From Chthonomonadaceae bacterium (GTDB lineage Bacteria > Armatimonadota > Chthonomonadetes > Chthonomonadales > Chthonomonadaceae), in NCBI GenBank assembly GCA_035650735.1, contig DASRGZ010000076.1, positions 1 to 64,000 of the forward strand: a stretch of DNA of 64,000 nucleotides, read 5' to 3'. The notes beneath the pieces are model-generated. The model ran no database searches. It had not been told where the DNA came from and saw nothing but the letters and a program-made list of their open reading frames with translations. How positions within the stretch are numbered: the first letter of the stretch is position 1; each line of letters begins with the position of its first letter. Below are positions 1-64,000 of the stretch, one piece after another. A program made the translations under genes and the position numbers.

Positions 1-177
1 GGTGGCCAGGCCGATCTGCTTGAGGTTGGAGGTGCAGCTAATGGCGCGGGCCTTCTCGCGGGCCTGGGCGAAAACGGGGAAGAGAATGGCGGCCAGGATG
101 GCGATAATGGCGATGACCACGAGCAATTCGATCAGAGTGAAGCCGGAGCGGCGCTCCGTGGAATGAAACCGAAACAT
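1..177 (-). CDS. Prepilin-type N-terminal cleavage/methylation (DUF1559-like) protein, 3' end outside window
   Basis: Manual translation [58 protein letters not shown]; not in ORF track because truncated. Confidence 0.9.
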
Positions 178-413
178 ACTTATCTACCTTTCCTGTTTGT
201 TTGCTTGTTTGTTTATTTCAATCCTCGCCCGGCCCGAGGACCGGGCGCTATCTTCTCGCAGGGTCGTTATTATGGAAGTCGGCGCGTTGTAGATAGGGGC
301 TTGGGGACTTACCCACCCGCTCCTCACGAACGCGGCGACAGACAGCCATCCCTCCTTTCGGATACTTCTCTAGGATATGCCGTGCCAGTTCCAATGTGCC
401 GGGCCTTCCTCTT

Positions 414-1409
414 TTAGCGGCGCGAGGAGGGCCGGATCTCCAGGCACGGCGTTAAAATCGTCTGCTGCAGCGGGGCGGCGGGGTCCTGCATCCGGCGCTG
501 CAAATATTGCCAGGCCAGCGCGCACATCGACTCCAACGGCTGCACGATGGTGGTCAGCGGCTTCTCCAGGTATTGCGTCTCCTGGATGCCATCGCAGCCG
601 ACGAGCGCCACCTCCTCAGGAACGCGCAAGCCCAGGTCGCAGAGCGCGCGATAGGCTGCCAGGGCCAGATCGTCGTGGAAGCAGAAAAGCCCGTCCGGGC
701 AGCCCCGGTCCCGGACATAATCGCAGAGCGCAGCCCGCGCATGGCTTCGGGTTGCGGGTGCCACGGCGATAATTTCCGGCTGCAAGCCCGCTTCCTGGAT
801 AGTGCGGGAATAGGCATCGTAGCGGGCATCGCCGGGATGGCAGACGCCCTTCCCCGCAAAATAGCCGATGCGCCGACATCCGAGGGATATCAGATGTTCC
901 ACGGCTTCCCTGGCTCCCGAATCGAGGTCTACCACAACGTAATCGGCGACTTCGATAGGAACGGTTCCAATGCAGACAAACGGCGTCTGTTGGAGCAGGC
1001 TGCCCCGCGCCAAGGGACGGAGGTCGGACAGAGGGTCTACGATGATAATGCCGTCGGTGGGCCATTCCGATAGGCCCAGCGCATCCAGGCCCGTATCGCG
1101 TTCTCCGGCCATCTGCCCGACCAACGTCTCGTAGCCATCACGCCGCAACTGCTCCTGGAGCTGATAGATAACCTCCGTGTAGTAGGAGGAGCGCACGCGG
1201 TTGAGGGCCAGCGTGATCAGGTCGGTTCGTCCGGTAACCAGGGCGCGGGCAGCGCGGTTGGGCCGGTAACCCATCTCCGCCGCCGCGCGCAGGACGCGCT
1301 GTCGCGTGGTCTGGGAGATGAAAGCGTCTTCGCGCCGGTTGAGGACGCGCGAAACCGTCGCCGGAGAGAGCTGCAAGTGGGTGGCTATGGCCTGAATCGT
1401 AATGCGCAC
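414..1409 (-). CDS. LacI-family transcriptional regulator
   Basis: N-terminal HTH TIQAIA...SPATVSRVLN, hinge YRPNRAARAL, C-terminal VPEEVALVGCD...LTTIVQP. Confidence 0.95.
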   Translation of the reverse strand: MRITIQAIATHLQLSPATVSRVLNRREDAFISQTTRQRVLRAAAEMGYRPNRAARALVTGRTDLITLALNRVRSSYYTEVIYQLQEQLRRDGYETLVGQMAGERDTGLDALGLSEWPTDGIIIVDPLSDLRPLARGSLLQQTPFVCIGTVPIEVADYVVVDLDSGAREAVEHLISLGCRRIGYFAGKGVCHPGDARYDAYSRTIQEAGLQPEIIAVAPATRSHARAALCDYVRDRGCPDGLFCFHDDLALAAYRALCDLGLRVPEEVALVGCDGIQETQYLEKPLTTIVQPLESMCALAWQYLQRRMQDPAAPLQQTILTPCLEIRPSSRR

Positions 1410-1430
1410 GACGGTCTGCCTCCCTCCGAC

Positions 1431-1482
1431 CGCAAACGTTTACGTATGTCGAAAGAATAGCATAGCCCGCCAGGAATGTCAA
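1431..1482 (-). promoter_or_regulatory. Sigma70 promoter of lacI-like gene plus LacI-type operator
   Basis: Minus strand TTGACA (1482-1477), 17 bp, TGc-TATTCT (1459-1454); palindrome CGCAAACGTTTACG at 1431-1444 with central CG. Confidence 0.75.
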
Positions 1483-1607
1483 GCGATTTTTCTGTGGTGG
1501 CAAAGCCGGGAACTTTGTGTTTTGCGGCTGAGTCCTCCTGATGCAACGCCAAGAGTAAGTTCGTCCTCCACGGAGGACCGTTGCCATCGGAAAGGAGTAC
1601 CATCACC

Positions 1608-1805
1608 ATGATTGTCGATCCGGTGTGCGGCATGCACATGGACCCGGAAAAGGCCCCCGCATTCTCGAAGGTTGGTGATCATACCTACTACTTCTGCAGC
1701 GACACCTGCAAGCAGAAGTTCGACGCCAACCCGGATCTGTTCATCCCCAACGCCCAGGAGATGAATCCGCAAGGGTATGACCAGAAGGCGCCGGCTTGCC
1801 GCTAA
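1608..1805 (+). CDS. Small YHS-domain protein
   Basis: DPVCGM...YYFCSDTCKQKFDANP motif; AAGGAG RBS upstream of ATG 1608. Confidence 0.85.
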   Translation: MIVDPVCGMHMDPEKAPAFSKVGDHTYYFCSDTCKQKFDANPDLFIPNAQEMNPQGYDQKAPACR

Positions 1806-1821
1806 TGTTGCCCAATGCGCG

Positions 1822-1855
1822 GAGGCGCCCGGCAAAACTGCCGGGCGCCTCTTTA
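1822..1855 (+). terminator. Intrinsic terminator after YHS gene
   Basis: GC-rich stem GAGGCGCCCGGCA/TGCCGGGCGCCTC followed by TTT. Confidence 0.6.
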
Positions 1856-2000
1856 TGCTGGCAGCGCCCCGAGAAAGGATGAAGGCGAAAGGATGAAAAG
1901 AGCAGGGATTTTCTTCCTCCCTCCTCCCTTTCCAGCAAGGAGGAAGGCAGGAAGAGGAAAAGAACAAGGCTTTTCTTCATCCTTCTGCCTTCCTCCTTTT

Positions 2001-3191
2001 TCACACAACGCCCTTTTTAAGCTCCTCCAGCGGATAGAGCGTGCCGCGCCAGACGATGCCGTTCTGCCGGTAGGCCCGCCAGGTGGAGCGCAGAATAATA
2101 GAGATGAAGATCAGCGTGGCGAGCGGGTAGGCCAGCCCGTACCACGCGCTTGCCCCGGAGAGGCGCCGCATCAGCCCGGCCCCAAATAGCATCGCCAGCA
2201 GCGTTGCCGCTGCCAACAGCCGCGTCGGCCAGGGCGGCAGGAACAGCGCCGCAGCCGGATAGAGCCCGGTGACTGCCAGCCCCGCCACCGACGCCAGCAT
2301 CGGCCCCAGCCGATACTCAAAGCCCGCAAAGGCGTTTTTGGTCAGGCTGTCCAGCACACCGCGAAAGCCGATCACCCAGCGCACCGAGATCTCCTCTCCG
2401 CCCTCCAGGATCGCCGAACGGAACCCATGCCGCTTGATCACCTTGCCCAGCTTCATGTCGTCGGCCACCTCCATCGGCAGCGCGCGGTGGCCCCCGAACT
2501 GCCGGTATGCGGCGGCGCGCACCAGGTTGAATGCGCCGAAGCCGGCATAGGCCGGCTTATTGGGGTCAGGCACATCCCAGGGGCGCACGTGGAAGCTGAA
2601 CATCAGCCCGAAATAGCTGACGAACAGCTTCTCCCAGAAGCCGTGCGTCTCGCAGTGGGGCGCGACGGCCAGATGATCGATGTCGTGGGTACAGGCGTAG
2701 GCGACGGCTCGCCGTAGGGCATCCGGCGCGAACACCACGTCGGCATCGGTGAAGAGGAACCAGGCCCCGGTGGCGTGCTCGCCGGCGACCTGGAGGGCGT
2801 GATTCTTGCCGAGCCAGCCGGGCGGCAGCTGCCGGATGTGGATCACGCGCAGGCGCGGATTGGCGGCGGCGAGCCGGTCCAGAATGGCGCCCGTCGCGTC
2901 GGTAGAGCGGTCATCTACGGCGATGATCTCCAGGGCGGGATAGTCCAACGCCAGCAGGCTTAACATGGCGCGCTCGACCGTCGCGGCCTCGTTGCAGGCG
3001 GGAACGAGGACCGAGAGGCGGGGCAGGTTCTGAAGCGCTGCGGTGGGCAGAGAGACCTCGGCGAGGCGCTTATAGTGATGACGTCCCTGCACCAGCATCC
3101 CCAGGCCCAGGAGCCAGGCCAGCAGCGTGCCGCCGGTCAGCAGGTAGTGCAGCGCGCTCCAGAGGCTGAAGCCAGAGAGAGCCGCCGTCAT
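2001..3191 (-). CDS. Membrane GT2 glycosyltransferase (HpnB/CrtQ-like)
   Basis: SVLVPACNE, VDDRSTD, GWLGKNHAL, FTDAD, ADDMKLG motifs; TM segments at both ends. Confidence 0.9.
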   Translation of the reverse strand: MTAALSGFSLWSALHYLLTGGTLLAWLLGLGMLVQGRHHYKRLAEVSLPTAALQNLPRLSVLVPACNEAATVERAMLSLLALDYPALEIIAVDDRSTDATGAILDRLAAANPRLRVIHIRQLPPGWLGKNHALQVAGEHATGAWFLFTDADVVFAPDALRRAVAYACTHDIDHLAVAPHCETHGFWEKLFVSYFGLMFSFHVRPWDVPDPNKPAYAGFGAFNLVRAAAYRQFGGHRALPMEVADDMKLGKVIKRHGFRSAILEGGEEISVRWVIGFRGVLDSLTKNAFAGFEYRLGPMLASVAGLAVTGLYPAAALFLPPWPTRLLAAATLLAMLFGAGLMRRLSGASAWYGLAYPLATLIFISIILRSTWRAYRQNGIVWRGTLYPLEELKKGVV

Positions 3192-4312
3192 CGTCCTGAA
3201 GTCCCCGTGCGTTCGCCACTGGAGGCGGAAGGGGAGGGTGGGGAGGCGGGGGGGCGTCCGGCTGTGGCTGTGGGGCCTACGGGCGTCTCTTTGGTGGTTT
3301 CAGCAGACTCGCCTGCCGAGGAAGCGGCCTGCGGCGGCGGGGGAGCGCCGTGCTCCTCCTGCTGGTGGCGCATCTCGGCATGATAGGGTTCGGTGTGAAT
3401 ATTGACGTGGGTGGCGGGCAGCGCCTGGCGAATCCGATCTTCGAGTTCCTCGGTGAGGTCGTGGGCCTGGAGAAACGAGCTGTTATCATCTATCTGCACA
3501 TGCACATCCACATGCCGATGGGAGCCGGATTTGCGCGTGCGCAGCTTATGGTAGCCCAGCACGCGCGCGTCGGTCTCCAGCACCTCCTGGATAGCGGCCT
3601 CCTCTTCGGGGGGCAGGCGCACATCCATCAGCAAGCGCAGGGCGTCGCGCGTCAATTGATAGGCCGTATAACAGATGAGCAGCGCCACCAGCAGCGCCGT
3701 CGCCGGGTCAAACCAGGCATGGCCGGTCAGGCGCGTCAGCAGCAGGCCGGCGAACACGCCCAGCGAGGTCCATACATCCGTCCGCAGATGCCCGGCGTCG
3801 GCTTCCAGCGCCTGCGAGTCGGTAGCGCGGGCGACGCGGTACAGGTGGCCCGACAGGAAGCCGTTGATCAGACAGGAGAGGCCCATCACGGCCAGCCCCG
3901 CATCGACTGTGTGCGGGTGCCAGTTCGGGGAGCGCAGCTTCTGTACAGACTCAGAGATAATGTAGAGGGCCGCGCCGAAAATCAGCAGGGCCTCCAGCAG
4001 CCCGGAGAGGCTTTCGATCTTGCCGTGGCCGTAGGGGTGCTCTTCATCCGGGGGAAGGTCGGAGGCGCGCACCGAGAAGAAGGCGATCCCGGAGGCGATC
4101 AGGTCGGTCAGCGAGTGCACGGCCTCGGACAGCACGCTGATCGAGCCCGTCCAGAACCCAACGCCGAATTTGAGCAGCACCAGCGCGGAGTTGGAGACGA
4201 CCGAGAGTCGCGCCGCCGCCATTTTGCGCCTGCGCAGCTCCTGGGGCATGGACGGCGCTGTGGAGGCTGCCGCCGCCGCCTTCTGCTCTCCGGGATCAGG
4301 TTCGGGTGTCAT
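3188..4312 (-). CDS. Cation diffusion facilitator transporter (FieF-like)
   Basis: SEAVHSLTD, HPYGHGKIE, HLRTD motifs; start moved to ATG 4312 after AGGAGAG. Confidence 0.92.
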   Translation of the reverse strand: MTPEPDPGEQKAAAAASTAPSMPQELRRRKMAAARLSVVSNSALVLLKFGVGFWTGSISVLSEAVHSLTDLIASGIAFFSVRASDLPPDEEHPYGHGKIESLSGLLEALLIFGAALYIISESVQKLRSPNWHPHTVDAGLAVMGLSCLINGFLSGHLYRVARATDSQALEADAGHLRTDVWTSLGVFAGLLLTRLTGHAWFDPATALLVALLICYTAYQLTRDALRLLMDVRLPPEEEAAIQEVLETDARVLGYHKLRTRKSGSHRHVDVHVQIDDNSSFLQAHDLTEELEDRIRQALPATHVNIHTEPYHAEMRHQQEEHGAPPPPQAASSAGESAETTKETPVGPTATAGRPPASPPSPSASSGERTGTSGR

Positions 4313-4612
4313 GCAATGCGTTCTCTCCTGCCTCTGGCCTGCTGCCGCCCGGCCGAGGCCGCGCAAATCCGTTCGGCCGAATACTCTGGAGACGGAGCGC
4401 TCTCGGCCATCTGGGTAGGGATTTCCTCTCCGTGCGTTACTCGTATTATATCAGGGATTCTATCCGAAAGAAGCCGTCCCGCGCAAGGGCCGGCCCGGCG
4501 CCCTACGGTCAGTCCCATTTATAGGGCCGCTTCCCGTTTTCTGTGGTATGCTAGTAAAAGGATGTTGAGAGTGCCTGGTAAAGCGGGTAATTTATTGCCA
4601 GGTTTTTAATTT

Positions 4613-4695
4613 GGGTAGACACTCCCAGCCGTGTGGATCAATCTCACGCAGCCTGCTGCTGAGGAGATACGTCAACACCGTTGGGAGGGATTACC
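4613..4695. repeat. ~80-bp structured dispersed repeat, copy A (inverted copy B 41012-41093, diverged copy C 63181-63260)
   Basis: CGTCAACACCGTTGGGAGGGATTACC is the reverse complement (1 mismatch) of GGTAATCCCTCCCAACCGTGTTGACG at 41012. Confidence 0.75.
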
Positions 4696-4869
4696 TTAAT
4701 TTGGCTTCTCTATGAGGTTTAGAGTCCCTAACACAACTTGGCTGTCAGGCTCTCCCCTCACCCCGGCCCTCTCCCTGCAAGGCAGAGGGAGTACGGTTTT
4801 GTTAGACGCTCTTAATGTCCCGGTGCGGGCGTGCTCAAGCCCAACGTGCCCTTATCTGGAGTGTCTGCT

Positions 4870-5667
4870 ATGTTGCGTACCCAACCTATGTCTCATTACT
4901 TTTCAGCGTCAGGCTGCCCGGCCACGATTCTGCTTATCGCTCTTAACATCGTCACCTTCTTTCTGGGCGTCATTCCCCAGACTCAGGATAGGCTGCTCAA
5001 TCTGGTTTTCTTCAGCAGCGCCTGGCAGGAGCGCTTCTGGACCCTGGTGACCTGGCCGTTGATTGGACCTCGCCATCCCCTGTTTCTGTTGTTTGCCTGT
5101 ATCTGGGCCTATTGGGTCTGCGGCAGCCTGGAACGAAGCTGGGGCACGCGGACGTTTGTGGGCTTCTTTCTGGCCGTTTCCGCGCTGACGGCCCTGACGA
5201 CCTGGGCCGGCGCACAGCTTTTGGGGACGCAGGCCGCGCTGGCGAGTGTGTGGGTGGCCCTGGCGGCCCCCACGGTGGCCTGGTGCACGATAAACTCTCG
5301 CGAGTCCGTCAGCCTGTATGGGCTGCTCACGATTCCGGCTCCCTTGATGGCTTTGCTGACCGTCGTGCTGGTATGGTTCGAGGTGGGGCCGCCCCTACTT
5401 GGGCTGTTTGCGCTTTCCGGCTGCGCGGCAGCTTATGCCTATGTCCGCTATGGCCGTTCTCCCTATCGGGGCTATGCCACGGTGCGCAGGCCCTGGGAGA
5501 AAGCGCCGGTGTTACGCCTGCGCACGTTTGCGCCCGAGCGTGAGGCGGCGGAGAGGGGTGGATTCGCTCCCTTGCGCTGGTGGAGAGCCTGGCAGGAGCG
5601 CCGGCAATTGGCCCGGCTATACCGGCGTTCCCGCTCGGTAGACCAGGAAGGCAAGGACAACCGCTAG
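4870..5667 (+). CDS. Rhomboid-like membrane protein
   Basis: Multiple TM helices, FWTLVTWPL and GSLERSWG motifs; no GxSG catalytic motif seen at the expected position. Confidence 0.7.
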   Translation: MLRTQPMSHYFSASGCPATILLIALNIVTFFLGVIPQTQDRLLNLVFFSSAWQERFWTLVTWPLIGPRHPLFLLFACIWAYWVCGSLERSWGTRTFVGFFLAVSALTALTTWAGAQLLGTQAALASVWVALAAPTVAWCTINSRESVSLYGLLTIPAPLMALLTVVLVWFEVGPPLLGLFALSGCAAAYAYVRYGRSPYRGYATVRRPWEKAPVLRLRTFAPEREAAERGGFAPLRWWRAWQERRQLARLYRRSRSVDQEGKDNR

Positions 5668-5738
5668 CGTAAGCCGCGTTCGGCTATTCTGACGACCTGG
5701 CTTAGCGCAGCGGGTAGTCTAAACCGTTTGGTCCTCGC

Positions 5739-6269
5739 CTATCGAGCGGGCTCTCTGCCGACGGTCTTGGGCGTGAGGCTGCGGTTATGAAGGGACTGTT
5801 CCAGGTTCGGGCGGAAATCGGGAGAGGCCGTCCGGGCCGCTTGCCGGAGCGCAGAGAGGGAGGCGCTGCCCGGAATCCGCTCCAGCGCCATCCGCGCATC
5901 CTCGCGAAGCTCTCGGTCGGAGAGCAGCCGGGCCAGGCCGGGCACGATCCGCCCATCTCCGGTGAAACCGAGCAGGTAGAGCGCATCGGCCCGTACCATG
6001 CGCGGGTGCGGCGTCTGTGCCACCTTTAGCAGCTCCACGGAGACGGCGTGGGCTTCCGCGCCGGCGCCGGGACGGGCTGCATGATGCGCAATGGTTTCCA
6101 TCGCCCCAGAGGCCGCTTTCGCTACGCCTTTATCCGGGGAGGCTGCTAACTCTCCCAGCGGCACGACGGCCTCCGCGCCCATTGGCCCCGCTTCACGCCA
6201 TGCCTTGTACCGCACGTCGGCATCCGGCGATTTGATTTTTTCTAAAAACGCAGCAATTTCCGCCTTCAT
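5739..6269 (-). CDS. HEAT-repeat protein
   Basis: VRADALYLLG, LREDARMALERI repeats; AAGGAGA RBS. Confidence 0.75.
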   Translation of the reverse strand: MKAEIAAFLEKIKSPDADVRYKAWREAGPMGAEAVVPLGELAASPDKGVAKAASGAMETIAHHAARPGAGAEAHAVSVELLKVAQTPHPRMVRADALYLLGFTGDGRIVPGLARLLSDRELREDARMALERIPGSASLSALRQAARTASPDFRPNLEQSLHNRSLTPKTVGREPAR

Positions 6270-6294
6270 TCCAATAGAATCTCCTTGTGGGTGT

Positions 6295-7221
6295 TCAGGG
6301 CCGCGCGCCGGCAATCTTTAGGTGAATGCGATACAGCCCGGTGCTTGCCGTGATATAGAGGGTCTTGGCGTCGGAATCGCCCCAGGCGCAGTTGGCCGCC
6401 ACCTCCGGCACGGCGATGACGCCCAGGCGCTTGCCGGACGGCGCAAAGACCTGCACGCCGCCCGATCCGGTGCAGTAGACGTTGCCGCGCGAGTCCACGC
6501 GCATCCCATCGGGAACGCCGGGCTTGTCGCCATGCATGTCGGCGAACACGCGCCCGTTCGCGAGCGTGCCGTCCGGCCTGACGTCAAACACGCGAATATG
6601 CTGGCGCTCCGAATCGTCAATATAGAGCCGCTTCTCATCCGGCGAGAAGGCCAGGCCGTTGGGCCGCACGAAATCCCGGACCAGCAGCGTGAGCTTGCCG
6701 TGCGGGGTCAGGCGATAGACGCCGTAGAAGCCCAATTCCTCCTGCTCGGGCTTAATGCCGTAGGGCGGATCGGTGAAGTAGATGTCGCCATTGGACTTGA
6801 CGACCACATCGTTGGGGCTGTTGAGCCGCTTGCCTTCATAGCGGTCGGCGAGTACGGTCACGGCGCCGTTGGGCTCGGTGCGGGTAACCCGGCGGCTGGT
6901 ATGCTCGCAGGAGATCAAGCGTCCCTGTCGGTCCAGCGTATTGCCGTTGGTGTTATGGGAAGGCTTGCGGAAGACGTCCGGCGGCGCGCTTCCCTTCCAT
7001 TCGTAGAGCGTGTCAGCGGGGATGTCGCTGAAGATCAGCGTGCCCCGGTGCGTCCAGATAGGGCCCTCGACAAACTGGAAGCCGCCGGCGACCTTCTCCA
7101 ACTGCGCTCCTTCCGGCATGATGTCCGACCAGGACGGTTCCGCCGGTTCGCCGGTGGCCGCCGCGATCATGAAAGCCGCCAGCAGCGCCAGGACGCCGCT
7201 ATGCATTAGCAAAGTCAGCAT
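6295..7221 (-). CDS. SMP-30/gluconolactonase-family protein with signal peptide
   Basis: FVEGPIW, LNSPNDVV, PNGLAFSPD, PDGMRVD motifs. Confidence 0.93.
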   Translation of the reverse strand: MLTLLMHSGVLALLAAFMIAAATGEPAEPSWSDIMPEGAQLEKVAGGFQFVEGPIWTHRGTLIFSDIPADTLYEWKGSAPPDVFRKPSHNTNGNTLDRQGRLISCEHTSRRVTRTEPNGAVTVLADRYEGKRLNSPNDVVVKSNGDIYFTDPPYGIKPEQEELGFYGVYRLTPHGKLTLLVRDFVRPNGLAFSPDEKRLYIDDSERQHIRVFDVRPDGTLANGRVFADMHGDKPGVPDGMRVDSRGNVYCTGSGGVQVFAPSGKRLGVIAVPEVAANCAWGDSDAKTLYITASTGLYRIHLKIAGARP

Positions 7222-7250
7222 GTCTTCCTCCGTTGGCCACTACCCAACCG

Positions 7251-7520
7251 ACCTCACCCAGTGGCCCTCACCCCCGGCCCATTGCCAGGGTCGGCAGGGT
7301 TAGGGGCCCTGCCTCCGCCTTGCCACAGCCCTCCGCCTGGCGACCCCCGGCGCTGCGGGAGAGGGGAGAGGCTCCCACCCCCTTCCCCACTGCCAGGGTC
7401 GGCAAGGTTACGGCCCTTGCCTCCGCCTTGCGACACCTTGCGATCCCCAAGAACAGGGGAGGGGAGACGAGAAGCTGGGTCACCCCCTTCCCTCCCAGGG
7501 AAGGGGGCCGGGGGATTAGG
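7251..7520. repeat. Cluster of C-rich REP-like palindromes (family A) carrying two inserted 45-bp hairpin elements (7281-7343, 7389-7443)
   Basis: CCCTCACCCCCGGCCC...GGGAGAGGGG and CCCCTTCCC...GGGAAGGGG units; family A also near 4755, 22160-22515, 28335-28670, 31661, 34670, 37119-37390, 45408, 50393, 57990-58290. Confidence 0.85.
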
Positions 7521-7525
7521 ATGCT

Positions 7526-8830
7526 CTACAAGTGCCAGGGTGCGCGGTAGGGCTGGGCGAGCATCCGGTTGGCTTCCTCATCGCCGATAAACCGGTGATT
7601 GACAGGGTCCCACTGTAGCTTGCGGCCCAACAGATAGGAGATGTTGGCGATGATGGGCAGGATAATGACGTTGTAGCCGATTTCAACGGACATGACCGGC
7701 TTCTCGCGCGTGCGGATACAGCGCCGCCAGTTCTGCCGGTGGCGCTCCGTCGGGTCGGGGGAGGGGTCGGGATCAATATAGACGTGCTGGCCGTCGGCAG
7801 GCGGATGGTACTGCTTGGCCTTATCCTCCGTGTCGGTGCCCGCATCGCCACCGGAGACGATCAGCGTGTCCCGGTCGCCATAGTATTTCGCGCCCCACTC
7901 GATGCCATTATAACGCGCGCCCGGCTGGCTCCAGGTCAGCGTCCAGTCCGGATCTTTGAATTCCCACTTCACTTCCATCGTCACCGGCACATCCCAGACG
8001 CCCTCTTTGGCCGGCTCACCGGTTGCCTCCACGCTGACCGGCCCGGCGTTGTCGGCGTTCATGCATAGCATCACGATGCTCAGCACATGGTTGCCCCGGT
8101 CGCGGATAAAGCCGGCGCCAAAATCCATCATCCAGCGGAAGTTGAAATGGACGTAGACCGGGTTATAAGGCCGCCAGCGTGCCGGGCCAAGCCACAGATC
8201 CCAGTCCAGCTCGGGCGGAGGCGCCTTCTCCTCGCCCCAGCCATCGGTGAAGTTGGGCGTGTGCCAGACCTCCACATGCGATACCTTCCCGATCTGGCCG
8301 TTGCGGATATATTCGGCGGCGATTTTGGCGTTGGGGTTGGAGCGGCCCTGCGCGCCGATCTGGACCACGCGCCCGTATTTGTTGGCGGCGTTTACCATCG
8401 CCTGGCCTTCCTGGATGGTCTTGCAGGTCGGCTTCTCGCAGTAGACATCCTTGCCGGCCTGGCAGGCGTGGACGGTCATGATGGCGTGCCAGTGGTCGGG
8501 CGTGCCGATGGTGATGGCGTCTATATCCTTACGGTCGAGGATGTAGCGGTAATCTTTGGTAAGCAGCGGCGTGCCCTGAACGGTCTTGGCGACCTCGGCT
8601 AGATGGTTGGCGTCCACGTCGCAGAGCGCGGCGGCGGCATCGGGCACGACATGGCTGCGGCCCATCCCGCCCAGGCCGATGTGCCCATAGACGATCCGAT
8701 CATTGGGGCCGGGGCGGCCCGGCCTCGCCAGTATGCCGCTGGGGAGGACATAAGGCATCGCGAACGCCGCTGCTGAGGCCGTGGACGCCTTGAGAAATTT
8801 TCGTCTTGAAATCTGCTTTTGTCGTTCCAA
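7526..8830 (-). CDS. Tat-exported Gfo/Idh/MocA oxidoreductase
   Basis: SRRKFLK Tat motif, IGLGGMG, GTPDHWH, YCEKP, DWDLWLGPA. Confidence 0.93.
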   Translation of the reverse strand: MERQKQISRRKFLKASTASAAAFAMPYVLPSGILARPGRPGPNDRIVYGHIGLGGMGRSHVVPDAAAALCDVDANHLAEVAKTVQGTPLLTKDYRYILDRKDIDAITIGTPDHWHAIMTVHACQAGKDVYCEKPTCKTIQEGQAMVNAANKYGRVVQIGAQGRSNPNAKIAAEYIRNGQIGKVSHVEVWHTPNFTDGWGEEKAPPPELDWDLWLGPARWRPYNPVYVHFNFRWMMDFGAGFIRDRGNHVLSIVMLCMNADNAGPVSVEATGEPAKEGVWDVPVTMEVKWEFKDPDWTLTWSQPGARYNGIEWGAKYYGDRDTLIVSGGDAGTDTEDKAKQYHPPADGQHVYIDPDPSPDPTERHRQNWRRCIRTREKPVMSVEIGYNVIILPIIANISYLLGRKLQWDPVNHRFIGDEEANRMLAQPYRAPWHL

Positions 8831-8947
8831 CGCTGGAAACCCCCTTCTCCGCTCTCCTTACATAAACAAAAGTTAGACGCCAACCTCTGATCTCCTCCTG
8901 TTTTCTCCTTCTGGCAGGGTCCTTCCGTTTGCCCTGTACTCGCCGCC

Positions 8948-9267
8948 GGGCACGGAAAGTACCCGGCTATGGGGCCTAACGGCCAGGCGTCCTGGCGGAC
9001 GCCCAGCAAAGCCAGGAGTTTCCGTCCGAAGGACGGTCGGCGGCGCAGCCGCCCTCTAGACGGGTATTTTCCATGCCCGGCTAGGACCGGGGTTTTCAAC
9101 CCCCGTCTGTGTGGCCTTCGGCCAAGCGACTGCAAGGGACGGCGCTACGACTGCTAGGGTCGGAACTGGGCACGCTCGACTGCCAGGGACGCCGCTCAAC
9201 GGCTCGCGGCTCTGCCTGGCGATCTCCGCCTGGCGATACTCGCGCCTCTGCCTTGCGACTGGCGGAC
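8948..9267. repeat. Composite REP/REPIN-like repeat (family B) with a triple-nested hairpin element at 9129-9258
   Basis: Colinear with 48889-49082; units CGGGTA..AAAGTACCCGG, GGCC..CGGCCAAGCGTCCTGGCGGACG, CGTCCGAAGGACG. Confidence 0.85.
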
Positions 9268-9509
9268 ACCAAAAACGCAAAAACATCGAGAACGGAAGGA
9301 CCTGTTCTTGTAGACGATTAGATTTGCAAAAGTCATTAGCAGCCCGAAAAGAAAACGGAAGGATTCTGAGAGGAGCGCCGTGCCGCTCGGTGAAGGGTTT
9401 TTGCGCGGAACTGTCGAAAGGATGCTTGCTGTTCGCTACGCGACGCGCTGGGAAGGTTCCGGGAACTCCTATCCGGGCTCTGTCTTCTAATTTGTGAAGG
9501 GAAGAACGT

Positions 9510-10430
<921 letters not shown>

Positions 10431-10537
10431 CGGGCAGGAATTAGGACCGAGGTCGCGAAATCAATTGAATGTTGATGCTTGATTCCTATAGCTAATACGT
10501 GCGGTCTCCCCGAGGCCGGAAGTGGATAGATAGTAGC

Positions 10538-11179
10538 ATGGAACAACTGGTCGCGTTTGGATTATTGGGAATCGGCCTGGCGCTTCTGGCGGCGGGGATC
10601 GCCCTGGGCGGCCTGTCCCGAATGCCTTTGGAGATGTGGATGGCGGTGTTGAGCGTCCTCGGCCTGGTCGGGATCGGCAAATCGGCCAAGCGTCTGTTAC
10701 AGGATTGGCTGGATGAGCCGCGCCTGCGTCGGACACAGCGGCGGGCCTCGCCGCTGGCGGCCTCGCTGGTGCCGCAACTGCTGAGCGATTACACGCCCGT
10801 CGTCGTTGAGGCGGCGGAACAGTTGGGCACGGAGCGGGACACCACCGCCGTTCCCGGCCTATTGCGCGCCCTGGAGTATTGCGTGGACACCCAGCGTCCC
10901 GGCTGGCGCGACCGGGCTGAGGCGCTTGCCAACGCGCTGGGCCGGATCGGGGATTGCCGCGCGCTGGATCTGCTCTATCGCCTGGAGAACGTGCGCGGCA
11001 TCGGCTTTATCCCGGCTATCCGCAGCGCGATCACCCGCATTGAGCCGCAGGCCACGCTGCTGCGGCCCGGCTGCATCGGCCTGCCCATGCCGGAGACGCT
11101 GCTGCGGCCCGCACAGGCCCGGCATGCTGCCGAGGAGCCGAAGCTGTTATTGCGCGCCGCGGAGGCCGAAGAGCCTTGA
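10538..11179 (+). CDS. Membrane-anchored HEAT-repeat protein with triple LLR[P/A] tail
   Basis: Two N-terminal TM helices, AAEQLG/ANALGRIGD HEAT units, tail TLLRPG..TLLRPA..LLLRAA. Confidence 0.75.
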   Translation: MEQLVAFGLLGIGLALLAAGIALGGLSRMPLEMWMAVLSVLGLVGIGKSAKRLLQDWLDEPRLRRTQRRASPLAASLVPQLLSDYTPVVVEAAEQLGTERDTTAVPGLLRALEYCVDTQRPGWRDRAEALANALGRIGDCRALDLLYRLENVRGIGFIPAIRSAITRIEPQATLLRPGCIGLPMPETLLRPAQARHAAEEPKLLLRAAEAEEP

Positions 11180-13284
11180 TCGATTGGGGGAAGGGGATCC
11201 TCCTGCCTGGGCGTCGTTTCGGCGCGCTGGCGGCTGTCGCGCTATGCAACCCGGTGGGGACAGGCGCATGGCGCGCGGCAGGGCCGCCCACTCCTCCCAC
11301 GCCTCTGGCGCGACTGCGGCACGCCTATGCGCTCGACCGTATGGAGACAATGCGCCGCTACACCGAGGCGCACGCCATTGTGAGGGCGCGCGTGGAGATG
11401 TGGCTGCCGGTGCATAATGCGTTTCGTGTGGTCAGCTACTACCGGGGAGAGCGCACCTACGAGCGGATCGCGATAGGCAGCTTTCTGGGCGAACGATGGT
11501 ATGATCGGGCGCGCAAGGTCGGCTGGGAGCGGCACGGCGGCTACGTCAACGATCTCGCTCCGACCGATCTTCTGGAGGCACGACAGGCCCAGGCCCATAC
11601 CTTTCGCCTGCTGGCAGATGGGGAAAAACCAGGCGCGCAGGCGATAGATAGGGGCCTGCGGCGGCTGCCGGACGGCACGACCGCGCGCCGCATCCGCTTT
11701 GTTCCGCCGCCCGCGCCTTCCCCCGCAGAGGCCAACGCCCCGGAAGCCGTCCCCACCGACTTCTACCTTGATCCCCGTACCGACCGCCTGCGCGCCATCG
11801 GATATCGGGACCGCGACCCGCATCGCGGCGTGCCTGCCGAGACGATTATGGTGATCGCCTCCTGGATGCCGGCGACCCCGGCGCGGCCATTTTCCTATCC
11901 GGGCGTCCTGCGGGTCTATCAGGACGGCAGGCTGGCCCAGCGCATCCAGAACGAGACGGTGGACTGCCAGACGCCCCTTGCCGACGACCGCTTTGCCAGG
12001 CCGGTAGAAGCCGACCATTTCAGCCCGGCCTCCCGTTTGCCCACGCGCGTTCCTTTGGATTTCGTGCACGGCTACTGCGTCGTGCCGGTCTACGTCAACG
12101 GTCAGCGGCGGGCAAGCCGTTTCCTGCTGGATACCGGCGCGGCCTCCACCACGCTGTCTCGCCCGCTGTCCCGCCGATTAAGGCTGCGCCTGGGCGCTCG
12201 TATCACCAACTACAGCGGCCTGGGCAATTTTGCCAGCCGCCTCACCCGCATCCAGAGCCTGCGCGTCGGCGGGGCCGAATTGCGCAGCCTGCCGGTAGAT
12301 GCCGTCACCGACAACGCCCTGGATTCGCTGGCTGCCGCCGTCGGGGAGCACCTAGACGGCATCCTGGGCAACGACTTTCTGCGCGCCTTCCAGATGACGC
12401 TGGACTATGGCGGGGCGAATGGCCCGGTGTTGAAGTTCCAGCGCCCGGACGCGCCCGCGCCGAGCGGTACGCGCGTGCCTTTCTTCTTCTCTGGGGGCGC
12501 TCCGGCGGTGATCGCCCGCATTCCTGGCGGCGCGGACATCTCCATGACGGTGGATACCGGCGCACCGACGACCTGGCTGCCCCCGCGCTACGTCAATTTG
12601 CTGCCCGCTGACCGCTGCGCCGTTTGGTTCGGCTTTGCTGGCGAGCCGGCAGGCACACGCCTGGTCTGGCTGCCGGAGATCACGCTGCCCGCCGCGCCGG
12701 ACATGAAAACCGGGGCAGTGCTGCCGCCGAGCGCATCCACCGCTGCGCCAACAGTGCCCCTCGTGGCTCCATCGGGGCCGCTCGCACGCTCGAAGGGCGT
12801 GACCCTGAGCGGACAGGTCGCCTGGTCGGTCGTGGTCCCGCGCACCTCTGGCCCGACCGGCTCCCTGCTGGCCGATGAGTACGAAGGGCTGTTCGGCAGC
12901 GACCTGCTGCGCTACTTCCGCATCACGTTTGACTTTCGGCGCGGCGCACTGGTCTTTGAGCCGCTGTCGCAACCGGCGCTCAGTCGCGGGGATGCCGTAG
13001 GACTGGGCATCTGGCCCGACTTCAAGCCATTGCAGATGGGGAGAAGGACGCTGCGGCGCGTGTTTGTGGAGAAGCTCTGGCCCTTCTCGCCGGCGGCGCG
13101 CGCTGGGGTGCGCGTGGGCGATGAGCTAATGGAGGTGGAGGATCGGCCGATCTATTCTCTGACCGAATCGGAGTTGGCCGAATACCTGTGGGGCGGGCAG
13201 GAAGGGCGATCCGTGCGCTTGCGCATCCGCCGGCGTGGGGATGTACGCCGCATCGTAGAGGTGGAGTACCGCCGCCTCTTCTAA
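11176..13284 (+). CDS. Secreted retropepsin-like aspartyl protease with two protease domains and C-terminal PDZ
   Basis: LLDTGA/GILGNDFL and TVDTGA/GLFGSDLL pairs; SPAARAGVRVGD PDZ motif. Confidence 0.85.
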   Translation: MIDWGKGILLPGRRFGALAAVALCNPVGTGAWRAAGPPTPPTPLARLRHAYALDRMETMRRYTEAHAIVRARVEMWLPVHNAFRVVSYYRGERTYERIAIGSFLGERWYDRARKVGWERHGGYVNDLAPTDLLEARQAQAHTFRLLADGEKPGAQAIDRGLRRLPDGTTARRIRFVPPPAPSPAEANAPEAVPTDFYLDPRTDRLRAIGYRDRDPHRGVPAETIMVIASWMPATPARPFSYPGVLRVYQDGRLAQRIQNETVDCQTPLADDRFARPVEADHFSPASRLPTRVPLDFVHGYCVVPVYVNGQRRASRFLLDTGAASTTLSRPLSRRLRLRLGARITNYSGLGNFASRLTRIQSLRVGGAELRSLPVDAVTDNALDSLAAAVGEHLDGILGNDFLRAFQMTLDYGGANGPVLKFQRPDAPAPSGTRVPFFFSGGAPAVIARIPGGADISMTVDTGAPTTWLPPRYVNLLPADRCAVWFGFAGEPAGTRLVWLPEITLPAAPDMKTGAVLPPSASTAAPTVPLVAPSGPLARSKGVTLSGQVAWSVVVPRTSGPTGSLLADEYEGLFGSDLLRYFRITFDFRRGALVFEPLSQPALSRGDAVGLGIWPDFKPLQMGRRTLRRVFVEKLWPFSPAARAGVRVGDELMEVEDRPIYSLTESELAEYLWGGQEGRSVRLRIRRRGDVRRIVEVEYRRLF

Positions 13285-13292
13285 GAGAGGCC

Positions 13293-13415
13293 GCCCGGCC
13301 CTGATGAACCTTGACTTTTTCATCGGGTAATCCCCGGTTCGTAGGGCCATACACCTAAGGACCTAGCCGCCCTGCGATTACCGGATTTAGTTGTCAAGGT
13401 TCATCAGGGCCGGGC
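13293..13415. repeat. 123-bp element with perfect 23-bp terminal inverted repeats (MITE-like)
   Basis: GCCCGGCCCTGATGAACCTTGAC at 13293-13315 and its exact reverse complement at 13393-13415. Confidence 0.75.
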
Positions 13416-13428
13416 AGAATTATGAGGG

Positions 13429-14619
13429 ATGGACATGTCAGTAACAGAGGCCATTGCGCATATCTGCGCCTATGTTTCCAAGCCGCCGGCCAATGAGGCC
13501 GCGACTCGTATGCGCGTCATTGATAAAGTCTTGCAGCATCTCGGCTATGCGCTGGATGAGATAGAGCCGGAGAATGATACCGCCGCAGGGCCGAAACCCG
13601 ACTACATTCTGCTGCCGGAAGATCCGGCGCATACCTGGTTTCTGGAATCGAGAGCCTGGAGCCAGGAGCTATCCGAGGGAGACGACCTGGCCCGTTCTCT
13701 CGCCTATGCCTGCTCGGAAGGCAAGCGGTGGGTGGTGTTGACCAACGGGCGTGAATGGCGCCTGTATGACGCCGCCAGGGAAGAGACGAGGACGTTCCCA
13801 CGATGGTTGGTAAGCGCCAGCATTGAGAACACGGCCGAGTTGGAAAGACTGCTGCGCGCGCTCAGCAAAGAGGTCGTTCTCACAGGGGAATTAGAGTCTT
13901 ACGTCAATCAGGTCTGTCTTTCCGCAATCCTGACCGACCAGTTACAGGATGTGGAGAGCGCGCTTATTCAGGCCGTGTGCCAGACCTTGCAGAGCGCCTA
14001 TCACCTGAGTGCCCTGCAGGCGACCGATATTGCCTACTACTTCCGGCAACTCTACGCGCCTACATTGCCGCTCGGCGATGAAAATCTGACCTCGGAACGC
14101 GCCTCCCTGCCTCTTCCGCCCGCCACACAACCCACCACGCAACCGGAGCTTTCCCTCCCACTTCCCGCCGCCAAAACGGGCGCCGTTGGGCGCAGTGTCT
14201 CATCTCCTGCGCGCAGCCTGGCCGCGTTGCTGAAACAGATCCAGAAGGATAGCAAGACAGGCTGGCAGGCGGTCGCCAATAAAAAGCCGTGCCGACTGAC
14301 CTTCCCCGATGGCTCCTCGGTGGGGATCAAATCGTGGGCGGACATGGCGGAAGAGCTCGTGCGGTGGATCAGCAAAGCCGAGAAGCTGCCTTCTCTGCCG
14401 TTCTGTGGACGGGGAAGCGGCAACCAGTATCTTCTCAACGACGCTCCCTACCACGCCCTTCCGGGCGTCCGGATGCAGAGCTTTCGCGAGGTGAAGCTGG
14501 GGGATCGCTCTGTCTTCGTCAGCACCCACCGCAGCGCCTCGGATCAGGTACGAGTCCTGCATGCGCTCTGCCAGGCGGCCAGCGTGCAGCCTTCCGCCGT
14601 TTTGATCGATTTCCGATAG
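13429..14619 (+). CDS. Restriction-endonuclease-like protein (type I HsdR N-terminal PD-(D/E)xK-like domain plus C-terminal domain)
   Basis: NEAATRMRVI, KPDYIL..FLESR, VVLTNGREWRLYD. Confidence 0.7.
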   Translation: MDMSVTEAIAHICAYVSKPPANEAATRMRVIDKVLQHLGYALDEIEPENDTAAGPKPDYILLPEDPAHTWFLESRAWSQELSEGDDLARSLAYACSEGKRWVVLTNGREWRLYDAAREETRTFPRWLVSASIENTAELERLLRALSKEVVLTGELESYVNQVCLSAILTDQLQDVESALIQAVCQTLQSAYHLSALQATDIAYYFRQLYAPTLPLGDENLTSERASLPLPPATQPTTQPELSLPLPAAKTGAVGRSVSSPARSLAALLKQIQKDSKTGWQAVANKKPCRLTFPDGSSVGIKSWADMAEELVRWISKAEKLPSLPFCGRGSGNQYLLNDAPYHALPGVRMQSFREVKLGDRSVFVSTHRSASDQVRVLHALCQAASVQPSAVLIDFR

Positions 14620-14631
14620 CCTTTCAGATGA

Positions 14632-17916
<3,285 letters not shown>

Positions 17917-17946
17917 ACAAGCCGCCAAAGTCGGGTCGCCTTTGTG

Positions 17947-18744
17947 TTAGCGCTCCAGCAGGGGGCGCAGATCCGCCGGCATCGCCGCCTCCATGGAGGC
18001 GGGGAAGGTATCGTAGAAGACGGGAGCGGGCAGTCTGCGAACGCGGTCAGAGGAATGGTCGTGAAAGGAGCAGTGAAACGCATAGCGGGGCTGCTGCGTG
18101 ACGTTTTTGGAGCCGGAGTGAACCAGCATGGGGTTAAAGATCAGCACGTCTCCCTCTTCGGCCAGAACCTCAATGCCCTGGGAAGTATCCACGCTCGCCA
18201 GACCTGCCGGATCACGCGTGAAAGCCCGCCGGCCCTCTTCCGTCCGGCACAGGTCGGCGGCAGCGGCATAGGTCAGCTTATGGGAGCCGGGCACGGCCAT
18301 TGTGGCGGCCCCGCCAGGCCGAACGGGACTGCAATAGTAAAAGAACTGGATAAAGATCTGGCTTGGCGTAGCCTGCCACTCGGTCGGCAAGAACGGGATA
18401 TCAATATGCCAGCCGTCCGGCACGGAGGGGGGCGGATCGCCGCAGGGCAGGGTCAGCATAAACATCTGCTGGCGCAGGCGCAGGTTCTCCGCCCGCAGGC
18501 AGCGCGCGGCGATGTCTAAAATCCGGCGGTCGGAGGCCGGTTGGGCGGCAATCGGCGCTTCTATGGGATGGCAGATGCGATAGTGGAAGCGGGTGCTGCC
18601 GCGATCCGATAGCGGCGTGTACCCGGCGCGCAGGGTTTCGTCAATGAAGGCGCGGATAGCTGCGGTGGTCTCGCGGTCAACAAAACCCGGCAGCAACGTA
18701 AAGCCCTGTTCGTCAAGTTCCCGCAGGTGGGATGCAAGATTCAT
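17947..18744 (-). CDS. Phytanoyl-CoA dioxygenase (PhyH) family protein
   Basis: WHID, VPGSH, GDVLIF..LVHSG 2OG-Fe(II) motifs. Confidence 0.88.
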   Translation of the reverse strand: MNLASHLRELDEQGFTLLPGFVDRETTAAIRAFIDETLRAGYTPLSDRGSTRFHYRICHPIEAPIAAQPASDRRILDIAARCLRAENLRLRQQMFMLTLPCGDPPPSVPDGWHIDIPFLPTEWQATPSQIFIQFFYYCSPVRPGGAATMAVPGSHKLTYAAAADLCRTEEGRRAFTRDPAGLASVDTSQGIEVLAEEGDVLIFNPMLVHSGSKNVTQQPRYAFHCSFHDHSSDRVRRLPAPVFYDTFPASMEAAMPADLRPLLER

Positions 18745-18807
18745 CTTGGCACGGCTCCTCAATGGCGCCTCTGGCTCCTTGACTGCCCATTAGTAGAGGT
18801 GGAATTT

Positions 18808-18868
18808 CCCGCCCACGCAGGTGGGCGGCGGGCTGTAAGCCCCACAGCGGCAGGGTTTAGCCTGCCGC
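18808..18868. repeat. Family C REP-like repeat (inverted copy 51855-51916; partial 48028-48048)
   Basis: CCGCCCAC..GTGGGCGG + GCCCCACAGCGGCAGGGTTTAGCCTGCCGC. Confidence 0.75.
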
Positions 18869-18918
18869 CAACACGACGGCGGCCTTATCGGAGGCCCACG
18901 TAACTGGGCGCTTCCCTC

Positions 18919-20112
18919 TTATTTTATCGGGCTGCCGGGCAGTGTGCGCAGGTGCACGCGCACCGCTTCCGCCATGTCCGGTTTGCCGCCGACCGCGTAG
19001 ATCTGAGCGAGAAGCTCCAGCGCGGCGCGGTCCGCCGGACGCACCCGCAGGACGCCCTGAACGTAGCGCATGGCATCGGTCAGATTGCCGTCCTGCATCT
19101 CCGCTTCCGCCAGCTTTAAGACGATGTCGAGGTCGTGCGGATCGGCCTTCGCCTTTTTCTCCAGCACGCGCAGGCGGGTGATCCGTTCGAGCAGAATCTG
19201 CTCCTGTTTCTCCATCGCCTGCGCTTTCGGTTCCTGCCCGGCCTGCCGGTACGCGGCAGCGAGGTTGTGGGCGACCTGTACGATGCGCGGATTTAACTCC
19301 CAGGCTTTCGACAGCACCTGGACGGCCTCCGCCGTGCGCCCGGTCTGCAAGAGCAGTTTGCCCCATTCGCTATACGCCTCGGCGTCGTCCGGCTCCAGGT
19401 GGGCCGCCTCGCGGAAGTGGCCGAGCGCCTTCTCCACCGCGTCCGGGGCGCGCGATTTGCGTATGATGGCCCATCCCAGCATGTAGTGCGCCCGCGCATT
19501 GTCGGGAGACCGCTGGAGGACGCCCTCCAGCGTCCGCTGCGCGCCCGTGAAGTTCGAGGTATCCAGATAGGCTTGCGCCAGTATCAACGCGAAGTCGTTA
19601 TTCTGCGGCGACAGCGCGCAGGCGCGCTCTAGCTCCTTGAGGCCCGCGCTGACCTGCTGGTCGGTCGTGAGAACGACGCCGAGCATATTGTGGGCCAGCC
19701 CACAGTTCGGCTCCGTCTTGACGGCCAGTTGCGCATACTGGCGCGCTTCGGCCATCTCATTTTGCAGGGCAAGCGCTTTGGCATAGTTGCAATAGACATG
19801 GGGGCCATCGGGATCGATCACCGCGAGACGGGCAAAGACCTCCCCGGCGAGATCGGGCCGCTGCGCCTGGTTGAGCAGGAATTCGCCAACCCTGTGATAT
19901 GGTTCGGGATAGTCGGGGTCAAGGCGCGTGGCGATGCGCCATTCGGCCAGCGCGCTGTCCATGACGCCTTTGCGCGCAAATTCCTGCCCCTGCCGATAGT
20001 GATCGGCGGCGCGGCGGCGCGTCAGCCAGGGCGGAACATTGACCCAGGCGGAGACACCCGCCCCGATAATGAGGATAACGATCAAGACGACCAGACGACG
20101 ATAACCCTTCAT
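18919..20112 (-). CDS. Membrane-anchored TPR protein
   Basis: N-terminal TM helix (MKGYRRLVVLIVILIIG) then multiple TPR units; start overlaps upstream stop. Confidence 0.85.
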   Translation of the reverse strand: MKGYRRLVVLIVILIIGAGVSAWVNVPPWLTRRRAADHYRQGQEFARKGVMDSALAEWRIATRLDPDYPEPYHRVGEFLLNQAQRPDLAGEVFARLAVIDPDGPHVYCNYAKALALQNEMAEARQYAQLAVKTEPNCGLAHNMLGVVLTTDQQVSAGLKELERACALSPQNNDFALILAQAYLDTSNFTGAQRTLEGVLQRSPDNARAHYMLGWAIIRKSRAPDAVEKALGHFREAAHLEPDDAEAYSEWGKLLLQTGRTAEAVQVLSKAWELNPRIVQVAHNLAAAYRQAGQEPKAQAMEKQEQILLERITRLRVLEKKAKADPHDLDIVLKLAEAEMQDGNLTDAMRYVQGVLRVRPADRAALELLAQIYAVGGKPDMAEAVRVHLRTLPGSPIK

Positions 20113-22130
20113 GGCTTTCCTTTTGGCGCGTGCGCGAGCGGTCTGATTCGAGTATCTGCTGCCGCGCCGCTTCCTTCTTTCAAGACATAGAACCGACGCG
20201 CCGCTAGGCCGCGTATCGTCTCCTCGATACCGCTCGGCCAGCGAACGCGCACAAAATCGATCTGCTGCGCCTGCCCCAGCCCGAACGTGATGCGCTGATC
20301 GCTGTGCGAAGCAAAACTGGAGCCGGAGCGCACCTCCGCATACTGTTGGAGCGGACCGCACCGCACCCAGAGCTTCGCGCCGATGCCGTCCCGATTGCTC
20401 TTCGTGCCGACCGTGCGGAAAGTGATCCAGGCGTTGCGGCTGCCACCGTCGTTGCGGAAAAGCTGCGCTTCGCGGTTGTGGTTGTTGGCGAGCACGTCGG
20501 CGTCGCCGTCGTTATCGTAATCGCCGACCGCGAGGCCGCGCGTCGTGGTCGGCTCGGCCATATCGGCCAGGCTGGCCGGGTCTTCCACAAAGGTTCCGTC
20601 GCGCTGGTTATGGAACAGTTGCTTGGGCTCGCGGTAGAAAATGCCCTGGCTGTAGGTTTCCACGTCGTCGTTGACGTGGCCGTTGCCAACAACGATGTCT
20701 TTATAGCCGTCCAGGTCGTAGTCTACAAACTCGCATCCCCAGCCCAGCACTAACTGCGTCGTGCTGCCAATACCGCTGGAGAAGGTCTCGTCGCTGAACA
20801 GTTTCCCATTGGTGTTGCGGAAGACGATCTTGGGCTGGTTGGAGAAGTTGGTGACTATCAGGTCTTCCCGTCCGTTGTTATCGTAATCGCCGACCCCGAT
20901 GCCCATGCCCGCCAGCGGCACTCCCGTCTCCATGACGGCCACGCCGGTACGCTGTCCCTGCTCGGTGAACGTGCCGTTGCGATTGTTGTGCAGGAGCAGA
21001 TTAGGCATGAGGTCGTTGGAAATGAAGATATCCGGGTAGCCGTCTCCATCGTAGTCGAGCCAGACAGCGCCCATGTTGCGCCCCTTCAGGCGGCTCAGGC
21101 CTGCCTGCTGCGTCACCTCAGTAAACGTTCCATCGCCGTTGTTGCGATAGAGCGCGGGCGATTCGGGCGCGTAGAGGTCCGGGCTGCAATAGGCACGCAT
21201 TCCTTTCGGGTTGCTGCAGGGCGAATCCTTCTCTGGAGTCCAGCGCGCATAGTGGCAGACGAGCAGGTCCAGGCGACCGTCGTTATTATAATCGCCCCAG
21301 GCGGCGCTGGTGCTCCAGCGGGGGCCGTGCGCGTTGTCGGCAACTCCGGCGGAGGTGGTCACGTCCTTGAAAACAGGGTGTAGGGGGTAGGGGGTAGGGG
21401 GCAGGGACTTGTCCCCTTTCCCTTTCTCCTGTTCCAACTTCCCTAGCTCGTTATGAAACAGATGATTGCCGCCATACGCGGTGATATAGAGGTCGGGCCA
21501 GCCGTCGTTGTCGTAGTCGGCCACGGCAACGCCCTGCGCATAGCCCTGATCGAAGTCCAGGCCGGCCTCATGCGTCACATCGCTAAAGGTGCCATCGCCG
21601 TTGTTGCGGTAGAGGGCGCAGGGTGGGCGGGCGGTCTCTCCGGGCGGCAGGGCGGTCGGGTGGGCGGTGGAGGCGGGCGTCGGCCCGGCCTGGATGAGGA
21701 AGATGTCGAGGTATCCGTCGTTGTTATAGTCGAAGAAGGCGCAGCCGCCCGTCGTGGTCTCGATAAAGTGGTGCGCGCCGCGCGCACCGTTGTCCAGGCG
21801 GAAATGGATTCCAGCCTCGCCTGTCACGTTCCGGAAGCGCACAGGGACGGCGGCGACCTCCTTCTGAGGCAGGGAGGCGCTCTCTTTGCCGTTGGGCGCG
21901 ACTTTCTCGGCAGCCGCCGCCACATGGCCGACCGGCGGCCCCATCCTACAGCCCGGTGTGCCGAGCAGAAGGACCAGAAGCGCGCCTACCATTGTCCACC
22001 AGGCGTGTGCTGTGCATCTTACAAGAGATTCCGCCTTACCCTCACCTGTCTCCGAAACGGGCGGGGGGAAGGCGGAATCGGCGGTATGGCTATGACGGGA
22101 CGATTCAGGGTGCAATCGTCGCTGAGGCAT
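20109..22130 (-). CDS. CRTAC1-family FG-GAP/ASPIC-UnbV protein
   Basis: Repeated DYNNDG/DYDNDG motifs, C-terminal NRDGIGA..FGLG..VRWPSG; start uncertain. Confidence 0.9.
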   Translation of the reverse strand: MPQRRLHPESSRHSHTADSAFPPPVSETGEGKAESLVRCTAHAWWTMVGALLVLLLGTPGCRMGPPVGHVAAAAEKVAPNGKESASLPQKEVAAVPVRFRNVTGEAGIHFRLDNGARGAHHFIETTTGGCAFFDYNNDGYLDIFLIQAGPTPASTAHPTALPPGETARPPCALYRNNGDGTFSDVTHEAGLDFDQGYAQGVAVADYDNDGWPDLYITAYGGNHLFHNELGKLEQEKGKGDKSLPPTPYPLHPVFKDVTTSAGVADNAHGPRWSTSAAWGDYNNDGRLDLLVCHYARWTPEKDSPCSNPKGMRAYCSPDLYAPESPALYRNNGDGTFTEVTQQAGLSRLKGRNMGAVWLDYDGDGYPDIFISNDLMPNLLLHNNRNGTFTEQGQRTGVAVMETGVPLAGMGIGVGDYDNNGREDLIVTNFSNQPKIVFRNTNGKLFSDETFSSGIGSTTQLVLGWGCEFVDYDLDGYKDIVVGNGHVNDDVETYSQGIFYREPKQLFHNQRDGTFVEDPASLADMAEPTTTRGLAVGDYDNDGDADVLANNHNREAQLFRNDGGSRNAWITFRTVGTKSNRDGIGAKLWVRCGPLQQYAEVRSGSSFASHSDQRITFGLGQAQQIDFVRVRWPSGIEETIRGLAARRFYVLKEGSGAAADTRIRPLAHAPKGKP

Positions 22131-22178
22131 ACGACTTTCTTTCTGTGTCAACCGCTCTGGCCCTCACCCCCTGTCCCC

Positions 22179-22327
22179 ACTGCTCGGGTCGGGGCTACAA
22201 TGGACTGCAAGGGTCGGGCCTGCCATGGTTCGCCCCACTGCCAGGGTCGGCAAGGTTACGGCCCTTGCCTCCGCCTTGCGACACCTTGCGACACGGCTCT
22301 GCCTTGCCACACCCCTCCGCCTGGCGA
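22179..22327 (+). mobile_element. Nested 45-bp hairpin elements (3 left ends, 4 right ends) inside a family A REP
   Basis: Left ends at 22179, 22204, 22237; flanks CCCTCACCCCCTGTCCCC and CCCCCAATTCTAGG. Confidence 0.7.
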
Positions 22328-22525
22328 CCCCCAATTCTAGGAGAGGGGGAAGAGAGAAGCCTTATTCTCCCCTCCTCCCCGGCCCTTCTCCCTGCTAGGG
22401 AGAAGGGGGAGGAAAAGCCAACGCTGACTCTCCCCTCTCCTTGAGAAGGAGAGGGGCTGGGGGTGAGGTCTATTCCCCCTCCCCTAGAATTGGGGGTGGG
22501 GTTAGGGGTAGGGGCCGCATCGCTG

Positions 22526-22711
22526 TTACGGGTTACTACTCGCCCCCTTCACCGGGGCCATCGGATACATGCGATTCATCCTGGGGTCGCTAAATGTCGG
22601 CCTTTGGTTGGATCTGCCGCCGACCAGGTAGAGATAGCCGAAGACGACAATGGCCAGAAGGACGACAACCAGCGCGCCCACGATGACAGGACCGCTGAGG
22701 ACTTTGTTCAT
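22526..22711 (-). CDS. Small single-TM protein downstream of DUF1559 gene
   Basis: MNKVLSGPVIVGALVVVLLAIVVFGYLYL; AGGAGA RBS. Confidence 0.7.
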   Translation of the reverse strand: MNKVLSGPVIVGALVVVLLAIVVFGYLYLVGGRSNQRPTFSDPRMNRMYPMAPVKGASSNP

Positions 22712-22727
22712 CGTCTTCTCCTGAGGG

Positions 22728-23495
22728 CTACCACGGGAAGCCGCCCTTGAAGCCGGTGTTGCCTGCCAGGTTGATGAAGTTCTTATTGAAGTACTTGGCA
22801 TGGCCGTCGGCATAGACGATGTTGGAGGCGCGCGGCGGAGCGCCGGTCCAGGGGTCGGGCACGGCGAGATTGCCCCCGGCATACTTAGGCTCGTGAATCC
22901 AGGGCCAGAGGTCTCCGATAGCCCAGTTTCCGGCAGGATTCTCAATCTTGGCCTGCGCCGTCCCGACGATGACCGGCATGCCGTCGCACTCGACGCCATT
23001 ATCGGGGTTCTTGAAGTTGGTGGTTCCCTGGCCGAGGCTGGCTAACTGCACCTGACGCTGGCTCGGACCTTCCGGCCCGATCTGGTCGCCATAGCCGCCG
23101 TCGGCGTCCGGGATGCCCCAGGGCGGGCCATTATAGCCCATGCTGATGCCGGTGGTGTTCGAGACCCAGGTATCTTCCGGGCAGAAAAAGACGCCCTTAT
23201 TCTTGATATAAGGTTGTAACAGTCCACCGATTCGGCCAAAGCCGAAGAACGAGGCCGCGCAGCCACCCTTGTCATACTCGGTGTGCCATTGCGCCGGCGC
23301 GTAGGTTTCGTCGTAATCCTGCGAGTACATCATCAGGCCCAGGCCGATCTGCTTCATGTTGCTCAGGCAGACGGTCTTGCGTGCCTGGGACCGGGCGCGG
23401 GCGAAGACGGGGAACAGGATAGACGCGAGAATGGCGATAATCGCGATCACGACGAGCAGTTCAATCAGGGTAAATCCGATCCTCTGCCTTTTCAT
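22728..23495 (-). CDS. Prepilin-type/DUF1559 protein
   Basis: [57 protein letters not shown]. Confidence 0.92.
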
Positions 23496-23590
23496 GAAAA
23501 ATCTCCTTAAGAGAAGCCAGGACAGGCCGGACAAAGCGCTTGCGCTCTTTGCTTTCGGTAAGAGAGGGTTCTTGCTCAGAGAGGTCGGCT

Positions 23591-23854
23591 TCAGGGGGCC
23601 GGTTTTTTGTCTCCTTTCTTTTGCGGGATAGGTTTCGCTTTAGTGGATGGATGCACGCCGGGCATGGGATGGGGCCGCATCATGGCGTCTCGCATCCGCG
23701 CCATTTCCGGCGACACGTTATCTGCAACATAAGTGTTGTATAGATAACGAAACCAGAAAAAAGCCGGGATCGCCAGGATGGCGAGGAGAATCAGAGTGGT
23801 CCGGAGACTGACTTTTTGGGAGGCAACACCGCCTGCTTTCACTCTCGTTTTCAC
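23591..23854 (-). CDS. Small single-TM protein upstream of DUF1559 gene
   Basis: [19 protein letters not shown] helix, Pro/Lys-rich tail; GTG start after AGGAAAGG. Confidence 0.6.
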
Positions 23855-24089
23855 CTGCCTTTCCTGTTTTGGGAACAGTTTAGCAGGGAATAGCGCGTTT
23901 GTATAGAACATTGGCGATGGAAACTTGGATTTTTCCGGTATTGTAGCCATTTGTGGGCCAGTAATACCGGCCGTTCTGCGCCTTAAGCGGCCTTCCATTC
24001 CATTATTGTCAGACAGGGCGCGTGATGCACAGAAGCACCCGTTGCCCGCCGTCCACGTTTTAATGCTATTATCGACAGACAGAGGAACC

Positions 24090-25046
24090 ATGGTTACAGT
24101 AGAGAACGAGCTGCCTGTTTACAATCACCGGTTTCAGGAGTTGGCGTCCGGCTGCCCGCATACCGCCGCCGAGCATCTTCCGCTTGTCATCTGGATAGAT
24201 AACATTCACGGGTGGTTCGAGAGATTCATTAATCGCCATCTCGACTTTCTCTCGCTCTATATTGTGCGGCAGGGGCGGGGCACGCACATCATTGATGGCG
24301 AGCCTTATGGGGTGGCGCGCGGGGATGTTTATGTGATGGGACCGGGCATGGCCCACTACTTTTCCGGCTGCGAAAATCTCCAGTTGGATACGCTTCATTT
24401 TCTGCCGGAGATATTTGATTCGGCGACGCTGGGAACGCTTATGGCGACTCCGGGCTTTCGGGAACTGTTCATTGAGGGGCCGCTGCTTCGCGCGGAGAGC
24501 GGCGGTTTCCGAGGCCGCTGGCTGCATCTGACGCCGGATACCTATGCGCCCATCGCGGAAGCCGTCGCGGAACTGCGCGCGGAGTGGCAATCCGGTACGC
24601 CGAGCGGCACCCTGCTCACGCGCGGGCTGTTTCTGCGCCTGCTGGTCCATCTGGCGCGGCGCTATGCGGCCAATCAGGCTCAGACGATCTCGGCTTCCGA
24701 ACCGGCCTGCGCGCTGCACCCGGCCAATATCGCGGCGGCGGTGCGCTACATGGATGAGCACTTCACCGAGCCGCTGCGCATCGAGCAGGTCGCAGCGTCC
24801 GTGTGTCTCTCGCCGGATCGGTTTACGGAGGTCTTCTCAAAGGTGATGGGACGGACGCCGCGCGACTACCTGCGGTATCTGCGGCTGGAACGGGCCAAGA
24901 CTCTGCTCCGGGCCACCGATGCGACGGTGACCGAGGTGGCCCAGCAATCCGGCTTCGGGGAGGCGGCCTATTTTATCCGCGTGTTTCGGACGACACTGGG
25001 CCTGACGCCTGGCGCCTACCGGAAAGGCAAGCCGGGATGCCCATGA
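24090..25046 (+). CDS. AraC-family transcriptional regulator
   Basis: N-terminal cupin (HLDFLSLYIVRQGRGTH), C-terminal double HTH (VAQQSGF..YFIRVFR..TPGAYR). Confidence 0.92.
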   Translation: MVTVENELPVYNHRFQELASGCPHTAAEHLPLVIWIDNIHGWFERFINRHLDFLSLYIVRQGRGTHIIDGEPYGVARGDVYVMGPGMAHYFSGCENLQLDTLHFLPEIFDSATLGTLMATPGFRELFIEGPLLRAESGGFRGRWLHLTPDTYAPIAEAVAELRAEWQSGTPSGTLLTRGLFLRLLVHLARRYAANQAQTISASEPACALHPANIAAAVRYMDEHFTEPLRIEQVAASVCLSPDRFTEVFSKVMGRTPRDYLRYLRLERAKTLLRATDATVTEVAQQSGFGEAAYFIRVFRTTLGLTPGAYRKGKPGCP

Positions 25047-26439
25047 CGCTGCCTGTCATAGTGTGCAAGGAGGAAGAGGCGTTGGGACTTCTCTTTGGAC
25101 GGCGCACGCTGGTTCAGGCACTGCACCGCTTCTTCGGGCGCGCCCCCTACCAGTTGCCGGTGGTGAGCCACAGCTTTTTGCCGGTCGAACTGCCCAATCT
25201 ACAGATCGCGCTGGAGCAGTATGAGCAGGCACATCTGGCACAGATGCGGGTCATCGGCTACACCGGCTCGATCATGGGATTCCAGGATTCTCTGGCGAAA
25301 CTGGCGGGGCAGAAAAGCGTCATGATGAGCTCCTTCCTCGGCATGAAAATCGGACCCGTCCAGTATCGCATGGTAGATGTGGATGTAGATCAGCAGATGT
25401 CCTGCGTCGAGCGGGGAATTTTTCTAATCAAGACCGACCGGGGCAACTTCGCTGCGCACGTTCGGCGCGACGCCATGTTTCATCGTGGGGCGCTGGAACT
25501 GGAAGTGATGAGTCCGGACGAGGATCTGGCGGCAGGCTTTCTAGGGAGATTCGCCGGCGGGCGCACGAGTCGAGCGTCTACCGCGGCAAAATCCTTTCCC
25601 TGTGCTGCGGCGGCGAGCAGATCACCTTCCATCGGTTTCCAACCGTCTCTCGCGACGAGATCATCCTGCCGGAAGCGACAATGACGCTGTTGGAACGCAA
25701 CACGGTCGGCTTCTTCAAGCACGCCAACGCCCTGCGCCGCAGCGGTCGTTCCGTCAAGCGTGGACTGCTGTTTCATGGCAAGCCTGGCACCGGCAAGACC
25801 TACACCGCCAAATGGCTCGGCCAGTCGCTCCAGGGCGTCACGGTCCTGCTCATGGCCGGGGAGGAACTCTGGCTGATCAAGCAGTGCTGCCAGTTGGCGC
25901 GCATGCTGGCTCCCTCGCTGGTCATCATGGAGGATGTGGACCTGATCGCCTCGCAGCGCGACGAGCACCGCCATCCGGCCTACCCGATTTCGCTGCACCA
26001 ACTGCTCAACGAGATGGATGGCCTGGAATCGGACGCCGAGGTCATCTTTGTGCTGACCACCAACCGTCCGCAGGCGATTGAGGCCGCCATCGCCATGCGC
26101 CCCGGACGCATTGATCAGGCCATCGAGTTTCCTCTGCCAGATGCCGATTGCCGACGCCGCCTGCTCCAGCTTTACGGGCGAGGATTGGACCTTGCCCTCG
26201 ACAATACGGATCGCGTCGTTTCCAAAACAGAGGGAGCCAGTCCGGCCTTTATTAAAGAGTTGGTGCGGAAGGCGGCGCTTATCGCGGCGGAAGAGAACTC
26301 GCGGAATAACGGCACGCTGCGCCTCATGGATAATCATTTCCACCTGGCGCTAGAGGAGTTGCTGATCGGCGGTGGCGAACTGACCCGCAACCTGCTCGGA
26401 TTTGCTCCGGCCCCGCAAATGACCGCCACCGAGCCGTAA
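25043..26439 (+). pseudogene. AAA+ ATPase split by a 1-nt frameshift near 25544-25546
   Basis: First frame from ATG 25043; after CTAGGG the alternative frame reads EIRRRAHESSVYRGKILSL...RGLLFHGKPGTGKT...MEDVD...RPGRID. Confidence 0.75.
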
Positions 26440-26458
26440 TAACTCAAATAGCTATCTA

Positions 26459-28297
26459 TCATCGGGAGGCTAAGGTAAACTCGCCCATCCATTCTACCTT
26501 ATAGGCGCGGGCGTGGGTCAGGAGAGTAGATACAAGCCGGATGGTATCGCCCGCCTGTAAACGTTGCTTGCCGAAGAGGGCGGCAGGCAACCTGACAACC
26601 GCGGTGTTCCGAACGCTTTGTTCCAGGTTGGCGACATCCCTGGGACCGATCCCGACGCCCTGGAGGGTGGGCGGGCGTCCGGCTCCCAGATGGATACGCA
26701 AGGAGGGCCGCTTGCCATTGACGGTGAGTGACCACTGCATACGGTCCACTTCGGGAACGTGCTTGTCCTTATAGTAGATATCCTCGATGAAATCCGGGGC
26801 GTACAGGCCGACATACACGGCCTCTTTATCCCAGCAAAGGTACATGTCTGCGAGGGGATACCGGGATTTCGGCGGCACAAACCCGCGCTCACGGTCCCAA
26901 TAGCAAAGGGCCTCCAGCGGCTTCCAGTGCCCCATCGGCTCCTCGGGCGCAGGCGGCACGCCCGCAGTGGCGTCCGGGCGCGGCGGTGCAGGAGAGGCAT
27001 GGAGACGGTTCAGGTCCAGCATCGCAAATGCGGCTGTTATCTCCTGGTAAGGCCGGTCGTCAATATCCACCAGCCCCATGTTGTAGTTTTCTCCATCGTC
27101 ACGCCCGAACCTCGGCTCATCGTAATATTGAAACCAGTCCGCGCCGACGACGTACGGCGTGCCGGCAAGCCGCTCCAGTGTCACGCGGGCATTCACTGCG
27201 CGCTCCTTCTGCGTGGGGACCACCGGAAAGCCGGAGTTATCATTGGTATTGCCGGTGCGGTTCTCCGTTGCCGTCATGTAGAACTCGCCTACCATGATCG
27301 GCTTGCCCGTCAGGGCGTGGAGCGTATCCAGATAAAACCGAGCGAACGTGCCGTCCTTCCAGTTGGCATTCAAGTTTGTGGAGACGACATCCACATAGCG
27401 ACGCGCGGCTTGCGCGACCTCCGGGTAGTAGAAGGACTGATAACGGTCTCCGAGGAAGAGGCCCCGACGATCATATTTGCGGATAATCTGGCGCACCAGC
27501 GCATAGTAACGCTCCGCCACGAGACGGATAAAGGACTTGATCTCCTTCATGCCGTTCCCGCCGGGTCGCAGATAGAGCTTGCCGCTCCGTTCGAGCGCGG
27601 AAAAACTGTTGGCGCCCTCCGGCACAAAATCCTGGCGTAATTTCTCCCAGTCGTCGTGATAGTGGACGCGCAGTATGTGAAGCAGACGTTTCCGCTGCCC
27701 GCTCTGCGGCTTATGCTCCAGCGTCATCTTGAAGAGCGCGGCATTCCACCAACCCATCTCATTATCGCTATAGTAGCCGAGAAGGTGGGGGTCATCGCGC
27801 ACCGGAAGTATCTGCTTCCTGGCGACCTCTTCCATGGTATGGATGATTTTGGGATCCCACATATCCCACCAGGGCGCGCCCGCTGAGGAACCGACATGAA
27901 GTACCAGTGTATAGGGCCTATCCATGTGCTGGGAGCGCTTCAAGGTGGCATAGTCGCTCCAGCCACCGATGGTCGTAAAGCCCCAGGACTTCAGCCGTTC
28001 CAGCGTCATATCGGCCCAGGAGACGGCATCCGGATAGTGCTGCCAGGCCGCGTAACCGGGATTTTTCCCGTTATATTCAAGCCAGGAAGCGCCCGGATTG
28101 ACGCAGCAGACGCCCAGAGAAAAGAACGGCTTTCCTTCCGGCGTTACCAGCCACCACACGCCCTCATGGAGTCGAAGGGTGAAGGGAGCGCCCGCCTTAT
28201 CCAGTCTGGGTGGCGCTTGTGAGGCGCTTGCTGCGCCCACAGGAGAGCTGCAAAGCGTCATCAAGGAGAGTGTGAACAAGGCAAAGAAGTGGTACAT
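26459..28297 (-). CDS. Secreted glycoside hydrolase, beta-agarase/GH50-like
   Basis: Signal peptide; WWLVTPEG..FFSLG, RLKSWGFTTIGGWS, LGYYSDNE, VGADWFQYYD, GENYNMG. Confidence 0.8.
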   Translation of the reverse strand: MYHFFALFTLSLMTLCSSPVGAASASQAPPRLDKAGAPFTLRLHEGVWWLVTPEGKPFFSLGVCCVNPGASWLEYNGKNPGYAAWQHYPDAVSWADMTLERLKSWGFTTIGGWSDYATLKRSQHMDRPYTLVLHVGSSAGAPWWDMWDPKIIHTMEEVARKQILPVRDDPHLLGYYSDNEMGWWNAALFKMTLEHKPQSGQRKRLLHILRVHYHDDWEKLRQDFVPEGANSFSALERSGKLYLRPGGNGMKEIKSFIRLVAERYYALVRQIIRKYDRRGLFLGDRYQSFYYPEVAQAARRYVDVVSTNLNANWKDGTFARFYLDTLHALTGKPIMVGEFYMTATENRTGNTNDNSGFPVVPTQKERAVNARVTLERLAGTPYVVGADWFQYYDEPRFGRDDGENYNMGLVDIDDRPYQEITAAFAMLDLNRLHASPAPPRPDATAGVPPAPEEPMGHWKPLEALCYWDRERGFVPPKSRYPLADMYLCWDKEAVYVGLYAPDFIEDIYYKDKHVPEVDRMQWSLTVNGKRPSLRIHLGAGRPPTLQGVGIGPRDVANLEQSVRNTAVVRLPAALFGKQRLQAGDTIRLVSTLLTHARAYKVEWMGEFTLASR

Positions 28298-28405
28298 CAG
28301 GGATCGATCCAGGGCTAAAAAACCTATGAGTATGCCTAACCCCCCGTCCCCCTTCCCTACGAGGGAAGGGGGTGACCCAACTTTTCCTCTCTCCTCTGCT
28401 TGAGA

Positions 28406-28639
28406 AGTTCAGGGGCGGACAGTCGCTGTTAGCGACGGAATAGAATTCCTTCGCTCTGTGGCGTCCCGCCCAGTGACTGCAAGGGTCGAGCCTCAACGGT
28501 TCGGCCTTCCGCCTTGCGACACCTACGCGGACACGTACCGACTGAGAGACTGGTAGGTCTCCCCGTAGGGGGAGACTGGGCCGGAGGCCACCCAGCGAAG
28601 GCTTTAGCCCGTCGAACAATAAGTGTCCGCCCTTGAACC
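28406..28639. mobile_element. ~234-bp non-autonomous MITE inserted in a REP hairpin loop
   Basis: TIRs AGTTCAGGGGCGGACAGT / GGTTCAAGGGCGGACACT; direct repeat TTGAGA at 28400-28405 and 28640-28645. Confidence 0.75.
28476..28519 (+). mobile_element. Single unit of the 45-bp hairpin element inside the MITE
   Basis: ACTGCAAGGGTC-GAGCC-TCAACGGTTC-GGCCT-TCCG-CCTTGCGA. Confidence 0.7.
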
Positions 28640-28714
28640 TTGAGAAGGAGAGAGGTCGGGGGTGAGATCTTCTAGGTTGAGGGCTTTTGTCACAGTCTGT
28701 AGTGTGTGCTGCCG

Positions 28715-29011
28715 TTATCTGTTCGGAGGCCCGCCGGGATTGGCGTGCATTTTGCCTCCTTTTGCCATCAGCATCATCTTCGCGGATTGCTCGCTGCCGT
28801 GAGCCACCTCGTTGACCAGGTAGTCCCGGTCGGCCTGGGAGACTTTGTCCCAGTCGCCGCCAGACTTCTTGGCTATCTCGTCGAGCCGATCTACAGTCTG
28901 TCTCTGCTTGGGGGACAACCCGTCATCCTCCCGATGGCAGCCCGCAACCGGGACCGATACGAGGCAGGCCGCCAGGAGGATAACAGCGCCCCGACAACTC
29001 ACTTTTTTCAT
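28715..29011 (-). CDS. Small lipoprotein downstream of DUF1559 gene
   Basis: MKK + hydrophobic core + lipobox VAGC. Confidence 0.8.
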   Translation of the reverse strand: MKKVSCRGAVILLAACLVSVPVAGCHREDDGLSPKQRQTVDRLDEIAKKSGGDWDKVSQADRDYLVNEVAHGSEQSAKMMLMAKGGKMHANPGGPPNR

Positions 29012-29023
29012 TCCAAGCGACTC

Positions 29024-29827
29024 CTACTGTGCGTTCGGCGCGTTAACGATCCAGCGTTTCCCATCGAGCAGATCGGCGGGACGCAGGGCCTTAGCGTGTC
29101 CGTCGCTGAGCAGGAAGTTGGCCCCGCCGGAATGCTTGCGCCAGGCTCGATACCAGTTATCCGAGGGACTCGCGTAGGCAAACAGATAGACAATCCAGTC
29201 CCCATAGATGTCGGCGCCGACGTAGCACCAGTCTATCTCGTTATTAAGCCACTGCCCGCATCCGTAAAGGCTGTCGTAGTATTCCTTCCTGCCTTCTGAC
29301 AGCATCACCATGTCGGCAGGAGCGGCAACGGCAGCCAGAGCGGTCGCACCGACCTGCACCCCGCCGAATTCCGGGCCAAAAGTGAACAGGCCCTGCGGAT
29401 TGTCCACGCCCCACATCGGCCAAAACGGGCTGATGGCGTTGGCGAGGTAGGTAATCGGGACCGGCTCGCGGTTAGGCGGGAGGCCGTAATAGGCGGCATC
29501 GTGTCCGGCGCTGAAGCTGTCGGAAGGACAGCGATAGATGTCCTTGTTCTTTATGTAGGGCTGGATGCAGAGCTGACTGCTCCACATGTAATAGTTGCTG
29601 AAAGGCGTGCTGGAGTTCCAGAACTCGGCCTTGGGGAACGTCTCGTCGTAGTCCTGGACGTACATTTGAACCGCTAGGCCAGTCTGCTTGAGGTTAGAAA
29701 GACAGGAGGTCTGTCGTGCCTTTTCCCTGGCCTGGGCAAAAACCGGAAACAGGATCGCCGCTAAGATGGCGATAATAGCAATAACGACGAGAAGTTCAAT
29801 GAGCGTGAAAGCGCATCTGCGAGACAT
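29024..29827 (-). CDS. Prepilin-type/DUF1559 protein with H-X9-DG motif
   Basis: [60 protein letters not shown]. Confidence 0.93.
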
Positions 29828-29855
29828 GATATTGCTCCTTAAGCACGGCGGGACC

Positions 29856-30893
29856 TCAGTAGGATGAGATCGGGCCGCTGGATTCACGAACACTCAAGCG
29901 AACCGGCAAGACAGGCTGGCGGTCGGCCACTTCTCGGCCTTCTACCAGTGCGATAAGCATCTGTGCGGCAAGCACGCCCATCTCATAGATCGGCATATAG
30001 ACGCTTGTCAGCGGGGGGTGAGTCATGGTTGCAAACCAGGTATCATCGTACCCGACCAGGGCCATATCCTCCGGTACGCGCAGGCCGCGTTCCCGTAAGG
30101 CGTGCATCGCACCCTCGGCGCACAGGTCGTTGGCAGCGAAGATGGCGGTCGGATGTTGGGAAGAGGGACGTTCTAGCAGCGTTCGTATGGCCTCATATCC
30201 ATTTTGCCAGTCGAAGCCTGCCGGAACAAGCAGCGCTGGATCGGCCTGAATGCCCGCCGCCGCCAGCGCCGCAAGGTAGCCCTGTTTGCGCGGCTCCGTC
30301 GTCGCGATGCCTGGAGTGCCAACCAGATGCGCGATGCGCCAATGCCCCAATTCTAAAAGGTGCTCCGTCGCCAGCCTTCCGCCGGTAAATTCATCGGCGT
30401 TGACCGTATAAACATCGTCCGAATCCGGCTCATAGACGATTGCAACGCACGGAAACCCTTCCCGCAGGCAGCGCGCGATCACAGGGCTATGCGGTGACGG
30501 GAGAACCAGCAGCAGCCCATCCACCCGGGGATCTAGCAGCGCGCTCTCCTCCACGGTGCTCCAATCATCGCCGAGTGCGGTATGCAGCATCAGGTTGTAG
30601 CGCTCCCGCACCACTTCCTCAAAGACGCCCGACATCACCTGCGTGCAGAAGGGATTGCGGTCTATGAACGCGCCGGAGTAGGGGAATACAAGCCCGAGCA
30701 CGCCGGTCTTGCGCGTGACCAGGCTGCGGGCAATCGGGTTGGGCGTATAGCCAAGTTCTTTGGCTACTGCCCAGATACGTTCCCGGGTCGCCTGCCCGAC
30801 CCGGATCGTATGCCGCCCCTTGCCGTTGAGCACTTCCGAGACTGCTGACACGGAGGCACCGGCCCGTTTTGCCACATCACGCAGAGTCGCCAT
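29856..30893 (-). CDS. LacI-family transcriptional regulator
   Basis: [49 protein letters not shown]. Confidence 0.95.
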
Positions 30894-30916
30894 TCACTTC
30901 CATCCTATCGGCCCAT

Positions 30917-30972
30917 GATAGAACGTTCTATCTTCTTATAAAGAAGTGTAGCACATTTTTGCGATTTGTCAA
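30917..30972 (-). promoter_or_regulatory. Promoter and LacI-type operator for the lacI-DUF1559 unit
   Basis: Perfect 16-bp palindrome GATAGAACGTTCTATC (30917-30932); minus strand TTGACA, 16 bp, TGc-TACACT. Confidence 0.75.
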
Positions 30973-31083
30973 GTGGAAGCGCGAGATTTAGCGCAAACCT
31001 TTTGCGCAGGAGGAGAAACGGCCCAGGTGGTACAACCTTTATAGGACGAAGTTCAACCTCATCCCAAAAGAGACACAGCCACC

Positions 31084-33840
31084 ATGTATACCGCCCATGT
31101 CGTTTCGCATACCCACTGGGACCGCGAATGGTATCGCCCGTTCCAGGAGTTCCGCTGGCGGCTCGTCGAGATGATGGATTTCCTGATCGACCTGCTGGAA
31201 ACGAACCCCGACTACCGGCATTTCTATCTCGACGGGCAGACGATTGTGCTGGAAGACTATCTGGCGATACGCCCGGAAAACCGCGAGCGCCTGCAAGAGC
31301 TTCTTGACAGCGGGCGGCTTTACGTCGGCCCCTGGTACATTCAGCCGGACGAGTTTCTGGTCAGTGGGGAGGCGATCATTCGGAACCTGCTTCTGGGACG
31401 GCGGCAGTGCGCGGCATGGGGCAACTATACCCGCGTCGGCTACGCGCCGGACGCTTTCGGCCATATCTCACAGACCCCTCAGATTTTGCGCGGCTTCGGC
31501 ATAGACAACGCCGTGCTGTTTCGCGGCATCACGACCGACCAGGTGGACAGCGAGTTCCTCTGGCGTTCGCCGGATGGTTCCGAAGTCCTCGGCATCAAAA
31601 TGCCCGACGATACGGCCTACAGCAACTTCTTCTACCACTTCCGCCAGACGCTCTCCCACACTCCCCTCTCCTTGCTAAGGAGAGGGGCCGGGGGTGAAGT
31701 CTCTCCCCTCTCCCGCAGCGTGGGAGAGGGGCCAGGGGTGAGGGCAGATGGGGGAGAGTTGGATCGGGAGCAGGTATTGCAGGAGGCGCGCTCGCTCTAC
31801 GAGGAGTCGCTGGCGCAGCGTCCGAACACGAATCATCTGCTCTGGATGGACGGCGTAGACCATATCTTCCCGCAGCCCCGCACGCCGCAGATCATCGCCA
31901 TCGTCAACGAGGGTATGTCCGGCGAGGTCCGCGCCATTCACAGCACGCTGCCGGAGTTCATCGCCGCCGTCCGCGCGGCCCATCCCGAACTCAAAGCCGT
32001 GACCGGCGAACTGCGGCATAGCAACCGCTGCTGGCGGCTCCAGGCTCTCCTTGCCGGCGTCGCCTCCTCCCGCATTCATCTCAAGCAGCGCAATCACGCC
32101 TGCGAAACCCTGCTGGAGCGTTACGCCGAACCCTACGCCGCTATCGCTTCGCGTCTCGGCAAGCCGTACCCAACCGATTTCCTCAACCTCGCCTGGAAAT
32201 ACCTGCTCCAGAACCAACCCCACGACTCCATCTGCGGCTGTTCGATTGACCAGGTACATATGGATATGCTCTACCGCTATGACCAGTGCGAGATCCTAGC
32301 CGAGAAGATCGGGCGGGACAGCCTGAGCCATATTGCCTCGCAGATCAACACGTCTGCGCCGATATCGCCCTCGTCTCCGTCCGATGCGCCCGTCAAGCCG
32401 CTCATGCCCGACCCGCTCTGCGCCCTGGTCGTGTTTAATCCGCTCGCCTGGCCGCGCACGGAAGTCGTGGAGACGGTCGTCGAAATCCCGGCCCATCTCG
32501 CTCCCCAGGATGGGGAGATCGCTATTCGCGGCCCACAGGGCGATGCCGTCCCCTGCACCTTCGGCGTGCCTATGAAGGACAGCCACACGCTTAACCAGAC
32601 GCCGTTTGATATTCCCGTTGGCGAGAGGCACAAACGATGGAAAGTCCGCTTTCCTGCCGCTGTCCCCGCCTTCGGCTACCAAACCTACTTCGTTACTCCT
32701 GAATCTCCTGCTCAATTTCCCCCAGCCGTTGTGGTCGGCGAGCGCAGCATCGAGAACGCTTTCCTGAAGCTGGAGATCGCATGGGATCATACTTTGACCG
32801 TTCTGGATAAGGAGACAGGGGCCAAATTTACCGGAGGTCTGGTGTTTGAGCTGAGCGGCGACAATGGCGACGGATACAACTATGTCAAGCCGGAGAACGA
32901 TGAGATAGTTTATTCGGGCATCGGTCAGTTTTTACGACCTGATGCTGATGAAAATGGAGGGTATCAGGCTGCAACACTGACCCTCCACTCTGATACTGTT
33001 CGTATTCATGGGGATACAGAAAAGAACCTCCTCGCCAGCGGGGCAATTTGGGTCGTTATTCGCCTGGATGCAGTCTCCCGTTATGCAAAGGTTGAAGTGG
33101 ATACAAACCGCCACAACTTTCATAACTTTCGGCTGCGAATGCTGTTCCCGTCGGGGAGGAAGGACGCGACGCACTCCCACGCGGAACAGGCCTTCGATGT
33201 GGTGGAGAGAAGCATTGCGCTGCCGGACTGCACGGGCTGGAAAGAGCCGCAGCCGGGCACGTACCCGATGAAGACCTTCGTGGACGTGAGCGATGGGAAG
33301 GTAGGCTTCGCGGTTATCAACAAGGGAATGCCGGAGTATGAGGTCAAGGACGATGCGCAGCGCACGCTGGCCTTGACGCTGCTGCGCGCCGTCGGCAATG
33401 GGGTCGGCACGCCGGAACAGCAGAAAGAGGGCCAGATGCCGGGCGCGTACACATTCGAGTACGCCCTCTACCCGCACGCCGGCGATTGGGAGCAGGGCCG
33501 CGTCTGGCAGGAGGGGCACAGCTTTAACGTGCCCCTGCGCGCCGTTCAGACCGATCTCCACGAGGGGCCGCTGCCGAGGGCGCACTCCTTCTTCCGGGTC
33601 GGGCCGGAGACGCTGGTTCCGACCGCCCTCAAGCTGAGCGAGGACGGCCAGGCCCTTATCTTCCGCGCCTTCAACATCGGCTCTGAGCCGCTCACGCCCG
33701 AAGTCCGGCCCTCGGATGTGCTAAACCTGGCCGCTCCGACGCGCGTGCGCCTGGACGAAGAACCTGATCCAGAAGCGGCGGAGACTCTGCCACCCAAGCG
33801 CATTGCGACGTGGCGGTTTGAAGCGAAGGCTGAGGGGTAG
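31084..33840 (+). CDS. GH38 alpha-mannosidase (MngB-like)
   Basis: HTHWDREWY, LDGQT, GPWYIQPDE, PDAFGH, QPHDSICGCS. Confidence 0.93.
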   Translation: MYTAHVVSHTHWDREWYRPFQEFRWRLVEMMDFLIDLLETNPDYRHFYLDGQTIVLEDYLAIRPENRERLQELLDSGRLYVGPWYIQPDEFLVSGEAIIRNLLLGRRQCAAWGNYTRVGYAPDAFGHISQTPQILRGFGIDNAVLFRGITTDQVDSEFLWRSPDGSEVLGIKMPDDTAYSNFFYHFRQTLSHTPLSLLRRGAGGEVSPLSRSVGEGPGVRADGGELDREQVLQEARSLYEESLAQRPNTNHLLWMDGVDHIFPQPRTPQIIAIVNEGMSGEVRAIHSTLPEFIAAVRAAHPELKAVTGELRHSNRCWRLQALLAGVASSRIHLKQRNHACETLLERYAEPYAAIASRLGKPYPTDFLNLAWKYLLQNQPHDSICGCSIDQVHMDMLYRYDQCEILAEKIGRDSLSHIASQINTSAPISPSSPSDAPVKPLMPDPLCALVVFNPLAWPRTEVVETVVEIPAHLAPQDGEIAIRGPQGDAVPCTFGVPMKDSHTLNQTPFDIPVGERHKRWKVRFPAAVPAFGYQTYFVTPESPAQFPPAVVVGERSIENAFLKLEIAWDHTLTVLDKETGAKFTGGLVFELSGDNGDGYNYVKPENDEIVYSGIGQFLRPDADENGGYQAATLTLHSDTVRIHGDTEKNLLASGAIWVVIRLDAVSRYAKVEVDTNRHNFHNFRLRMLFPSGRKDATHSHAEQAFDVVERSIALPDCTGWKEPQPGTYPMKTFVDVSDGKVGFAVINKGMPEYEVKDDAQRTLALTLLRAVGNGVGTPEQQKEGQMPGAYTFEYALYPHAGDWEQGRVWQEGHSFNVPLRAVQTDLHEGPLPRAHSFFRVGPETLVPTALKLSEDGQALIFRAFNIGSEPLTPEVRPSDVLNLAAPTRVRLDEEPDPEAAETLPPKRIATWRFEAKAEG

Positions 33841-33843
33841 GGC

Positions 33844-34650
33844 ATGGATTTACGGGATCGCCGCGTGCTCATCACGGGCGCATCCTCCGGCATCGGGGCC
33901 GAGGCGGCGCGTCAGTTTGCACAGGCCGGGGCGCAAGTCGTCCTTCTCTCCGAGCGTGAGGAGGAGTTGAACGCGGTGGCGTACTCCATCCAGCGGGCAG
34001 GCGGTCAGGCGGCGGCGCTTGTCGTAGATCTATCGCACCCAGAGCAGGTCGAAGGATTGATCTCACACGTCGAACAGCAGGTCGGGCCGGTGGATATTCT
34101 CATCAACAACGCGGGCGTCGGCCTGGGGGCAACGGTGCTGGAGACGAAACCGGCAGACCTGCGCTTTCTGTTTGAGGTCAACTTCTTCGCGCTGGCTGAA
34201 CTCTGCCGACAGGCACTTGCGGCGATGGCTCCGCGCGGTCGGGGCCACATCATTAACGTCTCCTCGGCGGCATCTGTCGTCGGCGGTCCCACCATCAGCG
34301 CCTACGCAGCGACCAAAGGGGCCATCCACGCCTTCACGCAATCCCTGCGCATCGAGGCGAGCGCCTGCGGCGTCTCTGTCAGCGAGGTGCTGCCCATCTC
34401 CGTCAAGACGGGCTTCTTTGAGAGCGTCAAGGGCAAGAAATACAGGCCGGGCGGGATCGTGCTCTCATCGGAGAGCGTGGCAAGGAGCATCGTGCGCTGC
34501 GCCGCCTCTGCACGCCCTGCGCCGGAAGTGCTGCCCTATGGGCTTATCCGGATTGTCTTCGTGCTGAACGCGCTTATGCCGGTGGCGTTCGCCCGCTTCG
34601 CCGCGAAGCGCTATGCGCGTTCCACCGAGCAGAAGGAAGCGCAGAAGTAG
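33844..34650 (+). CDS. Short-chain dehydrogenase/reductase
   Basis: TGASSGIG, NNAG, YAATK. Confidence 0.93.
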   Translation: MDLRDRRVLITGASSGIGAEAARQFAQAGAQVVLLSEREEELNAVAYSIQRAGGQAAALVVDLSHPEQVEGLISHVEQQVGPVDILINNAGVGLGATVLETKPADLRFLFEVNFFALAELCRQALAAMAPRGRGHIINVSSAASVVGGPTISAYAATKGAIHAFTQSLRIEASACGVSVSEVLPISVKTGFFESVKGKKYRPGGIVLSSESVARSIVRCAASARPAPEVLPYGLIRIVFVLNALMPVAFARFAAKRYARSTEQKEAQK

Positions 34651-34780
34651 CGCCTGTGTGAGCGCTCACTCTAACCCCCCCTCTCGCTTCGGGAGAAGGC
34701 AACGCAAAACAGACTCTCCCCTCTCCCGCAGCGTGGGAGAGGGGCCGGGGGTGAGGGCAATAAAGATAGCGGGTAAAATT

Positions 34781-36199
34781 ATGGCCGACACGCGAGAAAA
34801 TCAGGATGCCGGAGTGGCCGCGCAGGCCGTTGTCCGCACGCAGGAGACCGCAGCGGGCGGCGCGGGGCTGCGCTGGTATCAGGGGCTGACGCGCTATCAG
34901 TGGGCGGTGCTGGCTATCGCCGCGCTCGGCTGGCTGTTCGACACGATGGATCAGAACATCTTCAACCTCGTGCGCCAGCCTGCCGTCACCGCCTTGCTCT
35001 ATCCCGGCATCCCTGCGGCGCTGCTGACCAAAGCGCAGCAGGCCGTGGTTACCAGCGCCAGCGGCCATATGACCACGATCTTTCTGCTGGGATGGGCGAC
35101 GGGCGGTTTCCTCTTCGGTATGCTGGGCGACCGCCTGGGTCGCACCCGCACGATGATCCTCACCATCTTGGTCTACGCCATCTTCACAGGCTTGAGCGGC
35201 CTGACGCACACGCTCTGGCTGTTCGGCCTGTTTCGATTTCTGACGGCGCTGGGAGTAGGGGGCGAATGGGCGGCGGGCGCGGCGATTGTGGCGGAGGTCT
35301 TTCCGCAGCGGTCGCGGGCAATGGCGCTCGGTATGCTGCAAGCTCTCTCTGCCGTCGGCAACATGCTGGCGGCGCTGATCACGCTGGCGCTAGCCAATCC
35401 GGCGGTCGGCGCGAGCGGCTGGCGGTGGGCGTTTGCTGTGGGCGCGCTGCCGGCCCTGCTGGTGCTGTGGATACGCCGCACCATCCATGAGCCGGAGCGC
35501 TGGGAGCGGGCGAAAGCGGAGGCCGAAACGTCGGGCGGCGGCAAGGAACTGGGCGCAGTCTGGCAGCTTTTCTCCGACCGCCTGCTGCGCCGTAACACCC
35601 TGGCGGCGACCCTGATGGCGGCGGCGGGCGTGGGCGGTCTCTGGGGCGTGGGCTTCTGGACGCCGGAATTGACCAAAGTCGCGCTCACCCCGCTCCACCT
35701 CGACTCGGTGCGGCTTGCGCAGGTCAAGAGCCTGGTGTTTCTCGTGCAGCAGATGGGCGCCTTCTTCGGCATCTATGCCTATGCCGCCTTCAGCGAGCGC
35801 ACCAACCGCCGCCAGTCTCTCCTGGTCTTCTTCCTCCTATCGTTCGCCGCCATTCAGGGCATGTTCTGGACGGCCAACAGCTTCCTCTCGCTGATGCTCT
35901 GGGCGCCCGTTCTGGGTTTCTGCACGCTGGGGCCATTCTCGGCTTATACCGTCTACTTCCCGGAACTCTACCCGACGCGCCTGCGGGCGACCGGCTGCGG
36001 GTTTTGCTATAACTGCGCGCGCGTCCTGGCGGCCTTCGCTCCAACGGCGCTCGGCCAGCTTGCCCTCCATTTTGAAGACCCAGCCCGTCCCGGCTTCGGC
36101 TTTCGCATGGCGACCAGTCTTGTCGCCTGCATCTACGTTCTGGGATTGATCGGCCTGGCTTTCGCGCCGGAGACGAAAGGCAAGCCGCTGCCGGAGTAG
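34781..36199 (+). CDS. MFS transporter
   Basis: GWLFDTMD, GDRLGR, GVGGEW, ELYPTRLRATG, PETKG; ORF-track upstream extension is REP-derived. Confidence 0.92.
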   Translation: MADTRENQDAGVAAQAVVRTQETAAGGAGLRWYQGLTRYQWAVLAIAALGWLFDTMDQNIFNLVRQPAVTALLYPGIPAALLTKAQQAVVTSASGHMTTIFLLGWATGGFLFGMLGDRLGRTRTMILTILVYAIFTGLSGLTHTLWLFGLFRFLTALGVGGEWAAGAAIVAEVFPQRSRAMALGMLQALSAVGNMLAALITLALANPAVGASGWRWAFAVGALPALLVLWIRRTIHEPERWERAKAEAETSGGGKELGAVWQLFSDRLLRRNTLAATLMAAAGVGGLWGVGFWTPELTKVALTPLHLDSVRLAQVKSLVFLVQQMGAFFGIYAYAAFSERTNRRQSLLVFFLLSFAAIQGMFWTANSFLSLMLWAPVLGFCTLGPFSAYTVYFPELYPTRLRATGCGFCYNCARVLAAFAPTALGQLALHFEDPARPGFGFRMATSLVACIYVLGLIGLAFAPETKGKPLPE

Positions 36200-36218
36200 T
36201 TGGCATAAGGGGAGAAGC

Positions 36219-37118
36219 ATGGCGCAGCCAATGACACGGCGGGAAGCGATCGCGGGCGGGGCGGCGCTGCTGACGGCGAGCGTCCTGTATCCTGCCGCCG
36301 GGGAAACTACTGGTTTACCAGAGGGGAGACATCCGCGCATGAAACTGGGAACTGTGACCTATAACATCGCCAGGGATTGGGACCTGCCGACGCTGATCCA
36401 TCACTGCAAAGCCGCCGGTTATGAGGGCGTGGAACTGCGCACCACGCACGCGCACGGCGTGGAGCCGACCCTGAACGCGGCCCAGCGCAAAGAGGTACGG
36501 CAGAGGTTTGCGGACGCCGGGCTGACGCTGTGGGGGCTGGGATCGGTCTGTGAGTTCCATATGCCCGACGCGGCGCAGGTGCGGGAGCAGATCGAGTCGT
36601 GCAAGCGGTGGTGCGCGCTGGCGCAGGACCTCGGCGCGCACGGCGTCAAAGTCCGGCCCAACGGCCTGCCGGAAGGCGTGCCGGTGGAGAAGACGCTGGC
36701 CCAGATCGGCGCGGCGCTGCGGGAGTGCGGCCAGGCGGCGGACGCGCACGGCGTTGAGATATGGCTGGAAGTGCACGGCCCTGGAACGGCCCATCCGCCG
36801 CATATCCGCACTATTCTGGATCAATGCCGGCATCCGCGCGTGGGCGCGTGCTGGAACTCCAATCATGAGGACCTCGTCAACGGCTCGGTCAAAACCTACT
36901 TCGACCTGCTGCGCCCGGACATCAAGTCCTGCCATATCAATAACCTCTGGGACGAGTCCTATCCTTACCGAGAACTCTTTGCTCTGCTCCAGGGGTCCGG
37001 CTACGACCGCTTCACGCTCTGCGAGGTCGGCACACCCATCCATGCTGACAACGGCGTTGTCTTTATGCAGTGCTATCGCGGTCTCTGGCGGGAGCTCTCC
37101 TCTGTTCCTCGTGTTTGA
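36219..37118 (+). CDS. Tat-exported sugar-phosphate isomerase/epimerase (xylose-isomerase-like TIM barrel)
   Basis: TRREAI Tat-like motif, GYEGVEL, WLEVHG. Confidence 0.85.
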   Translation: MAQPMTRREAIAGGAALLTASVLYPAAGETTGLPEGRHPRMKLGTVTYNIARDWDLPTLIHHCKAAGYEGVELRTTHAHGVEPTLNAAQRKEVRQRFADAGLTLWGLGSVCEFHMPDAAQVREQIESCKRWCALAQDLGAHGVKVRPNGLPEGVPVEKTLAQIGAALRECGQAADAHGVEIWLEVHGPGTAHPPHIRTILDQCRHPRVGACWNSNHEDLVNGSVKTYFDLLRPDIKSCHINNLWDESYPYRELFALLQGSGYDRFTLCEVGTPIHADNGVVFMQCYRGLWRELSSVPRV

Positions 37119-37136
37119 CCTAACCCCCCGGCCCCC

Positions 37137-37190
37137 ACTGCCAGGGTCGGCGCTCAACGGTTCGCGCCTCCGCCTCGCGACACCTTGCGA
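37137..37190 (+). mobile_element. 45-bp hairpin element (1 left end, 2 right ends) inside a family A REP
   Basis: Flanks CCTAACCCCCCGGCCCCC / CCCTACGAGGGAAGGG match the intact REP at 28336-28372 minus TT. Confidence 0.72.
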
Positions 37191-37325
37191 CCCTACGAGG
37201 GAAGGGAGGGACCCGGCTTCTGCTCTCTCTTCTCCCTAGCAGGGAGAAGGGCCAGGGAGGAGGGGAGATACAAGAGAACGAAAGAACCTGGCAGTGAGAG
37301 ATTCCCCCTCCCCTGTTCTTGGGGA

Positions 37326-37370
37326 TCGCTAGGCGGAGGCCCGAACCATTGCAGGCCCGACCCTAGCAGT
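37326..37370 (-). mobile_element. 45-bp hairpin element, reverse orientation, inside a family A REP
   Basis: Minus strand ACTGCTAGGGTC-GGGCC-TGCAATGGTTC-GGGCC-TCCG-CCTAGCGA. Confidence 0.72.
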
Positions 37371-37402
37371 GGGATAAAGGGGTGGGGGCCAGAACCAGAA
37401 AA

Positions 37403-38329
37403 CTATCGCCGCGACGTTTGTAGCTTCTGACTGGTGCGGCGGGCCGTGGCGCGCTGGCTGCTGTTATCTCGCGCTGCGCCTCTCCGCTGCGGCCCTATCT
37501 GGTAGGTGACGGTAACGTTGGCGGTGATGACGATTTCGCCCGGCGAGATCGGCGTGCTCGCGGCCTCTGCGCCAGCGCGTGCCATCATATACGGCAGCGG
37601 GCGAATGCCGCCGCCCTCATTGATTTCATAAATGCCGACAATGTCCACGCCTGCCGCCTGCGCGAGACGGTCGGCCTTGCGCCGAGCCTCCGCCACCGCT
37701 TTGCCAAGCGCCGCGTCTTCCGCTTCCGTCGTGTTTTCCTTCAGGAAGCCGATGCCCTCAATCGTGTTCGAGCCTGCGTTGGCCGCCGCGTCAATGATCT
37801 CGCTCAGTCGGCTCAGGTCGTGAACGGTCACGCGCACCTGATTGCGAACCCGATACCCGCTGATGGTCGGCTGCGGGTTGACCGGCTTTGGTTGGTCCTG
37901 CGCGCCCGGCTGGGCGTTCTGAGCGCCGCCTTCGCCGCCTCCACCCAAGCCTCCCCCGAAGCCACCGCTCACATAGACCGGATCGATGCTGTAGTTGACC
38001 GTCTGAATGTCCTTCTCCGCGACACCGGCGGCCCGTACCGCATTCTGAACTTTCTGCGCGGCCTCGGCGTTGGCCCTGGCTGCGGCCTGAGAGGTCTTGT
38101 CTCCGGTCACCACGCCAATTGTAATGACTGCCATATCCGGCCTGACCCGTACCTCTCCCTGGCCCGTGACTGTCAGGCGGCGCTGAGCGGTGCGTCTTTC
38201 CGGGGCATTATCCGGCTGTGCTTCCTGTGCGCCTGCCAGGACGGCAGGCAGCAGGGCGATGGCGCACAGGCCGAGCAGGAACGAGGCACGGCAGCCGGGC
38301 CGCAAGCTTGATTCCAAGCATGACTGCAT
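37403..38329 (-). CDS. SIMPL (DUF541) domain protein
   Basis: LTVTGQGEVRVRPDMA, DIQTVNYSIDP, PISPGEIVITANVTVTY; signal peptide. Confidence 0.9.
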   Translation of the reverse strand: MQSCLESSLRPGCRASFLLGLCAIALLPAVLAGAQEAQPDNAPERRTAQRRLTVTGQGEVRVRPDMAVITIGVVTGDKTSQAAARANAEAAQKVQNAVRAAGVAEKDIQTVNYSIDPVYVSGGFGGGLGGGGEGGAQNAQPGAQDQPKPVNPQPTISGYRVRNQVRVTVHDLSRLSEIIDAAANAGSNTIEGIGFLKENTTEAEDAALGKAVAEARRKADRLAQAAGVDIVGIYEINEGGGIRPLPYMMARAGAEAASTPISPGEIVITANVTVTYQIGPQRRGAARDNSSQRATARRTSQKLQTSRR

Positions 38330-38546
38330 CGTGTTTGCCTCCTTTTGTAACCTTACCTCTTCCGTTCTTCTCTCTACCCTTTACGTAAATTTGCTGGGCG
38401 CGTTACAGGAAACTGCCAGCAGGCTTGCCGTACCCCGCCGCACGCGGTACAATGGGGCTATGAACTCATGGAGAGAAGCTTTCCATTGGCCTGTTGACTC
38501 ATCAACCTATGGATTTCTTCTGGATTTCTCTTAAGGAGAGGCCATC

Positions 38547-39839
38547 ATGAATACGAAGCATTCGCAGGCGCTCTTCCAGGAGGCGGAGGCGGTCATACCG
38601 GGCGGCGTCAACTCTCCGGTGCGCGCCTTTCGCGCCGTCGGCGGCAACCCCCTCTTCATCGAGCGGGGCAAAGGCGCGTACCTCTGGGATGTGGATGGCA
38701 ACCGCTATCTGGACTGCGTCGGCTCCTGGGGGCCGCTGATCCTGGGGCATGCCCACCCGCGCATCGTCGGCGCGATCCGGGTGCAGCTGGAGAAGGGGAC
38801 GACCTTCGGCGCTCCGACCGCGCTGGAGGTGCATCTGGCCGAGGCGGTGCGCGACGCCGTGCCCTCGGTGGAGAAGGTGCGCCTGGTCTCCTCCGGCACA
38901 GAGGCGACCATGAGCGCGATCCGGGCGGCGCGCGGCTACACAGGGCGCGCTAAGTGCGTCAAGTTTGAGGGCAACTACCACGGCCACGCCGATTTTCTGT
39001 TGGCGAAGGCAGGTTCGGGCGTCGCTACGCTGGGCCTGCCGGAGTGCGCGGGCGTTCCTGCCTCCATAACGGCGGACACCCTCACGCTTCCCTATAACGA
39101 CATCCAGGCGGTGCGCGACGCCTTTGCCGCGCACGGCGGCGAAATCGCCTGCGTGATCCTGGAACCGGTCGTGGGCAATATGGGCTGCGTGCCGCCCGCG
39201 CCCGGCTTTCTGGAGACGCTGCGGGAACTGACCGCGCAGCACGGCGCGGTGCTTATCTTTGACGAGGTCATGACCGGCTTCCGGCTGGCCTACGGCGGCG
39301 CGCAGGAGCGCTACGGCATCCGCCCGGACATGACCACGCTGGGCAAGATCCTGGGCGGTGGGATGCCGCTGGGCGCCTACGGCGGCAGGGCCGAGATCAT
39401 GGACACCGTCGCGCCGGTCGGCCCAGTCTACCAGGCGGGAACGCTCTCCGGCAATCCGCTGGCGGTGGCGGCGGGCCTGGAGATGCTTACACTGCTGCGG
39501 CAGAGCCGGGGCGAGGTCTACGACCGCCTGGAGACCTTCGGCAAGACGCTGGCGGAGGGATTGCGTCGGGGGGCGCGAAACGCCAACGTCCCCGTCGTCG
39601 TCAATCAGGTTGGTTCCATGATCACCGTATTTTTTACCGAGGCGCCCGCCGTCACGGACTACGCGACCGTCAAAACCTCCGACACGGCAAAGTTTGGCGC
39701 GTGGTTCCGTGAGCTGCTGGCGCGGGGCGTCTACTGGCCGCCGTCGCAGTTCGAGGCCGCGTTCCTGTCCGCCGCCATGCTGGAGGAGGATATCGCGCGG
39801 CTCGTCGAGACGGCGAAGGAGGCGTTCAAAGCGTGCTGA
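38547..39839 (+). CDS. hemL: Glutamate-1-semialdehyde 2,1-aminomutase
   Basis: [52 protein letters not shown]. Confidence 0.97.
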
Positions 39840-39861
39840 GGTGAATAGGATGGAGTTATAG

Positions 39862-40371
39862 ATGAGTAGCAAGCGACGGTTTGGACGGCCCGGCGGGGGC
39901 AGCCTGCTCGGGATGATGATAATCAACGGCCTGGTGGCCGCTGTGGTGTTGCTGATCGTGTTCGTGCTCTTTGATATAGGGCACATTCTGGAGGCGCGCC
40001 TGGCAGCCTATCCGCTGGTGGGCGCAGCGGCGCACTGGAGCAAGTTCTGGCCGATGCTGCCCGGCGCGTCTATCGGCTTCGGGTGTCTGTGGTACTGGCT
40101 GGTGCTGGTAGGGCGGTCGCGGGGCGTGCCCTGGGGCGGCGCGCTGCTCTATGGCGTCTTGATCGCGATGGGCAATGTACCGTTCAGCGGCTTCCTGGCG
40201 GGCCTACTGCACGGCAGCCCGCTGATGGGCCTGGTGCTGGCGCTGATAGCCCTGCTCTCTTTGCTGCTGATGCCATCCCTTCTGCTGGCCATGCTGGTTT
40301 TTGGCGCGACGATGGGGGCGTTTAACGGCCTCATGGCGCAGGGCTGGATCGAGCGCCACCGTCCCCACTAG
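39862..40371 (+). CDS. Hypothetical multi-pass membrane protein
   Basis: Four to five hydrophobic segments; GGAG RBS. Confidence 0.7.
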   Translation: MSSKRRFGRPGGGSLLGMMIINGLVAAVVLLIVFVLFDIGHILEARLAAYPLVGAAAHWSKFWPMLPGASIGFGCLWYWLVLVGRSRGVPWGGALLYGVLIAMGNVPFSGFLAGLLHGSPLMGLVLALIALLSLLLMPSLLLAMLVFGATMGAFNGLMAQGWIERHRPH

Positions 40372-40417
40372 GCGCGTTGCGGAATCAGCCGTTGAGGCTG
40401 CCAGGGGAGAAAGAGAT

Positions 40418-40972
40418 ATATGGACCTGCCCGTATTGTCAGGAATCGCTCGAAGACGCTTTCGACTCGTGTTGGCGCTGTGGAACCGGCAAGGACGGCTC
40501 CTCGCCCGCCAATCCGGAACTCTTTCGCGACGTCGATTCCCTCCGCGTTATTGACTGCCCGGCCTGCCCGGATTGTGGCAGCGACCATGTCCTCTGCGGT
40601 CGTCTGGAGCCTACGCACTTTGTTCCCGAGGGCGTTCGGCTGTTCTCCTTTTTGCTGTCCTCTCCTGGCATTACCGTTGCCTTACAGGCTGGTCTCTGCC
40701 TGCACTGTGGCCTGCTTTGTTCCCGCATGGATACCAACGAGGCGTATCAACAGATCATGGACTGCGGCAATCGGGAACTCAGGCAACAACTGCTGGCCTG
40801 GCAATCCGAGGCTCGGCAGCTACTGCGCCCGGCAGAAGCAAGTGAGAGCGCTCCGGAACAGTTGTTGCGTCCGGCCAGCGGAACAGAGGAGAACGATTCC
40901 GACCAGTTGCTCCGCGCGGCCCCTGGCAGTGCGGCCCAGCAGCCTCCAGACGAAGCAGCGGACGGCAAATAA
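40418..40972 (+). CDS. Cys-rich zinc-ribbon protein with triple LLR[P/A] tail; probable ATA start
   Basis: WTCPYC..EDAFDSCWRCG, CPDCG, CLHCG; GGGGAG RBS 8 nt before in-frame ATA at 40418. Confidence 0.65.
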   Translation: MWTCPYCQESLEDAFDSCWRCGTGKDGSSPANPELFRDVDSLRVIDCPACPDCGSDHVLCGRLEPTHFVPEGVRLFSFLLSSPGITVALQAGLCLHCGLLCSRMDTNEAYQQIMDCGNRELRQQLLAWQSEARQLLRPAEASESAPEQLLRPASGTEENDSDQLLRAAPGSAAQQPPDEAADGK

Positions 40973-41138
40973 TATCCATCCCTCTGGAATAGTTGCCTTT
41001 TCTCTATCTCCGGTAATCCCTCCCAACCGTGTTGACGCTTCTCATGGAGCGCACGCTTTTGAGATGTATCCACACGATTGGGGATGTCTCCCCTATCTCC
41101 AAGAGAGGGCATATACCGGAACGGTTCCACCGGCGTGG

Positions 41139-41176
41139 AAATAAGAAGGCGCGGCTCTGTGAGACAGAGCCGCGCC
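41139..41176 (-). terminator. Intrinsic terminator of pnp
   Basis: 13-bp stem GGCGCGGCTCTGT/ACAGAGCCGCGCC then TTCTTATTT on minus strand. Confidence 0.75.
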
Positions 41177-41201
41177 GATGTTTGTAAGCGCAATCGAGGG
41201 C

Positions 41202-43475
41202 TTAGCGCCGGGGACGGAAGCGCGCCTTGACGGACTCGGGGCTCTCTTCCTCCTCCGGTTCCACGCGCGCGGGCCGCTCGCGCTCGGCCGGAGCGCCGTT
41301 GCCCCGCCCGCCGCCGCGTCCGCCGCGCTCGCCGCGTCCGCCGCGCTCCCGTTCGCCAAAGCGCCCGGTCTCCGCGCGCCGGGCCATGCTGGGGTCGAAC
41401 GGCTGGTCCAGATTAATCGCCGACAGGTTGACGCGGCCCTGGTTATCCACCTCGATGACCCGCACCTTCAGCTCATCGCCGACTTTGACGGCCTCTTCGG
41501 GACGGCGCACGGGCGGAATGCGCAGATGGCTGACATGCACCAGCCCTTCCTTGCCCGGCAATATCTCGACAAAGGCTCCCATGCCGATCAGCCGCGTGAC
41601 GCGCCCGGTGTAGACCTGCCCGACCTCCACCTCCGCCACCAGGCTCAGGATCGCGTCGGCGGCGCGCTTGCCCGCCTCCTGATCCACGGCGGCGATGAAG
41701 ATCTTGCCGTCTTGCTGGATATCGATCTGGGCGCCGGTATCGGCGGTGATCTTCTTGATCGTCCTGCCGCCGGGGCCGATGACCTCGCCGATGCGCTCCG
41801 GGTTGATCTCGATGGTGAAGATGCTCGGCGCGTACTCGCTCAGGTGAGCGCGCGGCGCGGGGATCGTCTCGGTGATCTTGCCCAGGATGAACAGGCGGCC
41901 CTGGCGTGCCTGTTCGAGCGCTTTGACCATCACCTCACGCGGAATGCCCTGGATCTTAGTATCCATCTGGATGGCCGTGATGCCCTCGGCGGTGCCGGCC
42001 ACCTTGAAGTCCATGTCGCCGGAGAAGTCCTCCATGCCCTGGATGTCGGTGAGAACCACGAACTGGTCGCCACTGGTCATCAGGCCCATGGCTACGCCCG
42101 CCACCGGCGCCTTGATCGGGACGCCGGCGTCCATCAGGGCCAGCGTGGAGCCGCAGACCGAGGCCATCGAGGTCGAGCCGTTGCTTTCCAGCACCTCGCT
42201 TTGCAGCAGCAGCGCATAGGGGAAATCTTCCTCGGGCGGCAGCACCGGCACCAGCGCGCGCTCGGCCAGCGCGCCGTGGCCGATCTCGCGGCGTCCGGGG
42301 CCGCGCAGCGGACGCACCTCGCCGACGGAGTAGGGCGGGAAGTTGTAGAAGTGCATGTAGCGCTTCACGCCGTCCACCTCCAGGGTGTCCACGATCTGCG
42401 CCTCGCTCATCGCGCCCAGCGTTACCGCCGTCAGCACCTGCGTCTGGCCGCGCGTAAACAGGCCGGAGCCGTGGACGCGCGGCAGCAGGCCCACCTCGCA
42501 GGTGATGGGCCGTACCTCGTCGGGCTTGCGGCCATCGGGGCGGACGTGCTGCTCGATGATCAGGGCGCGCACCTGCTCCTTGACCGCTTTCTCGGCGGCT
42601 TCGGCCAGCTCGACCTCGTGCTCGGGGAAGTTGGGCAGCAGGCGCGCGACGATGTCCTTTTTCAGATCGTCAATGGCGCTCTCGCGCGCCAGCTTGTCCG
42701 GGTTCTGGATGGTGGCCCGGATTTCGCCGGCCATCTGGTCGCGGATGGCCTGCAAGATGTCCAGATTGTAGGTGTGCAGCTCGACCTCCGTTTTGGGCCG
42801 ACCGGCGATACGGGCCAGCTCCTCTTGCAGGTCGCACTGCTCCTTGATGACCTCATGCGCGAAGTCCATCGCGGCCAGCATGTCCGCCTCGGTGACGAAC
42901 GTGGCGCCCGCCTCCACCATGATGATCGCCTGTTTCGTGCCCGCCACCACCAGGTCCAGGTCGGACTCATCAATCTGGGAGAGGCTAGGGTTGATGATCC
43001 ACTCGCCGTCAATGCGCCCGACGCGCACAGCCCCAATCGGCCCGTTCCAGGGGATGTTCGAGACCATTAAAGCGGCGGAGGCAGCGACCATGGCGAGGGT
43101 GTCGGGGAGGTTCTGGTGGTCTACCGAGAGGGGCATGGCGATGACCTGAACGTCGTTGCGCATACCGTCGGGGAAGAGGGGACGGAGCGGGCGATCAATC
43201 AAGCGGGAGGTCAGGACCGCCTTTTCGCTGGGCCTGCCGCCCCGTTTCACGAAGCCGCCGGGAATTTTGCCGACGGTATATTTCCGCTCTTCGTAATCGC
43301 AGGTCAGGGGAAAGAAATCAATGCCGGTACGAGCTTCCGGGCTCATCGTGGCGGTCGCCATGACGACCGTATCGCCCTGGGTGAGCCAGATCGCGCCACC
43401 GGCCTGTTTGGCGACTTTGCCCGTCTCCAGGCGCAAAGTCCGCCCTGCCAGCTCGCGTTCAACAGACTGAGACAA
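41202..43475 (-). CDS. pnp: Polyribonucleotide nucleotidyltransferase
   Basis: FFPLTCDYEE, RLIDRPLRPLF, HGSGLFTRGQTQ, ESNGSTSMASVC, GDMDFKVAGT, KH and S1 domains. Confidence 0.98.
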   Translation of the reverse strand: MSQSVERELAGRTLRLETGKVAKQAGGAIWLTQGDTVVMATATMSPEARTGIDFFPLTCDYEERKYTVGKIPGGFVKRGGRPSEKAVLTSRLIDRPLRPLFPDGMRNDVQVIAMPLSVDHQNLPDTLAMVAASAALMVSNIPWNGPIGAVRVGRIDGEWIINPSLSQIDESDLDLVVAGTKQAIIMVEAGATFVTEADMLAAMDFAHEVIKEQCDLQEELARIAGRPKTEVELHTYNLDILQAIRDQMAGEIRATIQNPDKLARESAIDDLKKDIVARLLPNFPEHEVELAEAAEKAVKEQVRALIIEQHVRPDGRKPDEVRPITCEVGLLPRVHGSGLFTRGQTQVLTAVTLGAMSEAQIVDTLEVDGVKRYMHFYNFPPYSVGEVRPLRGPGRREIGHGALAERALVPVLPPEEDFPYALLLQSEVLESNGSTSMASVCGSTLALMDAGVPIKAPVAGVAMGLMTSGDQFVVLTDIQGMEDFSGDMDFKVAGTAEGITAIQMDTKIQGIPREVMVKALEQARQGRLFILGKITETIPAPRAHLSEYAPSIFTIEINPERIGEVIGPGGRTIKKITADTGAQIDIQQDGKIFIAAVDQEAGKRAADAILSLVAEVEVGQVYTGRVTRLIGMGAFVEILPGKEGLVHVSHLRIPPVRRPEEAVKVGDELKVRVIEVDNQGRVNLSAINLDQPFDPSMARRAETGRFGERERGGRGERGGRGGGRGNGAPAERERPARVEPEEEESPESVKARFRPRR

Positions 43476-43854
43476 GGTATTCTCCTATACTTCGTTCCAG
43501 AGCCCGGCCCGCAGGCGAGGCGCTTCTGGAAACCACGGCAAAAGGAGCGAAGTGGAAGGGGGAAGGGCCAGGGGGTAAGTGGAGTCCTCTCTTCCTTCCT
43601 GCTTTCTCCTTTTGAAAAGGTGTGCCAAAGCAGTCGGCAGCCCGAAGCAGAAGGAAGAGGCGTGCAGAGGAAGAAAGGGGTCAGGGAAAACGGACTGACG
43701 TGGCCGCAGGCGCAGGCCAATCCGCTTACCCTGAACCCTGTGTTCTTCTGCACGCAGCCTGCCTTTCGGACGATGCCGACTGCTGAATACGATCGTGCCG
43801 CGCCGGCTGCCGATCGCAGGGGCCGCCCGGCGTGGCGGCATCCGAAAAATGAAA

Positions 43855-44130
43855 TTAGAGTTTGCTGCGAATGCCCAGCCGCCCGACCAGCTGGCGGTAG
43901 CGCTCGATGTCCTTCTTGCTCAGGTAGGCGAGCATCCGCTTGCGGCGGCCGACCATCATCATCAGGCCGCGCCGGGAGTGGAAATCCTTCTTATGCACGC
44001 GCAGGTGGTCGGTCAACTGATTGATGCGCGCAGTGAGCAGGGCCACCTGGACTTCAGGCGAGCCTGTGTCGCCCTCATGGGTAGCGTGCTCGGTAATTAC
44101 AGCCGTTTTGGCCTCTCTCTTAAGCGGCAC
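43855..44130 (-). CDS. rpsO: 30S ribosomal protein S15
   Basis: [37 protein letters not shown] start; conserved rpsO-pnp order. Confidence 0.97.
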
Positions 44131-44469
44131 TGCCGGAACAACCTCCTTTTCAACCAGTACGCCACAGTTTAGCACAAATTGGGACAAAAATCAATCCTTC
44201 CGATACAATCTCAGGCGAGCGCACGAACGCATTTTGCTATCTCACCGCGCTTGCCAGGAAGAAAATCAGCAAAGGGAGAAACCTTTCAGGCGGGCGGCAG
44301 CAGGTCGGCGACGCGCACGGGCGCATTGGGGCGGGCCAGCGTCGCGGCGTTCTCTTCTGCCGGCCATATCAGGGAGGCAAATCGCAAAGCGTGTCGAAAC
44401 TTTCCTGCGGCGCGGCGACACTTTTCGGGCGCGCGCGCCGTCGTCCTGGGTGAGGGAGTCGATTCAGAC

Positions 44470-45054
44470 GTGGCCGTTGTCGAAAACCATCGCGAGAGCG
44501 CGCACGAGAAGCGGCTGGTCGCGCGCCTACAGGCGGGAGAGGCCGAGGCCCTGAGCGCGCTGTTTGAGCTGCATGTGGACCGGGTGTTCGCCTATGCCAG
44601 GCACCTGCTGGGCAATCGCGAGGATGCCGAAGAGGTGACCTCGGAGACATTCCTGCGCGCTTTCGAGCGGGTCGCCTCGTTTCGGGGAGAGTGTCCGTTT
44701 CGCGGATGGCTCTTTGGCATTGCGCGCAACCTGTGCTATGACCGCCTGCGCCAACCGCGCCTGCTGCTTTTGGAACCGGAGGAGGCCGAACGGCGTACCG
44801 ATCAGGGCGATGGCGCGACGCAGATGGAGACGCGCGCTCTGGTGCGCCAGGCCATTGCCGCACTGCCGGAAGAGTACCGACTGGCCCTGACCCTCTGCGA
44901 TGTGGAGGAGTGGGACGCGCGCGAGGTGGCCGCAACGCTGCAAAAGTCGCTGCCGGCCACCAAATCGCTGCTCTATCGCGCGCGCCGCGCCCTGCGCGCG
45001 CGCCTGACCGAGCTCTGGGAAGAAGAGGAACCGACCGACGATGCGATGCGATGA
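44470..45054 (+). CDS. ECF sigma factor
   Basis: DAEEVTSETF, FRGWLFGIARN, KSLLYRAR. Confidence 0.9.
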   Translation: MAVVENHRESAHEKRLVARLQAGEAEALSALFELHVDRVFAYARHLLGNREDAEEVTSETFLRAFERVASFRGECPFRGWLFGIARNLCYDRLRQPRLLLLEPEEAERRTDQGDGATQMETRALVRQAIAALPEEYRLALTLCDVEEWDAREVAATLQKSLPATKSLLYRARRALRARLTELWEEEEPTDDAMR

Positions 45055-45340
45055 ACTGCTGGGATTGCTGGATCTCTATCTGGATGGAGAGTTGCCGGAG
45101 GAGATGGCCCGTCGGGTGGATCGGCACCTGTTGCGCTGCCCGGCCTGCGCCTACGAAGCGCGCACGCTGGAGCAGACGCGCGCCATGCTGCGCGAGGCGA
45201 TTCCTCCTGCTGAAACATCGCCGGGGTTCCGGGAGCGGGCGGCGGCACGCCTTCTCGACGCCTTTGCCGACCGCTTGCGCCCCGCTCAGGAGGTCGAGGG
45301 CACCCCGCAGTGGCCGCTGCCGTTTCTGCGCGAGGAGTAG
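45041..45340 (+). CDS. Zinc-finger (zf-HC2) anti-sigma factor
   Basis: YLDGEL..HLLRCPAC; overlaps sigma stop. Confidence 0.88.
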   Translation: MRCDELLGLLDLYLDGELPEEMARRVDRHLLRCPACAYEARTLEQTRAMLREAIPPAETSPGFRERAAARLLDAFADRLRPAQEVEGTPQWPLPFLREE

Positions 45341-45350
45341 ACTGGTTTCT

Positions 45351-45510
45351 GTTCGGGCGGCTAAAGCCGCAGCAACAAAGGCACCAAGTCCGCCTTCGCG
45401 GACTCCTTTCTCCCCTCTCCTTCCCAAGGAGAGGGGCCGGGGGTGAGGTCTGTAGTCGCCGTAGGGCGACTTCATGCCTTTGTTGCCGCGAATTGATTCG
45501 CCCGCTACCG
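45351..45510. repeat. Inverted pair of family D REP-like units around a family A REP
   Basis: CGGGCGGCTAAAGCCGCAGCAACAAAGGCA..AGTCCGCCTTCGCGGACT versus AGTCGCCGTAGGGCGACT..TGCCTTTGTTGCCGCG..CGCCCG. Confidence 0.65.
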
Positions 45511-45568
45511 AAAGCTGAATGACTCTGGGAGTGGAGAAGGGCGGCAGGGAGGAACGAAAGGAAAGTGC

Positions 45569-45961
45569 ATGGCTGGACAAGCGTTTAACGCCTACCGATT
45601 TGAGAACGGCCAGTTTGTGCCCCACAATGAGCCGAACACGAACGGGCTGCAATGGGCTGCCTTTCTGGCTCAACAGGGCTACGCTGAGCCGGAGCAGGTC
45701 TGGGGGCCGTATCCCGATGTCTATATCAAGGTCTATGAAGCGCGACCGGACGCCCAGGCGCGCTTCCAGTTCGTCGCGATCTGCAACCTGGTCACGGTCC
45801 CGCACCGGGTCTTTATCCGCGACATCAACGGCCTGATCCAGCTTCTGAACCTGCTGATGCCTCTGTTCGCGCAATACAGCCGCCCGGAGGAGCAGGTGGG
45901 CGAGGCGCTCTTCGGCTCCCAGGGCGCGCAGGAGGAGAGCCCGGAAGACATGATCGAGTGA
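45569..45961 (+). CDS. Hypothetical protein
   Basis: 130-aa ORF with AAGGA RBS and typical codon usage. Confidence 0.6.
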   Translation: MAGQAFNAYRFENGQFVPHNEPNTNGLQWAAFLAQQGYAEPEQVWGPYPDVYIKVYEARPDAQARFQFVAICNLVTVPHRVFIRDINGLIQLLNLLMPLFAQYSRPEEQVGEALFGSQGAQEESPEDMIE

Positions 45962-46069
45962 GGCAGGCCGTTGGGCCATTCTTGAACGAAATGGCAGGCT
46001 AGACTCTGCGTGGGCCTCTCTTGCTGCCGTTTTTTCCCGATCTCGCCCGGACAGCGCCGGCGCCCTGCC

Positions 46070-47398
46070 TTAGAAGGCTTGGCCCCGTGCCATTTCCCAG
46101 AACAGGAGCGCGGCGGCAATGGCCATCAACACGGTGGTGAGGCCGCCGAACAGATTGGATAGCAGCCCGTTGCACCGCTTTTTAACAACGGTTGGGTTAT
46201 TGCAGAGCCAGAGGAGCAAGACGATCAGGGGCGGAGCGACCACGCCATTGAGCGCCGCTGCATACAATAGCCCCTTGATGGGGCTGATGCTATGCACGAA
46301 ATTGAGCGCGTACCCTACGGCAATCACGCCGGCGAGGGTCAGGTAGAAGCCGCGCGCCCGATTGAACCGCCGATAGAGACCATATCGCCACCCCATCGCT
46401 TCCGAGAGCATGTATGCTGCCGAGCCCGCGAGCGTTGGAACAGTAAGCATCCCTGAGGCCACAATCGTCAGCGTGAACAGCCGGTAGCCTGCTTTGCCCA
46501 GCGGCAGGAGCGCTCTGGCGGCCTCCTGGGCCGTATTGATATGCGTCAGGCCGCGCGCGTGGAGCGACGCAGCCGCGCAGAGAAGGATAAAGAAGGCAAT
46601 CGTCTGCGAGGTAAGCATCCCCACGATGGTATCGGCGCGCATAGAACGGATTTCCTGCTGGGTAGCCCGCTGCAGCCGTCTTCCTGGCGCGGACGCCTTT
46701 CCCTCCTCTACCGCTTCCTCGACTATCTCTGCTGCCTGCCAAAAGAACAGATAGGGCGAAATGGTGCCTCCCAGCAGGCTCAGGGCCGTCAGGATATATT
46801 CCGGGGACTGGCTCCAATGGGGAAGGAACAGATGGCGCGCGATCTGGGGCCAGTTATGATGCACTCCGGGCAGGAGGGCCGCGACGATATAAGCCAGGAG
46901 CGAGAGGGCCAGCCATTTCAGATAGCGAACATAACTGCGATAGGGAACGAAGACCTCTAGAGCCGCCGTTAAGGCCGTAATGACGGTCAGCCACACCCAA
47001 AACGGCAGGCCGAAGAGCATCTGCGCCGAGGCGGCCATGATATTCAAATCTGCCCACACATTAACCACATTGGCTCCGAAAAGCAGGATGACGACGCCCC
47101 AGAGGAGCCAGGGAGAATAGTGTTCTTTAATCGCGGCTGCCAATCCCTTGCCCGTGATGGTCGCGATACGCCCGCACATCTCCTGTACCGCAATCATGAG
47201 CGGTAACATGGCAGGGAAGAGCCAGAGTAACCCGTAGCCAAACTGCGCCCCTGCCACCGAATAGGTGCCGACTGCGGTAGGGTCATCATCGGACGCCCCC
47301 GTTATCAGGCCAGGGCCGAGCCGTTTCCAGAGAGGCTGATGGTCTGGCTGCTCGGGACTGGCTGGCATGGAACGGTTCTGGCGCACTTTCGTTGTCAT
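46070..47398 (-). CDS. Nramp-family divalent metal transporter
   Basis: GPGLITGASDDDPTAVGTYS, GGTISPYLFFWQ; many TM helices. Confidence 0.9.
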   Translation of the reverse strand: MTTKVRQNRSMPASPEQPDHQPLWKRLGPGLITGASDDDPTAVGTYSVAGAQFGYGLLWLFPAMLPLMIAVQEMCGRIATITGKGLAAAIKEHYSPWLLWGVVILLFGANVVNVWADLNIMAASAQMLFGLPFWVWLTVITALTAALEVFVPYRSYVRYLKWLALSLLAYIVAALLPGVHHNWPQIARHLFLPHWSQSPEYILTALSLLGGTISPYLFFWQAAEIVEEAVEEGKASAPGRRLQRATQQEIRSMRADTIVGMLTSQTIAFFILLCAAASLHARGLTHINTAQEAARALLPLGKAGYRLFTLTIVASGMLTVPTLAGSAAYMLSEAMGWRYGLYRRFNRARGFYLTLAGVIAVGYALNFVHSISPIKGLLYAAALNGVVAPPLIVLLLWLCNNPTVVKKRCNGLLSNLFGGLTTVLMAIAAALLFWEMARGQAF

Positions 47399-47614
47399 AG
47401 ATTGCTCTTTACGACTCAAGGGTAAGGAGGCTCCCCTTTTGCTGCCGGGGAATGGCTGCCGTGTTTCTGTCATACAGGTACGCTCGCGTCGCCGAATCGT
47501 GCTCAGCAATAGGGACCCTCATGCGGCGGACCTTGCGCGAGAGCGCAGGGAAAACGCGCCTGTCTCGCGAACCACCAGGATAGATTCCAGGTAAGACGGA
47601 GTAAGAGCACGGCC

Positions 47615-48019
47615 ATGAAAGCCTTCTCGGTGCGCTGGCGCAGCGCGCGGCGGTTTCAGGAGCATGAAGTCTTTGCGGATGCGGCGGTGGGGGCCTGCAT
47701 TCTGGCGGCGCTGGAAGCGTCGGGCGGTATGGCGGTCTGGCAGGCGGGAACGCTGTGGAAGTGTCCGGGCTGCGGAGACCGCACGGTACGCACGGAGGAG
47801 TTCCTGGAGGGGATGCGCCGCGCCGAGGAGTATCTGCAACGCGAGGAGGCATCATGCCAGCGGAGCGGCGACGCGCAAGCCCCGGGCCGCCGCGCCGCGC
47901 TGAACTGGCTGGCAGAAGTCGCCGCCAAGATGCTTGGCTGTGAGCGGGACCGGGTCTATATCAAAGATGAGGGCGGCGCCTGCGCCTATGAAGGGGTAAC
48001 TTACATCTCTCGGATTTGA
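47615..48019 (+). CDS. Hypothetical protein with a CxxC motif
   Basis: WKCPGCG; fills gap, plausible codon usage. Confidence 0.45.
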   Translation: MKAFSVRWRSARRFQEHEVFADAAVGACILAALEASGGMAVWQAGTLWKCPGCGDRTVRTEEFLEGMRRAEEYLQREEASCQRSGDAQAPGRRAALNWLAEVAAKMLGCERDRVYIKDEGGACAYEGVTYISRI

Positions 48020-48087
48020 CCTCTTTCCGGCAGGGTTTAGCCTGCCGAGGGTATGGAGGCCGCTCCCCTCTCCTTAAGAAGGCGCCC

Positions 48088-48849
48088 TCAATCCGTAAGT
48101 ACGGCGTGGCGGAACAGCTTGCGGGCCCGATCCGATATCTCGTGCCAGGCGGCGCGTGGGATGACGGGCACCTTTTGCTCAAAACGATACCAGGGGCGGG
48201 TATAGACCAGGGCTATATTCGGGCGAGAGCGGTCGGAGTGGTTGGGGGTGCCGCGATGCCACATCCGCAGGTCGCGCAGCAGCACGGAGCCCGCGTTCAT
48301 GGTCACCCGTCGGGAGGGCATTTCCTGCGCGAGGGCCGCTATGTCCGAGCCGCCGGGCCAGAGATGGGTACCGCCCGGCCAGATCTCCATCGGGCCATTC
48401 TCTTCGGTCACGTCCACCAGCGGAATATTCAGCACCAGCCCGTAAGCAGGCAGAGAGAGGCGATTCTCCGGGAAGAGAAGCTGCGTGTCGGAGTGAACGC
48501 GCTGATAGTCGGAGCCGGGCAGCGGCGTGTCCGAGGCAAAGTAGGTGCAGATGGACGTCACCGCCTCCGGGTTGGCGGCAAAGGCCGCGTTGCCGAAGAC
48601 GGCCTCCACAACGGCCAGCACCGTGTCGTTCTCGTAGACACGCGGATCGGCAAAGGGCGGCTCAAACGGCAGATACATCTGGTAGCGGTTCGCGCCCCGG
48701 TTGGAAGGCTCACGGCGCATATGCTCGCTCAACTGCCGATCGAAGGCATCGCGGAGCGAGTCGATGAGCGCGCGCGGCAGCAAGTCTTCAAAGATGGTGT
48801 AGCCGTTGACGCGGATGCGGTCGGCATGAAACTCAGGGGAGTCTGTCAT
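48088..48849 (-). CDS. PhyH-family dioxygenase
   Basis: QRVHSD, NGPMEIWPGGTH, MWHRGTPN. Confidence 0.88.
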   Translation of the reverse strand: MTDSPEFHADRIRVNGYTIFEDLLPRALIDSLRDAFDRQLSEHMRREPSNRGANRYQMYLPFEPPFADPRVYENDTVLAVVEAVFGNAAFAANPEAVTSICTYFASDTPLPGSDYQRVHSDTQLLFPENRLSLPAYGLVLNIPLVDVTEENGPMEIWPGGTHLWPGGSDIAALAQEMPSRRVTMNAGSVLLRDLRMWHRGTPNHSDRSRPNIALVYTRPWYRFEQKVPVIPRAAWHEISDRARKLFRHAVLTD

Positions 48850-48888
48850 AACAGGCTTACCTCTAGATCTAAGGAATGAAGCCCTTGT

Positions 48889-49082
48889 CGGGTACTGAAA
48901 GTACCCGGCTCTAGGGCCTGCGGCCAAGCGTCCTGCGGACGGCAAAGCTTAAAAGGTAGTGAGCGTCCGAAGGACGGTCGGCGGCGCAGCCGCCCTCTAG
49001 CCGGGTATTTTCCATGCCCGGCACGGATCGGAGGTTTTCAACCCCCGGCTCTAGGGCCTGCGGCCAAGCGTCCTGGCGGACG
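48889..49082. repeat. Family B composite repeat (uninterrupted reference copy)
   Basis: Colinear with 8948-9267; partial copy at 54952-55008. Confidence 0.85.
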
Positions 49083-49153
49083 CGCATTTGTACGAGGTTC
49101 AACTGGTTCGTCCGTATGATGGCCGCACGGGGCGCGGTCGCGGCGGATTGCTC

Positions 49154-50548
49154 CTACCAACGGGCCTCCGCTTGCGGCGGGTCGGCGTAGGCGGCGTACT
49201 GTTGGGCCACCTGCGCGGCGGCGGTGTCGCCCCGATGGAACAGCAGGCGGTAGCGCAGCGTAAGATGGCCGCCTTGCGGCACGGTATAATCACCGGCCCC
49301 TTCGGGGCCAAGCCCGAAATCGTGCAGGCCGAAGGGGTTGACGGCAAACAGGCCGTAGTCGCGGGCGTGCCAGGTCTGCGGGTGGCGCAGGTTGCCGGGG
49401 TGGTCGAAAATGGCAACGCCGTAGGTCTGGCCGTGGATAGGCCCCCAGTAGTCCACCCACTCCGCCGCTTTGCCCCAGGCCGCGCCATCCTTATTGCCTG
49501 TTGAGGTCTCAATGTGGCCGCCTTGCTTGCGCGCGGGAGCCAGCGTATCGGCCACGCGCAGCCCGAACGTTCCCTCTTTCGTGTCTCCGAAAACCACTAG
49601 GCCCTCGGTCGGCTGGATTTGAATGGTGAAATCCAGCACGCGGTCGCCGTTGGGCAGGGCGTAAACCCGTATCCAGCGCCTGTCTGTGGCGATGAGCTTG
49701 CCGTCGGGAGCGCGCCAGGCCGTCTCCGCCTCAAAGCCGCCGTAGACCGGGCCGCTTACCGGCCTGCGAAAGGCGAGATTTTCCGTCTTGCCGGTTCCCT
49801 TTTCCTCCGACCAGAAATCTATGCCGTTGATGTTGCCGTGCGTGAACCACAGGCCGCGATGGTGTGGGTGGTCGTGGCTTTCATCCGTGGTAGCTTCCAT
49901 CGGCCAACGGCGGGTGATCGGGCTGCCGTCCGGGGTCAGGATGGGATAGAAAAACGGCTTGTTGGGCCCGCTATGGGTTGTGTAGCGCGTGAAAAGGGCG
50001 CTGCCGATGGAGACCTCCATATCCGGTCCGCGCGGCGTGACGCGCACCTCCGGTTGGTCGGGATGGGAAGCATGCTCGCGGCGCAGGCGGTAGGTGCGCG
50101 TAGCGCCCTGCGCCAGGTCGGGCTCCACAAAGCTAAGCTGGGGCCGGTAATATTCGCCGGTATATCCCAGTTGACAGGACCGCCGCTCCTTGCCATCCGA
50201 CGTTTCCAGATAGAGCCTGTCTGCCGGGCCGAGGGTAAGGCGGTGCTGAGTCGAGAGTGGGAGCGCGACCGTCACGATGGCGTTATGGTAGGCATGGTGG
50301 AGGGCGCGCACCGTGACGGTTGGCAGGGCCTCACGGGCCTGGGCGCGCGCCGCCAGGCTTACACTCAGGAGCAGCAGCGTGCATAGGAACCACCTAACCC
50401 CCCGGCCTTTGGCCCTCATCCCCTGTCCCCCTCTCCCGCAGCGTGGGAGATGGGTTGGGGGGGAGGGCCACTCCCCTCCCCTAGAATTGGGGGAGGGGGC
50501 GGGGGTGGGGGCCGCTCCACGTTTAAAGAGAGCAGAGCGCGCTACCAT
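49154..50548 (-). CDS. Secreted DUF6807/'PmoA-family' protein with in-frame REP in its N-terminus
   Basis: KPFFYPI, DHPHHRGLWF, DHPGNLRHP..WHARDYGLFAVNPFG; AGGAGG RBS before ATG 50548. Confidence 0.8.
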   Translation of the reverse strand: MVARSALFKRGAAPTPAPSPNSRGGEWPSPPTHLPRCGRGGQGMRAKGRGVRWFLCTLLLLSVSLAARAQAREALPTVTVRALHHAYHNAIVTVALPLSTQHRLTLGPADRLYLETSDGKERRSCQLGYTGEYYRPQLSFVEPDLAQGATRTYRLRREHASHPDQPEVRVTPRGPDMEVSIGSALFTRYTTHSGPNKPFFYPILTPDGSPITRRWPMEATTDESHDHPHHRGLWFTHGNINGIDFWSEEKGTGKTENLAFRRPVSGPVYGGFEAETAWRAPDGKLIATDRRWIRVYALPNGDRVLDFTIQIQPTEGLVVFGDTKEGTFGLRVADTLAPARKQGGHIETSTGNKDGAAWGKAAEWVDYWGPIHGQTYGVAIFDHPGNLRHPQTWHARDYGLFAVNPFGLHDFGLGPEGAGDYTVPQGGHLTLRYRLLFHRGDTAAAQVAQQYAAYADPPQAEARW

Positions 50549-51378
50549 GCAGCCTCCTGGTTCTGCTGTCGGGCCTGCCACCAGACGCGCAGCGGCGCGT
50601 CTTCGTCGGTGGGCAGGTAGTAGCCTAACTGGGTCTTGGCGTCGCCCAGCAATTGGCGGCGAACGGGTGAACAGCGTTCCAGCAGTTCCGGCGGCATCGT
50701 CACGTAGTCCATCGGGCGCAGCCAGCGGTAACCATAGCCGAAAAACAGGCTCTTGCGGGTGATGTGGGACCGGTTGGGGCCGACCGCGTGATAGGTGCGC
50801 TGCTCAAACAGCACGGCATCGCCCGGATGGGCGCAGATTTCAATGGCGCCGTATGGGTCAGGCGCGTCGTCGGCTTGCGCGGGGCGTCCTATCAGGCGGT
50901 GGCTGCCCGGCACGAAGCGGATATTGCCCCGTCCCGGCGCGGAGAGGTCGGAGAGCCAGTAGGCGATCTTAATCAACAGGCGCGGGTGCGGCTCCAGCAT
51001 CTCCTGGGCCGAAGTGCCGCCGTCCCGGTGCCAGTTCTCAGCCTTCCAATGGGCGTCCGCTTCCGGCGGACTCGGCGCGCGCACGATCAGGTGAGAAGTG
51101 ATCAGGTGGATGTTCCAGTTGAGCAGATCCACCACGAGCGGCACGGTCGCCGGCCAGTCCAGCAACTCCAGGAACAGATCGTCTTCCACGATGCAGTTAC
51201 GCAACTGCCAGTGATTGGTTTTGGAAAGGCCCTGCGCGCGCACTCCCTGTTCATACAGGCGATCTACCACCTCCGTCAGCCGCGCGACCATCGCGGGTGG
51301 CAGGACGTTGGGCACTACCAGGAACCCGTCGCGCTCAAAGGCGGCACGCTGCTCCTGGGTCAATACGGCAGGCTTCAT
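50542..51378 (-). CDS. PhyH-family dioxygenase
   Basis: FERDGFLVV, WHRD, VPGSH, GDAVLF..TYHAVG. Confidence 0.9.
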   Translation of the reverse strand: MKPAVLTQEQRAAFERDGFLVVPNVLPPAMVARLTEVVDRLYEQGVRAQGLSKTNHWQLRNCIVEDDLFLELLDWPATVPLVVDLLNWNIHLITSHLIVRAPSPPEADAHWKAENWHRDGGTSAQEMLEPHPRLLIKIAYWLSDLSAPGRGNIRFVPGSHRLIGRPAQADDAPDPYGAIEICAHPGDAVLFEQRTYHAVGPNRSHITRKSLFFGYGYRWLRPMDYVTMPPELLERCSPVRRQLLGDAKTQLGYYLPTDEDAPLRVWWQARQQNQEAAW

Positions 51379-51506
51379 GGCAGGCTCCTTCCGGCAGATA
51401 TGGCAAAGGATTATTCGGTTGCGTAGGCGTATATACCTGCGCCATTTCGCGGAACGGATCAAACAGATCCGGCTCCGCAGGTTTGCCATCAAAGGAGAAA
51501 TACATC

Positions 51507-51830
51507 GTGCCGCAGATTACCGTCGAAGGCGAGAAGACCTTCGAGGCCGAGGAAGGCAAGAAACTGGTCTTGTGCATCGAAGACGCAGGCATAGATATTC
51601 TGCATCGCTGCGGCGGGCTGGCCCGCTGCACCACCTGCCGCGTGGAGATTCTGGCCGGGGAGGCGCCGCCCATGAGCGAGCGGGAGCGCGCCGCCCTGCA
51701 GCGTGAGCCGGGATTGCTCGGCAAGTACCGGCTTTCCTGCCAGATCCGCGTCGCCAGCGATCTAACGGTGCGCGTCGGCAAGCGCGCGCACATCGAGGGC
51801 CTGCGTCCAGGCCCGCGCCCGGCAGCGTAA
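51507..51830 (+). CDS. 2Fe-2S ferredoxin
   Basis: CGGLARCTTCRV...RLSCQI; AAGGAG RBS, GTG start. Confidence 0.9.
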   Translation: MPQITVEGEKTFEAEEGKKLVLCIEDAGIDILHRCGGLARCTTCRVEILAGEAPPMSERERAALQREPGLLGKYRLSCQIRVASDLTVRVGKRAHIEGLRPGPRPAA

Positions 51831-51986
51831 ACACCGGGATTTGCCGTCCTTTTAGCGGCAGGCTCAACCCTGCCGCTGTGGGGCGCTTTGCGCCCGCCGC
51901 CCACCGGCGTGGGCGGAAAAAGCGCCGCCATGAAAGGGCAGTCAAGGAGCCGGAGGCGCCGCTTCCAGTCTCGAAGTCGCACTCTT

Positions 51987-52769
51987 ATGTTCTCTAAAAT
52001 TCTACGGGCTGTCCGAAATCCGCAGATCGTCAGTAACTTTGTCCGGTGGAAGCTACTACAACTACGTATTGCTCTCCACAACGCTACTCTCCGGCGAGCA
52101 ACACGGCCACAAGGAAACCCTTCCTGCCTGCCAGAGTTGGCTCAGATCCAGGAACGCTGCAAGCTGGATACCGACATTAGCGACCATCTGCCCACGCTCT
52201 TCGCGGAGACGCTGACCATGCATCCCCGGTTGATCGTCGAGCTTGGGGTCAGGGGAGGGGACAGCACCTTTGTCCTGGAGCGGGCCGCGCGCCTGTGCCA
52301 GGCCAGGCTAATTAGCGTGGATATTGCCGACTGCGCCAAGGTTACTTCCTGGCCGGATTGGCTCTTTGTCCAGAGCGATGATGTCGCCTTTGCCAAGGAG
52401 TTCCCGCGCTACTGCGCCGAACGCGGCCTTGCCCCCCGCATTGATGTCCTCTTCATTGATACCAGCCATCTCTACGACCATACGGTTCAGGAACTGGCTT
52501 GCTGGCTGCCCTTCTTAGCCGAACACGCCAAAGTGCTGTTCCACGATACCAATCAGCGGCGATTGGGACGCCGTAAGGATGGCCGGCTGATGGCCGGCAT
52601 AGACAATCGGGGCGTGATCGCGGCGCTGGAAAACTATTTTGGGCGCTCCTTCGATGCCGGCCAGGACTTTGTGGATGTCTGCAAGGGGTGGCTCATCAAG
52701 CACTTCGCCTACAGCAACGGCCTTACCATCCTTGAGAAACTGCCCAGACAGCCTGGCTATAAACTTTGA
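51987..52769 (+). CDS. Class I SAM-dependent methyltransferase
   Basis: IVELGVRGGDST, LFIDTSH, LFHDT. Confidence 0.85.
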   Translation: MFSKILRAVRNPQIVSNFVRWKLLQLRIALHNATLRRATRPQGNPSCLPELAQIQERCKLDTDISDHLPTLFAETLTMHPRLIVELGVRGGDSTFVLERAARLCQARLISVDIADCAKVTSWPDWLFVQSDDVAFAKEFPRYCAERGLAPRIDVLFIDTSHLYDHTVQELACWLPFLAEHAKVLFHDTNQRRLGRRKDGRLMAGIDNRGVIAALENYFGRSFDAGQDFVDVCKGWLIKHFAYSNGLTILEKLPRQPGYKL

Positions 52770-52798
52770 TATCCTGAGGGAGGCGGGAAGGACAAGGA

Positions 52799-52908
52799 GC
52801 GCGGGCCGCGTGGCGGCCCGCGCGTTTTTGTGTGGGGCGCGCTAGCGCGCCCCACACAAAAACGGTTTCTGGCAGATTTATTAGGTTTCAGCAAACATTA
52901 TCGGACGT
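52799..52908. repeat. Two-copy element with a perfect 42-bp palindrome (second copy ~61979-62087)
   Basis: CGTTTTTGTGTGGGGCGCGCTAGCGCGCCCCACACAAAAACG (52823-52864); shared tail ATTATCGGACGT. Confidence 0.8.
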
Positions 52909-52968
52909 TACGGGAGAGTAGTATGTAATGATAGGTGGCGTGAGCGGTTGGGCTGCCGGGAGGGTGCG

Positions 52969-53018
52969 AAAAGCAAAGGCATGGGAGGGCGCTGCTGCCT
53001 TCCCATGCCTTTTGTTTT
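52969..53018. terminator. Bidirectional intrinsic terminator
   Basis: AAAAGCAAAGGCATGGGA..TCCCATGCCTTTTGTTTT between convergent genes. Confidence 0.75.
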
Positions 53019-53045
53019 GGAGAACGCGGAATCAAGCCAACGGCA

Positions 53046-54182
53046 TCAGGCCGCAAGCGTCTCCCGCAGGCGTGCCCCGGCCCGGTTGCCGCGCAGCTTC
53101 TCCAGCGCCTGATTTTCCAGTTGGCGGGCGCGCTCGCGCGTGATGTGCAGCGCCTTGCCGACCTCTTCCAGCGTGTGCGGCTGGGTGCCGTTCAGCCCGA
53201 AGCGCAGCCGCAGGACATCTTGTTCGCGCGGCGTCAGGCTCTTGAGGGCGCGCGCCACCTCCTCCTGAACGGCGTGGCGGAACACCTTGGCGTAGGGTCC
53301 CTGGCTCTCTTCCGCCGGAATGAACTCACCCAGACGCTGCTCGCCTTCCGCGCCAAGCGGCTGATCCAGCGAGGCGGGCTCGACCATGCTTTGCAGCAGC
53401 GTCGCCAACTGCTCTTCCGACATACTGGCCGCTTTGGCCAACTCGGCGCGGGTCGGCGTGCGGCCCAGGTCGTTCTCCAGCTCGCCCCGAATGCGCGTTA
53501 GCCGCCCGATGGTATCCACGATATAGGCCGGCAGGCGGATACTGCGCCCGGAGTTGGCGATGGCGCGCGTGATGGTCTGCCGGATCCAGTGGGTGGCGTA
53601 GGTGCTAAACCGAAAGCCTTTGCGCCAGTTGAACTTATCGGCGGCATGAATCAGGCCGATAATGCCCTCCTGGATCAGGTCTTCCATGGGCAGGCCCCGC
53701 CCCTGATAGCGCTGGGCGATGGAGGTCACCAGGCGCAGGTTGGCATTAACCAGCTTCTCCTTGGCGGCCCGGTCGCCCTTTTCGATCCGCTTGGCCAGAA
53801 TGATCTCCTGGCAGGGCGTTAGCAGCACGCCCTTGCCGGTAGGCATCGGCGAGGAGTTGCGCTCTTCCAGAGGGACGGCAAACGCGCTCTTGCGCGCTGC
53901 GTGCGGGCGCATCTTATGATCAACCGGAGGCAGCAGCTCATCGCCGGCCTCTTCGGCCAGAGCGGCAGACTCATCGCCATCCGGGACGTAATCTTGCAGC
54001 AGACGCTGCACCTGGTTGGTATCCAGATCTATCGTCGCACTCGGGGTCTCTTCCAGCAGGAACGTCCTGCGCCGCCGTCCGTTGCCTGTGCGAGTACGGC
54101 GAGGCGCGCGCCGACCGATGTGGCCAACTTCCCCATTGGCCAGTTCGACCTCCTCCTGGGCGTCTATTAGCATCGGACGCAT
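53046..54182 (-). CDS. RpoD/RpoS-like sigma70 factor lacking region 1.1
   Basis: ANLRLV, DLIQEGIIGL, FSTYATHWIRQ, TLEEVG..ITRERARQLE. Confidence 0.92.
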   Translation of the reverse strand: MRPMLIDAQEEVELANGEVGHIGRRAPRRTRTGNGRRRRTFLLEETPSATIDLDTNQVQRLLQDYVPDGDESAALAEEAGDELLPPVDHKMRPHAARKSAFAVPLEERNSSPMPTGKGVLLTPCQEIILAKRIEKGDRAAKEKLVNANLRLVTSIAQRYQGRGLPMEDLIQEGIIGLIHAADKFNWRKGFRFSTYATHWIRQTITRAIANSGRSIRLPAYIVDTIGRLTRIRGELENDLGRTPTRAELAKAASMSEEQLATLLQSMVEPASLDQPLGAEGEQRLGEFIPAEESQGPYAKVFRHAVQEEVARALKSLTPREQDVLRLRFGLNGTQPHTLEEVGKALHITRERARQLENQALEKLRGNRAGARLRETLAA

Positions 54183-54439
54183 TCTTTCATCCCCCCTTGC
54201 TCTTATCTTCCGGTGTCTTCCGGCGCGCACGCGCCGCAATACTTTCAATACGTTCCCCTCAAGGGAAGCGTTGCACCGCTCCGTCGCATCTCCCCAGCCA
54301 GATCCTACAATGGACAAGGGTCAGGCAAAATGCGCAGGTTTCGCAGCCCGGCATGGATATTAGACGGATAAAACAGCAAAACGGACGATAAATGTTGGCC
54401 GTGCCTTTATGAAATGAAGAGCGCGGGACGTCTTATGCT

Positions 54440-54874
54440 CTAACTTGTCTGCGGCTTTGCCTGCGCCCGCTTTTGCACCTGGTCCGCGCCGAGGTTGGAG
54501 AGCGCATCGGCGCGCTTGTTGCGCTCGCGGGGAACGTGCGTGACGGTGGCGCTTGCGAACTGGCGCAGCAGGCAGCGCGCCCGCTCGTAGAGGGGAAGGA
54601 GGTGGGGAGCTTTGACGGCGTAGCGCCCGTTGAGCTGGCGAGCCATAAGCTCGCTGTCGGTGTAGACATCCAGGCGGTCGCAGCCGAGGGCGCGCGCTTC
54701 CTCCAGCGCGCGTATCATCGCCGTATACTCGGCCACGTTGTTGGTGGTGTGGCCCAGCGGCTCGCCGATCTCCTTGACCACGTTGCCGCCCGCGTCCTGA
54801 ATCAGTATCCCGATCCCGGCGGGTCCGGGATTGCCCCGCGCCGCGCCATCTACATACGCCGTCCATCTCTCCAC
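54440..54874 (-). CDS. rnhA: Ribonuclease HI
   Basis: DGAARGNPGPAG, TNNVAEY, DSEL, HVPRERNKRADAL. Confidence 0.9.
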   Translation of the reverse strand: MERWTAYVDGAARGNPGPAGIGILIQDAGGNVVKEIGEPLGHTTNNVAEYTAMIRALEEARALGCDRLDVYTDSELMARQLNGRYAVKAPHLLPLYERARCLLRQFASATVTHVPRERNKRADALSNLGADQVQKRAQAKPQTS

Positions 54875-55051
54875 GCGCTTTGTCTCTCCTTATTTTGCTT
54901 CCCTTACGCCGACTTATTCGGGCCATGAAGACCCGTATGGTGAGCATCCCCAGCCGGGTATTTCAATGCCCGTCTGGGGGCCTTGTGGCCAGCCGTCCTG
55001 GCGGACGGAACCAACTAATCGCCAGGAATTCGCCTGCGTAACGGGAGTTAT

Positions 55052-55777
55052 TTATTCTTGCGGGGGCGGGATGCACAGCAGGCGCCCGCAGTTTTCACAG
55101 ACCTCGATGGTGTTGCCTTCGTGGATGCGCTTTACCTGGCTGGAGGGCAGCCCCATTTTGCAGCCGCCGCAGGCGTTCTCATCCTCCAGAGCGGCGATGG
55201 CGAGGCCGCCCTTGCTGGCGCGCAGGCTTTCGTAGCGCTTGAGCAGGGCGGGCGGCACGGCTTTGGCGGCTTCGGCGCGCTGCGCGGCGACGATGCGGGC
55301 CTGCGCGACCAGCGCCTCGGCATCGCGCTTATAGGCGGCGCGCTTGGCCTGAAAGGCCGCCTCGGCGGCGGCCAGCGCCTGCTTTGTCTCCGCCTCGCGC
55401 GCCCGCTGCGCTTCAACCTCATCCATCAGGGTCAGGATCTTCTCATCGAGCCGCCCGCGCTGGCGCTTAAGCATTTCGATCTCTTCCTGCAGGGACTGGA
55501 GCTCTTTGGGCGCGCGCACCGTGCCGCCATAGAGCTTCTTTTCCATCGCGGCGGCTTTCGTCTCTACCGTCTGCTCTTCCAGTTCGGAGTCGCGCAGGGC
55601 CGTGCTGGTAGCATGCAGGGTGGTATCGGCCTCTTTGTGGGCGGCCTGCGCCGCTTCGAGAGCGGCCTTTTCGGCGCGGCCCTGATCGAGCGCGTTATAC
55701 TGCCTCTGCAGGGCGGCCAGCGCGCTATCTAGCTGCTGAAGTCTATATAAAGCCTGTAGCTGAGCCTTTGTATCCAT
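55052..55777 (-). CDS. Coiled-coil protein with C4 zinc ribbon (DUF164-like)
   Basis: LQQLD, long coiled coil, CGGC..CENCGRLL; adjacent to rnhA. Confidence 0.9.
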   Translation of the reverse strand: MDTKAQLQALYRLQQLDSALAALQRQYNALDQGRAEKAALEAAQAAHKEADTTLHATSTALRDSELEEQTVETKAAAMEKKLYGGTVRAPKELQSLQEEIEMLKRQRGRLDEKILTLMDEVEAQRAREAETKQALAAAEAAFQAKRAAYKRDAEALVAQARIVAAQRAEAAKAVPPALLKRYESLRASKGGLAIAALEDENACGGCKMGLPSSQVKRIHEGNTIEVCENCGRLLCIPPPQE

Positions 55778-56040
55778 TGTGTTTTTCTCTGCTCGTGTGG
55801 CGGGCGGGGCGGCGAGTCCTCATTAGACATGCCGTTTCGTCTCTCCTGCCTTTCTTCAAAGACGTCTCTCTGATCTCTACCCATTATCTATTATAAATAC
55901 GTGAGCAGGGAAGAAATTATGTCTGCTGCGTGAACCCTTTGGCGCTCTCCTGTATCCAATAGAGCGAAGTCCCGATTTGCGGGGACGGCGACAAAGACGT
56001 GGTCGTCCAGACCACACGCGGCTGCCGGAGGACGGTCACA

Positions 56041-56634
56041 GTGCGAGACGATAAACGGTTAGCGCAACGCATCCAGCAGGGAGACCGGCGGGCCTTCGAG
56101 GCGTTTGTGGACACCTACGGGGCGCAGGTACATCGCCTCGTTCGGCGCTATATCGAGAACGCCACCGATGCTGAGGATGTGACGCAGGAGATATTTCTCG
56201 ATCTCTATCGCAACATCGGTAGTTTTCGGGGCGAGTCGGCGCTGTCCACCTGGGTCTATCGGGTGGCCGTCAATCGCTGCCTGCAGCACTGTCGGCGTCT
56301 GCGGCCCGATAGCGTCTCCTATGACGAGCAGACGATACGGGCCGAGGAGGACTGGAAGGCGGACCCGGCGCGGGCGGCGGCGCGGCGTGAGCTTTGCGAT
56401 AAAGTGCAGTGCGCGCTCAATACGCTCTCGCCGCTGCATCAGGACGTGGTGATCCTCTCACAATTGCACGGCCTGACCTATCAGGAGTGCGCGAACGTGC
56501 TGGGCGTGCCGGTGGGCACGGTCAAGTCCCGGCTGTCCAATGCGTTCTGCCGCCTGCGCGAAAATCTAGGTAGTTACGTCAACGGAGAGAGCCATACGCT
56601 GTGCTCCGGGGCTGTGAGGGAGAAGGCGCAATGA
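56041..56634 (+). CDS. ECF sigma factor
   Basis: DAEDVTQEIF, LSTWVYRVAVN, GTVKSRL; GGAGG RBS. Confidence 0.92.
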   Translation: MRDDKRLAQRIQQGDRRAFEAFVDTYGAQVHRLVRRYIENATDAEDVTQEIFLDLYRNIGSFRGESALSTWVYRVAVNRCLQHCRRLRPDSVSYDEQTIRAEEDWKADPARAAARRELCDKVQCALNTLSPLHQDVVILSQLHGLTYQECANVLGVPVGTVKSRLSNAFCRLRENLGSYVNGESHTLCSGAVREKAQ

Positions 56635-57959
56635 GAGATTGTCAGACGCTGCGAGAGGAATTGAGAGCCTATCTGGACGGCGAGCTCTCGCCGGTACAGA
56701 GGTTGGCCGTGCGCCTCCACCTTGCGCGCTGCGCGGCGTGTCGCGAGGAGATGCGGGAGATGGAACAGATCAGCAACGACTTACGTGCGGGGGACGCCGG
56801 AACACTTGACCCGGCCCTGCGCGCCAAAATCCTGGCAAGCATTCCTACAGAAGCGCCGCCCGCGCCGGAGACGCCTGCCGAGCCGGTGGTTCCCAAATGG
56901 CGGCGGAAACCGTTCCTTCTCTGGAGCGCGACGGCGGCAGCGGTGCTGGCCTGGTTTGTCATCTACCCGCTGACGCAGGGATGGACGCCATTGGCGGAGC
57001 GCAGCATATCATTGGCGCCGGGCGGCGCTTCGGCCAGTAAGGCAGCAAGGCCGGCTATAGCCGAACATCGTCTCGCCTCGCCGCCGATGGAAACTGCTAA
57101 AACGGCGACAAAGATGCCTACCTTTGCGAGTAAAGGCGCTGTAGAGAATGCGGCGGGAGCGCCATCGGCACCAACTGTTGTAGCGGCACCAACGGCGGTA
57201 GATAATGATTCTTTTTCGGACGGCCACTTAAAGGAAAGGATGAGACAAAGCAAGAGTATTGCTGCGGGCGAGGCTGCCAATGCTCCAGACCTGGTTTCCT
57301 CGGAGCGACAGGTGCATAAGCAGGCCGACATCACGGTGGAAGTGACCAACGTGGAGGAGAAGACCGAAGAGGTTGAGCAGATGGTCAAGACGGTGGGCGG
57401 GTTTGTCGCCAACAACCAGCTTTCTACCGGCGAAGACAACCTCAAAGCCGCCTCGCTGACTACCAGAGTTCCGGTCGGACAGTTTGAGATGATACTGAGC
57501 AAGCTGGGGAAACTGGGCGAAGTCAAGGCCAAGAACGTCACCGGCGAGGACATCACCGAGCAGATGAGCGACCAGGAGCAGCTTACCCACACCCTCAGCG
57601 ATGAGGTCAGGACAACAGAAGCCAGGCTCCGCGATAAGCGCCATCAGACGCAGACCTGGGAGGATGCAGAAAACTTACGCCAACTGCGCGTTCGCGCGGC
57701 CCAGGCGCAAGGACGCCTGCAACTGCTTAAGAAGCTCTCGGCGCTGGCGACTATTACCGTCCAGCTACAGGAAAAGCCCAAGCCCACCATCCAGAGCGGC
57801 GGCGGCTTCCTGGATGAGATGGGGGATACGGGCCGCGCTGCCGTGCACTCCTTCCTGCAGGCGGCCCGCTTGCCGATTCTGATGCTGATCTGGCTGCTGG
57901 CCTATGCGCCGATCTGGATTCTGCTGGCGATTGCCTATCGGTACGCCGTCCGCACTTGA
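56631..57959 (+). CDS. zf-HC2 anti-sigma fused to a DUF4349-like domain
   Basis: YLDGEL..HLARCAAC, TM helix, GEDITEQ..ATITVQL, C-terminal TM. Confidence 0.85.
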   Translation: MRDCQTLREELRAYLDGELSPVQRLAVRLHLARCAACREEMREMEQISNDLRAGDAGTLDPALRAKILASIPTEAPPAPETPAEPVVPKWRRKPFLLWSATAAAVLAWFVIYPLTQGWTPLAERSISLAPGGASASKAARPAIAEHRLASPPMETAKTATKMPTFASKGAVENAAGAPSAPTVVAAPTAVDNDSFSDGHLKERMRQSKSIAAGEAANAPDLVSSERQVHKQADITVEVTNVEEKTEEVEQMVKTVGGFVANNQLSTGEDNLKAASLTTRVPVGQFEMILSKLGKLGEVKAKNVTGEDITEQMSDQEQLTHTLSDEVRTTEARLRDKRHQTQTWEDAENLRQLRVRAAQAQGRLQLLKKLSALATITVQLQEKPKPTIQSGGGFLDEMGDTGRAAVHSFLQAARLPILMLIWLLAYAPIWILLAIAYRYAVRT

Positions 57960-58029
57960 GGTTCCTACCTAACCGCTCGTCCCTTCCTGACCTAACCCCT
58001 CGGCCCTACTGCCCTCACCCCCAGCCCCT

Positions 58030-58160
58030 ACTGCCAGGGGCGGGGCTGCAATGGACTGCCAGGATCGGCCCTGCAACGGTTCGGGCCACTGCCAGGGTCG
58101 GCAAGGGTACGGCCCTTGCCTCCGCCTGGCCACACCTTGCGACACCCCGCCGCCTTGCGA
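58030..58160 (+). mobile_element. Triple-nested 45-bp hairpin elements inside a family A REP
   Basis: Left ends at 58030, 58055, 58088 closed by three right ends; flanks CCCTCACCCCCAGCCCCT / TCCACGCTGCGGGAGAGGG. Confidence 0.75.
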
Positions 58161-58304
58161 TCCACGCTGCGGGAGAGGGAAGAGTTGGCTTCTGCTCCCC
58201 CTTCTGCCTTGCAGGGAGAAGGGACGGGGATGAGGGGAGATCCTACCCCCTATATCCTACACCCTAAACGAGGGGCTGGGGGTGAGGTCTTCCCGGTAAG
58301 CAAG

Positions 58305-59033
58305 TCAGCGCAGAGTTTCACCCGGCTTGAGGGCGTGAATCTGGAGGTTGGGGATGTCGGCGGTATGCTGACGCAGGGCCTCCGGCGTGCCGGTAAGCGC
58401 GGGGAAGGTGGCGTAGTGGATGGGAAGCACGTGGGCGACACCCAGCAGACGGATAGCGTGCGCAGCCTCGCGCGGACCCATCGTGAACAGGTCGCCGATG
58501 GGGAGCAGGGCCAGTTCCGGGCTGTAGAGGTCGCGCAGCAGCGCCATGTCCCCGAAGAGGGCGGTATCGCCGGCAGCGTAGAGCGAAAAGCCGTTTTCCA
58601 GTCGGAGGATGTAGCCGGCGGGCTCCCCGCCATAGGCCACCGCGCCGTCCGGCTCGTGAAAGCTGCTGGAATGGAAGGCGTGGGTCATGGTGATCTCGAT
58701 CCCAGCGACCGTCTGGCTGCCCCCCTTGTTCATCGGCTTGAGGTTCTTAGCGCCCTTGCCGCCCAGCCAGTTACAGGCTTCGAAGATGGCGACGACGGCA
58801 GCCTCCGGATTGGCCTTGACCACCGCTTCGGCGTCGCCGGCGTGGTCGTTATGCAGATGCGTCAAGAGGATCAGGTCGAGCTTGCCGAGGCGCTCCGGGG
58901 ACTTCCACTCCTGGGGGCAGGCGGGATTGCCCTCCAGCCAGGGGTCAATCAGCACCCGCTTGCCGCCGGGTGTCTCGATCAGAACGGTGGCATGTCCGAG
59001 ATAGGTAAGGCTGGTGTTGCGATCCAGTGCCAT
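58305..59033 (-). CDS. UPF0173 metal-dependent hydrolase (MBL fold)
   Basis: YLGHAT, IDPWL, THLHNDH, AGDTALFGDM, PIHYATFP. Confidence 0.92.
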   Translation of the reverse strand: MALDRNTSLTYLGHATVLIETPGGKRVLIDPWLEGNPACPQEWKSPERLGKLDLILLTHLHNDHAGDAEAVVKANPEAAVVAIFEACNWLGGKGAKNLKPMNKGGSQTVAGIEITMTHAFHSSSFHEPDGAVAYGGEPAGYILRLENGFSLYAAGDTALFGDMALLRDLYSPELALLPIGDLFTMGPREAAHAIRLLGVAHVLPIHYATFPALTGTPEALRQHTADIPNLQIHALKPGETLR

Positions 59034-59189
59034 CTGAAGGGTCTCCTTCCTGGGAAACTTGGGTAATGGAAAAGCGGGAGCGCGCCGCCTCGCCTGCCGA
59101 CTCGCTGCCTTGCCTGCGTTAGTGGGACCTGCGGGCTGTGGGCCAGGCCGTCCAGGGCGCGCGGCACGCCAAAGCGTTTCTGCTGCGGC

Positions 59190-59738
59190 TTACTGGCCCA
59201 TCTCCTTGTTGACGACTGCCTGATAGGGCATACGCGCTAACGCCTGAGGCTGATCGGGCGGGCTGTCGCGGCGTAACCGGCGCTCCAGGGATTTGATGCC
59301 GAACCAGAGCAGCAGGCCGATGATCACCAGCACCACGCCGATGCAATCGATCATCACATCCACCGGCGAGGGGCCGCGCGTGGGCACGAACCGCTGGTGT
59401 ATCTCGTCGCTGCAAGCGAAAAGCGCGCTGATGGCAGCCGCCCCGGCGAGCGCGCCGAGCTTGAGGCGGGTTTCCCCAAACTGAATGGCCCGTACCACGA
59501 GCAGGGTAAGGATAGCGTACTCGGTGACGTGGCAGGCCTTGCGCAAAACCAGGTTAAGCACGTCCAGCGTCTGCGGGGAGAGCTGTTCCAGCCGGTACGG
59601 GGCGAGAAACCGAAGGATAAACTCGACCACGCTCAGGGAGTGCTGGCCGTTGCCGATGTCCGTAGAGCCCATGAAGATCACCAGCATCCAGATAATCGCC
59701 GGGCCGATGTAGAAAAGCTGTAAAAGGCGCTTATTCAC
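59190..59738 (-). CDS. VanZ-family membrane protein
   Basis: RKACHVTEYAIL, DEIHQRFVPTR..DVMID. Confidence 0.88.
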   Translation of the reverse strand: MNKRLLQLFYIGPAIIWMLVIFMGSTDIGNGQHSLSVVEFILRFLAPYRLEQLSPQTLDVLNLVLRKACHVTEYAILTLLVVRAIQFGETRLKLGALAGAAAISALFACSDEIHQRFVPTRGPSPVDVMIDCIGVVLVIIGLLLWFGIKSLERRLRRDSPPDQPQALARMPYQAVVNKEMGQ

Positions 59739-61756
59739 CGCGAAAAACCCCCTGCCAATGCATAGGATGGGATGGGCGCGCGGGCCGCAACGAGCCGACG
59801 CCTCGTATCATTATCGGCAGGATGGATATGCCGGACGGAGGCGACGTGGATTTTGTAGGGATGTCGGGCGGAGGAGAGAGGCTGTGCGAGCCGCTTCGTG
59901 GCAAAGAACGCCTCCCGGATATGCCGGGCGGTCGCCGGTATCTCCGAGCCCGGCAAGGCGATCAAGCTGTGCTGCGTGTATTGAACTCCCGTATCGCCGC
60001 TCAGCATCAACGCCTGCCCGCCCCGCTCGATCTGGAGGGTGAGCGGACTCTGTGCCGGCAGAGAGCGCAGCGCCTCCGCGAACGAGAGGGCGTCTACCGG
60101 GCGTCCGTTGAGACGGATGATCACGTCGCCGGATTGCAGTCCCATGCGCGCGCCCGCCTGATTCTCCTCGACGCCCTGCACTACGGCGGCGTCACGGTTC
60201 TCGTCCTGCATCTGGATGCCCAGATAGGCTGTCGGGGTGCGGCGCAGTTGCAGGCCCGCGCTCGCCAACACGTCGTCCCAGGCGATCTCGTCGGTGCCTT
60301 TGACGTAGCGATTATACTCGTCGCTCAGGTCGGCCCCGGCGACCGCGTTCAGGGTATCCAGCAGAGCCGTTTCGGGGTAAGCGGTATCCCGCTGCCCATA
60401 GCGGCGGTCCAGCTCGCGCAGAACGTCGTCCCAGCCTCGACGGCCCCCGGTGAGGGCGCGCAACCGTAGGTCGAAATAGAAGCCGACCAGGCTGCCCTTG
60501 AGATAGTAGCTCAGGCCATCAAAGCCCTCGCTGCCTCCTTCCCAGGCTTTGCGGCTGGCCTCCTCCAGAGATACGCGCGTGCGGGCCGGGATGGAATCGA
60601 GCGTGGCGATGCGGTCTGCCATCGTGTTCAGGAACCACTGGCGGTCGCGCAGTCCGGCGCGGTAGAGCAGCAATTGGGCGTAGTAGTCGGTGACGCCTTC
60701 GGCAAACCAGAGCGCGCCGACGCGCACAGGCCGGGTGTAGTCGAAAGGACCCAGACCGGCGGGCCGCAGGCGCTTGACGTTCCAGGCGTGAAAGAACTCG
60801 TGGGCGGTGACGGAAAGGAACCCGTCGGAAGTCGCTCCGGCCATATTGCCGGCCAGGTGGATGACGGTGGAGTTGCGGTGCTCCAGCCCGCCGAAAAAGC
60901 CGGGACCGCCGAAGTGGTAGATGAAGGTGTAGCGGCGGAAGGGACGGGAAGGCGCCTGACTGTCGGGGGCGTCGAAGACCTGGAAAGCGGCCTGCACGAT
61001 GCGGGCGATGGCGTGGGCCATGCGGGCGCGATCTACGGCGGCGCGGCCCACCAGCACGCAGCGAAACGGCACGCCGGAGACGGCAAAATCCTCTTCCTGG
61101 AACTGGCCCAACTGGAGGGGACAATCAATGAGCTCATCGTAGTTCCTGGCGGTAAAGAGGCTCGGCGCGGTCGGGCTCAGCGCGCCGGACGCCGGGGTCA
61201 ACGGCGTGACGATCTGCCACTGCGGAGGCAAAGCGACCGAGAGCCTAACCGGCGCGGCGGTCTGGCCGACGAGGTACATAAAGGCGGAGGCGCCGTTGAT
61301 ATAGCCTTCGCGCTCGCCGGGATTAAGGGCGCTGCCGAAAAAGCCCAGGCCCGCCTCGCTGGCGTGAACCTGGTACGTGAGGGTGACGCGCCCGGTGGGA
61401 TCGGCCTCCGTTTCCCAGGTATGCGCATCCGGATGAGTCAGCGAGAGGGAATGTCCCTCGGCGTCCTCGGCGCGCACGTTTTCAATGTTCTGCTCAAAGG
61501 AGAGGAGCTGGTAGTAGCCGGGCGTCCAGGCCGGGATGGCAAAGGCGAGGCGCGCGTTGGGAGCGTGATCTACCGTGATGGCGATGCGCAACCGGCGTGC
61601 CGCCAGGTCGGCGATAGAGAGGCGATAGGCGATGCGCGGGGAGGCGGCATCCGGCTCCTGGCGGGAGGCGCGGCCCAGGGCGGCGCCACAGGGAAGCGCT
61701 AGCAGAAGGCAGAAGAGCAGGCGGCAGGATGCACGAAAGAAAGGCCGAGATTTCAC
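59735..61756 (-). CDS. M61-family metallopeptidase with PDZ domain
   Basis: PAWTPGYY, GGLEH, HEFFHAWNVKR, LWFAEGVT, SYYLKG; start placed at GTG before signal peptide. Confidence 0.9.
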   Translation of the reverse strand: MKSRPFFRASCRLLFCLLLALPCGAALGRASRQEPDAASPRIAYRLSIADLAARRLRIAITVDHAPNARLAFAIPAWTPGYYQLLSFEQNIENVRAEDAEGHSLSLTHPDAHTWETEADPTGRVTLTYQVHASEAGLGFFGSALNPGEREGYINGASAFMYLVGQTAAPVRLSVALPPQWQIVTPLTPASGALSPTAPSLFTARNYDELIDCPLQLGQFQEEDFAVSGVPFRCVLVGRAAVDRARMAHAIARIVQAAFQVFDAPDSQAPSRPFRRYTFIYHFGGPGFFGGLEHRNSTVIHLAGNMAGATSDGFLSVTAHEFFHAWNVKRLRPAGLGPFDYTRPVRVGALWFAEGVTDYYAQLLLYRAGLRDRQWFLNTMADRIATLDSIPARTRVSLEEASRKAWEGGSEGFDGLSYYLKGSLVGFYFDLRLRALTGGRRGWDDVLRELDRRYGQRDTAYPETALLDTLNAVAGADLSDEYNRYVKGTDEIAWDDVLASAGLQLRRTPTAYLGIQMQDENRDAAVVQGVEENQAGARMGLQSGDVIIRLNGRPVDALSFAEALRSLPAQSPLTLQIERGGQALMLSGDTGVQYTQHSLIALPGSEIPATARHIREAFFATKRLAQPLSSARHPYKIHVASVRHIHPADNDTRRRLVAARAPIPSYALAGGFSR

Positions 61757-62310
61757 GGGTGACGATGACGCTCCTTGTAGCAGGGTGCCTGCGAGTTCGC
61801 TGAGCAGGGGACAGAGTCCTGTTGATCTATACGGCGCAGCGCCCGCAACCGTCGCCGCAGGGAGCCGGAATTTGTGCGGTTTTTGCATTGCCTGGAGCGA
61901 TGGGCGCGCGATCAGGAAGCAGAATGTCCGGCTCGTTAAGGAGAGGGAGGCATAGGGGAGGAGACAGCGGGGCAGGGGAGCGGGGGCCGCGTCGCGGGCA
62001 GCGCGTTTTTGTCTGGGCGCGCTAGCGCGCCCAGACAAAAACGCTATCTGGTAGGTTTGTCAGTCTCAATCAAAGATTATCGGACGTATTGAGCTTGTAA
62101 GCCGCCCTCTCTGAGGGCGGAGGATGTCCAGAGGTTTCCGATACGGAAATCCCTTCCAATACAAGGTACAATGAAGCTGGCGTGAGCAACAGGAAGGTGA
62201 GCGCCTATTGAAATCCGTTTCTTGCTTGCAGAGCGCGCCTTGAGCCATTGGGTCCGCAGGGTGGGGCGGCAGTGGCGTTGGCGCCGTGAGCGCGGCCGAG
62301 GGAGGGAGAG

Positions 62311-63093
62311 ATGCCTGGAGTGATGGAAGGTCGGCGGGTGCTGGTGACAGGGGCCAGGAACAAATGGAGTATTGCCTGGCATGTCGCGCTCTCGCTGCAG
62401 CGGGAGGGAGCGCAGTTGGCGTTTTCTGTGCTGGGGGAGCGTGAGATGGGCGGCGTCGGGAAACTGCTCAACGATGCCGGATTTGATGCGCCGATTTGGC
62501 AATGCGATGCCACGGACGAGGCGCAGATAGAGGAGCTGTATCGGCAGGTGGGCGCCGCGTTTGATGGAGGGTTGGACGGCTTGCTGCATGGCGTGGTTTT
62601 TGCCAACAAGGATGAGTTGAGCGGCGAGTACGTGGCAACCTCCCGCTCCGGCTTCACGCTGGCGCAGGAGAGCAGCGTCTACACGCTGGTAAGCCTGGCG
62701 CGGGGGGCGCGTCCGCTGATGCAGGCCGCCGGCGGCGGCAGCATCGTCACATTGACCTACCTGGGCGCCGAGCGCGTCGTTCCCAACTACAACGTGATGG
62801 GCGTGGCAAAGGCCGCGCTGGAGGCGAGCGTGCGCTACCTGGCCGCGGATCTGGGCAAGGAGAATATCCGGGTCAATGCCGTCTCCGCCGGGCCGATCAA
62901 GACGCTGGCGGCCAGCGGCATCGCGGGCTTTGATGCGATGGTTCGGCACGTCGCCGAGCGGGCGCCCCTGCGGCGCGCGGTGGATGCGGATGAGGTCGGC
63001 GATGCGGCGCTGTTCCTGTTCAGCCCCTGGGCGCGCGGTATCACCGGCGAAGTCCTTTATGTGGACGGCGGCTACCATATTATGGGCATGTGA
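62311..63093 (+). CDS. fabI: Enoyl-ACP reductase
   Basis: SIAW, LTYLGAERVVPNYNVMGVAKAALEASVRYLA, SAGPIKTLAASGI. Confidence 0.96.
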   Translation: MPGVMEGRRVLVTGARNKWSIAWHVALSLQREGAQLAFSVLGEREMGGVGKLLNDAGFDAPIWQCDATDEAQIEELYRQVGAAFDGGLDGLLHGVVFANKDELSGEYVATSRSGFTLAQESSVYTLVSLARGARPLMQAAGGGSIVTLTYLGAERVVPNYNVMGVAKAALEASVRYLAADLGKENIRVNAVSAGPIKTLAASGIAGFDAMVRHVAERAPLRRAVDADEVGDAALFLFSPWARGITGEVLYVDGGYHIMGM

Positions 63094-63338
63094 AACTTCC
63101 AGGGCTAAAGCGGGTGGGCTTTCCGCTCCCTGCATCCTATCTTTGTAAGCTCCAACGTACTGCCGTGCCGTCCCCAGGCCGATAGTCCTCCTCAATGGAG
63201 TTGATACGTCTTCACTGCAAGGCCCGATTGGAGATGGAACCACGCCCTTAGGGGATTATTCTCCAACCCGTAATCGGTTGACTTTTCTTGGGGAGGTTGC
63301 TACAATCCAGTGAACCCTGCCTGAGAGGAGATGCCACG

Positions 63339-64000
63339 ATGGCAAGTGAGTTGCCTTTTCCCCGCATACTGCTTGGACCCGGCCCCAGCAGCGTCTCGCT
63401 GCGCGTGCTGCAGGCGATGGGACGCCCGCCTATCGGATATCTCGATCCCGAATTGTTTACGCGGCTGGATAGCCTGCGCGCGGGCCTGCGCGCCGTCTTT
63501 GGGACGCAGAACGCTTTCACCCTTCCGCTGACCGGCACCGGGATGGCCGGCATGGAAAGCTGCTTTGCCAACCTGGTTGAACCCGGCGATAACGTGATTG
63601 TCGGCGTCAATGGCTTCTTTGGCGGGCGCATGGTCGAGATCGGACAGCGGCTGGGCGCCAACGTCACGCGCGTAGACGCTCCCTGGGGCCGCATCCTGGA
63701 GCCGGAGCCGCTTGCCGCGGCGCTGAAGGCGGCGGGTAAGGTCAAGCTTGTGGCCTGCGTCCATGCGGAAACCTCCACGGGCGTCCGGCAGCCGCTCGAA
63801 GAGATCGCGCGGTTGGCGCACGAAAACGGGGCCTTATTCCTGGTAGATGCGGTGACATCGCTGGGGGGAATGCCCGTAGAAGTAGATGCCATTGGCATAG
63901 ATGCCTGCTACTCCGCGACGCAGAAGTGCATGGGAGCGCCGCCCGGCCTGGCCCCGATTACCGTCTCCGAGCGGGCCTGGCAGGTCGTCTCCACGCGGCA
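63339..64000 (+). CDS. Class V PLP aminotransferase (alanine-glyoxylate family), truncated by window end
   Basis: Manual translation MASELPFPRILLGPGPS..GTGMAGME..HAETSTG..VDAVTS..SATQKC. Confidence 0.9.
   Translation, partial: MASELPFPRILLGPGPSSVSLRVLQAMGRPPIGYLDPELFTRLDSLRAGLRAVFGTQNAFTLPLTGTGMAGMESCFANLVEPGDNVIVGVNGFFGGRMVEIGQRLGANVTRVDAPWGRILEPEPLAAALKAAGKVKLVACVHAETSTGVRQPLEEIARLAHENGALFLVDAVTSLGGMPVEVDAIGIDACYSATQKCMGAPPGLAPITVSERAWQVVSTR

What the first reader, a model, noticed from the sequence alone, without database searches (positions are those of the whole stretch)
7281..58160. A ~45-bp covarying hairpin that inserts only into other repeats, replacing a pyrimidine dinucleotide with no target duplication
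Seen: the unit ACT-GC[C/A/T]AGG-G[T/A]C-(inner stem, loop often T(G)CAA[C/T]GG[T/C]TC)-TC[C/T]G-CCT[G/T/A]GC-GA occurs at 8 loci (7281, 7389, 9129, 22179, 28476, 37137, 37326 on minus, 58030), with 14 left ends in total. Every locus is inside another repeat (family A REP, family B repeat, a MITE) or inside another unit. Intact sibling repeats in this window let me rebuild empty sites: CCAAGCG[TC]CTGGCGGAC (49064 vs 9129), CCCCC[TT]CCCTACG (28347 vs 37137), CCCCT[CT]CCCACGC (reverse of 34719 vs 58030). At 7389 and 37326 no loss is needed. The outer helix covaries (GCCAGG/CCTGGC at 9179, GCAAGG/CCTTGC at 28476, GCTAGG/CCTAGC at 37326), though some copies have a mismatch. Inner stems differ in sequence but mostly keep pairing (GGCGC/GCGCC, GCCGC/GCGGC, GGCCC/GGGCC, GGCAAGG/CCTTGCC). 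Established: REP-associated HUH transposases (TnpA-REP/RAYT) act on ssDNA hairpins, and the E. coli enzyme cleaves at CT; some IS110 elements target REPs via a 2-nt core. Inference: this is a minimal non-autonomous mobile hairpin that parasitises repeats and is mobilised in trans. I know of no described element like it.
Basis: partly seen in the sequence, partly recalled or inferred. Interest (0 to 1): 0.88.

Follow-up and report, generated by a model that had tools for sequence, protein, structure and literature searches.

The report
Self-nesting 45-base hairpin repeat family
A soil bacterium carries about 750 copies of a 45-base DNA hairpin that sits only inside other repeats, often inside copies of itself like Russian dolls; it looks like a tiny mobile element whose moving enzyme is still unknown.

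Summary
The unit is real. All 8 window loci and 14 left ends are confirmed. Genome-wide a strict parser finds 749 units in 504 loci, nested up to 4 deep, against 8 in a reversed-sequence control. 481 of 504 loci have a repeated flank, against 4% of random 50-mers. The inner stem covaries strongly; the outer helix has one variable pair that is paired only about half the time. No target duplication occurs: a unit that has received an insertion is 2 nt shorter in 190 of 193 cases. The rule is not simply "a pyrimidine dinucleotide is replaced". The next two bases usually change too (TTCG, TCCG, CTTG become unit+CA), and some sites lose 3-4 nt. The family occurs in 4 of 42 genomes of the bacterial family and has bloomed only here. 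No partner gene was found. The two REP-flanked RAYT-like genes look defective and are flanked by the host repeats, not by the unit. Best reading: a non-autonomous, trans-mobilised hairpin element close to REP/REPIN. From memory of a paper I could not open, it is also close to the self-nesting cyanobacterial SDR elements, so it is not without precedent.

The parts
7281..7325 (+). Simple unit with a variant left end (ATTGCC instead of ACTGCC), inner stem GGCAGGG/CCCTGCC
7326..7343 (+). Orphan right piece CAGCCCTCCGCCTGGCGA: the 3' arm and right end of a former outer unit whose left half is absent
   Evidence: this class is counted genome-wide
7389..7433 (+). Simple 45-nt unit (GGCAAGG/CCTTGCC type) in a C-rich MITE arm
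   Evidence: model R1 gives 63.4 bits
7434..7443 (+). Orphan right piece CACCTTGCGA
9129..9258 (+). Three-level nest inside a REP-A copy (GGCCAAGCG^...^CTGGCGGAC). The outer unit spans 9129-9258.
   Evidence: the empty sibling is at 49062-49081
9150..9236 (+). Middle unit of the 9129 nest (GGAAC type), sitting in the loop of the outer unit where other copies read CTTG
   Evidence: a contig joint from 9149 to 9239 with CTTG between is seen in 4 runs
9179..9222 (+). Innermost unit of the 9129 nest (GGGAC/GCCGC type, 44 nt), followed by TC
22179..22327 (+). Nest of three units plus one extra right piece. Left ends lie at 22179, 22204 and 22237; four right ends end at 22281, 22291, 22309 and 22327.
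28476..28519 (+). Simple 44-nt unit in host repeat ...GCCCAGTG^CACCTACGCGGAC
37137..37180 (+). Simple 44-nt unit in the left arm of a MITE (CCCCC^...^CCCTACGAGGGAAGG)
   Evidence: model R1 gives 68.2 bits
37181..37190 (+). Orphan right piece CACCTTGCGA
37326..37370 (-). Simple 45-nt unit on the minus strand, in the opposite arm of the repeat cluster and convergent with the unit at 37137
   Evidence: model R1 gives 67.2 bits
58030..58160 (+). Three-level nest. Outer unit 58030-58160; middle unit 58055-58142 in the outer loop; inner unit 58088-58132 between the 3' arm and the right end of the middle unit.
   Evidence: DNA fold of the whole nest -36.7 kcal/mol, z -2.5
49062..49081 (+). Empty REP-A target site GGCCAAGCG-TC-CTGGCGGAC
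   Evidence: 22 genomic copies read TCCT at this site
28348..28364 (+). Empty MITE target site CCCCC-TT-CCCTACG

Best explanation
The unit is a 44/45-nt REP-like hairpin repeat: ACT, then GCNAGG, then G(T/A)C, a 5-7 bp variable stem with its loop, TC(C/T)G, CCTNGC, and GA. It behaves as a non-autonomous mobile element.

Shown here:
- It enters in one orientation at short pyrimidine-rich motifs (Y-Y-N-N, typically T-Y-C-N).
- These motifs lie in other structured repeats: two REP families, the C-rich arms of MITEs, and three positions of the unit itself.
- It makes no target duplication and leaves the site 2 nt shorter (occasionally 3-4).
- Composites always start with a left end and stop with a right end, even when the two ends come from different units.

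Inferred:
- It moves as single-stranded DNA.
- Its two ends are recognised separately by an enzyme supplied in trans. A HUH/Y1 enzyme of the RAYT/IS200 kind is the leading candidate. Such enzymes bind a hairpin plus a 5' tetranucleotide and cut at a pyrimidine dinucleotide.
- After each insertion, copy number also rises passively when the host repeat or a whole nest is copied.

The enzyme is not identified. The present genome may hold only decayed candidates, or the gene may lie in unassembled sequence.
For: - Abundance against control: 749 units against 8.
- Location: 481 of 504 loci lie inside repeats, against 4% of random 50-mers.
- Filled and empty copies of the same host site exist with constant junctions.
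- 190 of 193 level-2 units are exactly 2 nt shorter than intact ones.
- The same site is occupied by up to 12 different inner-arm types.
- 32% of filled REP-A copies and 65% of filled MITE copies have an empty copy as nearest relative by flank.
- Orientation relative to the host is fixed: 44 adjacent pairs are +-, 0 are -+.
- The inner stem keeps pairing through at least 10 different complementary arm pairs. This is what one expects if a folded strand is recognised.
- The family is lineage-restricted and has bloomed: it is in 4 of 42 family genomes, with at least 149 matches here against 9, 7 and 1. The host REP-A repeat is abundant in the same-genus genome G001, which has few units.
- Units in the same kinds of host sites occur in other species' contigs (L114, L140, L146, L161, L182).
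- Two Y1/RAYT-like genes are each flanked by inverted copies of the very REP families that serve as hosts. The G001 orthologue has the same layout.
- The REP-A 3' core CCTGGCGGAC resembles the unit's right end CCTGGCGAC (my comparison by eye of sequences).
- E. coli TnpA-REP needs a hairpin plus a 5' tetranucleotide, cuts at CT and transfers strands (PMC3479197, passages read).
Against: - No gene is flanked by the unit. 24 inverted unit pairs spaced 300-3000 bp enclose no recurring ORF. 25 neighbouring ORFs in low-copy genomes are ordinary genes.
- The REP-A-flanked RAYT reads DHVPL where 7 homologues read DHVHL or DRIHL. The second copy is split over two frames.
- RAYT homologues occur in 24 of 41 relatives, most of which lack the unit.
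- Unit orientation shows no bias against local GC skew: 110/110 against 134/127, p 0.78. A lagging-strand ssDNA mechanism might leave such a bias.
- The left flank is not conserved, unlike the target tetranucleotide of IS200/IS605.
- No known HUH mechanism deletes target bases or changes the next two. The junction rule is unexplained: G at the fourth target position always becomes A in about 130 events.
- Filled copies cluster more than chance: the nearest neighbour is filled in 0.68 of cases against 0.36 expected, and 0.35 against 0.11. Some unit types are tied to one site, such as 39 of 42 at CGCTCG^TC. Many copies are therefore not independent insertions.
- Orphan ends can also arise by slippage between the direct repeats of ends inside a nest.
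Confidence: 0.5

Rival explanations
1. The units are modules of composite repeats. A handful of founding events placed a hairpin into each host family. Since then the copies have multiplied only because the host MITE/REP, or the whole nest, is copied, and because homologous repeat copies convert one another. The unit itself does not move now.
For: - Unit subfamilies are tied to sites: GCCGC type in 39 of 42 at CGCTCG^TC, GGCAG in 63 of 132 loop sites, GGCAA in 32 of 75 3' sites.
- Filled host copies are each other's nearest relatives more often than expected: 0.68 against 0.36, and 0.35 against 0.11.
- A composite of about 170 nt recurs at 14 or more places, and 40 of 448 contig ends fall in one similarity cluster represented by it.
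- The two bases after the unit depend on the host site, not on the unit type.
- Both Y1 candidate genes look defective.
Against: - About 20 distinct site types and 504 distinct 8+8-nt flank pairs among 842 events in the looser parse.
- Up to 12 inner-arm types occupy one site type.
- Outer units of at least three different stem types each keep their own matched arms on both sides of the insert (my reading of sequences). A conversion tract would therefore have to be the insert alone.
- Nests reach 4 levels with different inner and outer combinations.
- A third to two thirds of filled copies are closest to an empty copy.
Confidence: 0.25
2. The unit is moved by a different, unidentified recombinase. 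Candidates are a tyrosine or serine recombinase, an IS110-type enzyme acting on a short core, or a new nuclease/ligase. Such an enzyme would exchange a few bases at the crossover, which would explain the replaced and altered target bases.
For: - Target bases are replaced rather than duplicated, and the adjacent dinucleotide changes. That fits strand exchange across a short mismatched core better than HUH chemistry (my inference).
- IS110 elements are known to target REPs. I saw only the title and abstract of PMC1525189 in a listing, and the bridge-RNA paper PMC11208160 in the same listing.
- The assembly lacks all contigs under 2.4 kb, and many contig ends run into unassembled IS copies. A multicopy partner gene could therefore be missing.
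Against: - No IS110 DEDD domain, Y2 transposase or reverse transcriptase was found in the 97.6%-complete assembly. For Y2 the control genomes did not ring either, so that blank says little.
- DUF559 occurs only as a domain of a 1561-aa protein.
- A 45-bp double-stranded circle is physically implausible as an intermediate (established DNA stiffness, my inference).
Confidence: 0.17
3. The pattern is an assembly artefact, or the unit is a conserved functional RNA or terminator rather than mobile DNA.
For: - The Logan contigs laid break at the repeat loci, so they do not bridge them.
- All window loci are intergenic.
Against: - 74 of 80 metagenome-contig loci are 99.97-100% identical to this genome straight across unit loci. 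These include pairs of contigs that, judged by their name prefixes, come from different assemblies and cover the same locus (L158 = L169, L183 = L188).
- The same architecture recurs at 504 loci and in other species.
- No Rfam family matches.
- A functional RNA does not explain nesting inside copies of itself or residence only inside other repeats.
Confidence: 0.03

Closest known systems
REP / REPIN sequences with RAYT (TnpA-REP) Y1 HUH enzymes (Bertels and Rainey 2011, PMC3116915; Messing et al. 2012, PMC3479197)
   Same: Both are short, GC-rich, imperfect hairpins in high copy number in intergenic DNA. Both carry an invariant short 5' tail at the hairpin foot (ACTG here, GTAG in E. coli). 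Both are too small to encode anything and are presumed to be moved in trans. The genome has RAYT-like genes flanked by inverted REPs. The E. coli enzyme cuts at a pyrimidine dinucleotide (CT).
   Different: No RAYT is flanked by this unit; the RAYT-flanking repeats are the unit's hosts. The unit inserts into other repeats and into itself, up to 4 deep. It removes target bases. I found no description of such nesting for REPs or REPINs: the word 'nested' occurs 0 times in PMC3116915, and the search for REPIN+RAYT+nested gave only titles using the word in another sense.
Small dispersed repeats SDR1-8 of Nostocaceae (Elhai et al. 2008, Genome Res 18:1484; paper not held, features recalled from its abstract)
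   Same: As recalled, SDRs are very small hairpin repeats supported by compensatory changes. They are embedded in other repeats and minitransposons, and two families sit inside copies of themselves in complex nests. They insert precisely without an obvious duplication; SDR5 lies between bases 3 and 4 of HIP1 (PMC4390886, passage read). Their mobilising enzyme is unknown.
   Different: SDRs are 21-27 nt, not 45 nt. They are reported only in Nostocaceae (PMC5861425), whereas this lineage is probably Armatimonadota and is HIP1-poor (37 sites). The sequences share no similarity that I know of. The loss and alteration of target bases seen here is not something I recall for SDRs.
IS200/IS605 elements and their miniature derivatives (PATEs)
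   Same: Both are hairpin-ended and make no target duplication. IS200/IS605 uses ssDNA chemistry. The genome holds an IS605-type TnpB with a TnpA remnant.
   Different: IS200/IS605 elements have distinct left and right hairpins and insert 3' of a fixed tetra- or pentanucleotide without losing bases. Here there is one hairpin, the left flank is not conserved, and 2-4 target bases are lost.
IS110/IS1111 elements that target REPs or attC hairpins
   Same: Both prefer structured repeats, make no duplication and use a short core at the junction.
   Different: IS110/IS1111 elements are 1-1.5 kb and encode a DEDD recombinase. None was found here, and the unit has no coding capacity.

Membership tests
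REP/REPIN-RAYT system | Short imperfect palindrome, highly repeated, extragenic | tested here: met
   749 units against 8 in the control. The 8 window loci lie between ORFs. Pairing is supported by covariation.
REP/REPIN-RAYT system | Conserved tetranucleotide 5' of the hairpin foot (GTAG in E. coli) | tested here: inconclusive
   A1, C2, T3 and G4 are invariant in 75 aligned units, but the sequence is ACTG, not GTAG. Whether it acts as a guide is untested.
REP/REPIN-RAYT system | A single-copy RAYT gene flanked by the repeat in inverted orientation | tested here: not met
   The three Y1 loci carry no unit beside the gene; one 1-mismatch left-end motif lies about 800 nt from the gene in L092. 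The genes are flanked by REP-A and REP-C instead. The assembly lacks contigs under 2.4 kb, so a missed gene is possible.
REP/REPIN-RAYT system | REPIN: two inverted REPs separated by a spacer | tested here: inconclusive
   The two outer arms (GCNAGGG(T/A)C and its partial complement) resemble the REP-A core GTCCTGGCGGAC by eye. I ran no statistical test.
REP/REPIN-RAYT system | Cleavage and strand transfer by the cognate Y1 enzyme | not testable with these tools
   This needs biochemistry.
SDR elements (Elhai 2008; definition recalled) | Nested within copies of itself and embedded in other repeats | tested here: met
   Levels 1 to 4 hold 504, 193, 49 and 3 units. 481 of 504 loci have a repeated flank.
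SDR elements (Elhai 2008; definition recalled) | Length 21-27 nt; Nostocaceae | tested here: not met
   Units are 44/45 nt. The genome has 63% GC and few HIP1 sites. The only convincing named relative is a MAG labelled Chthonomonadaceae (L023).
IS200/IS605-derived miniature element | Fixed target tetra- or pentanucleotide immediately 5' of the left end; no loss of target bases | tested here: not met
   Left flanks vary (CAATGG, CGCTCG, CAAGCG, CGGGCC, GCCCCC and others). Net loss is 2 nt.
Classical MITE (DDE transposon derivative) | Terminal inverted repeats plus a target-site duplication | tested here: not met
   No duplication is seen, and filled sites are shorter than empty ones.
IS110-type REP-targeting element | DEDD (IS110) recombinase gene | tested here: not met
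   PF01548 gives 0 matches in the own genome, while the control genomes ring.
Any Rfam RNA family | Match at the gathering score | tested here: not met
   0 matches in the 64-kb window.

The most novel reading that the evidence does not exclude
The unit is the substrate of an undescribed kind of DNA strand exchange. A trans-acting enzyme swaps a folded 45-nt single strand for the 2-4 bases of a pyrimidine motif exposed in another DNA hairpin, a 'cassette exchange' rather than an insertion, and rewrites the neighbouring dinucleotide. Because the unit carries three such motifs itself, it can grow Russian-doll nests. If the cyanobacterial SDR elements work the same way, this would be a widespread, unrecognised class of minimal mobile DNA.
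Probability: 0.25. Interest if true: 0.85.

Novelty: new variant of a known kind. Interest (0 to 1): 0.6.

Why it matters
How REP-like hairpins spread is still unsettled. Published evidence is a few excision reads and in vitro cleavage (PMC3116915 and PMC3479197, passages read). This genome offers several hundred insertion junctions with matching empty sites, a strict orientation rule and a reproducible, odd footprint: two bases lost, and a G at the fourth target position turned into A. That gives a concrete rule which any proposed enzyme must reproduce, and short oligonucleotide substrates for testing it. It also shows that self-nesting mini-hairpins, which I recall only from Nostocaceae, exist in a distant phylum. 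That would argue for a general mechanism rather than a cyanobacterial curiosity. For genome work, these nests account for part of the assembly breaks: 40 of 448 contig ends fall in one similarity cluster represented by the composite.

Tried and rejected
- my fixed-length pattern was one base too long and found nothing, even in the own genome. I repeated it with a variable gap.
- the scan of named genomes used a pattern that was too loose. Only L023 was convincing.
- GC-skew orientation test: no bias. GC skew may be a poor guide to replication direction in a 224-contig assembly, so I count this as weak evidence against only.
- Orthologous filled/empty alleles: the only same-genus genome is 70-78% identical in the flanking genes, and the intergenic regions are not alignable.
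- Public runs: eight runs hold the region, none on record as RNA (no RNA holder listed). All are kept as contigs. The four laid show 0 differences in unique parts and break at the repeats, so they neither bridge the nests nor reveal alleles.
- Gene searches in the own genome without a useful hit: IS110, Y2 (controls silent, so uninformative), RVT_1, DUF559 (only a domain of a large protein).
- Partner gene by adjacency: nothing recurrent between inverted unit pairs or beside units in low-copy genomes.
- Thermodynamic significance of single units: not significant.
- Literature: Elhai 2008 could not be opened. Searches for nested REPINs or MITEs gave nothing relevant. A search for Armatimonadetes repeats gave nothing relevant in the titles and abstracts listed.
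- Earlier notes of this scan: none for this genome or sequence.
- Rejected ideas: an integron attC site (insertions are in loops and arms, not at the hairpin base; no array structure); a Tn916-like coupling sequence (it predicts a mixture of donor and target dinucleotides, whereas filled unit sites are almost uniformly CA); and deamination of Dcm sites as the cause of the variable outer pair (it explains C>T and G>A but not the common A/T pair; my reasoning).

Full report
**What is there**

The sequences at the eight stated loci read as described. A parser that finds an innermost unit, removes it and repeats recovers all 14 left ends in the window:
- single units at 7281, 7389, 28476, 37137 and 37326 (minus strand);
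- three-level nests at 9129, 22179 and 58030.

The window is contig C76 of a 6.52-Mb, 224-contig assembly with 63% GC. Its genes are sugar hydrolases, oxidoreductases and FG-GAP proteins. The only convincing hit among named public genomes is a MAG labelled Chthonomonadaceae (L023). The lineage is therefore probably Armatimonadota, not a cyanobacterium; HIP1 occurs only 37 times.

**More than chance**

- The exact pattern ACTGCNAGG(G/A)-N22-30-CCTNGC(G/C)A occurs 396 times in the genome and 0 times in the reversed genome. Allowing one mismatch at both ends gives 603 against 125, so I allowed one mismatch in total.
- With that rule the parser finds 749 units in 504 loci: 504 at level 1, 193 at level 2, 49 at level 3 and 3 at level 4. 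The reversed genome gives 8.
- No Rfam family matches the window.

**Structure**

Among 276 distinct 44/45-nt units, the four variable inner-stem pairs are paired in 91-96% of sequences. Shuffles give 47-73% (0 of 1000 as high) and shifted controls give 22-83%. At least ten different complementary arm pairs occur.

On an independent set of 75 units from the window, relatives and metagenome contigs:
- 94.1% of cells pair, against 78.1% in shuffles (0 of 500 as high);
- the covariation score is 0.348 against 0.071;
- slid controls give 31-57%;
- four of five inner pairs show changes on both sides.

The outer helix GCNAGG/CCTNGC is five invariant pairs plus one variable pair. That pair is paired in 48% of distinct units against 31% in shuffles (0 of 2000 as high). 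Over all copies C opposite T is the commonest state (158 of 593). Single units are no more stable than shuffled sequence as ssDNA (z from -1.1 to +0.9). The case for a fold therefore rests on covariation.

**Always inside repeats**

For 481 of 504 loci at least one 50-nt flank recurs three or more times in the genome, against 4% of 1000 random 50-mers. Eighteen loci have two 'unique' flanks. By eye about half of these are chance matches of the pattern, and most of the rest lie in short MITE arms that the BLAST threshold missed.

Hosts:
- a roughly 90-nt REP family ('REP-A', ...GGCCAAGCG^TC^CTGGCGGAC);
- a second REP family ('REP-C');
- a small hairpin GGGGC^CT(G/A)C^GGCCC;
- several C-rich arms of G/C-rich MITEs;
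- the unit itself at its loop (CAAYGG^), at the bulge 3' of the inner stem (^TCCG before CCTNGC) and at two subfamily-specific positions.

When two loci lie under 300 bp apart they are convergent (44) or tandem (37), never divergent (0). Orientation is therefore fixed relative to the host arms.

**The junction**

There is no duplication. After the inner unit is removed, the outer unit measures 43 or 42 nt instead of 45 or 44 in 190 of 193 level-2 cases, 48 of 49 level-3 cases and 3 of 3 level-4 cases.

I matched each of 243 parent units to its nearest intact relative. The first two target bases, mostly pyrimidines (TT, TC, CT; CG in one class of 13), are missing. The next two bases differ as well:
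- TT+CG becomes CA (58 cases);
- TC+CG becomes CA (37);
- CT+TG becomes CA (9) or TA (5);
- TC+GG becomes CA (5);
- TT+CC becomes TC (25).

In non-unit hosts:
- REP-A TCCT becomes unit+CT;
- CCCCC-TTCC-CTACG becomes unit+CC;
- CCCA becomes unit+CA;
- CTCC becomes unit+TC at two MITE sites;
- GGGGC-CT(G/A)C-GGCCC loses four bases;
- GGCAAGGT-TAC-GGCCC loses three.

The two bases after the unit follow the host site, not the unit type. A G at the fourth target position always appears as A. In another species' contig the bulge site reads TC[unit]CCTTGCGA, with no CA (L182). I know of no mechanism that predicts this rule, so it is recorded as unexplained.

**Composites**

Of 504 loci, 90 carry extra right-end pieces only, 44 carry extra left pieces only, 33 carry both and 337 carry neither. 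Examples in the window are 7326-7343, 7434-7443 and 37181-37190. Every composite begins with a left end and finishes with a right end.

Two readings fit:
- any left end can be mobilised together with any downstream right end, which implies the ends are recognised separately;
- slippage between the direct repeats of ends deletes parts of nests.

I cannot tell these apart. One composite of about 170 nt recurs at 14 or more places, and 40 of 448 contig ends fall in one similarity cluster represented by it.

**Independent insertion or hitch-hiking**

Both occur.
- For independent events: one site type holds up to 12 inner-arm types. Also, 32% of filled REP-A copies and 65% of filled MITE copies are closest, by 80 nt of flank, to an empty copy.
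- For co-amplification: filled copies are each other's nearest relatives about twice to three times as often as expected, and some unit types are nearly confined to one site.

**Distribution**

- The strict pattern is found in 4 of 41 genomes (own genome plus 40 relatives): 348 times here, 5, 1 and 1 in three relatives, and 0 in the others.
- A covariance model built from 75 units finds the family in 4 of 42 genomes of the bacterial family. Counts are at least 149 here (scoring cap), then 9, 7 and 1. These four genomes belong to 3 of 23 genera.
- The host REP-A repeat is abundant in the same-genus genome that has few units. The bloom is therefore recent and local.
- Metagenome contigs hold further units in the same kinds of host sites in other organisms (L114, L140, L146, L154, L161, L182).

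**Not an assembly artefact**

74 of 80 metagenome-contig loci are 99.97-100% identical to this genome across unit loci. These include pairs of contigs that, judged by their name prefixes, come from different assemblies and cover the same locus. Some of these assemblies may be the source of the genome, so this is reproducibility rather than independence. Logan contigs of four runs from three studies match the unique parts without a difference but stop at the repeats.

**The enzyme**

The assembly holds three Y1 (PF01797) matches.

1. A 166-aa RAYT-like gene is flanked by inverted REP-A copies. Its same-genus orthologue has the same layout. Its HUH motif reads DHVPL where six homologues read DHVHL, one reads DRIHL, and the second own copy reads DHIHL.
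2. A second gene is flanked by inverted REP-C copies and is split over two frames.
3. The third match is a TnpA remnant beside an IS605-type TnpB.

None of the three has a unit beside the gene. Homologues of the first occur in 24 of 41 genomes (own plus relatives), most of which lack the unit. No IS110, Y2 or reverse-transcriptase gene was found, and DUF559 appears only as a domain of a large protein. Nothing recurrent lies between inverted unit pairs or beside units in low-copy genomes. Unit orientation shows no bias against GC skew. The assembly contains no contig under 2.4 kb, and many ends run into unassembled IS copies. A multicopy partner gene could therefore simply be missing.

**Comparison with known systems**

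The unit works most like a REP/REPIN. It has a hairpin plus an invariant 5' tail, high copy number and no coding capacity, and RAYT genes are present in the genome. The E. coli RAYT cuts ssDNA at a pyrimidine dinucleotide and transfers strands (PMC3479197, passages read; PMC3116915, passages read). It fails the defining test of a RAYT flanked by the repeat.

In behaviour it most resembles the SDR elements of Nostocaceae, which as I recall from the abstract of Elhai et al. 2008 sit inside other repeats and inside themselves. That paper could not be opened. Only the precise insertion of SDR5 into HIP1 and the restriction to Nostocaceae are confirmed from citing papers. The unit is not a classical MITE (no duplication), not an IS200/IS605 derivative (no fixed 5' target, bases lost) and not IS110-linked.

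**Verdict**

This is a real, abundant, self-nesting hairpin repeat. It is best read as a trans-mobilised REP/SDR-like element whose enzyme and chemistry remain open. It is a new variant of a known kind rather than something without precedent. Its value lies in the hundreds of junctions and the strict, unexplained footprint, which make the mechanism testable.

Noticed in passing
G000:C166:80029-80526 (locus L092 1435-1935, minus strand; flanks at L092 1290-1405 and 1940-2010): A RAYT-like Y1 gene is flanked by inverted copies of the REP-A repeat, the classic REPtron layout. Its HUH motif reads DHVPL, whereas six homologues in relatives read DHVHL and one reads DRIHL. It is either an inactivated gene or a sequencing error.
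   Followed up: partly
G000:C166, locus L093 1200-1960: A second Y1/RAYT-like gene is split over two reading frames. It is flanked by inverted copies of a different REP family (CCCGGCCCTAAAGGACCGGGCTG(C/A)GGACGGCAAGCCC...). That family is also a host of the unit (site GCTTGCCG^TCCG^CAGCCC).
   Followed up: partly
G000:C52, locus L094 331-1626: An IS605-type TnpB ORF (392 aa, C-terminal zinc ribbon) lies next to a short remnant of a Y1 TnpA. No unit is associated with it.
   Followed up: no
For example G000:C40, C62, C63, C105, C126, C131, C155, C187, C194, C195, C206; also G019 locus L001 1476-1617: A composite repeat of about 170 nt is built from nested units plus a 40-nt non-unit piece (CATCAACATCAAGGTGGAAGGGTTGCGAATACTGGCCGTC) that leads into a unit with a damaged left end. 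It recurs at 14 or more places, 40 of 448 contig ends fall in one similarity cluster represented by it, and it is present in another genus.
   Followed up: partly
Window 37181-37325, 28330-28470, 34690-34760 and 7344-7388: Families of G/C-rich MITE-like repeats with C-rich arms (such as CCTAACCCCCCGGCCCCCTTCCCTACGAGGGAAGGGGG and CTCCCCTCTCCCGCAGCGTGGGAGAGGGG) serve as hosts. They are abundant in this genome and also present in the same-genus genome. I did not characterise them further.
   Followed up: no
Contig ends of G000 (for example C10 3' end, C190 5' end, C100 5' end): The assembly has no contig under 2.4 kb, and contig ends share about 140 nt of sequence. One end family of 28 and two of 10 and 8 (the latter two starting TTCACTGCCGTACACTTTTT) look like unassembled IS copies. 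Mobile-gene content is therefore under-represented.
   Followed up: partly
Whole genome G000: The cyanobacterial palindrome GCGATCGC occurs only 37 times, against roughly 218 expected from base composition.
   Followed up: no
Locus L182 (a metagenome contig from another organism) 27-164: This is a nest in another species. The inner unit sits between TC and CCTTGCGA of the outer unit, so CG is lost and no CA follows. The junction is shifted by two bases relative to this genome's rule.
   Followed up: no

Follow-up and report, generated by a model that had tools for sequence, protein, structure and literature searches.

Short hairpin units nested within palindromic repeats and within their own copies in a Chthonomonadaceae genome

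Introduction

How did three hairpins of one design come to lie inside one another at positions 9129-9258 of a Chthonomonadaceae contig, and does their order tell when each of them arrived? The window, that is, the whole 64,000-nt stretch of DNA analysed here, belongs to contig C76 of the genome G000, an assembly of 6.5 Mb in 224 contigs that is 97.6% complete. An original prediction, made from the letters of the window, held that left ends and right ends are nested like brackets at this locus, that each insertion costs its host 2 nt, and that the nest arose by serial self-insertion and so records the order of events. Here we follow these proposals through the window, the rest of the genome and the relatives of the organism.

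Results

The parse of the window agrees with the bracket order proposed for 9129-9258, where three left ends are closed in reverse order by three right ends. The nest consists of three different subtypes of a 44-45 nt hairpin, each replacing 2 nt of its host. It lies in a palindromic repeat, an empty copy of which is found 130 nt upstream and has TC where the filled copy has the nest:

8943..9002, + strand: empty copy of the host repeat, with TC at 8990-8991 as the unfilled site
9087..9128, + strand: left part of the host palindromic repeat, of the family that flanks a Y1 transposase gene (G000 C166:80026-80526)
9129..9258, + strand: outer unit with the inner stem GGCGC/GCGCC, interrupted by the middle unit following TACG
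9150..9236, + strand: middle unit, GGAAC type, the 3' arm of its inner stem split by the inner unit
9179..9222, + strand: innermost unit, intact, 44 nt, GCCGC/GCGGC type, among the commonest types
9259..9269, + strand: right part of the host repeat

The GCAAGG/CCTTGC arms of the outer unit pair, along with its inner stem GGCGC/GCGCC, and the innermost unit pairs through GCCAGG/CCTGGC and GCCGC/GCGGC. In the middle unit, the GGAAC arm faces a right arm that the insert divides into G and TC, and the variable outer pair is T-G. Folded as a whole, the 130-nt nest is only modestly better than shuffled sequences (z = -2.0).

Further copies were parsed elsewhere in the window:

7281..7343, + strand: collapsed loop-type nest, one left and two right ends
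7389..7443, + strand: collapsed bulge-type nest, one left and two right ends
22179..22327, + strand: nest in a host of the CCCCTCTCCC type, three left ends against four right ends
28476..28519, + strand: single 44-nt unit in another host repeat
37137..37190, + strand: collapsed bulge-type nest, one left and two right ends
37326..37370, - strand: single unit in a host hairpin on the other strand
58030..58160, + strand: balanced three-level nest, loop site then bulge site

The same nesting had been claimed for two of these loci. It is present at 58030-58160, a clean three-level nest, and the parse is not clean at 22179-22327, where three left ends face four right ends, so that one left end has been lost; no left end answers the right end that stops at 22309, and the inner arms of the second unit (GGGCC/GCCCC) pair incompletely. 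The copies at 7389 and 37137 do have the single left end and two right ends ascribed to them, and 7281 adds a third such case. Longer inverted-repeat families also lie between genes of the window at 13293-13415, 18764-18880, 45354-45504 and 51843-51960, and the G000 genome contains at least five abundant palindromic repeat families.

The whole of G000 was then parsed iteratively for brackets, with a two-letter placeholder for each insert and host lengths of 43-47 nt admitted. A loose grammar returned 866 units, against 57 when the genome sequence was reversed, so the parse is not a product of chance. Stricter filters left 772 units, 272 of which are hosts, in nests of depth up to 5 (500 units at level 0, then 208, 57, 6 and 1). 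Sites 18, 10, 14 and 22 nt from the right end of the host account for 267 of 276 placements. The inner unit always has the orientation of its host, with no opposite-strand nest in the whole-genome parse. Inner units had been placed in the loop or the bulge of their hosts, and both kinds of host recur throughout the genome. The genome-scale parse that the original prediction had suggested thus finds pairing to be non-random, and depth and position to be variable.

Not one of 269 host/inner pairs shares the same left part and, since host and inner units always differ, tandem duplication is excluded. A nested arm order fitted better than a swapped one in 12 of 13 host-in-host pairs; a host-plus-inner pairing test (80:0) is partly circular and was given no weight. 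Together with the stepwise depths, these results uphold the serial insertion of whole units. The nests fall into 52 topologies, with 194 distinct sequences among 209, and such variety of topology, depth and position excludes descent from a single fixed composite.

The unit, 44-45 nt long, opens with ACT and closes with GA. Between them lie an outer arm of 6 bp, variable at one position, an inner stem of 5 bp set off from it by an internal loop (3 nt/4 nt), and a loop of 10-11 nt. It has fixed ends, a two-helix fold and no coding capacity, and 36 of 503 outermost placements fall inside crude ORF calls, the others outside ORFs. Units or nests within long crude ORFs, possibly as in-frame insertions, are seen at G000 C56:60649, C176:8987 and C94:16023. 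All four inner-stem positions tested are paired in 428 of 484 simple units (shuffle mean 93). In an alignment of 24 units, picked for diversity and too closely related for a formal covariation test, 98% of inner-helix cells pair and four of the five pairs have changed on both sides; units of other organisms add further compensatory paired stems. Because the inner stem is kept by compensatory changes, the folded form is what selection keeps. The outer variable pair is weak evidence for bracket matching, since no more than 234 of 484 simple units have it paired, against a null of 136. Wobble counts for the folding strand were 41 A-C and 36 G-T. At the foot of the bottom-strand hairpin, the tetranucleotide is TGTC in 300 of 772 units, CCTC in 46 and CGTC in 5; the remainder, among them GATC, TGTG, GGTC and AGTC, varies with the host, and top-strand feet are GACT/CACT.

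The loss of 2 nt per insertion was confirmed: hosts filled with the placeholder are 44-45 nt long, like simple units, even though 43-47 nt was admitted, and comparison of filled with empty copies shows that the unit replaces 2 nt, mostly pyrimidines, ahead of C. The replaced pair is TT in the loop (186 of 201 matched simple units), TC in the bulge (194 of 207), and TC, CT, TT, CC or GC in other host repeats; a filled/empty contrast is available for AAGCG-TC-CT, CCC-CT-CC, CCCCC-TT-CC, TTGCT-GC-GG and GCCG-TC-CG. This 2-nt rule is common to unrelated host repeats. Insertion sites are few and fixed, mostly S-YY-C on the inserted strand, and neither strand has a target of 4-5 nt that stays constant 5' of them. 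The unit junctions of filled versus empty hosts show no target duplication.

As a complete description of the junction, the predicted 2-nt loss fell short, because the next one or two host bases are usually altered too. Counted as copies rather than as independent events, CG has become CA after the insert in 104 of 106 loop hosts (simple units keep CG in 195 of 201), CA or TA follows the insert in 88 of 91 bulge hosts, and CC has become TC in 40 of 41 stem hosts. The change is CT to CC in one host family and TG to CA in another host, and the next bases are unaltered in CT and GG hosts and in most CC hosts of one family. The length change is therefore 2 nt and the altered stretch up to 4 nt. 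Methylation-driven decay of CGWCG was rejected as the origin of the G-to-A scar: CGACG and GCGACG stand at 0.88 and 0.98 of expectation, and some insertions in the related genome G001 retain CG.

The claim that a nest records the local order of events found no support, in the form given, when its copies were compared. The architecture of the 9129 nest occurs 14 times in the genome. Its lineage comprises 33 copies, nearly all at one host site and with depths 1, 2 and 3 all present: nine copies of the single outer unit (with CTTG instead of 9150-9238, a joint also present in four sequencing runs in Logan), two-level forms carrying several different inner units, three-level forms and collapsed forms. 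Another lineage is marked by a natural barcode, a unique insert of ~36 nt with a 37-38 nt duplication, within the inner unit of a two-level nest. This nest has 15 contig occurrences, which come down to at least 10 loci once halves split between contigs are joined. Its contexts number at least four: it lies directly in two host families, in the bulge of another unit and, by way of another unit, in a third host family. Because it recurs at many loci in different hosts, composites must move or be converted whole. Two of its occurrences lack the first left end, and a lineage found both with and without that end bears out the proposed collapse by recombination.

Of 106 loop hosts, 48 have arms that match across the insert (null mean 29; none of 5000 shuffles reached 48), as do 21 of 29 hosts at the 22-nt site and 37 of 59 hosts of balanced nests (null 12). 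In bulge hosts, both inner arms lie on one side of the insert and are paired in only 46 of 91 cases, which indicates that arms were shuffled after nesting; ahead of a bulge insert, the right arm converges on GGGCC whatever the left arm. Stray arms occur in 117 of 194 nests lying away from contig ends, and subtype nestings are reciprocal (both A-in-B and B-in-A). A test of whether inner units lie nearer the consensus than outer ones gave no significant difference (p = 0.39; paired 28 vs 23), in a comparison whose range is limited by parser tolerance. With composites copied and arms matching in about half of the hosts, a nest records the history of its lineage, not of its locus. Independent insertions may perhaps number only some tens, all else being copying. 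The genes on either side of the 9129 nest match different contigs in the related genomes G001 and G010, so these offer no orthologous site for comparison.

Inserts of another kind were also observed in G000. Single unique inserts of 32-40 nt are flanked by direct target duplications, exact and at least 27 nt long in 81 cases; duplication lengths peak at 29-31 nt with a second group at 35-40 nt, and some are true small arrays. Examples lie at C27:3631, C28:62651, C38:32120, C59:66548, C120:27850 and C182:26057. These sizes agree with those of the C93 array next to cas1, whose repeat measures 30 nt and whose spacers measure 35-37 nt. They look like off-target CRISPR spacer integration, and several hit hairpin nests. 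On the minus strand of C55, ~11693 from its end, the right end of a unit is interrupted by ~100 nt unrelated to it and bounded by short CTAG-like repeats; this may be another MITE.

Nearly all outermost units (471 of 477) adjoin a frequent repeat. The host repeat family of the 9129 nest also flanks a Y1 gene on C166, and CCCCTCTCCC-type repeats, likewise hosts of the unit, flank DUF559 genes in the relatives G001, G010 and G019. With both Y1-flanking and DUF559-flanking repeats among its hosts, the unit parasitises repeats of at least two systems, and it may hitch-hike with them.

Among 185,579 species genomes, the exact unit pattern gave seven matches, all in one Chthonomonadaceae MAG, and a looser pattern matched only G000 among 401 genomes of the phylum. 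With a covariance model, 4 of 42 family genomes proved to contain the unit (G000, G001 with nine matches, G010 with seven and G019 with two), against none of the 26 genomes that represent the class's other two families. One G019 match (C128, L233) carries the barcode nest of G000, and another G019 contig (C54, L259) is 100% identical to C146 of G000; this match is thus probably mis-binned and was not counted as independent. The second is a diverged unit. Of 129 metagenome loci with the unit, 103 belong to this organism, 4 are similar to it and 22 are from other organisms. The burst of units is found only in G000. No bias between leading and lagging strands was seen for the units (257:244), by a skew proxy that is weak and shows genes to be unbiased too.

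The genes of G000 that might supply an enzyme are two Y1 genes, a TnpB element, Cas1 and a Vsr/C5-methyltransferase pair, the first three being placed as follows:

G000 C166:80026-80526: IS200-like Y1 gene, flanked by its own inverted repeat family
G000 C166:12518-12951: second IS200-like Y1 gene, with its own inverted repeat family, apparently split over two frames
G000 C52:6500-7712: TnpB gene with a broken Y1 remnant, IS200/IS605-type (L063, L015)

No unit lies at the TnpB element on C52, and 42 loci around enzyme genes in G000 and its relatives, which are incomplete genomes, gave no match to the unit. Inspection by eye of 19 genes with units on both sides and of 138 repeat-flanked ORFs revealed no unit-specific enzyme; apart from the two Y1 genes, the genes between units or repeats serve housekeeping functions or encode two small proteins, which we take to be of the four-helix-bundle and GxxExxY types. 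Low-GC small genes between frequent repeats, taken to encode a four-helix-bundle protein and a GxxExxY protein, are located at G000 C123:4139-4498 and C161:11421-11801. G000 has no match to the reverse transcriptase PF00078 or the IS110 transposase PF02371, and no stand-alone DUF559 or GIY-YIG gene, these domains occurring only in frames of 1561 and 618 aa. Y1 genes are widespread (31 of 41 related genomes) and the unit is rare, so their co-occurrence is uninformative.

In the relatives, palindromic repeats of the CCCCTCTCCC type stand in inverted orientation on both sides of stand-alone DUF559 genes, an arrangement like that of a REPtron (L264, L265, L268, L270, L273, L274 and L275 in G001 and G010; L263 and L269 in G019), for which a literature search on DUF559 with palindromic repeats found no paper. 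In G000, genes for a Vsr endonuclease, a C5 methyltransferase and a probable restriction enzyme stand together at C186:30292-33073 (L062); this genome is strongly depleted of GGWCC and of many 6-base palindromes.

Discussion

The explanation that we prefer begins with a gene-less hairpin of 44-45 nt that occupies other palindromic repeats and its own copies, replacing two bases, and that would be mobilised in its folded, single-stranded form by a domesticated HUH/Y1 (REP-type) transposase provided in trans. New insertions would be rare and would fall at the few fixed sites in hairpins; as the unit itself carries four such sites, nests would grow layer by layer. Most nests would then arise by copying, in which the outer ends move the composite or the host repeat carries it along; alternatively, shared arms may permit gene conversion that drags flanking bases with it. 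Slippage or recombination between directly repeated left or right ends would collapse and shuffle the products. This course of insertion, copying and collapse is very probably correct. A putative HUH/Y1 enzyme working in trans is the leading, if somewhat doubtful, candidate for the mover, and the complete account, from mobile hairpin and HUH/Y1 in trans through layering and copying to collapse, comes close to an even balance of belief while falling a little short of it.

Strand-specific, hairpin-dependent and duplication-free insertion beside resident REPs fits HUH/Y1 chemistry best. The BIME model, as set out in PMC3333891, has integration next to resident REPs and allows trimming of the 3' end, and PMC8266576 describes guide-directed cleavage at dinucleotides by TnpA-REP. 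Pointing toward HUH are the TGTC at the 5' foot of the bottom-strand hairpin and the Y1 gene flanked by the 9129 host repeat; against it, the foot tetranucleotide follows the host, and the unit also occupies DUF559-flanking repeats in relatives. We know of no IS200/IS605 transposition that deletes or rewrites target bases. The rewriting of flanks and the absence of a fixed target fit a nick-and-copy process equally well.

One such process would be homing-like repair. A nuclease specific for structures or mismatches, DUF559/Vsr-like or of a comparable type, would nick repeat hairpins at set positions, and the repair machinery of the cell would then use a filled copy as template, so that the unit and the bases beside it are converted together. 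The rewritten bases beside the insert, the convergence of right arms on GGGCC before bulge inserts, the DUF559 genes of G001, G010 and G019 flanked by the main host repeat and the Vsr gene adjoining a C5 methyltransferase in G000 all agree with it. The G000 assembly lacks a stand-alone DUF559 or GIY-YIG gene, however, the ends of the unit are precise, and hosts without homology to the unit require a homology-free step for the first insertions; we regard this reading as unlikely. Rather less likely still is a recombinase or reverse transcriptase of an unassembled element (IS110/IS1111-type, serine/tyrosine recombinase or group II intron-type), with the scar left by a mismatched crossover or by priming. 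Such elements may indeed be missing from an assembly of 224 contigs with almost no multicopy transposase genes, the sub-terminal inverted arms of the unit are short and asymmetric, and REPs are reported as IS targets in PMC3333891. Against this stand the absence of PF02371 and PF00078 matches from a 97.6% complete genome and targets that have only ~4 loose bases in common. Conservative recombination, moreover, should lose no target bases, which counts against a missing recombinase.

Slippage and unequal recombination among hairpin repeats might also have acted alone, with no insertion enzyme, and the stray arms and the mismatched arms in about half of the hosts attest that recombination is very active. 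Yet inner and host left parts are never alike, and whole units with the same ends lie in at least 12 unrelated host sites and in other species; unit-precise insertion into non-homologous hosts largely refutes an enzyme-free origin, which we consider very improbable. Least probable of all, to the point of being nearly negligible, is that nests are chimeras of short-read assembly. Many contigs end in nests, and Logan contigs break there, so that the latter neither support nor contradict them. On the other side, all 38 of 38 nest comparisons with metagenome contigs spanning both flanks are letter-identical, in assemblies that may share reads with G000; L170, a contig of another organism, has its own nests at other sites; and the junction rules are too regular for chimeras.

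The preferred HUH/Y1 account invites comparison with REP, BIME and REPIN repeats and their RAYTs, as these are presented in PMC3116915, PMC3333891, PMC8266576 and PMC6006769. The unit resembles them as a short, imperfect, intergenic and non-coding hairpin with a bulged stem and hundreds of copies, without target duplication and clustered with other palindromes. Unlike the REPs of those accounts, it has no GTAG/GGAG or GT(A/G)G foot at the 5' base of the hairpin, and it replaces and rewrites target bases. No tnpA-REP gene flanked by the unit was found, as a REPtron would have, the two Y1 genes of G000 being flanked by other repeats. Where REPINs are described as inverted doublets whose higher-order forms are tandem or co-localised, the unit inserts singly, and its higher-order forms are same-strand nests. 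How REP-like repeats spread is presented as still open in PMC8266576.

The bottom strand starts with TGTC or CCTC in part of the units, which brings to mind the CGTC/TGTC/CCTC tag of another group, the CGTC-tagged repeats (dRS3 and RPE-4/6; Di Nocera et al. 2013, PMC3733652). The unit is like these in its 3-nt unpaired tail and want of an associated transposase, and some REP families treated in that paper sit within other palindromes, as the unit does. The CGTC-tagged repeats differ in having, as described there, an 8-9 bp stem and a 4-5 nt loop, whereas the unit folds into two helices, one of 6 and one of 5 bp, with a loop of 10-11 nt besides an internal one; the unit stem starts with G-C, its tail is AGT rather than CCA, it forms no head-to-head dimers, and the first two letters of its tag follow the host. 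Armatimonadota are absent from the phyla listed in PMC3733652. A very small repeat placed precisely at a fixed position within another repeat has its nearest precedent in the SDRs of Nostocaceae (SDR5 in HIP1; Elhai et al. 2008, cited in PMC4390886, PMC2884548 and PMC3116915), which belong to another phylum and are ~20 nt long against 45 nt for the unit. Classical MITEs, as characterised in PMC3184786, share its non-autonomy, inverted ends and filled and empty sites; they differ from a unit that has no target duplication, only 6-bp sub-terminal arms, a much shorter length and a fixed orientation. Three other identities were rejected: a non-autonomous IS200/IS605 derivative, since flanks vary on both strands and the C52 TnpB element has no unit; a CRISPR repeat, the arrays on C93, C109 and C224 having other repeats; and a known structured RNA, with no Rfam match in the window. 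Literature searches returned no description of the element or of self-nesting with target replacement. The unit might form a class of its own among minimal mobile DNAs, as a two-helix hairpin of 45 nt that would target itself and the hairpins of unrelated Y1- and DUF559-associated repeats, insert by an undescribed form of substitution, removing two bases and overwriting the next two, and carry nests and captured 36-nt foreign inserts between its ends; we think this doubtful.

In conclusion, nested repeats of this kind provide no clean clock, as composites are copied and shuffled. Filled and empty sites by the hundreds, nested intermediates and natural barcodes nonetheless yield exact junction rules. 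These rules (the loss of 2 nt, the rewriting of adjacent bases, a single orientation and a few sites) bind any enzyme that may be proposed, which makes the question of how the unit moves testable in vitro.
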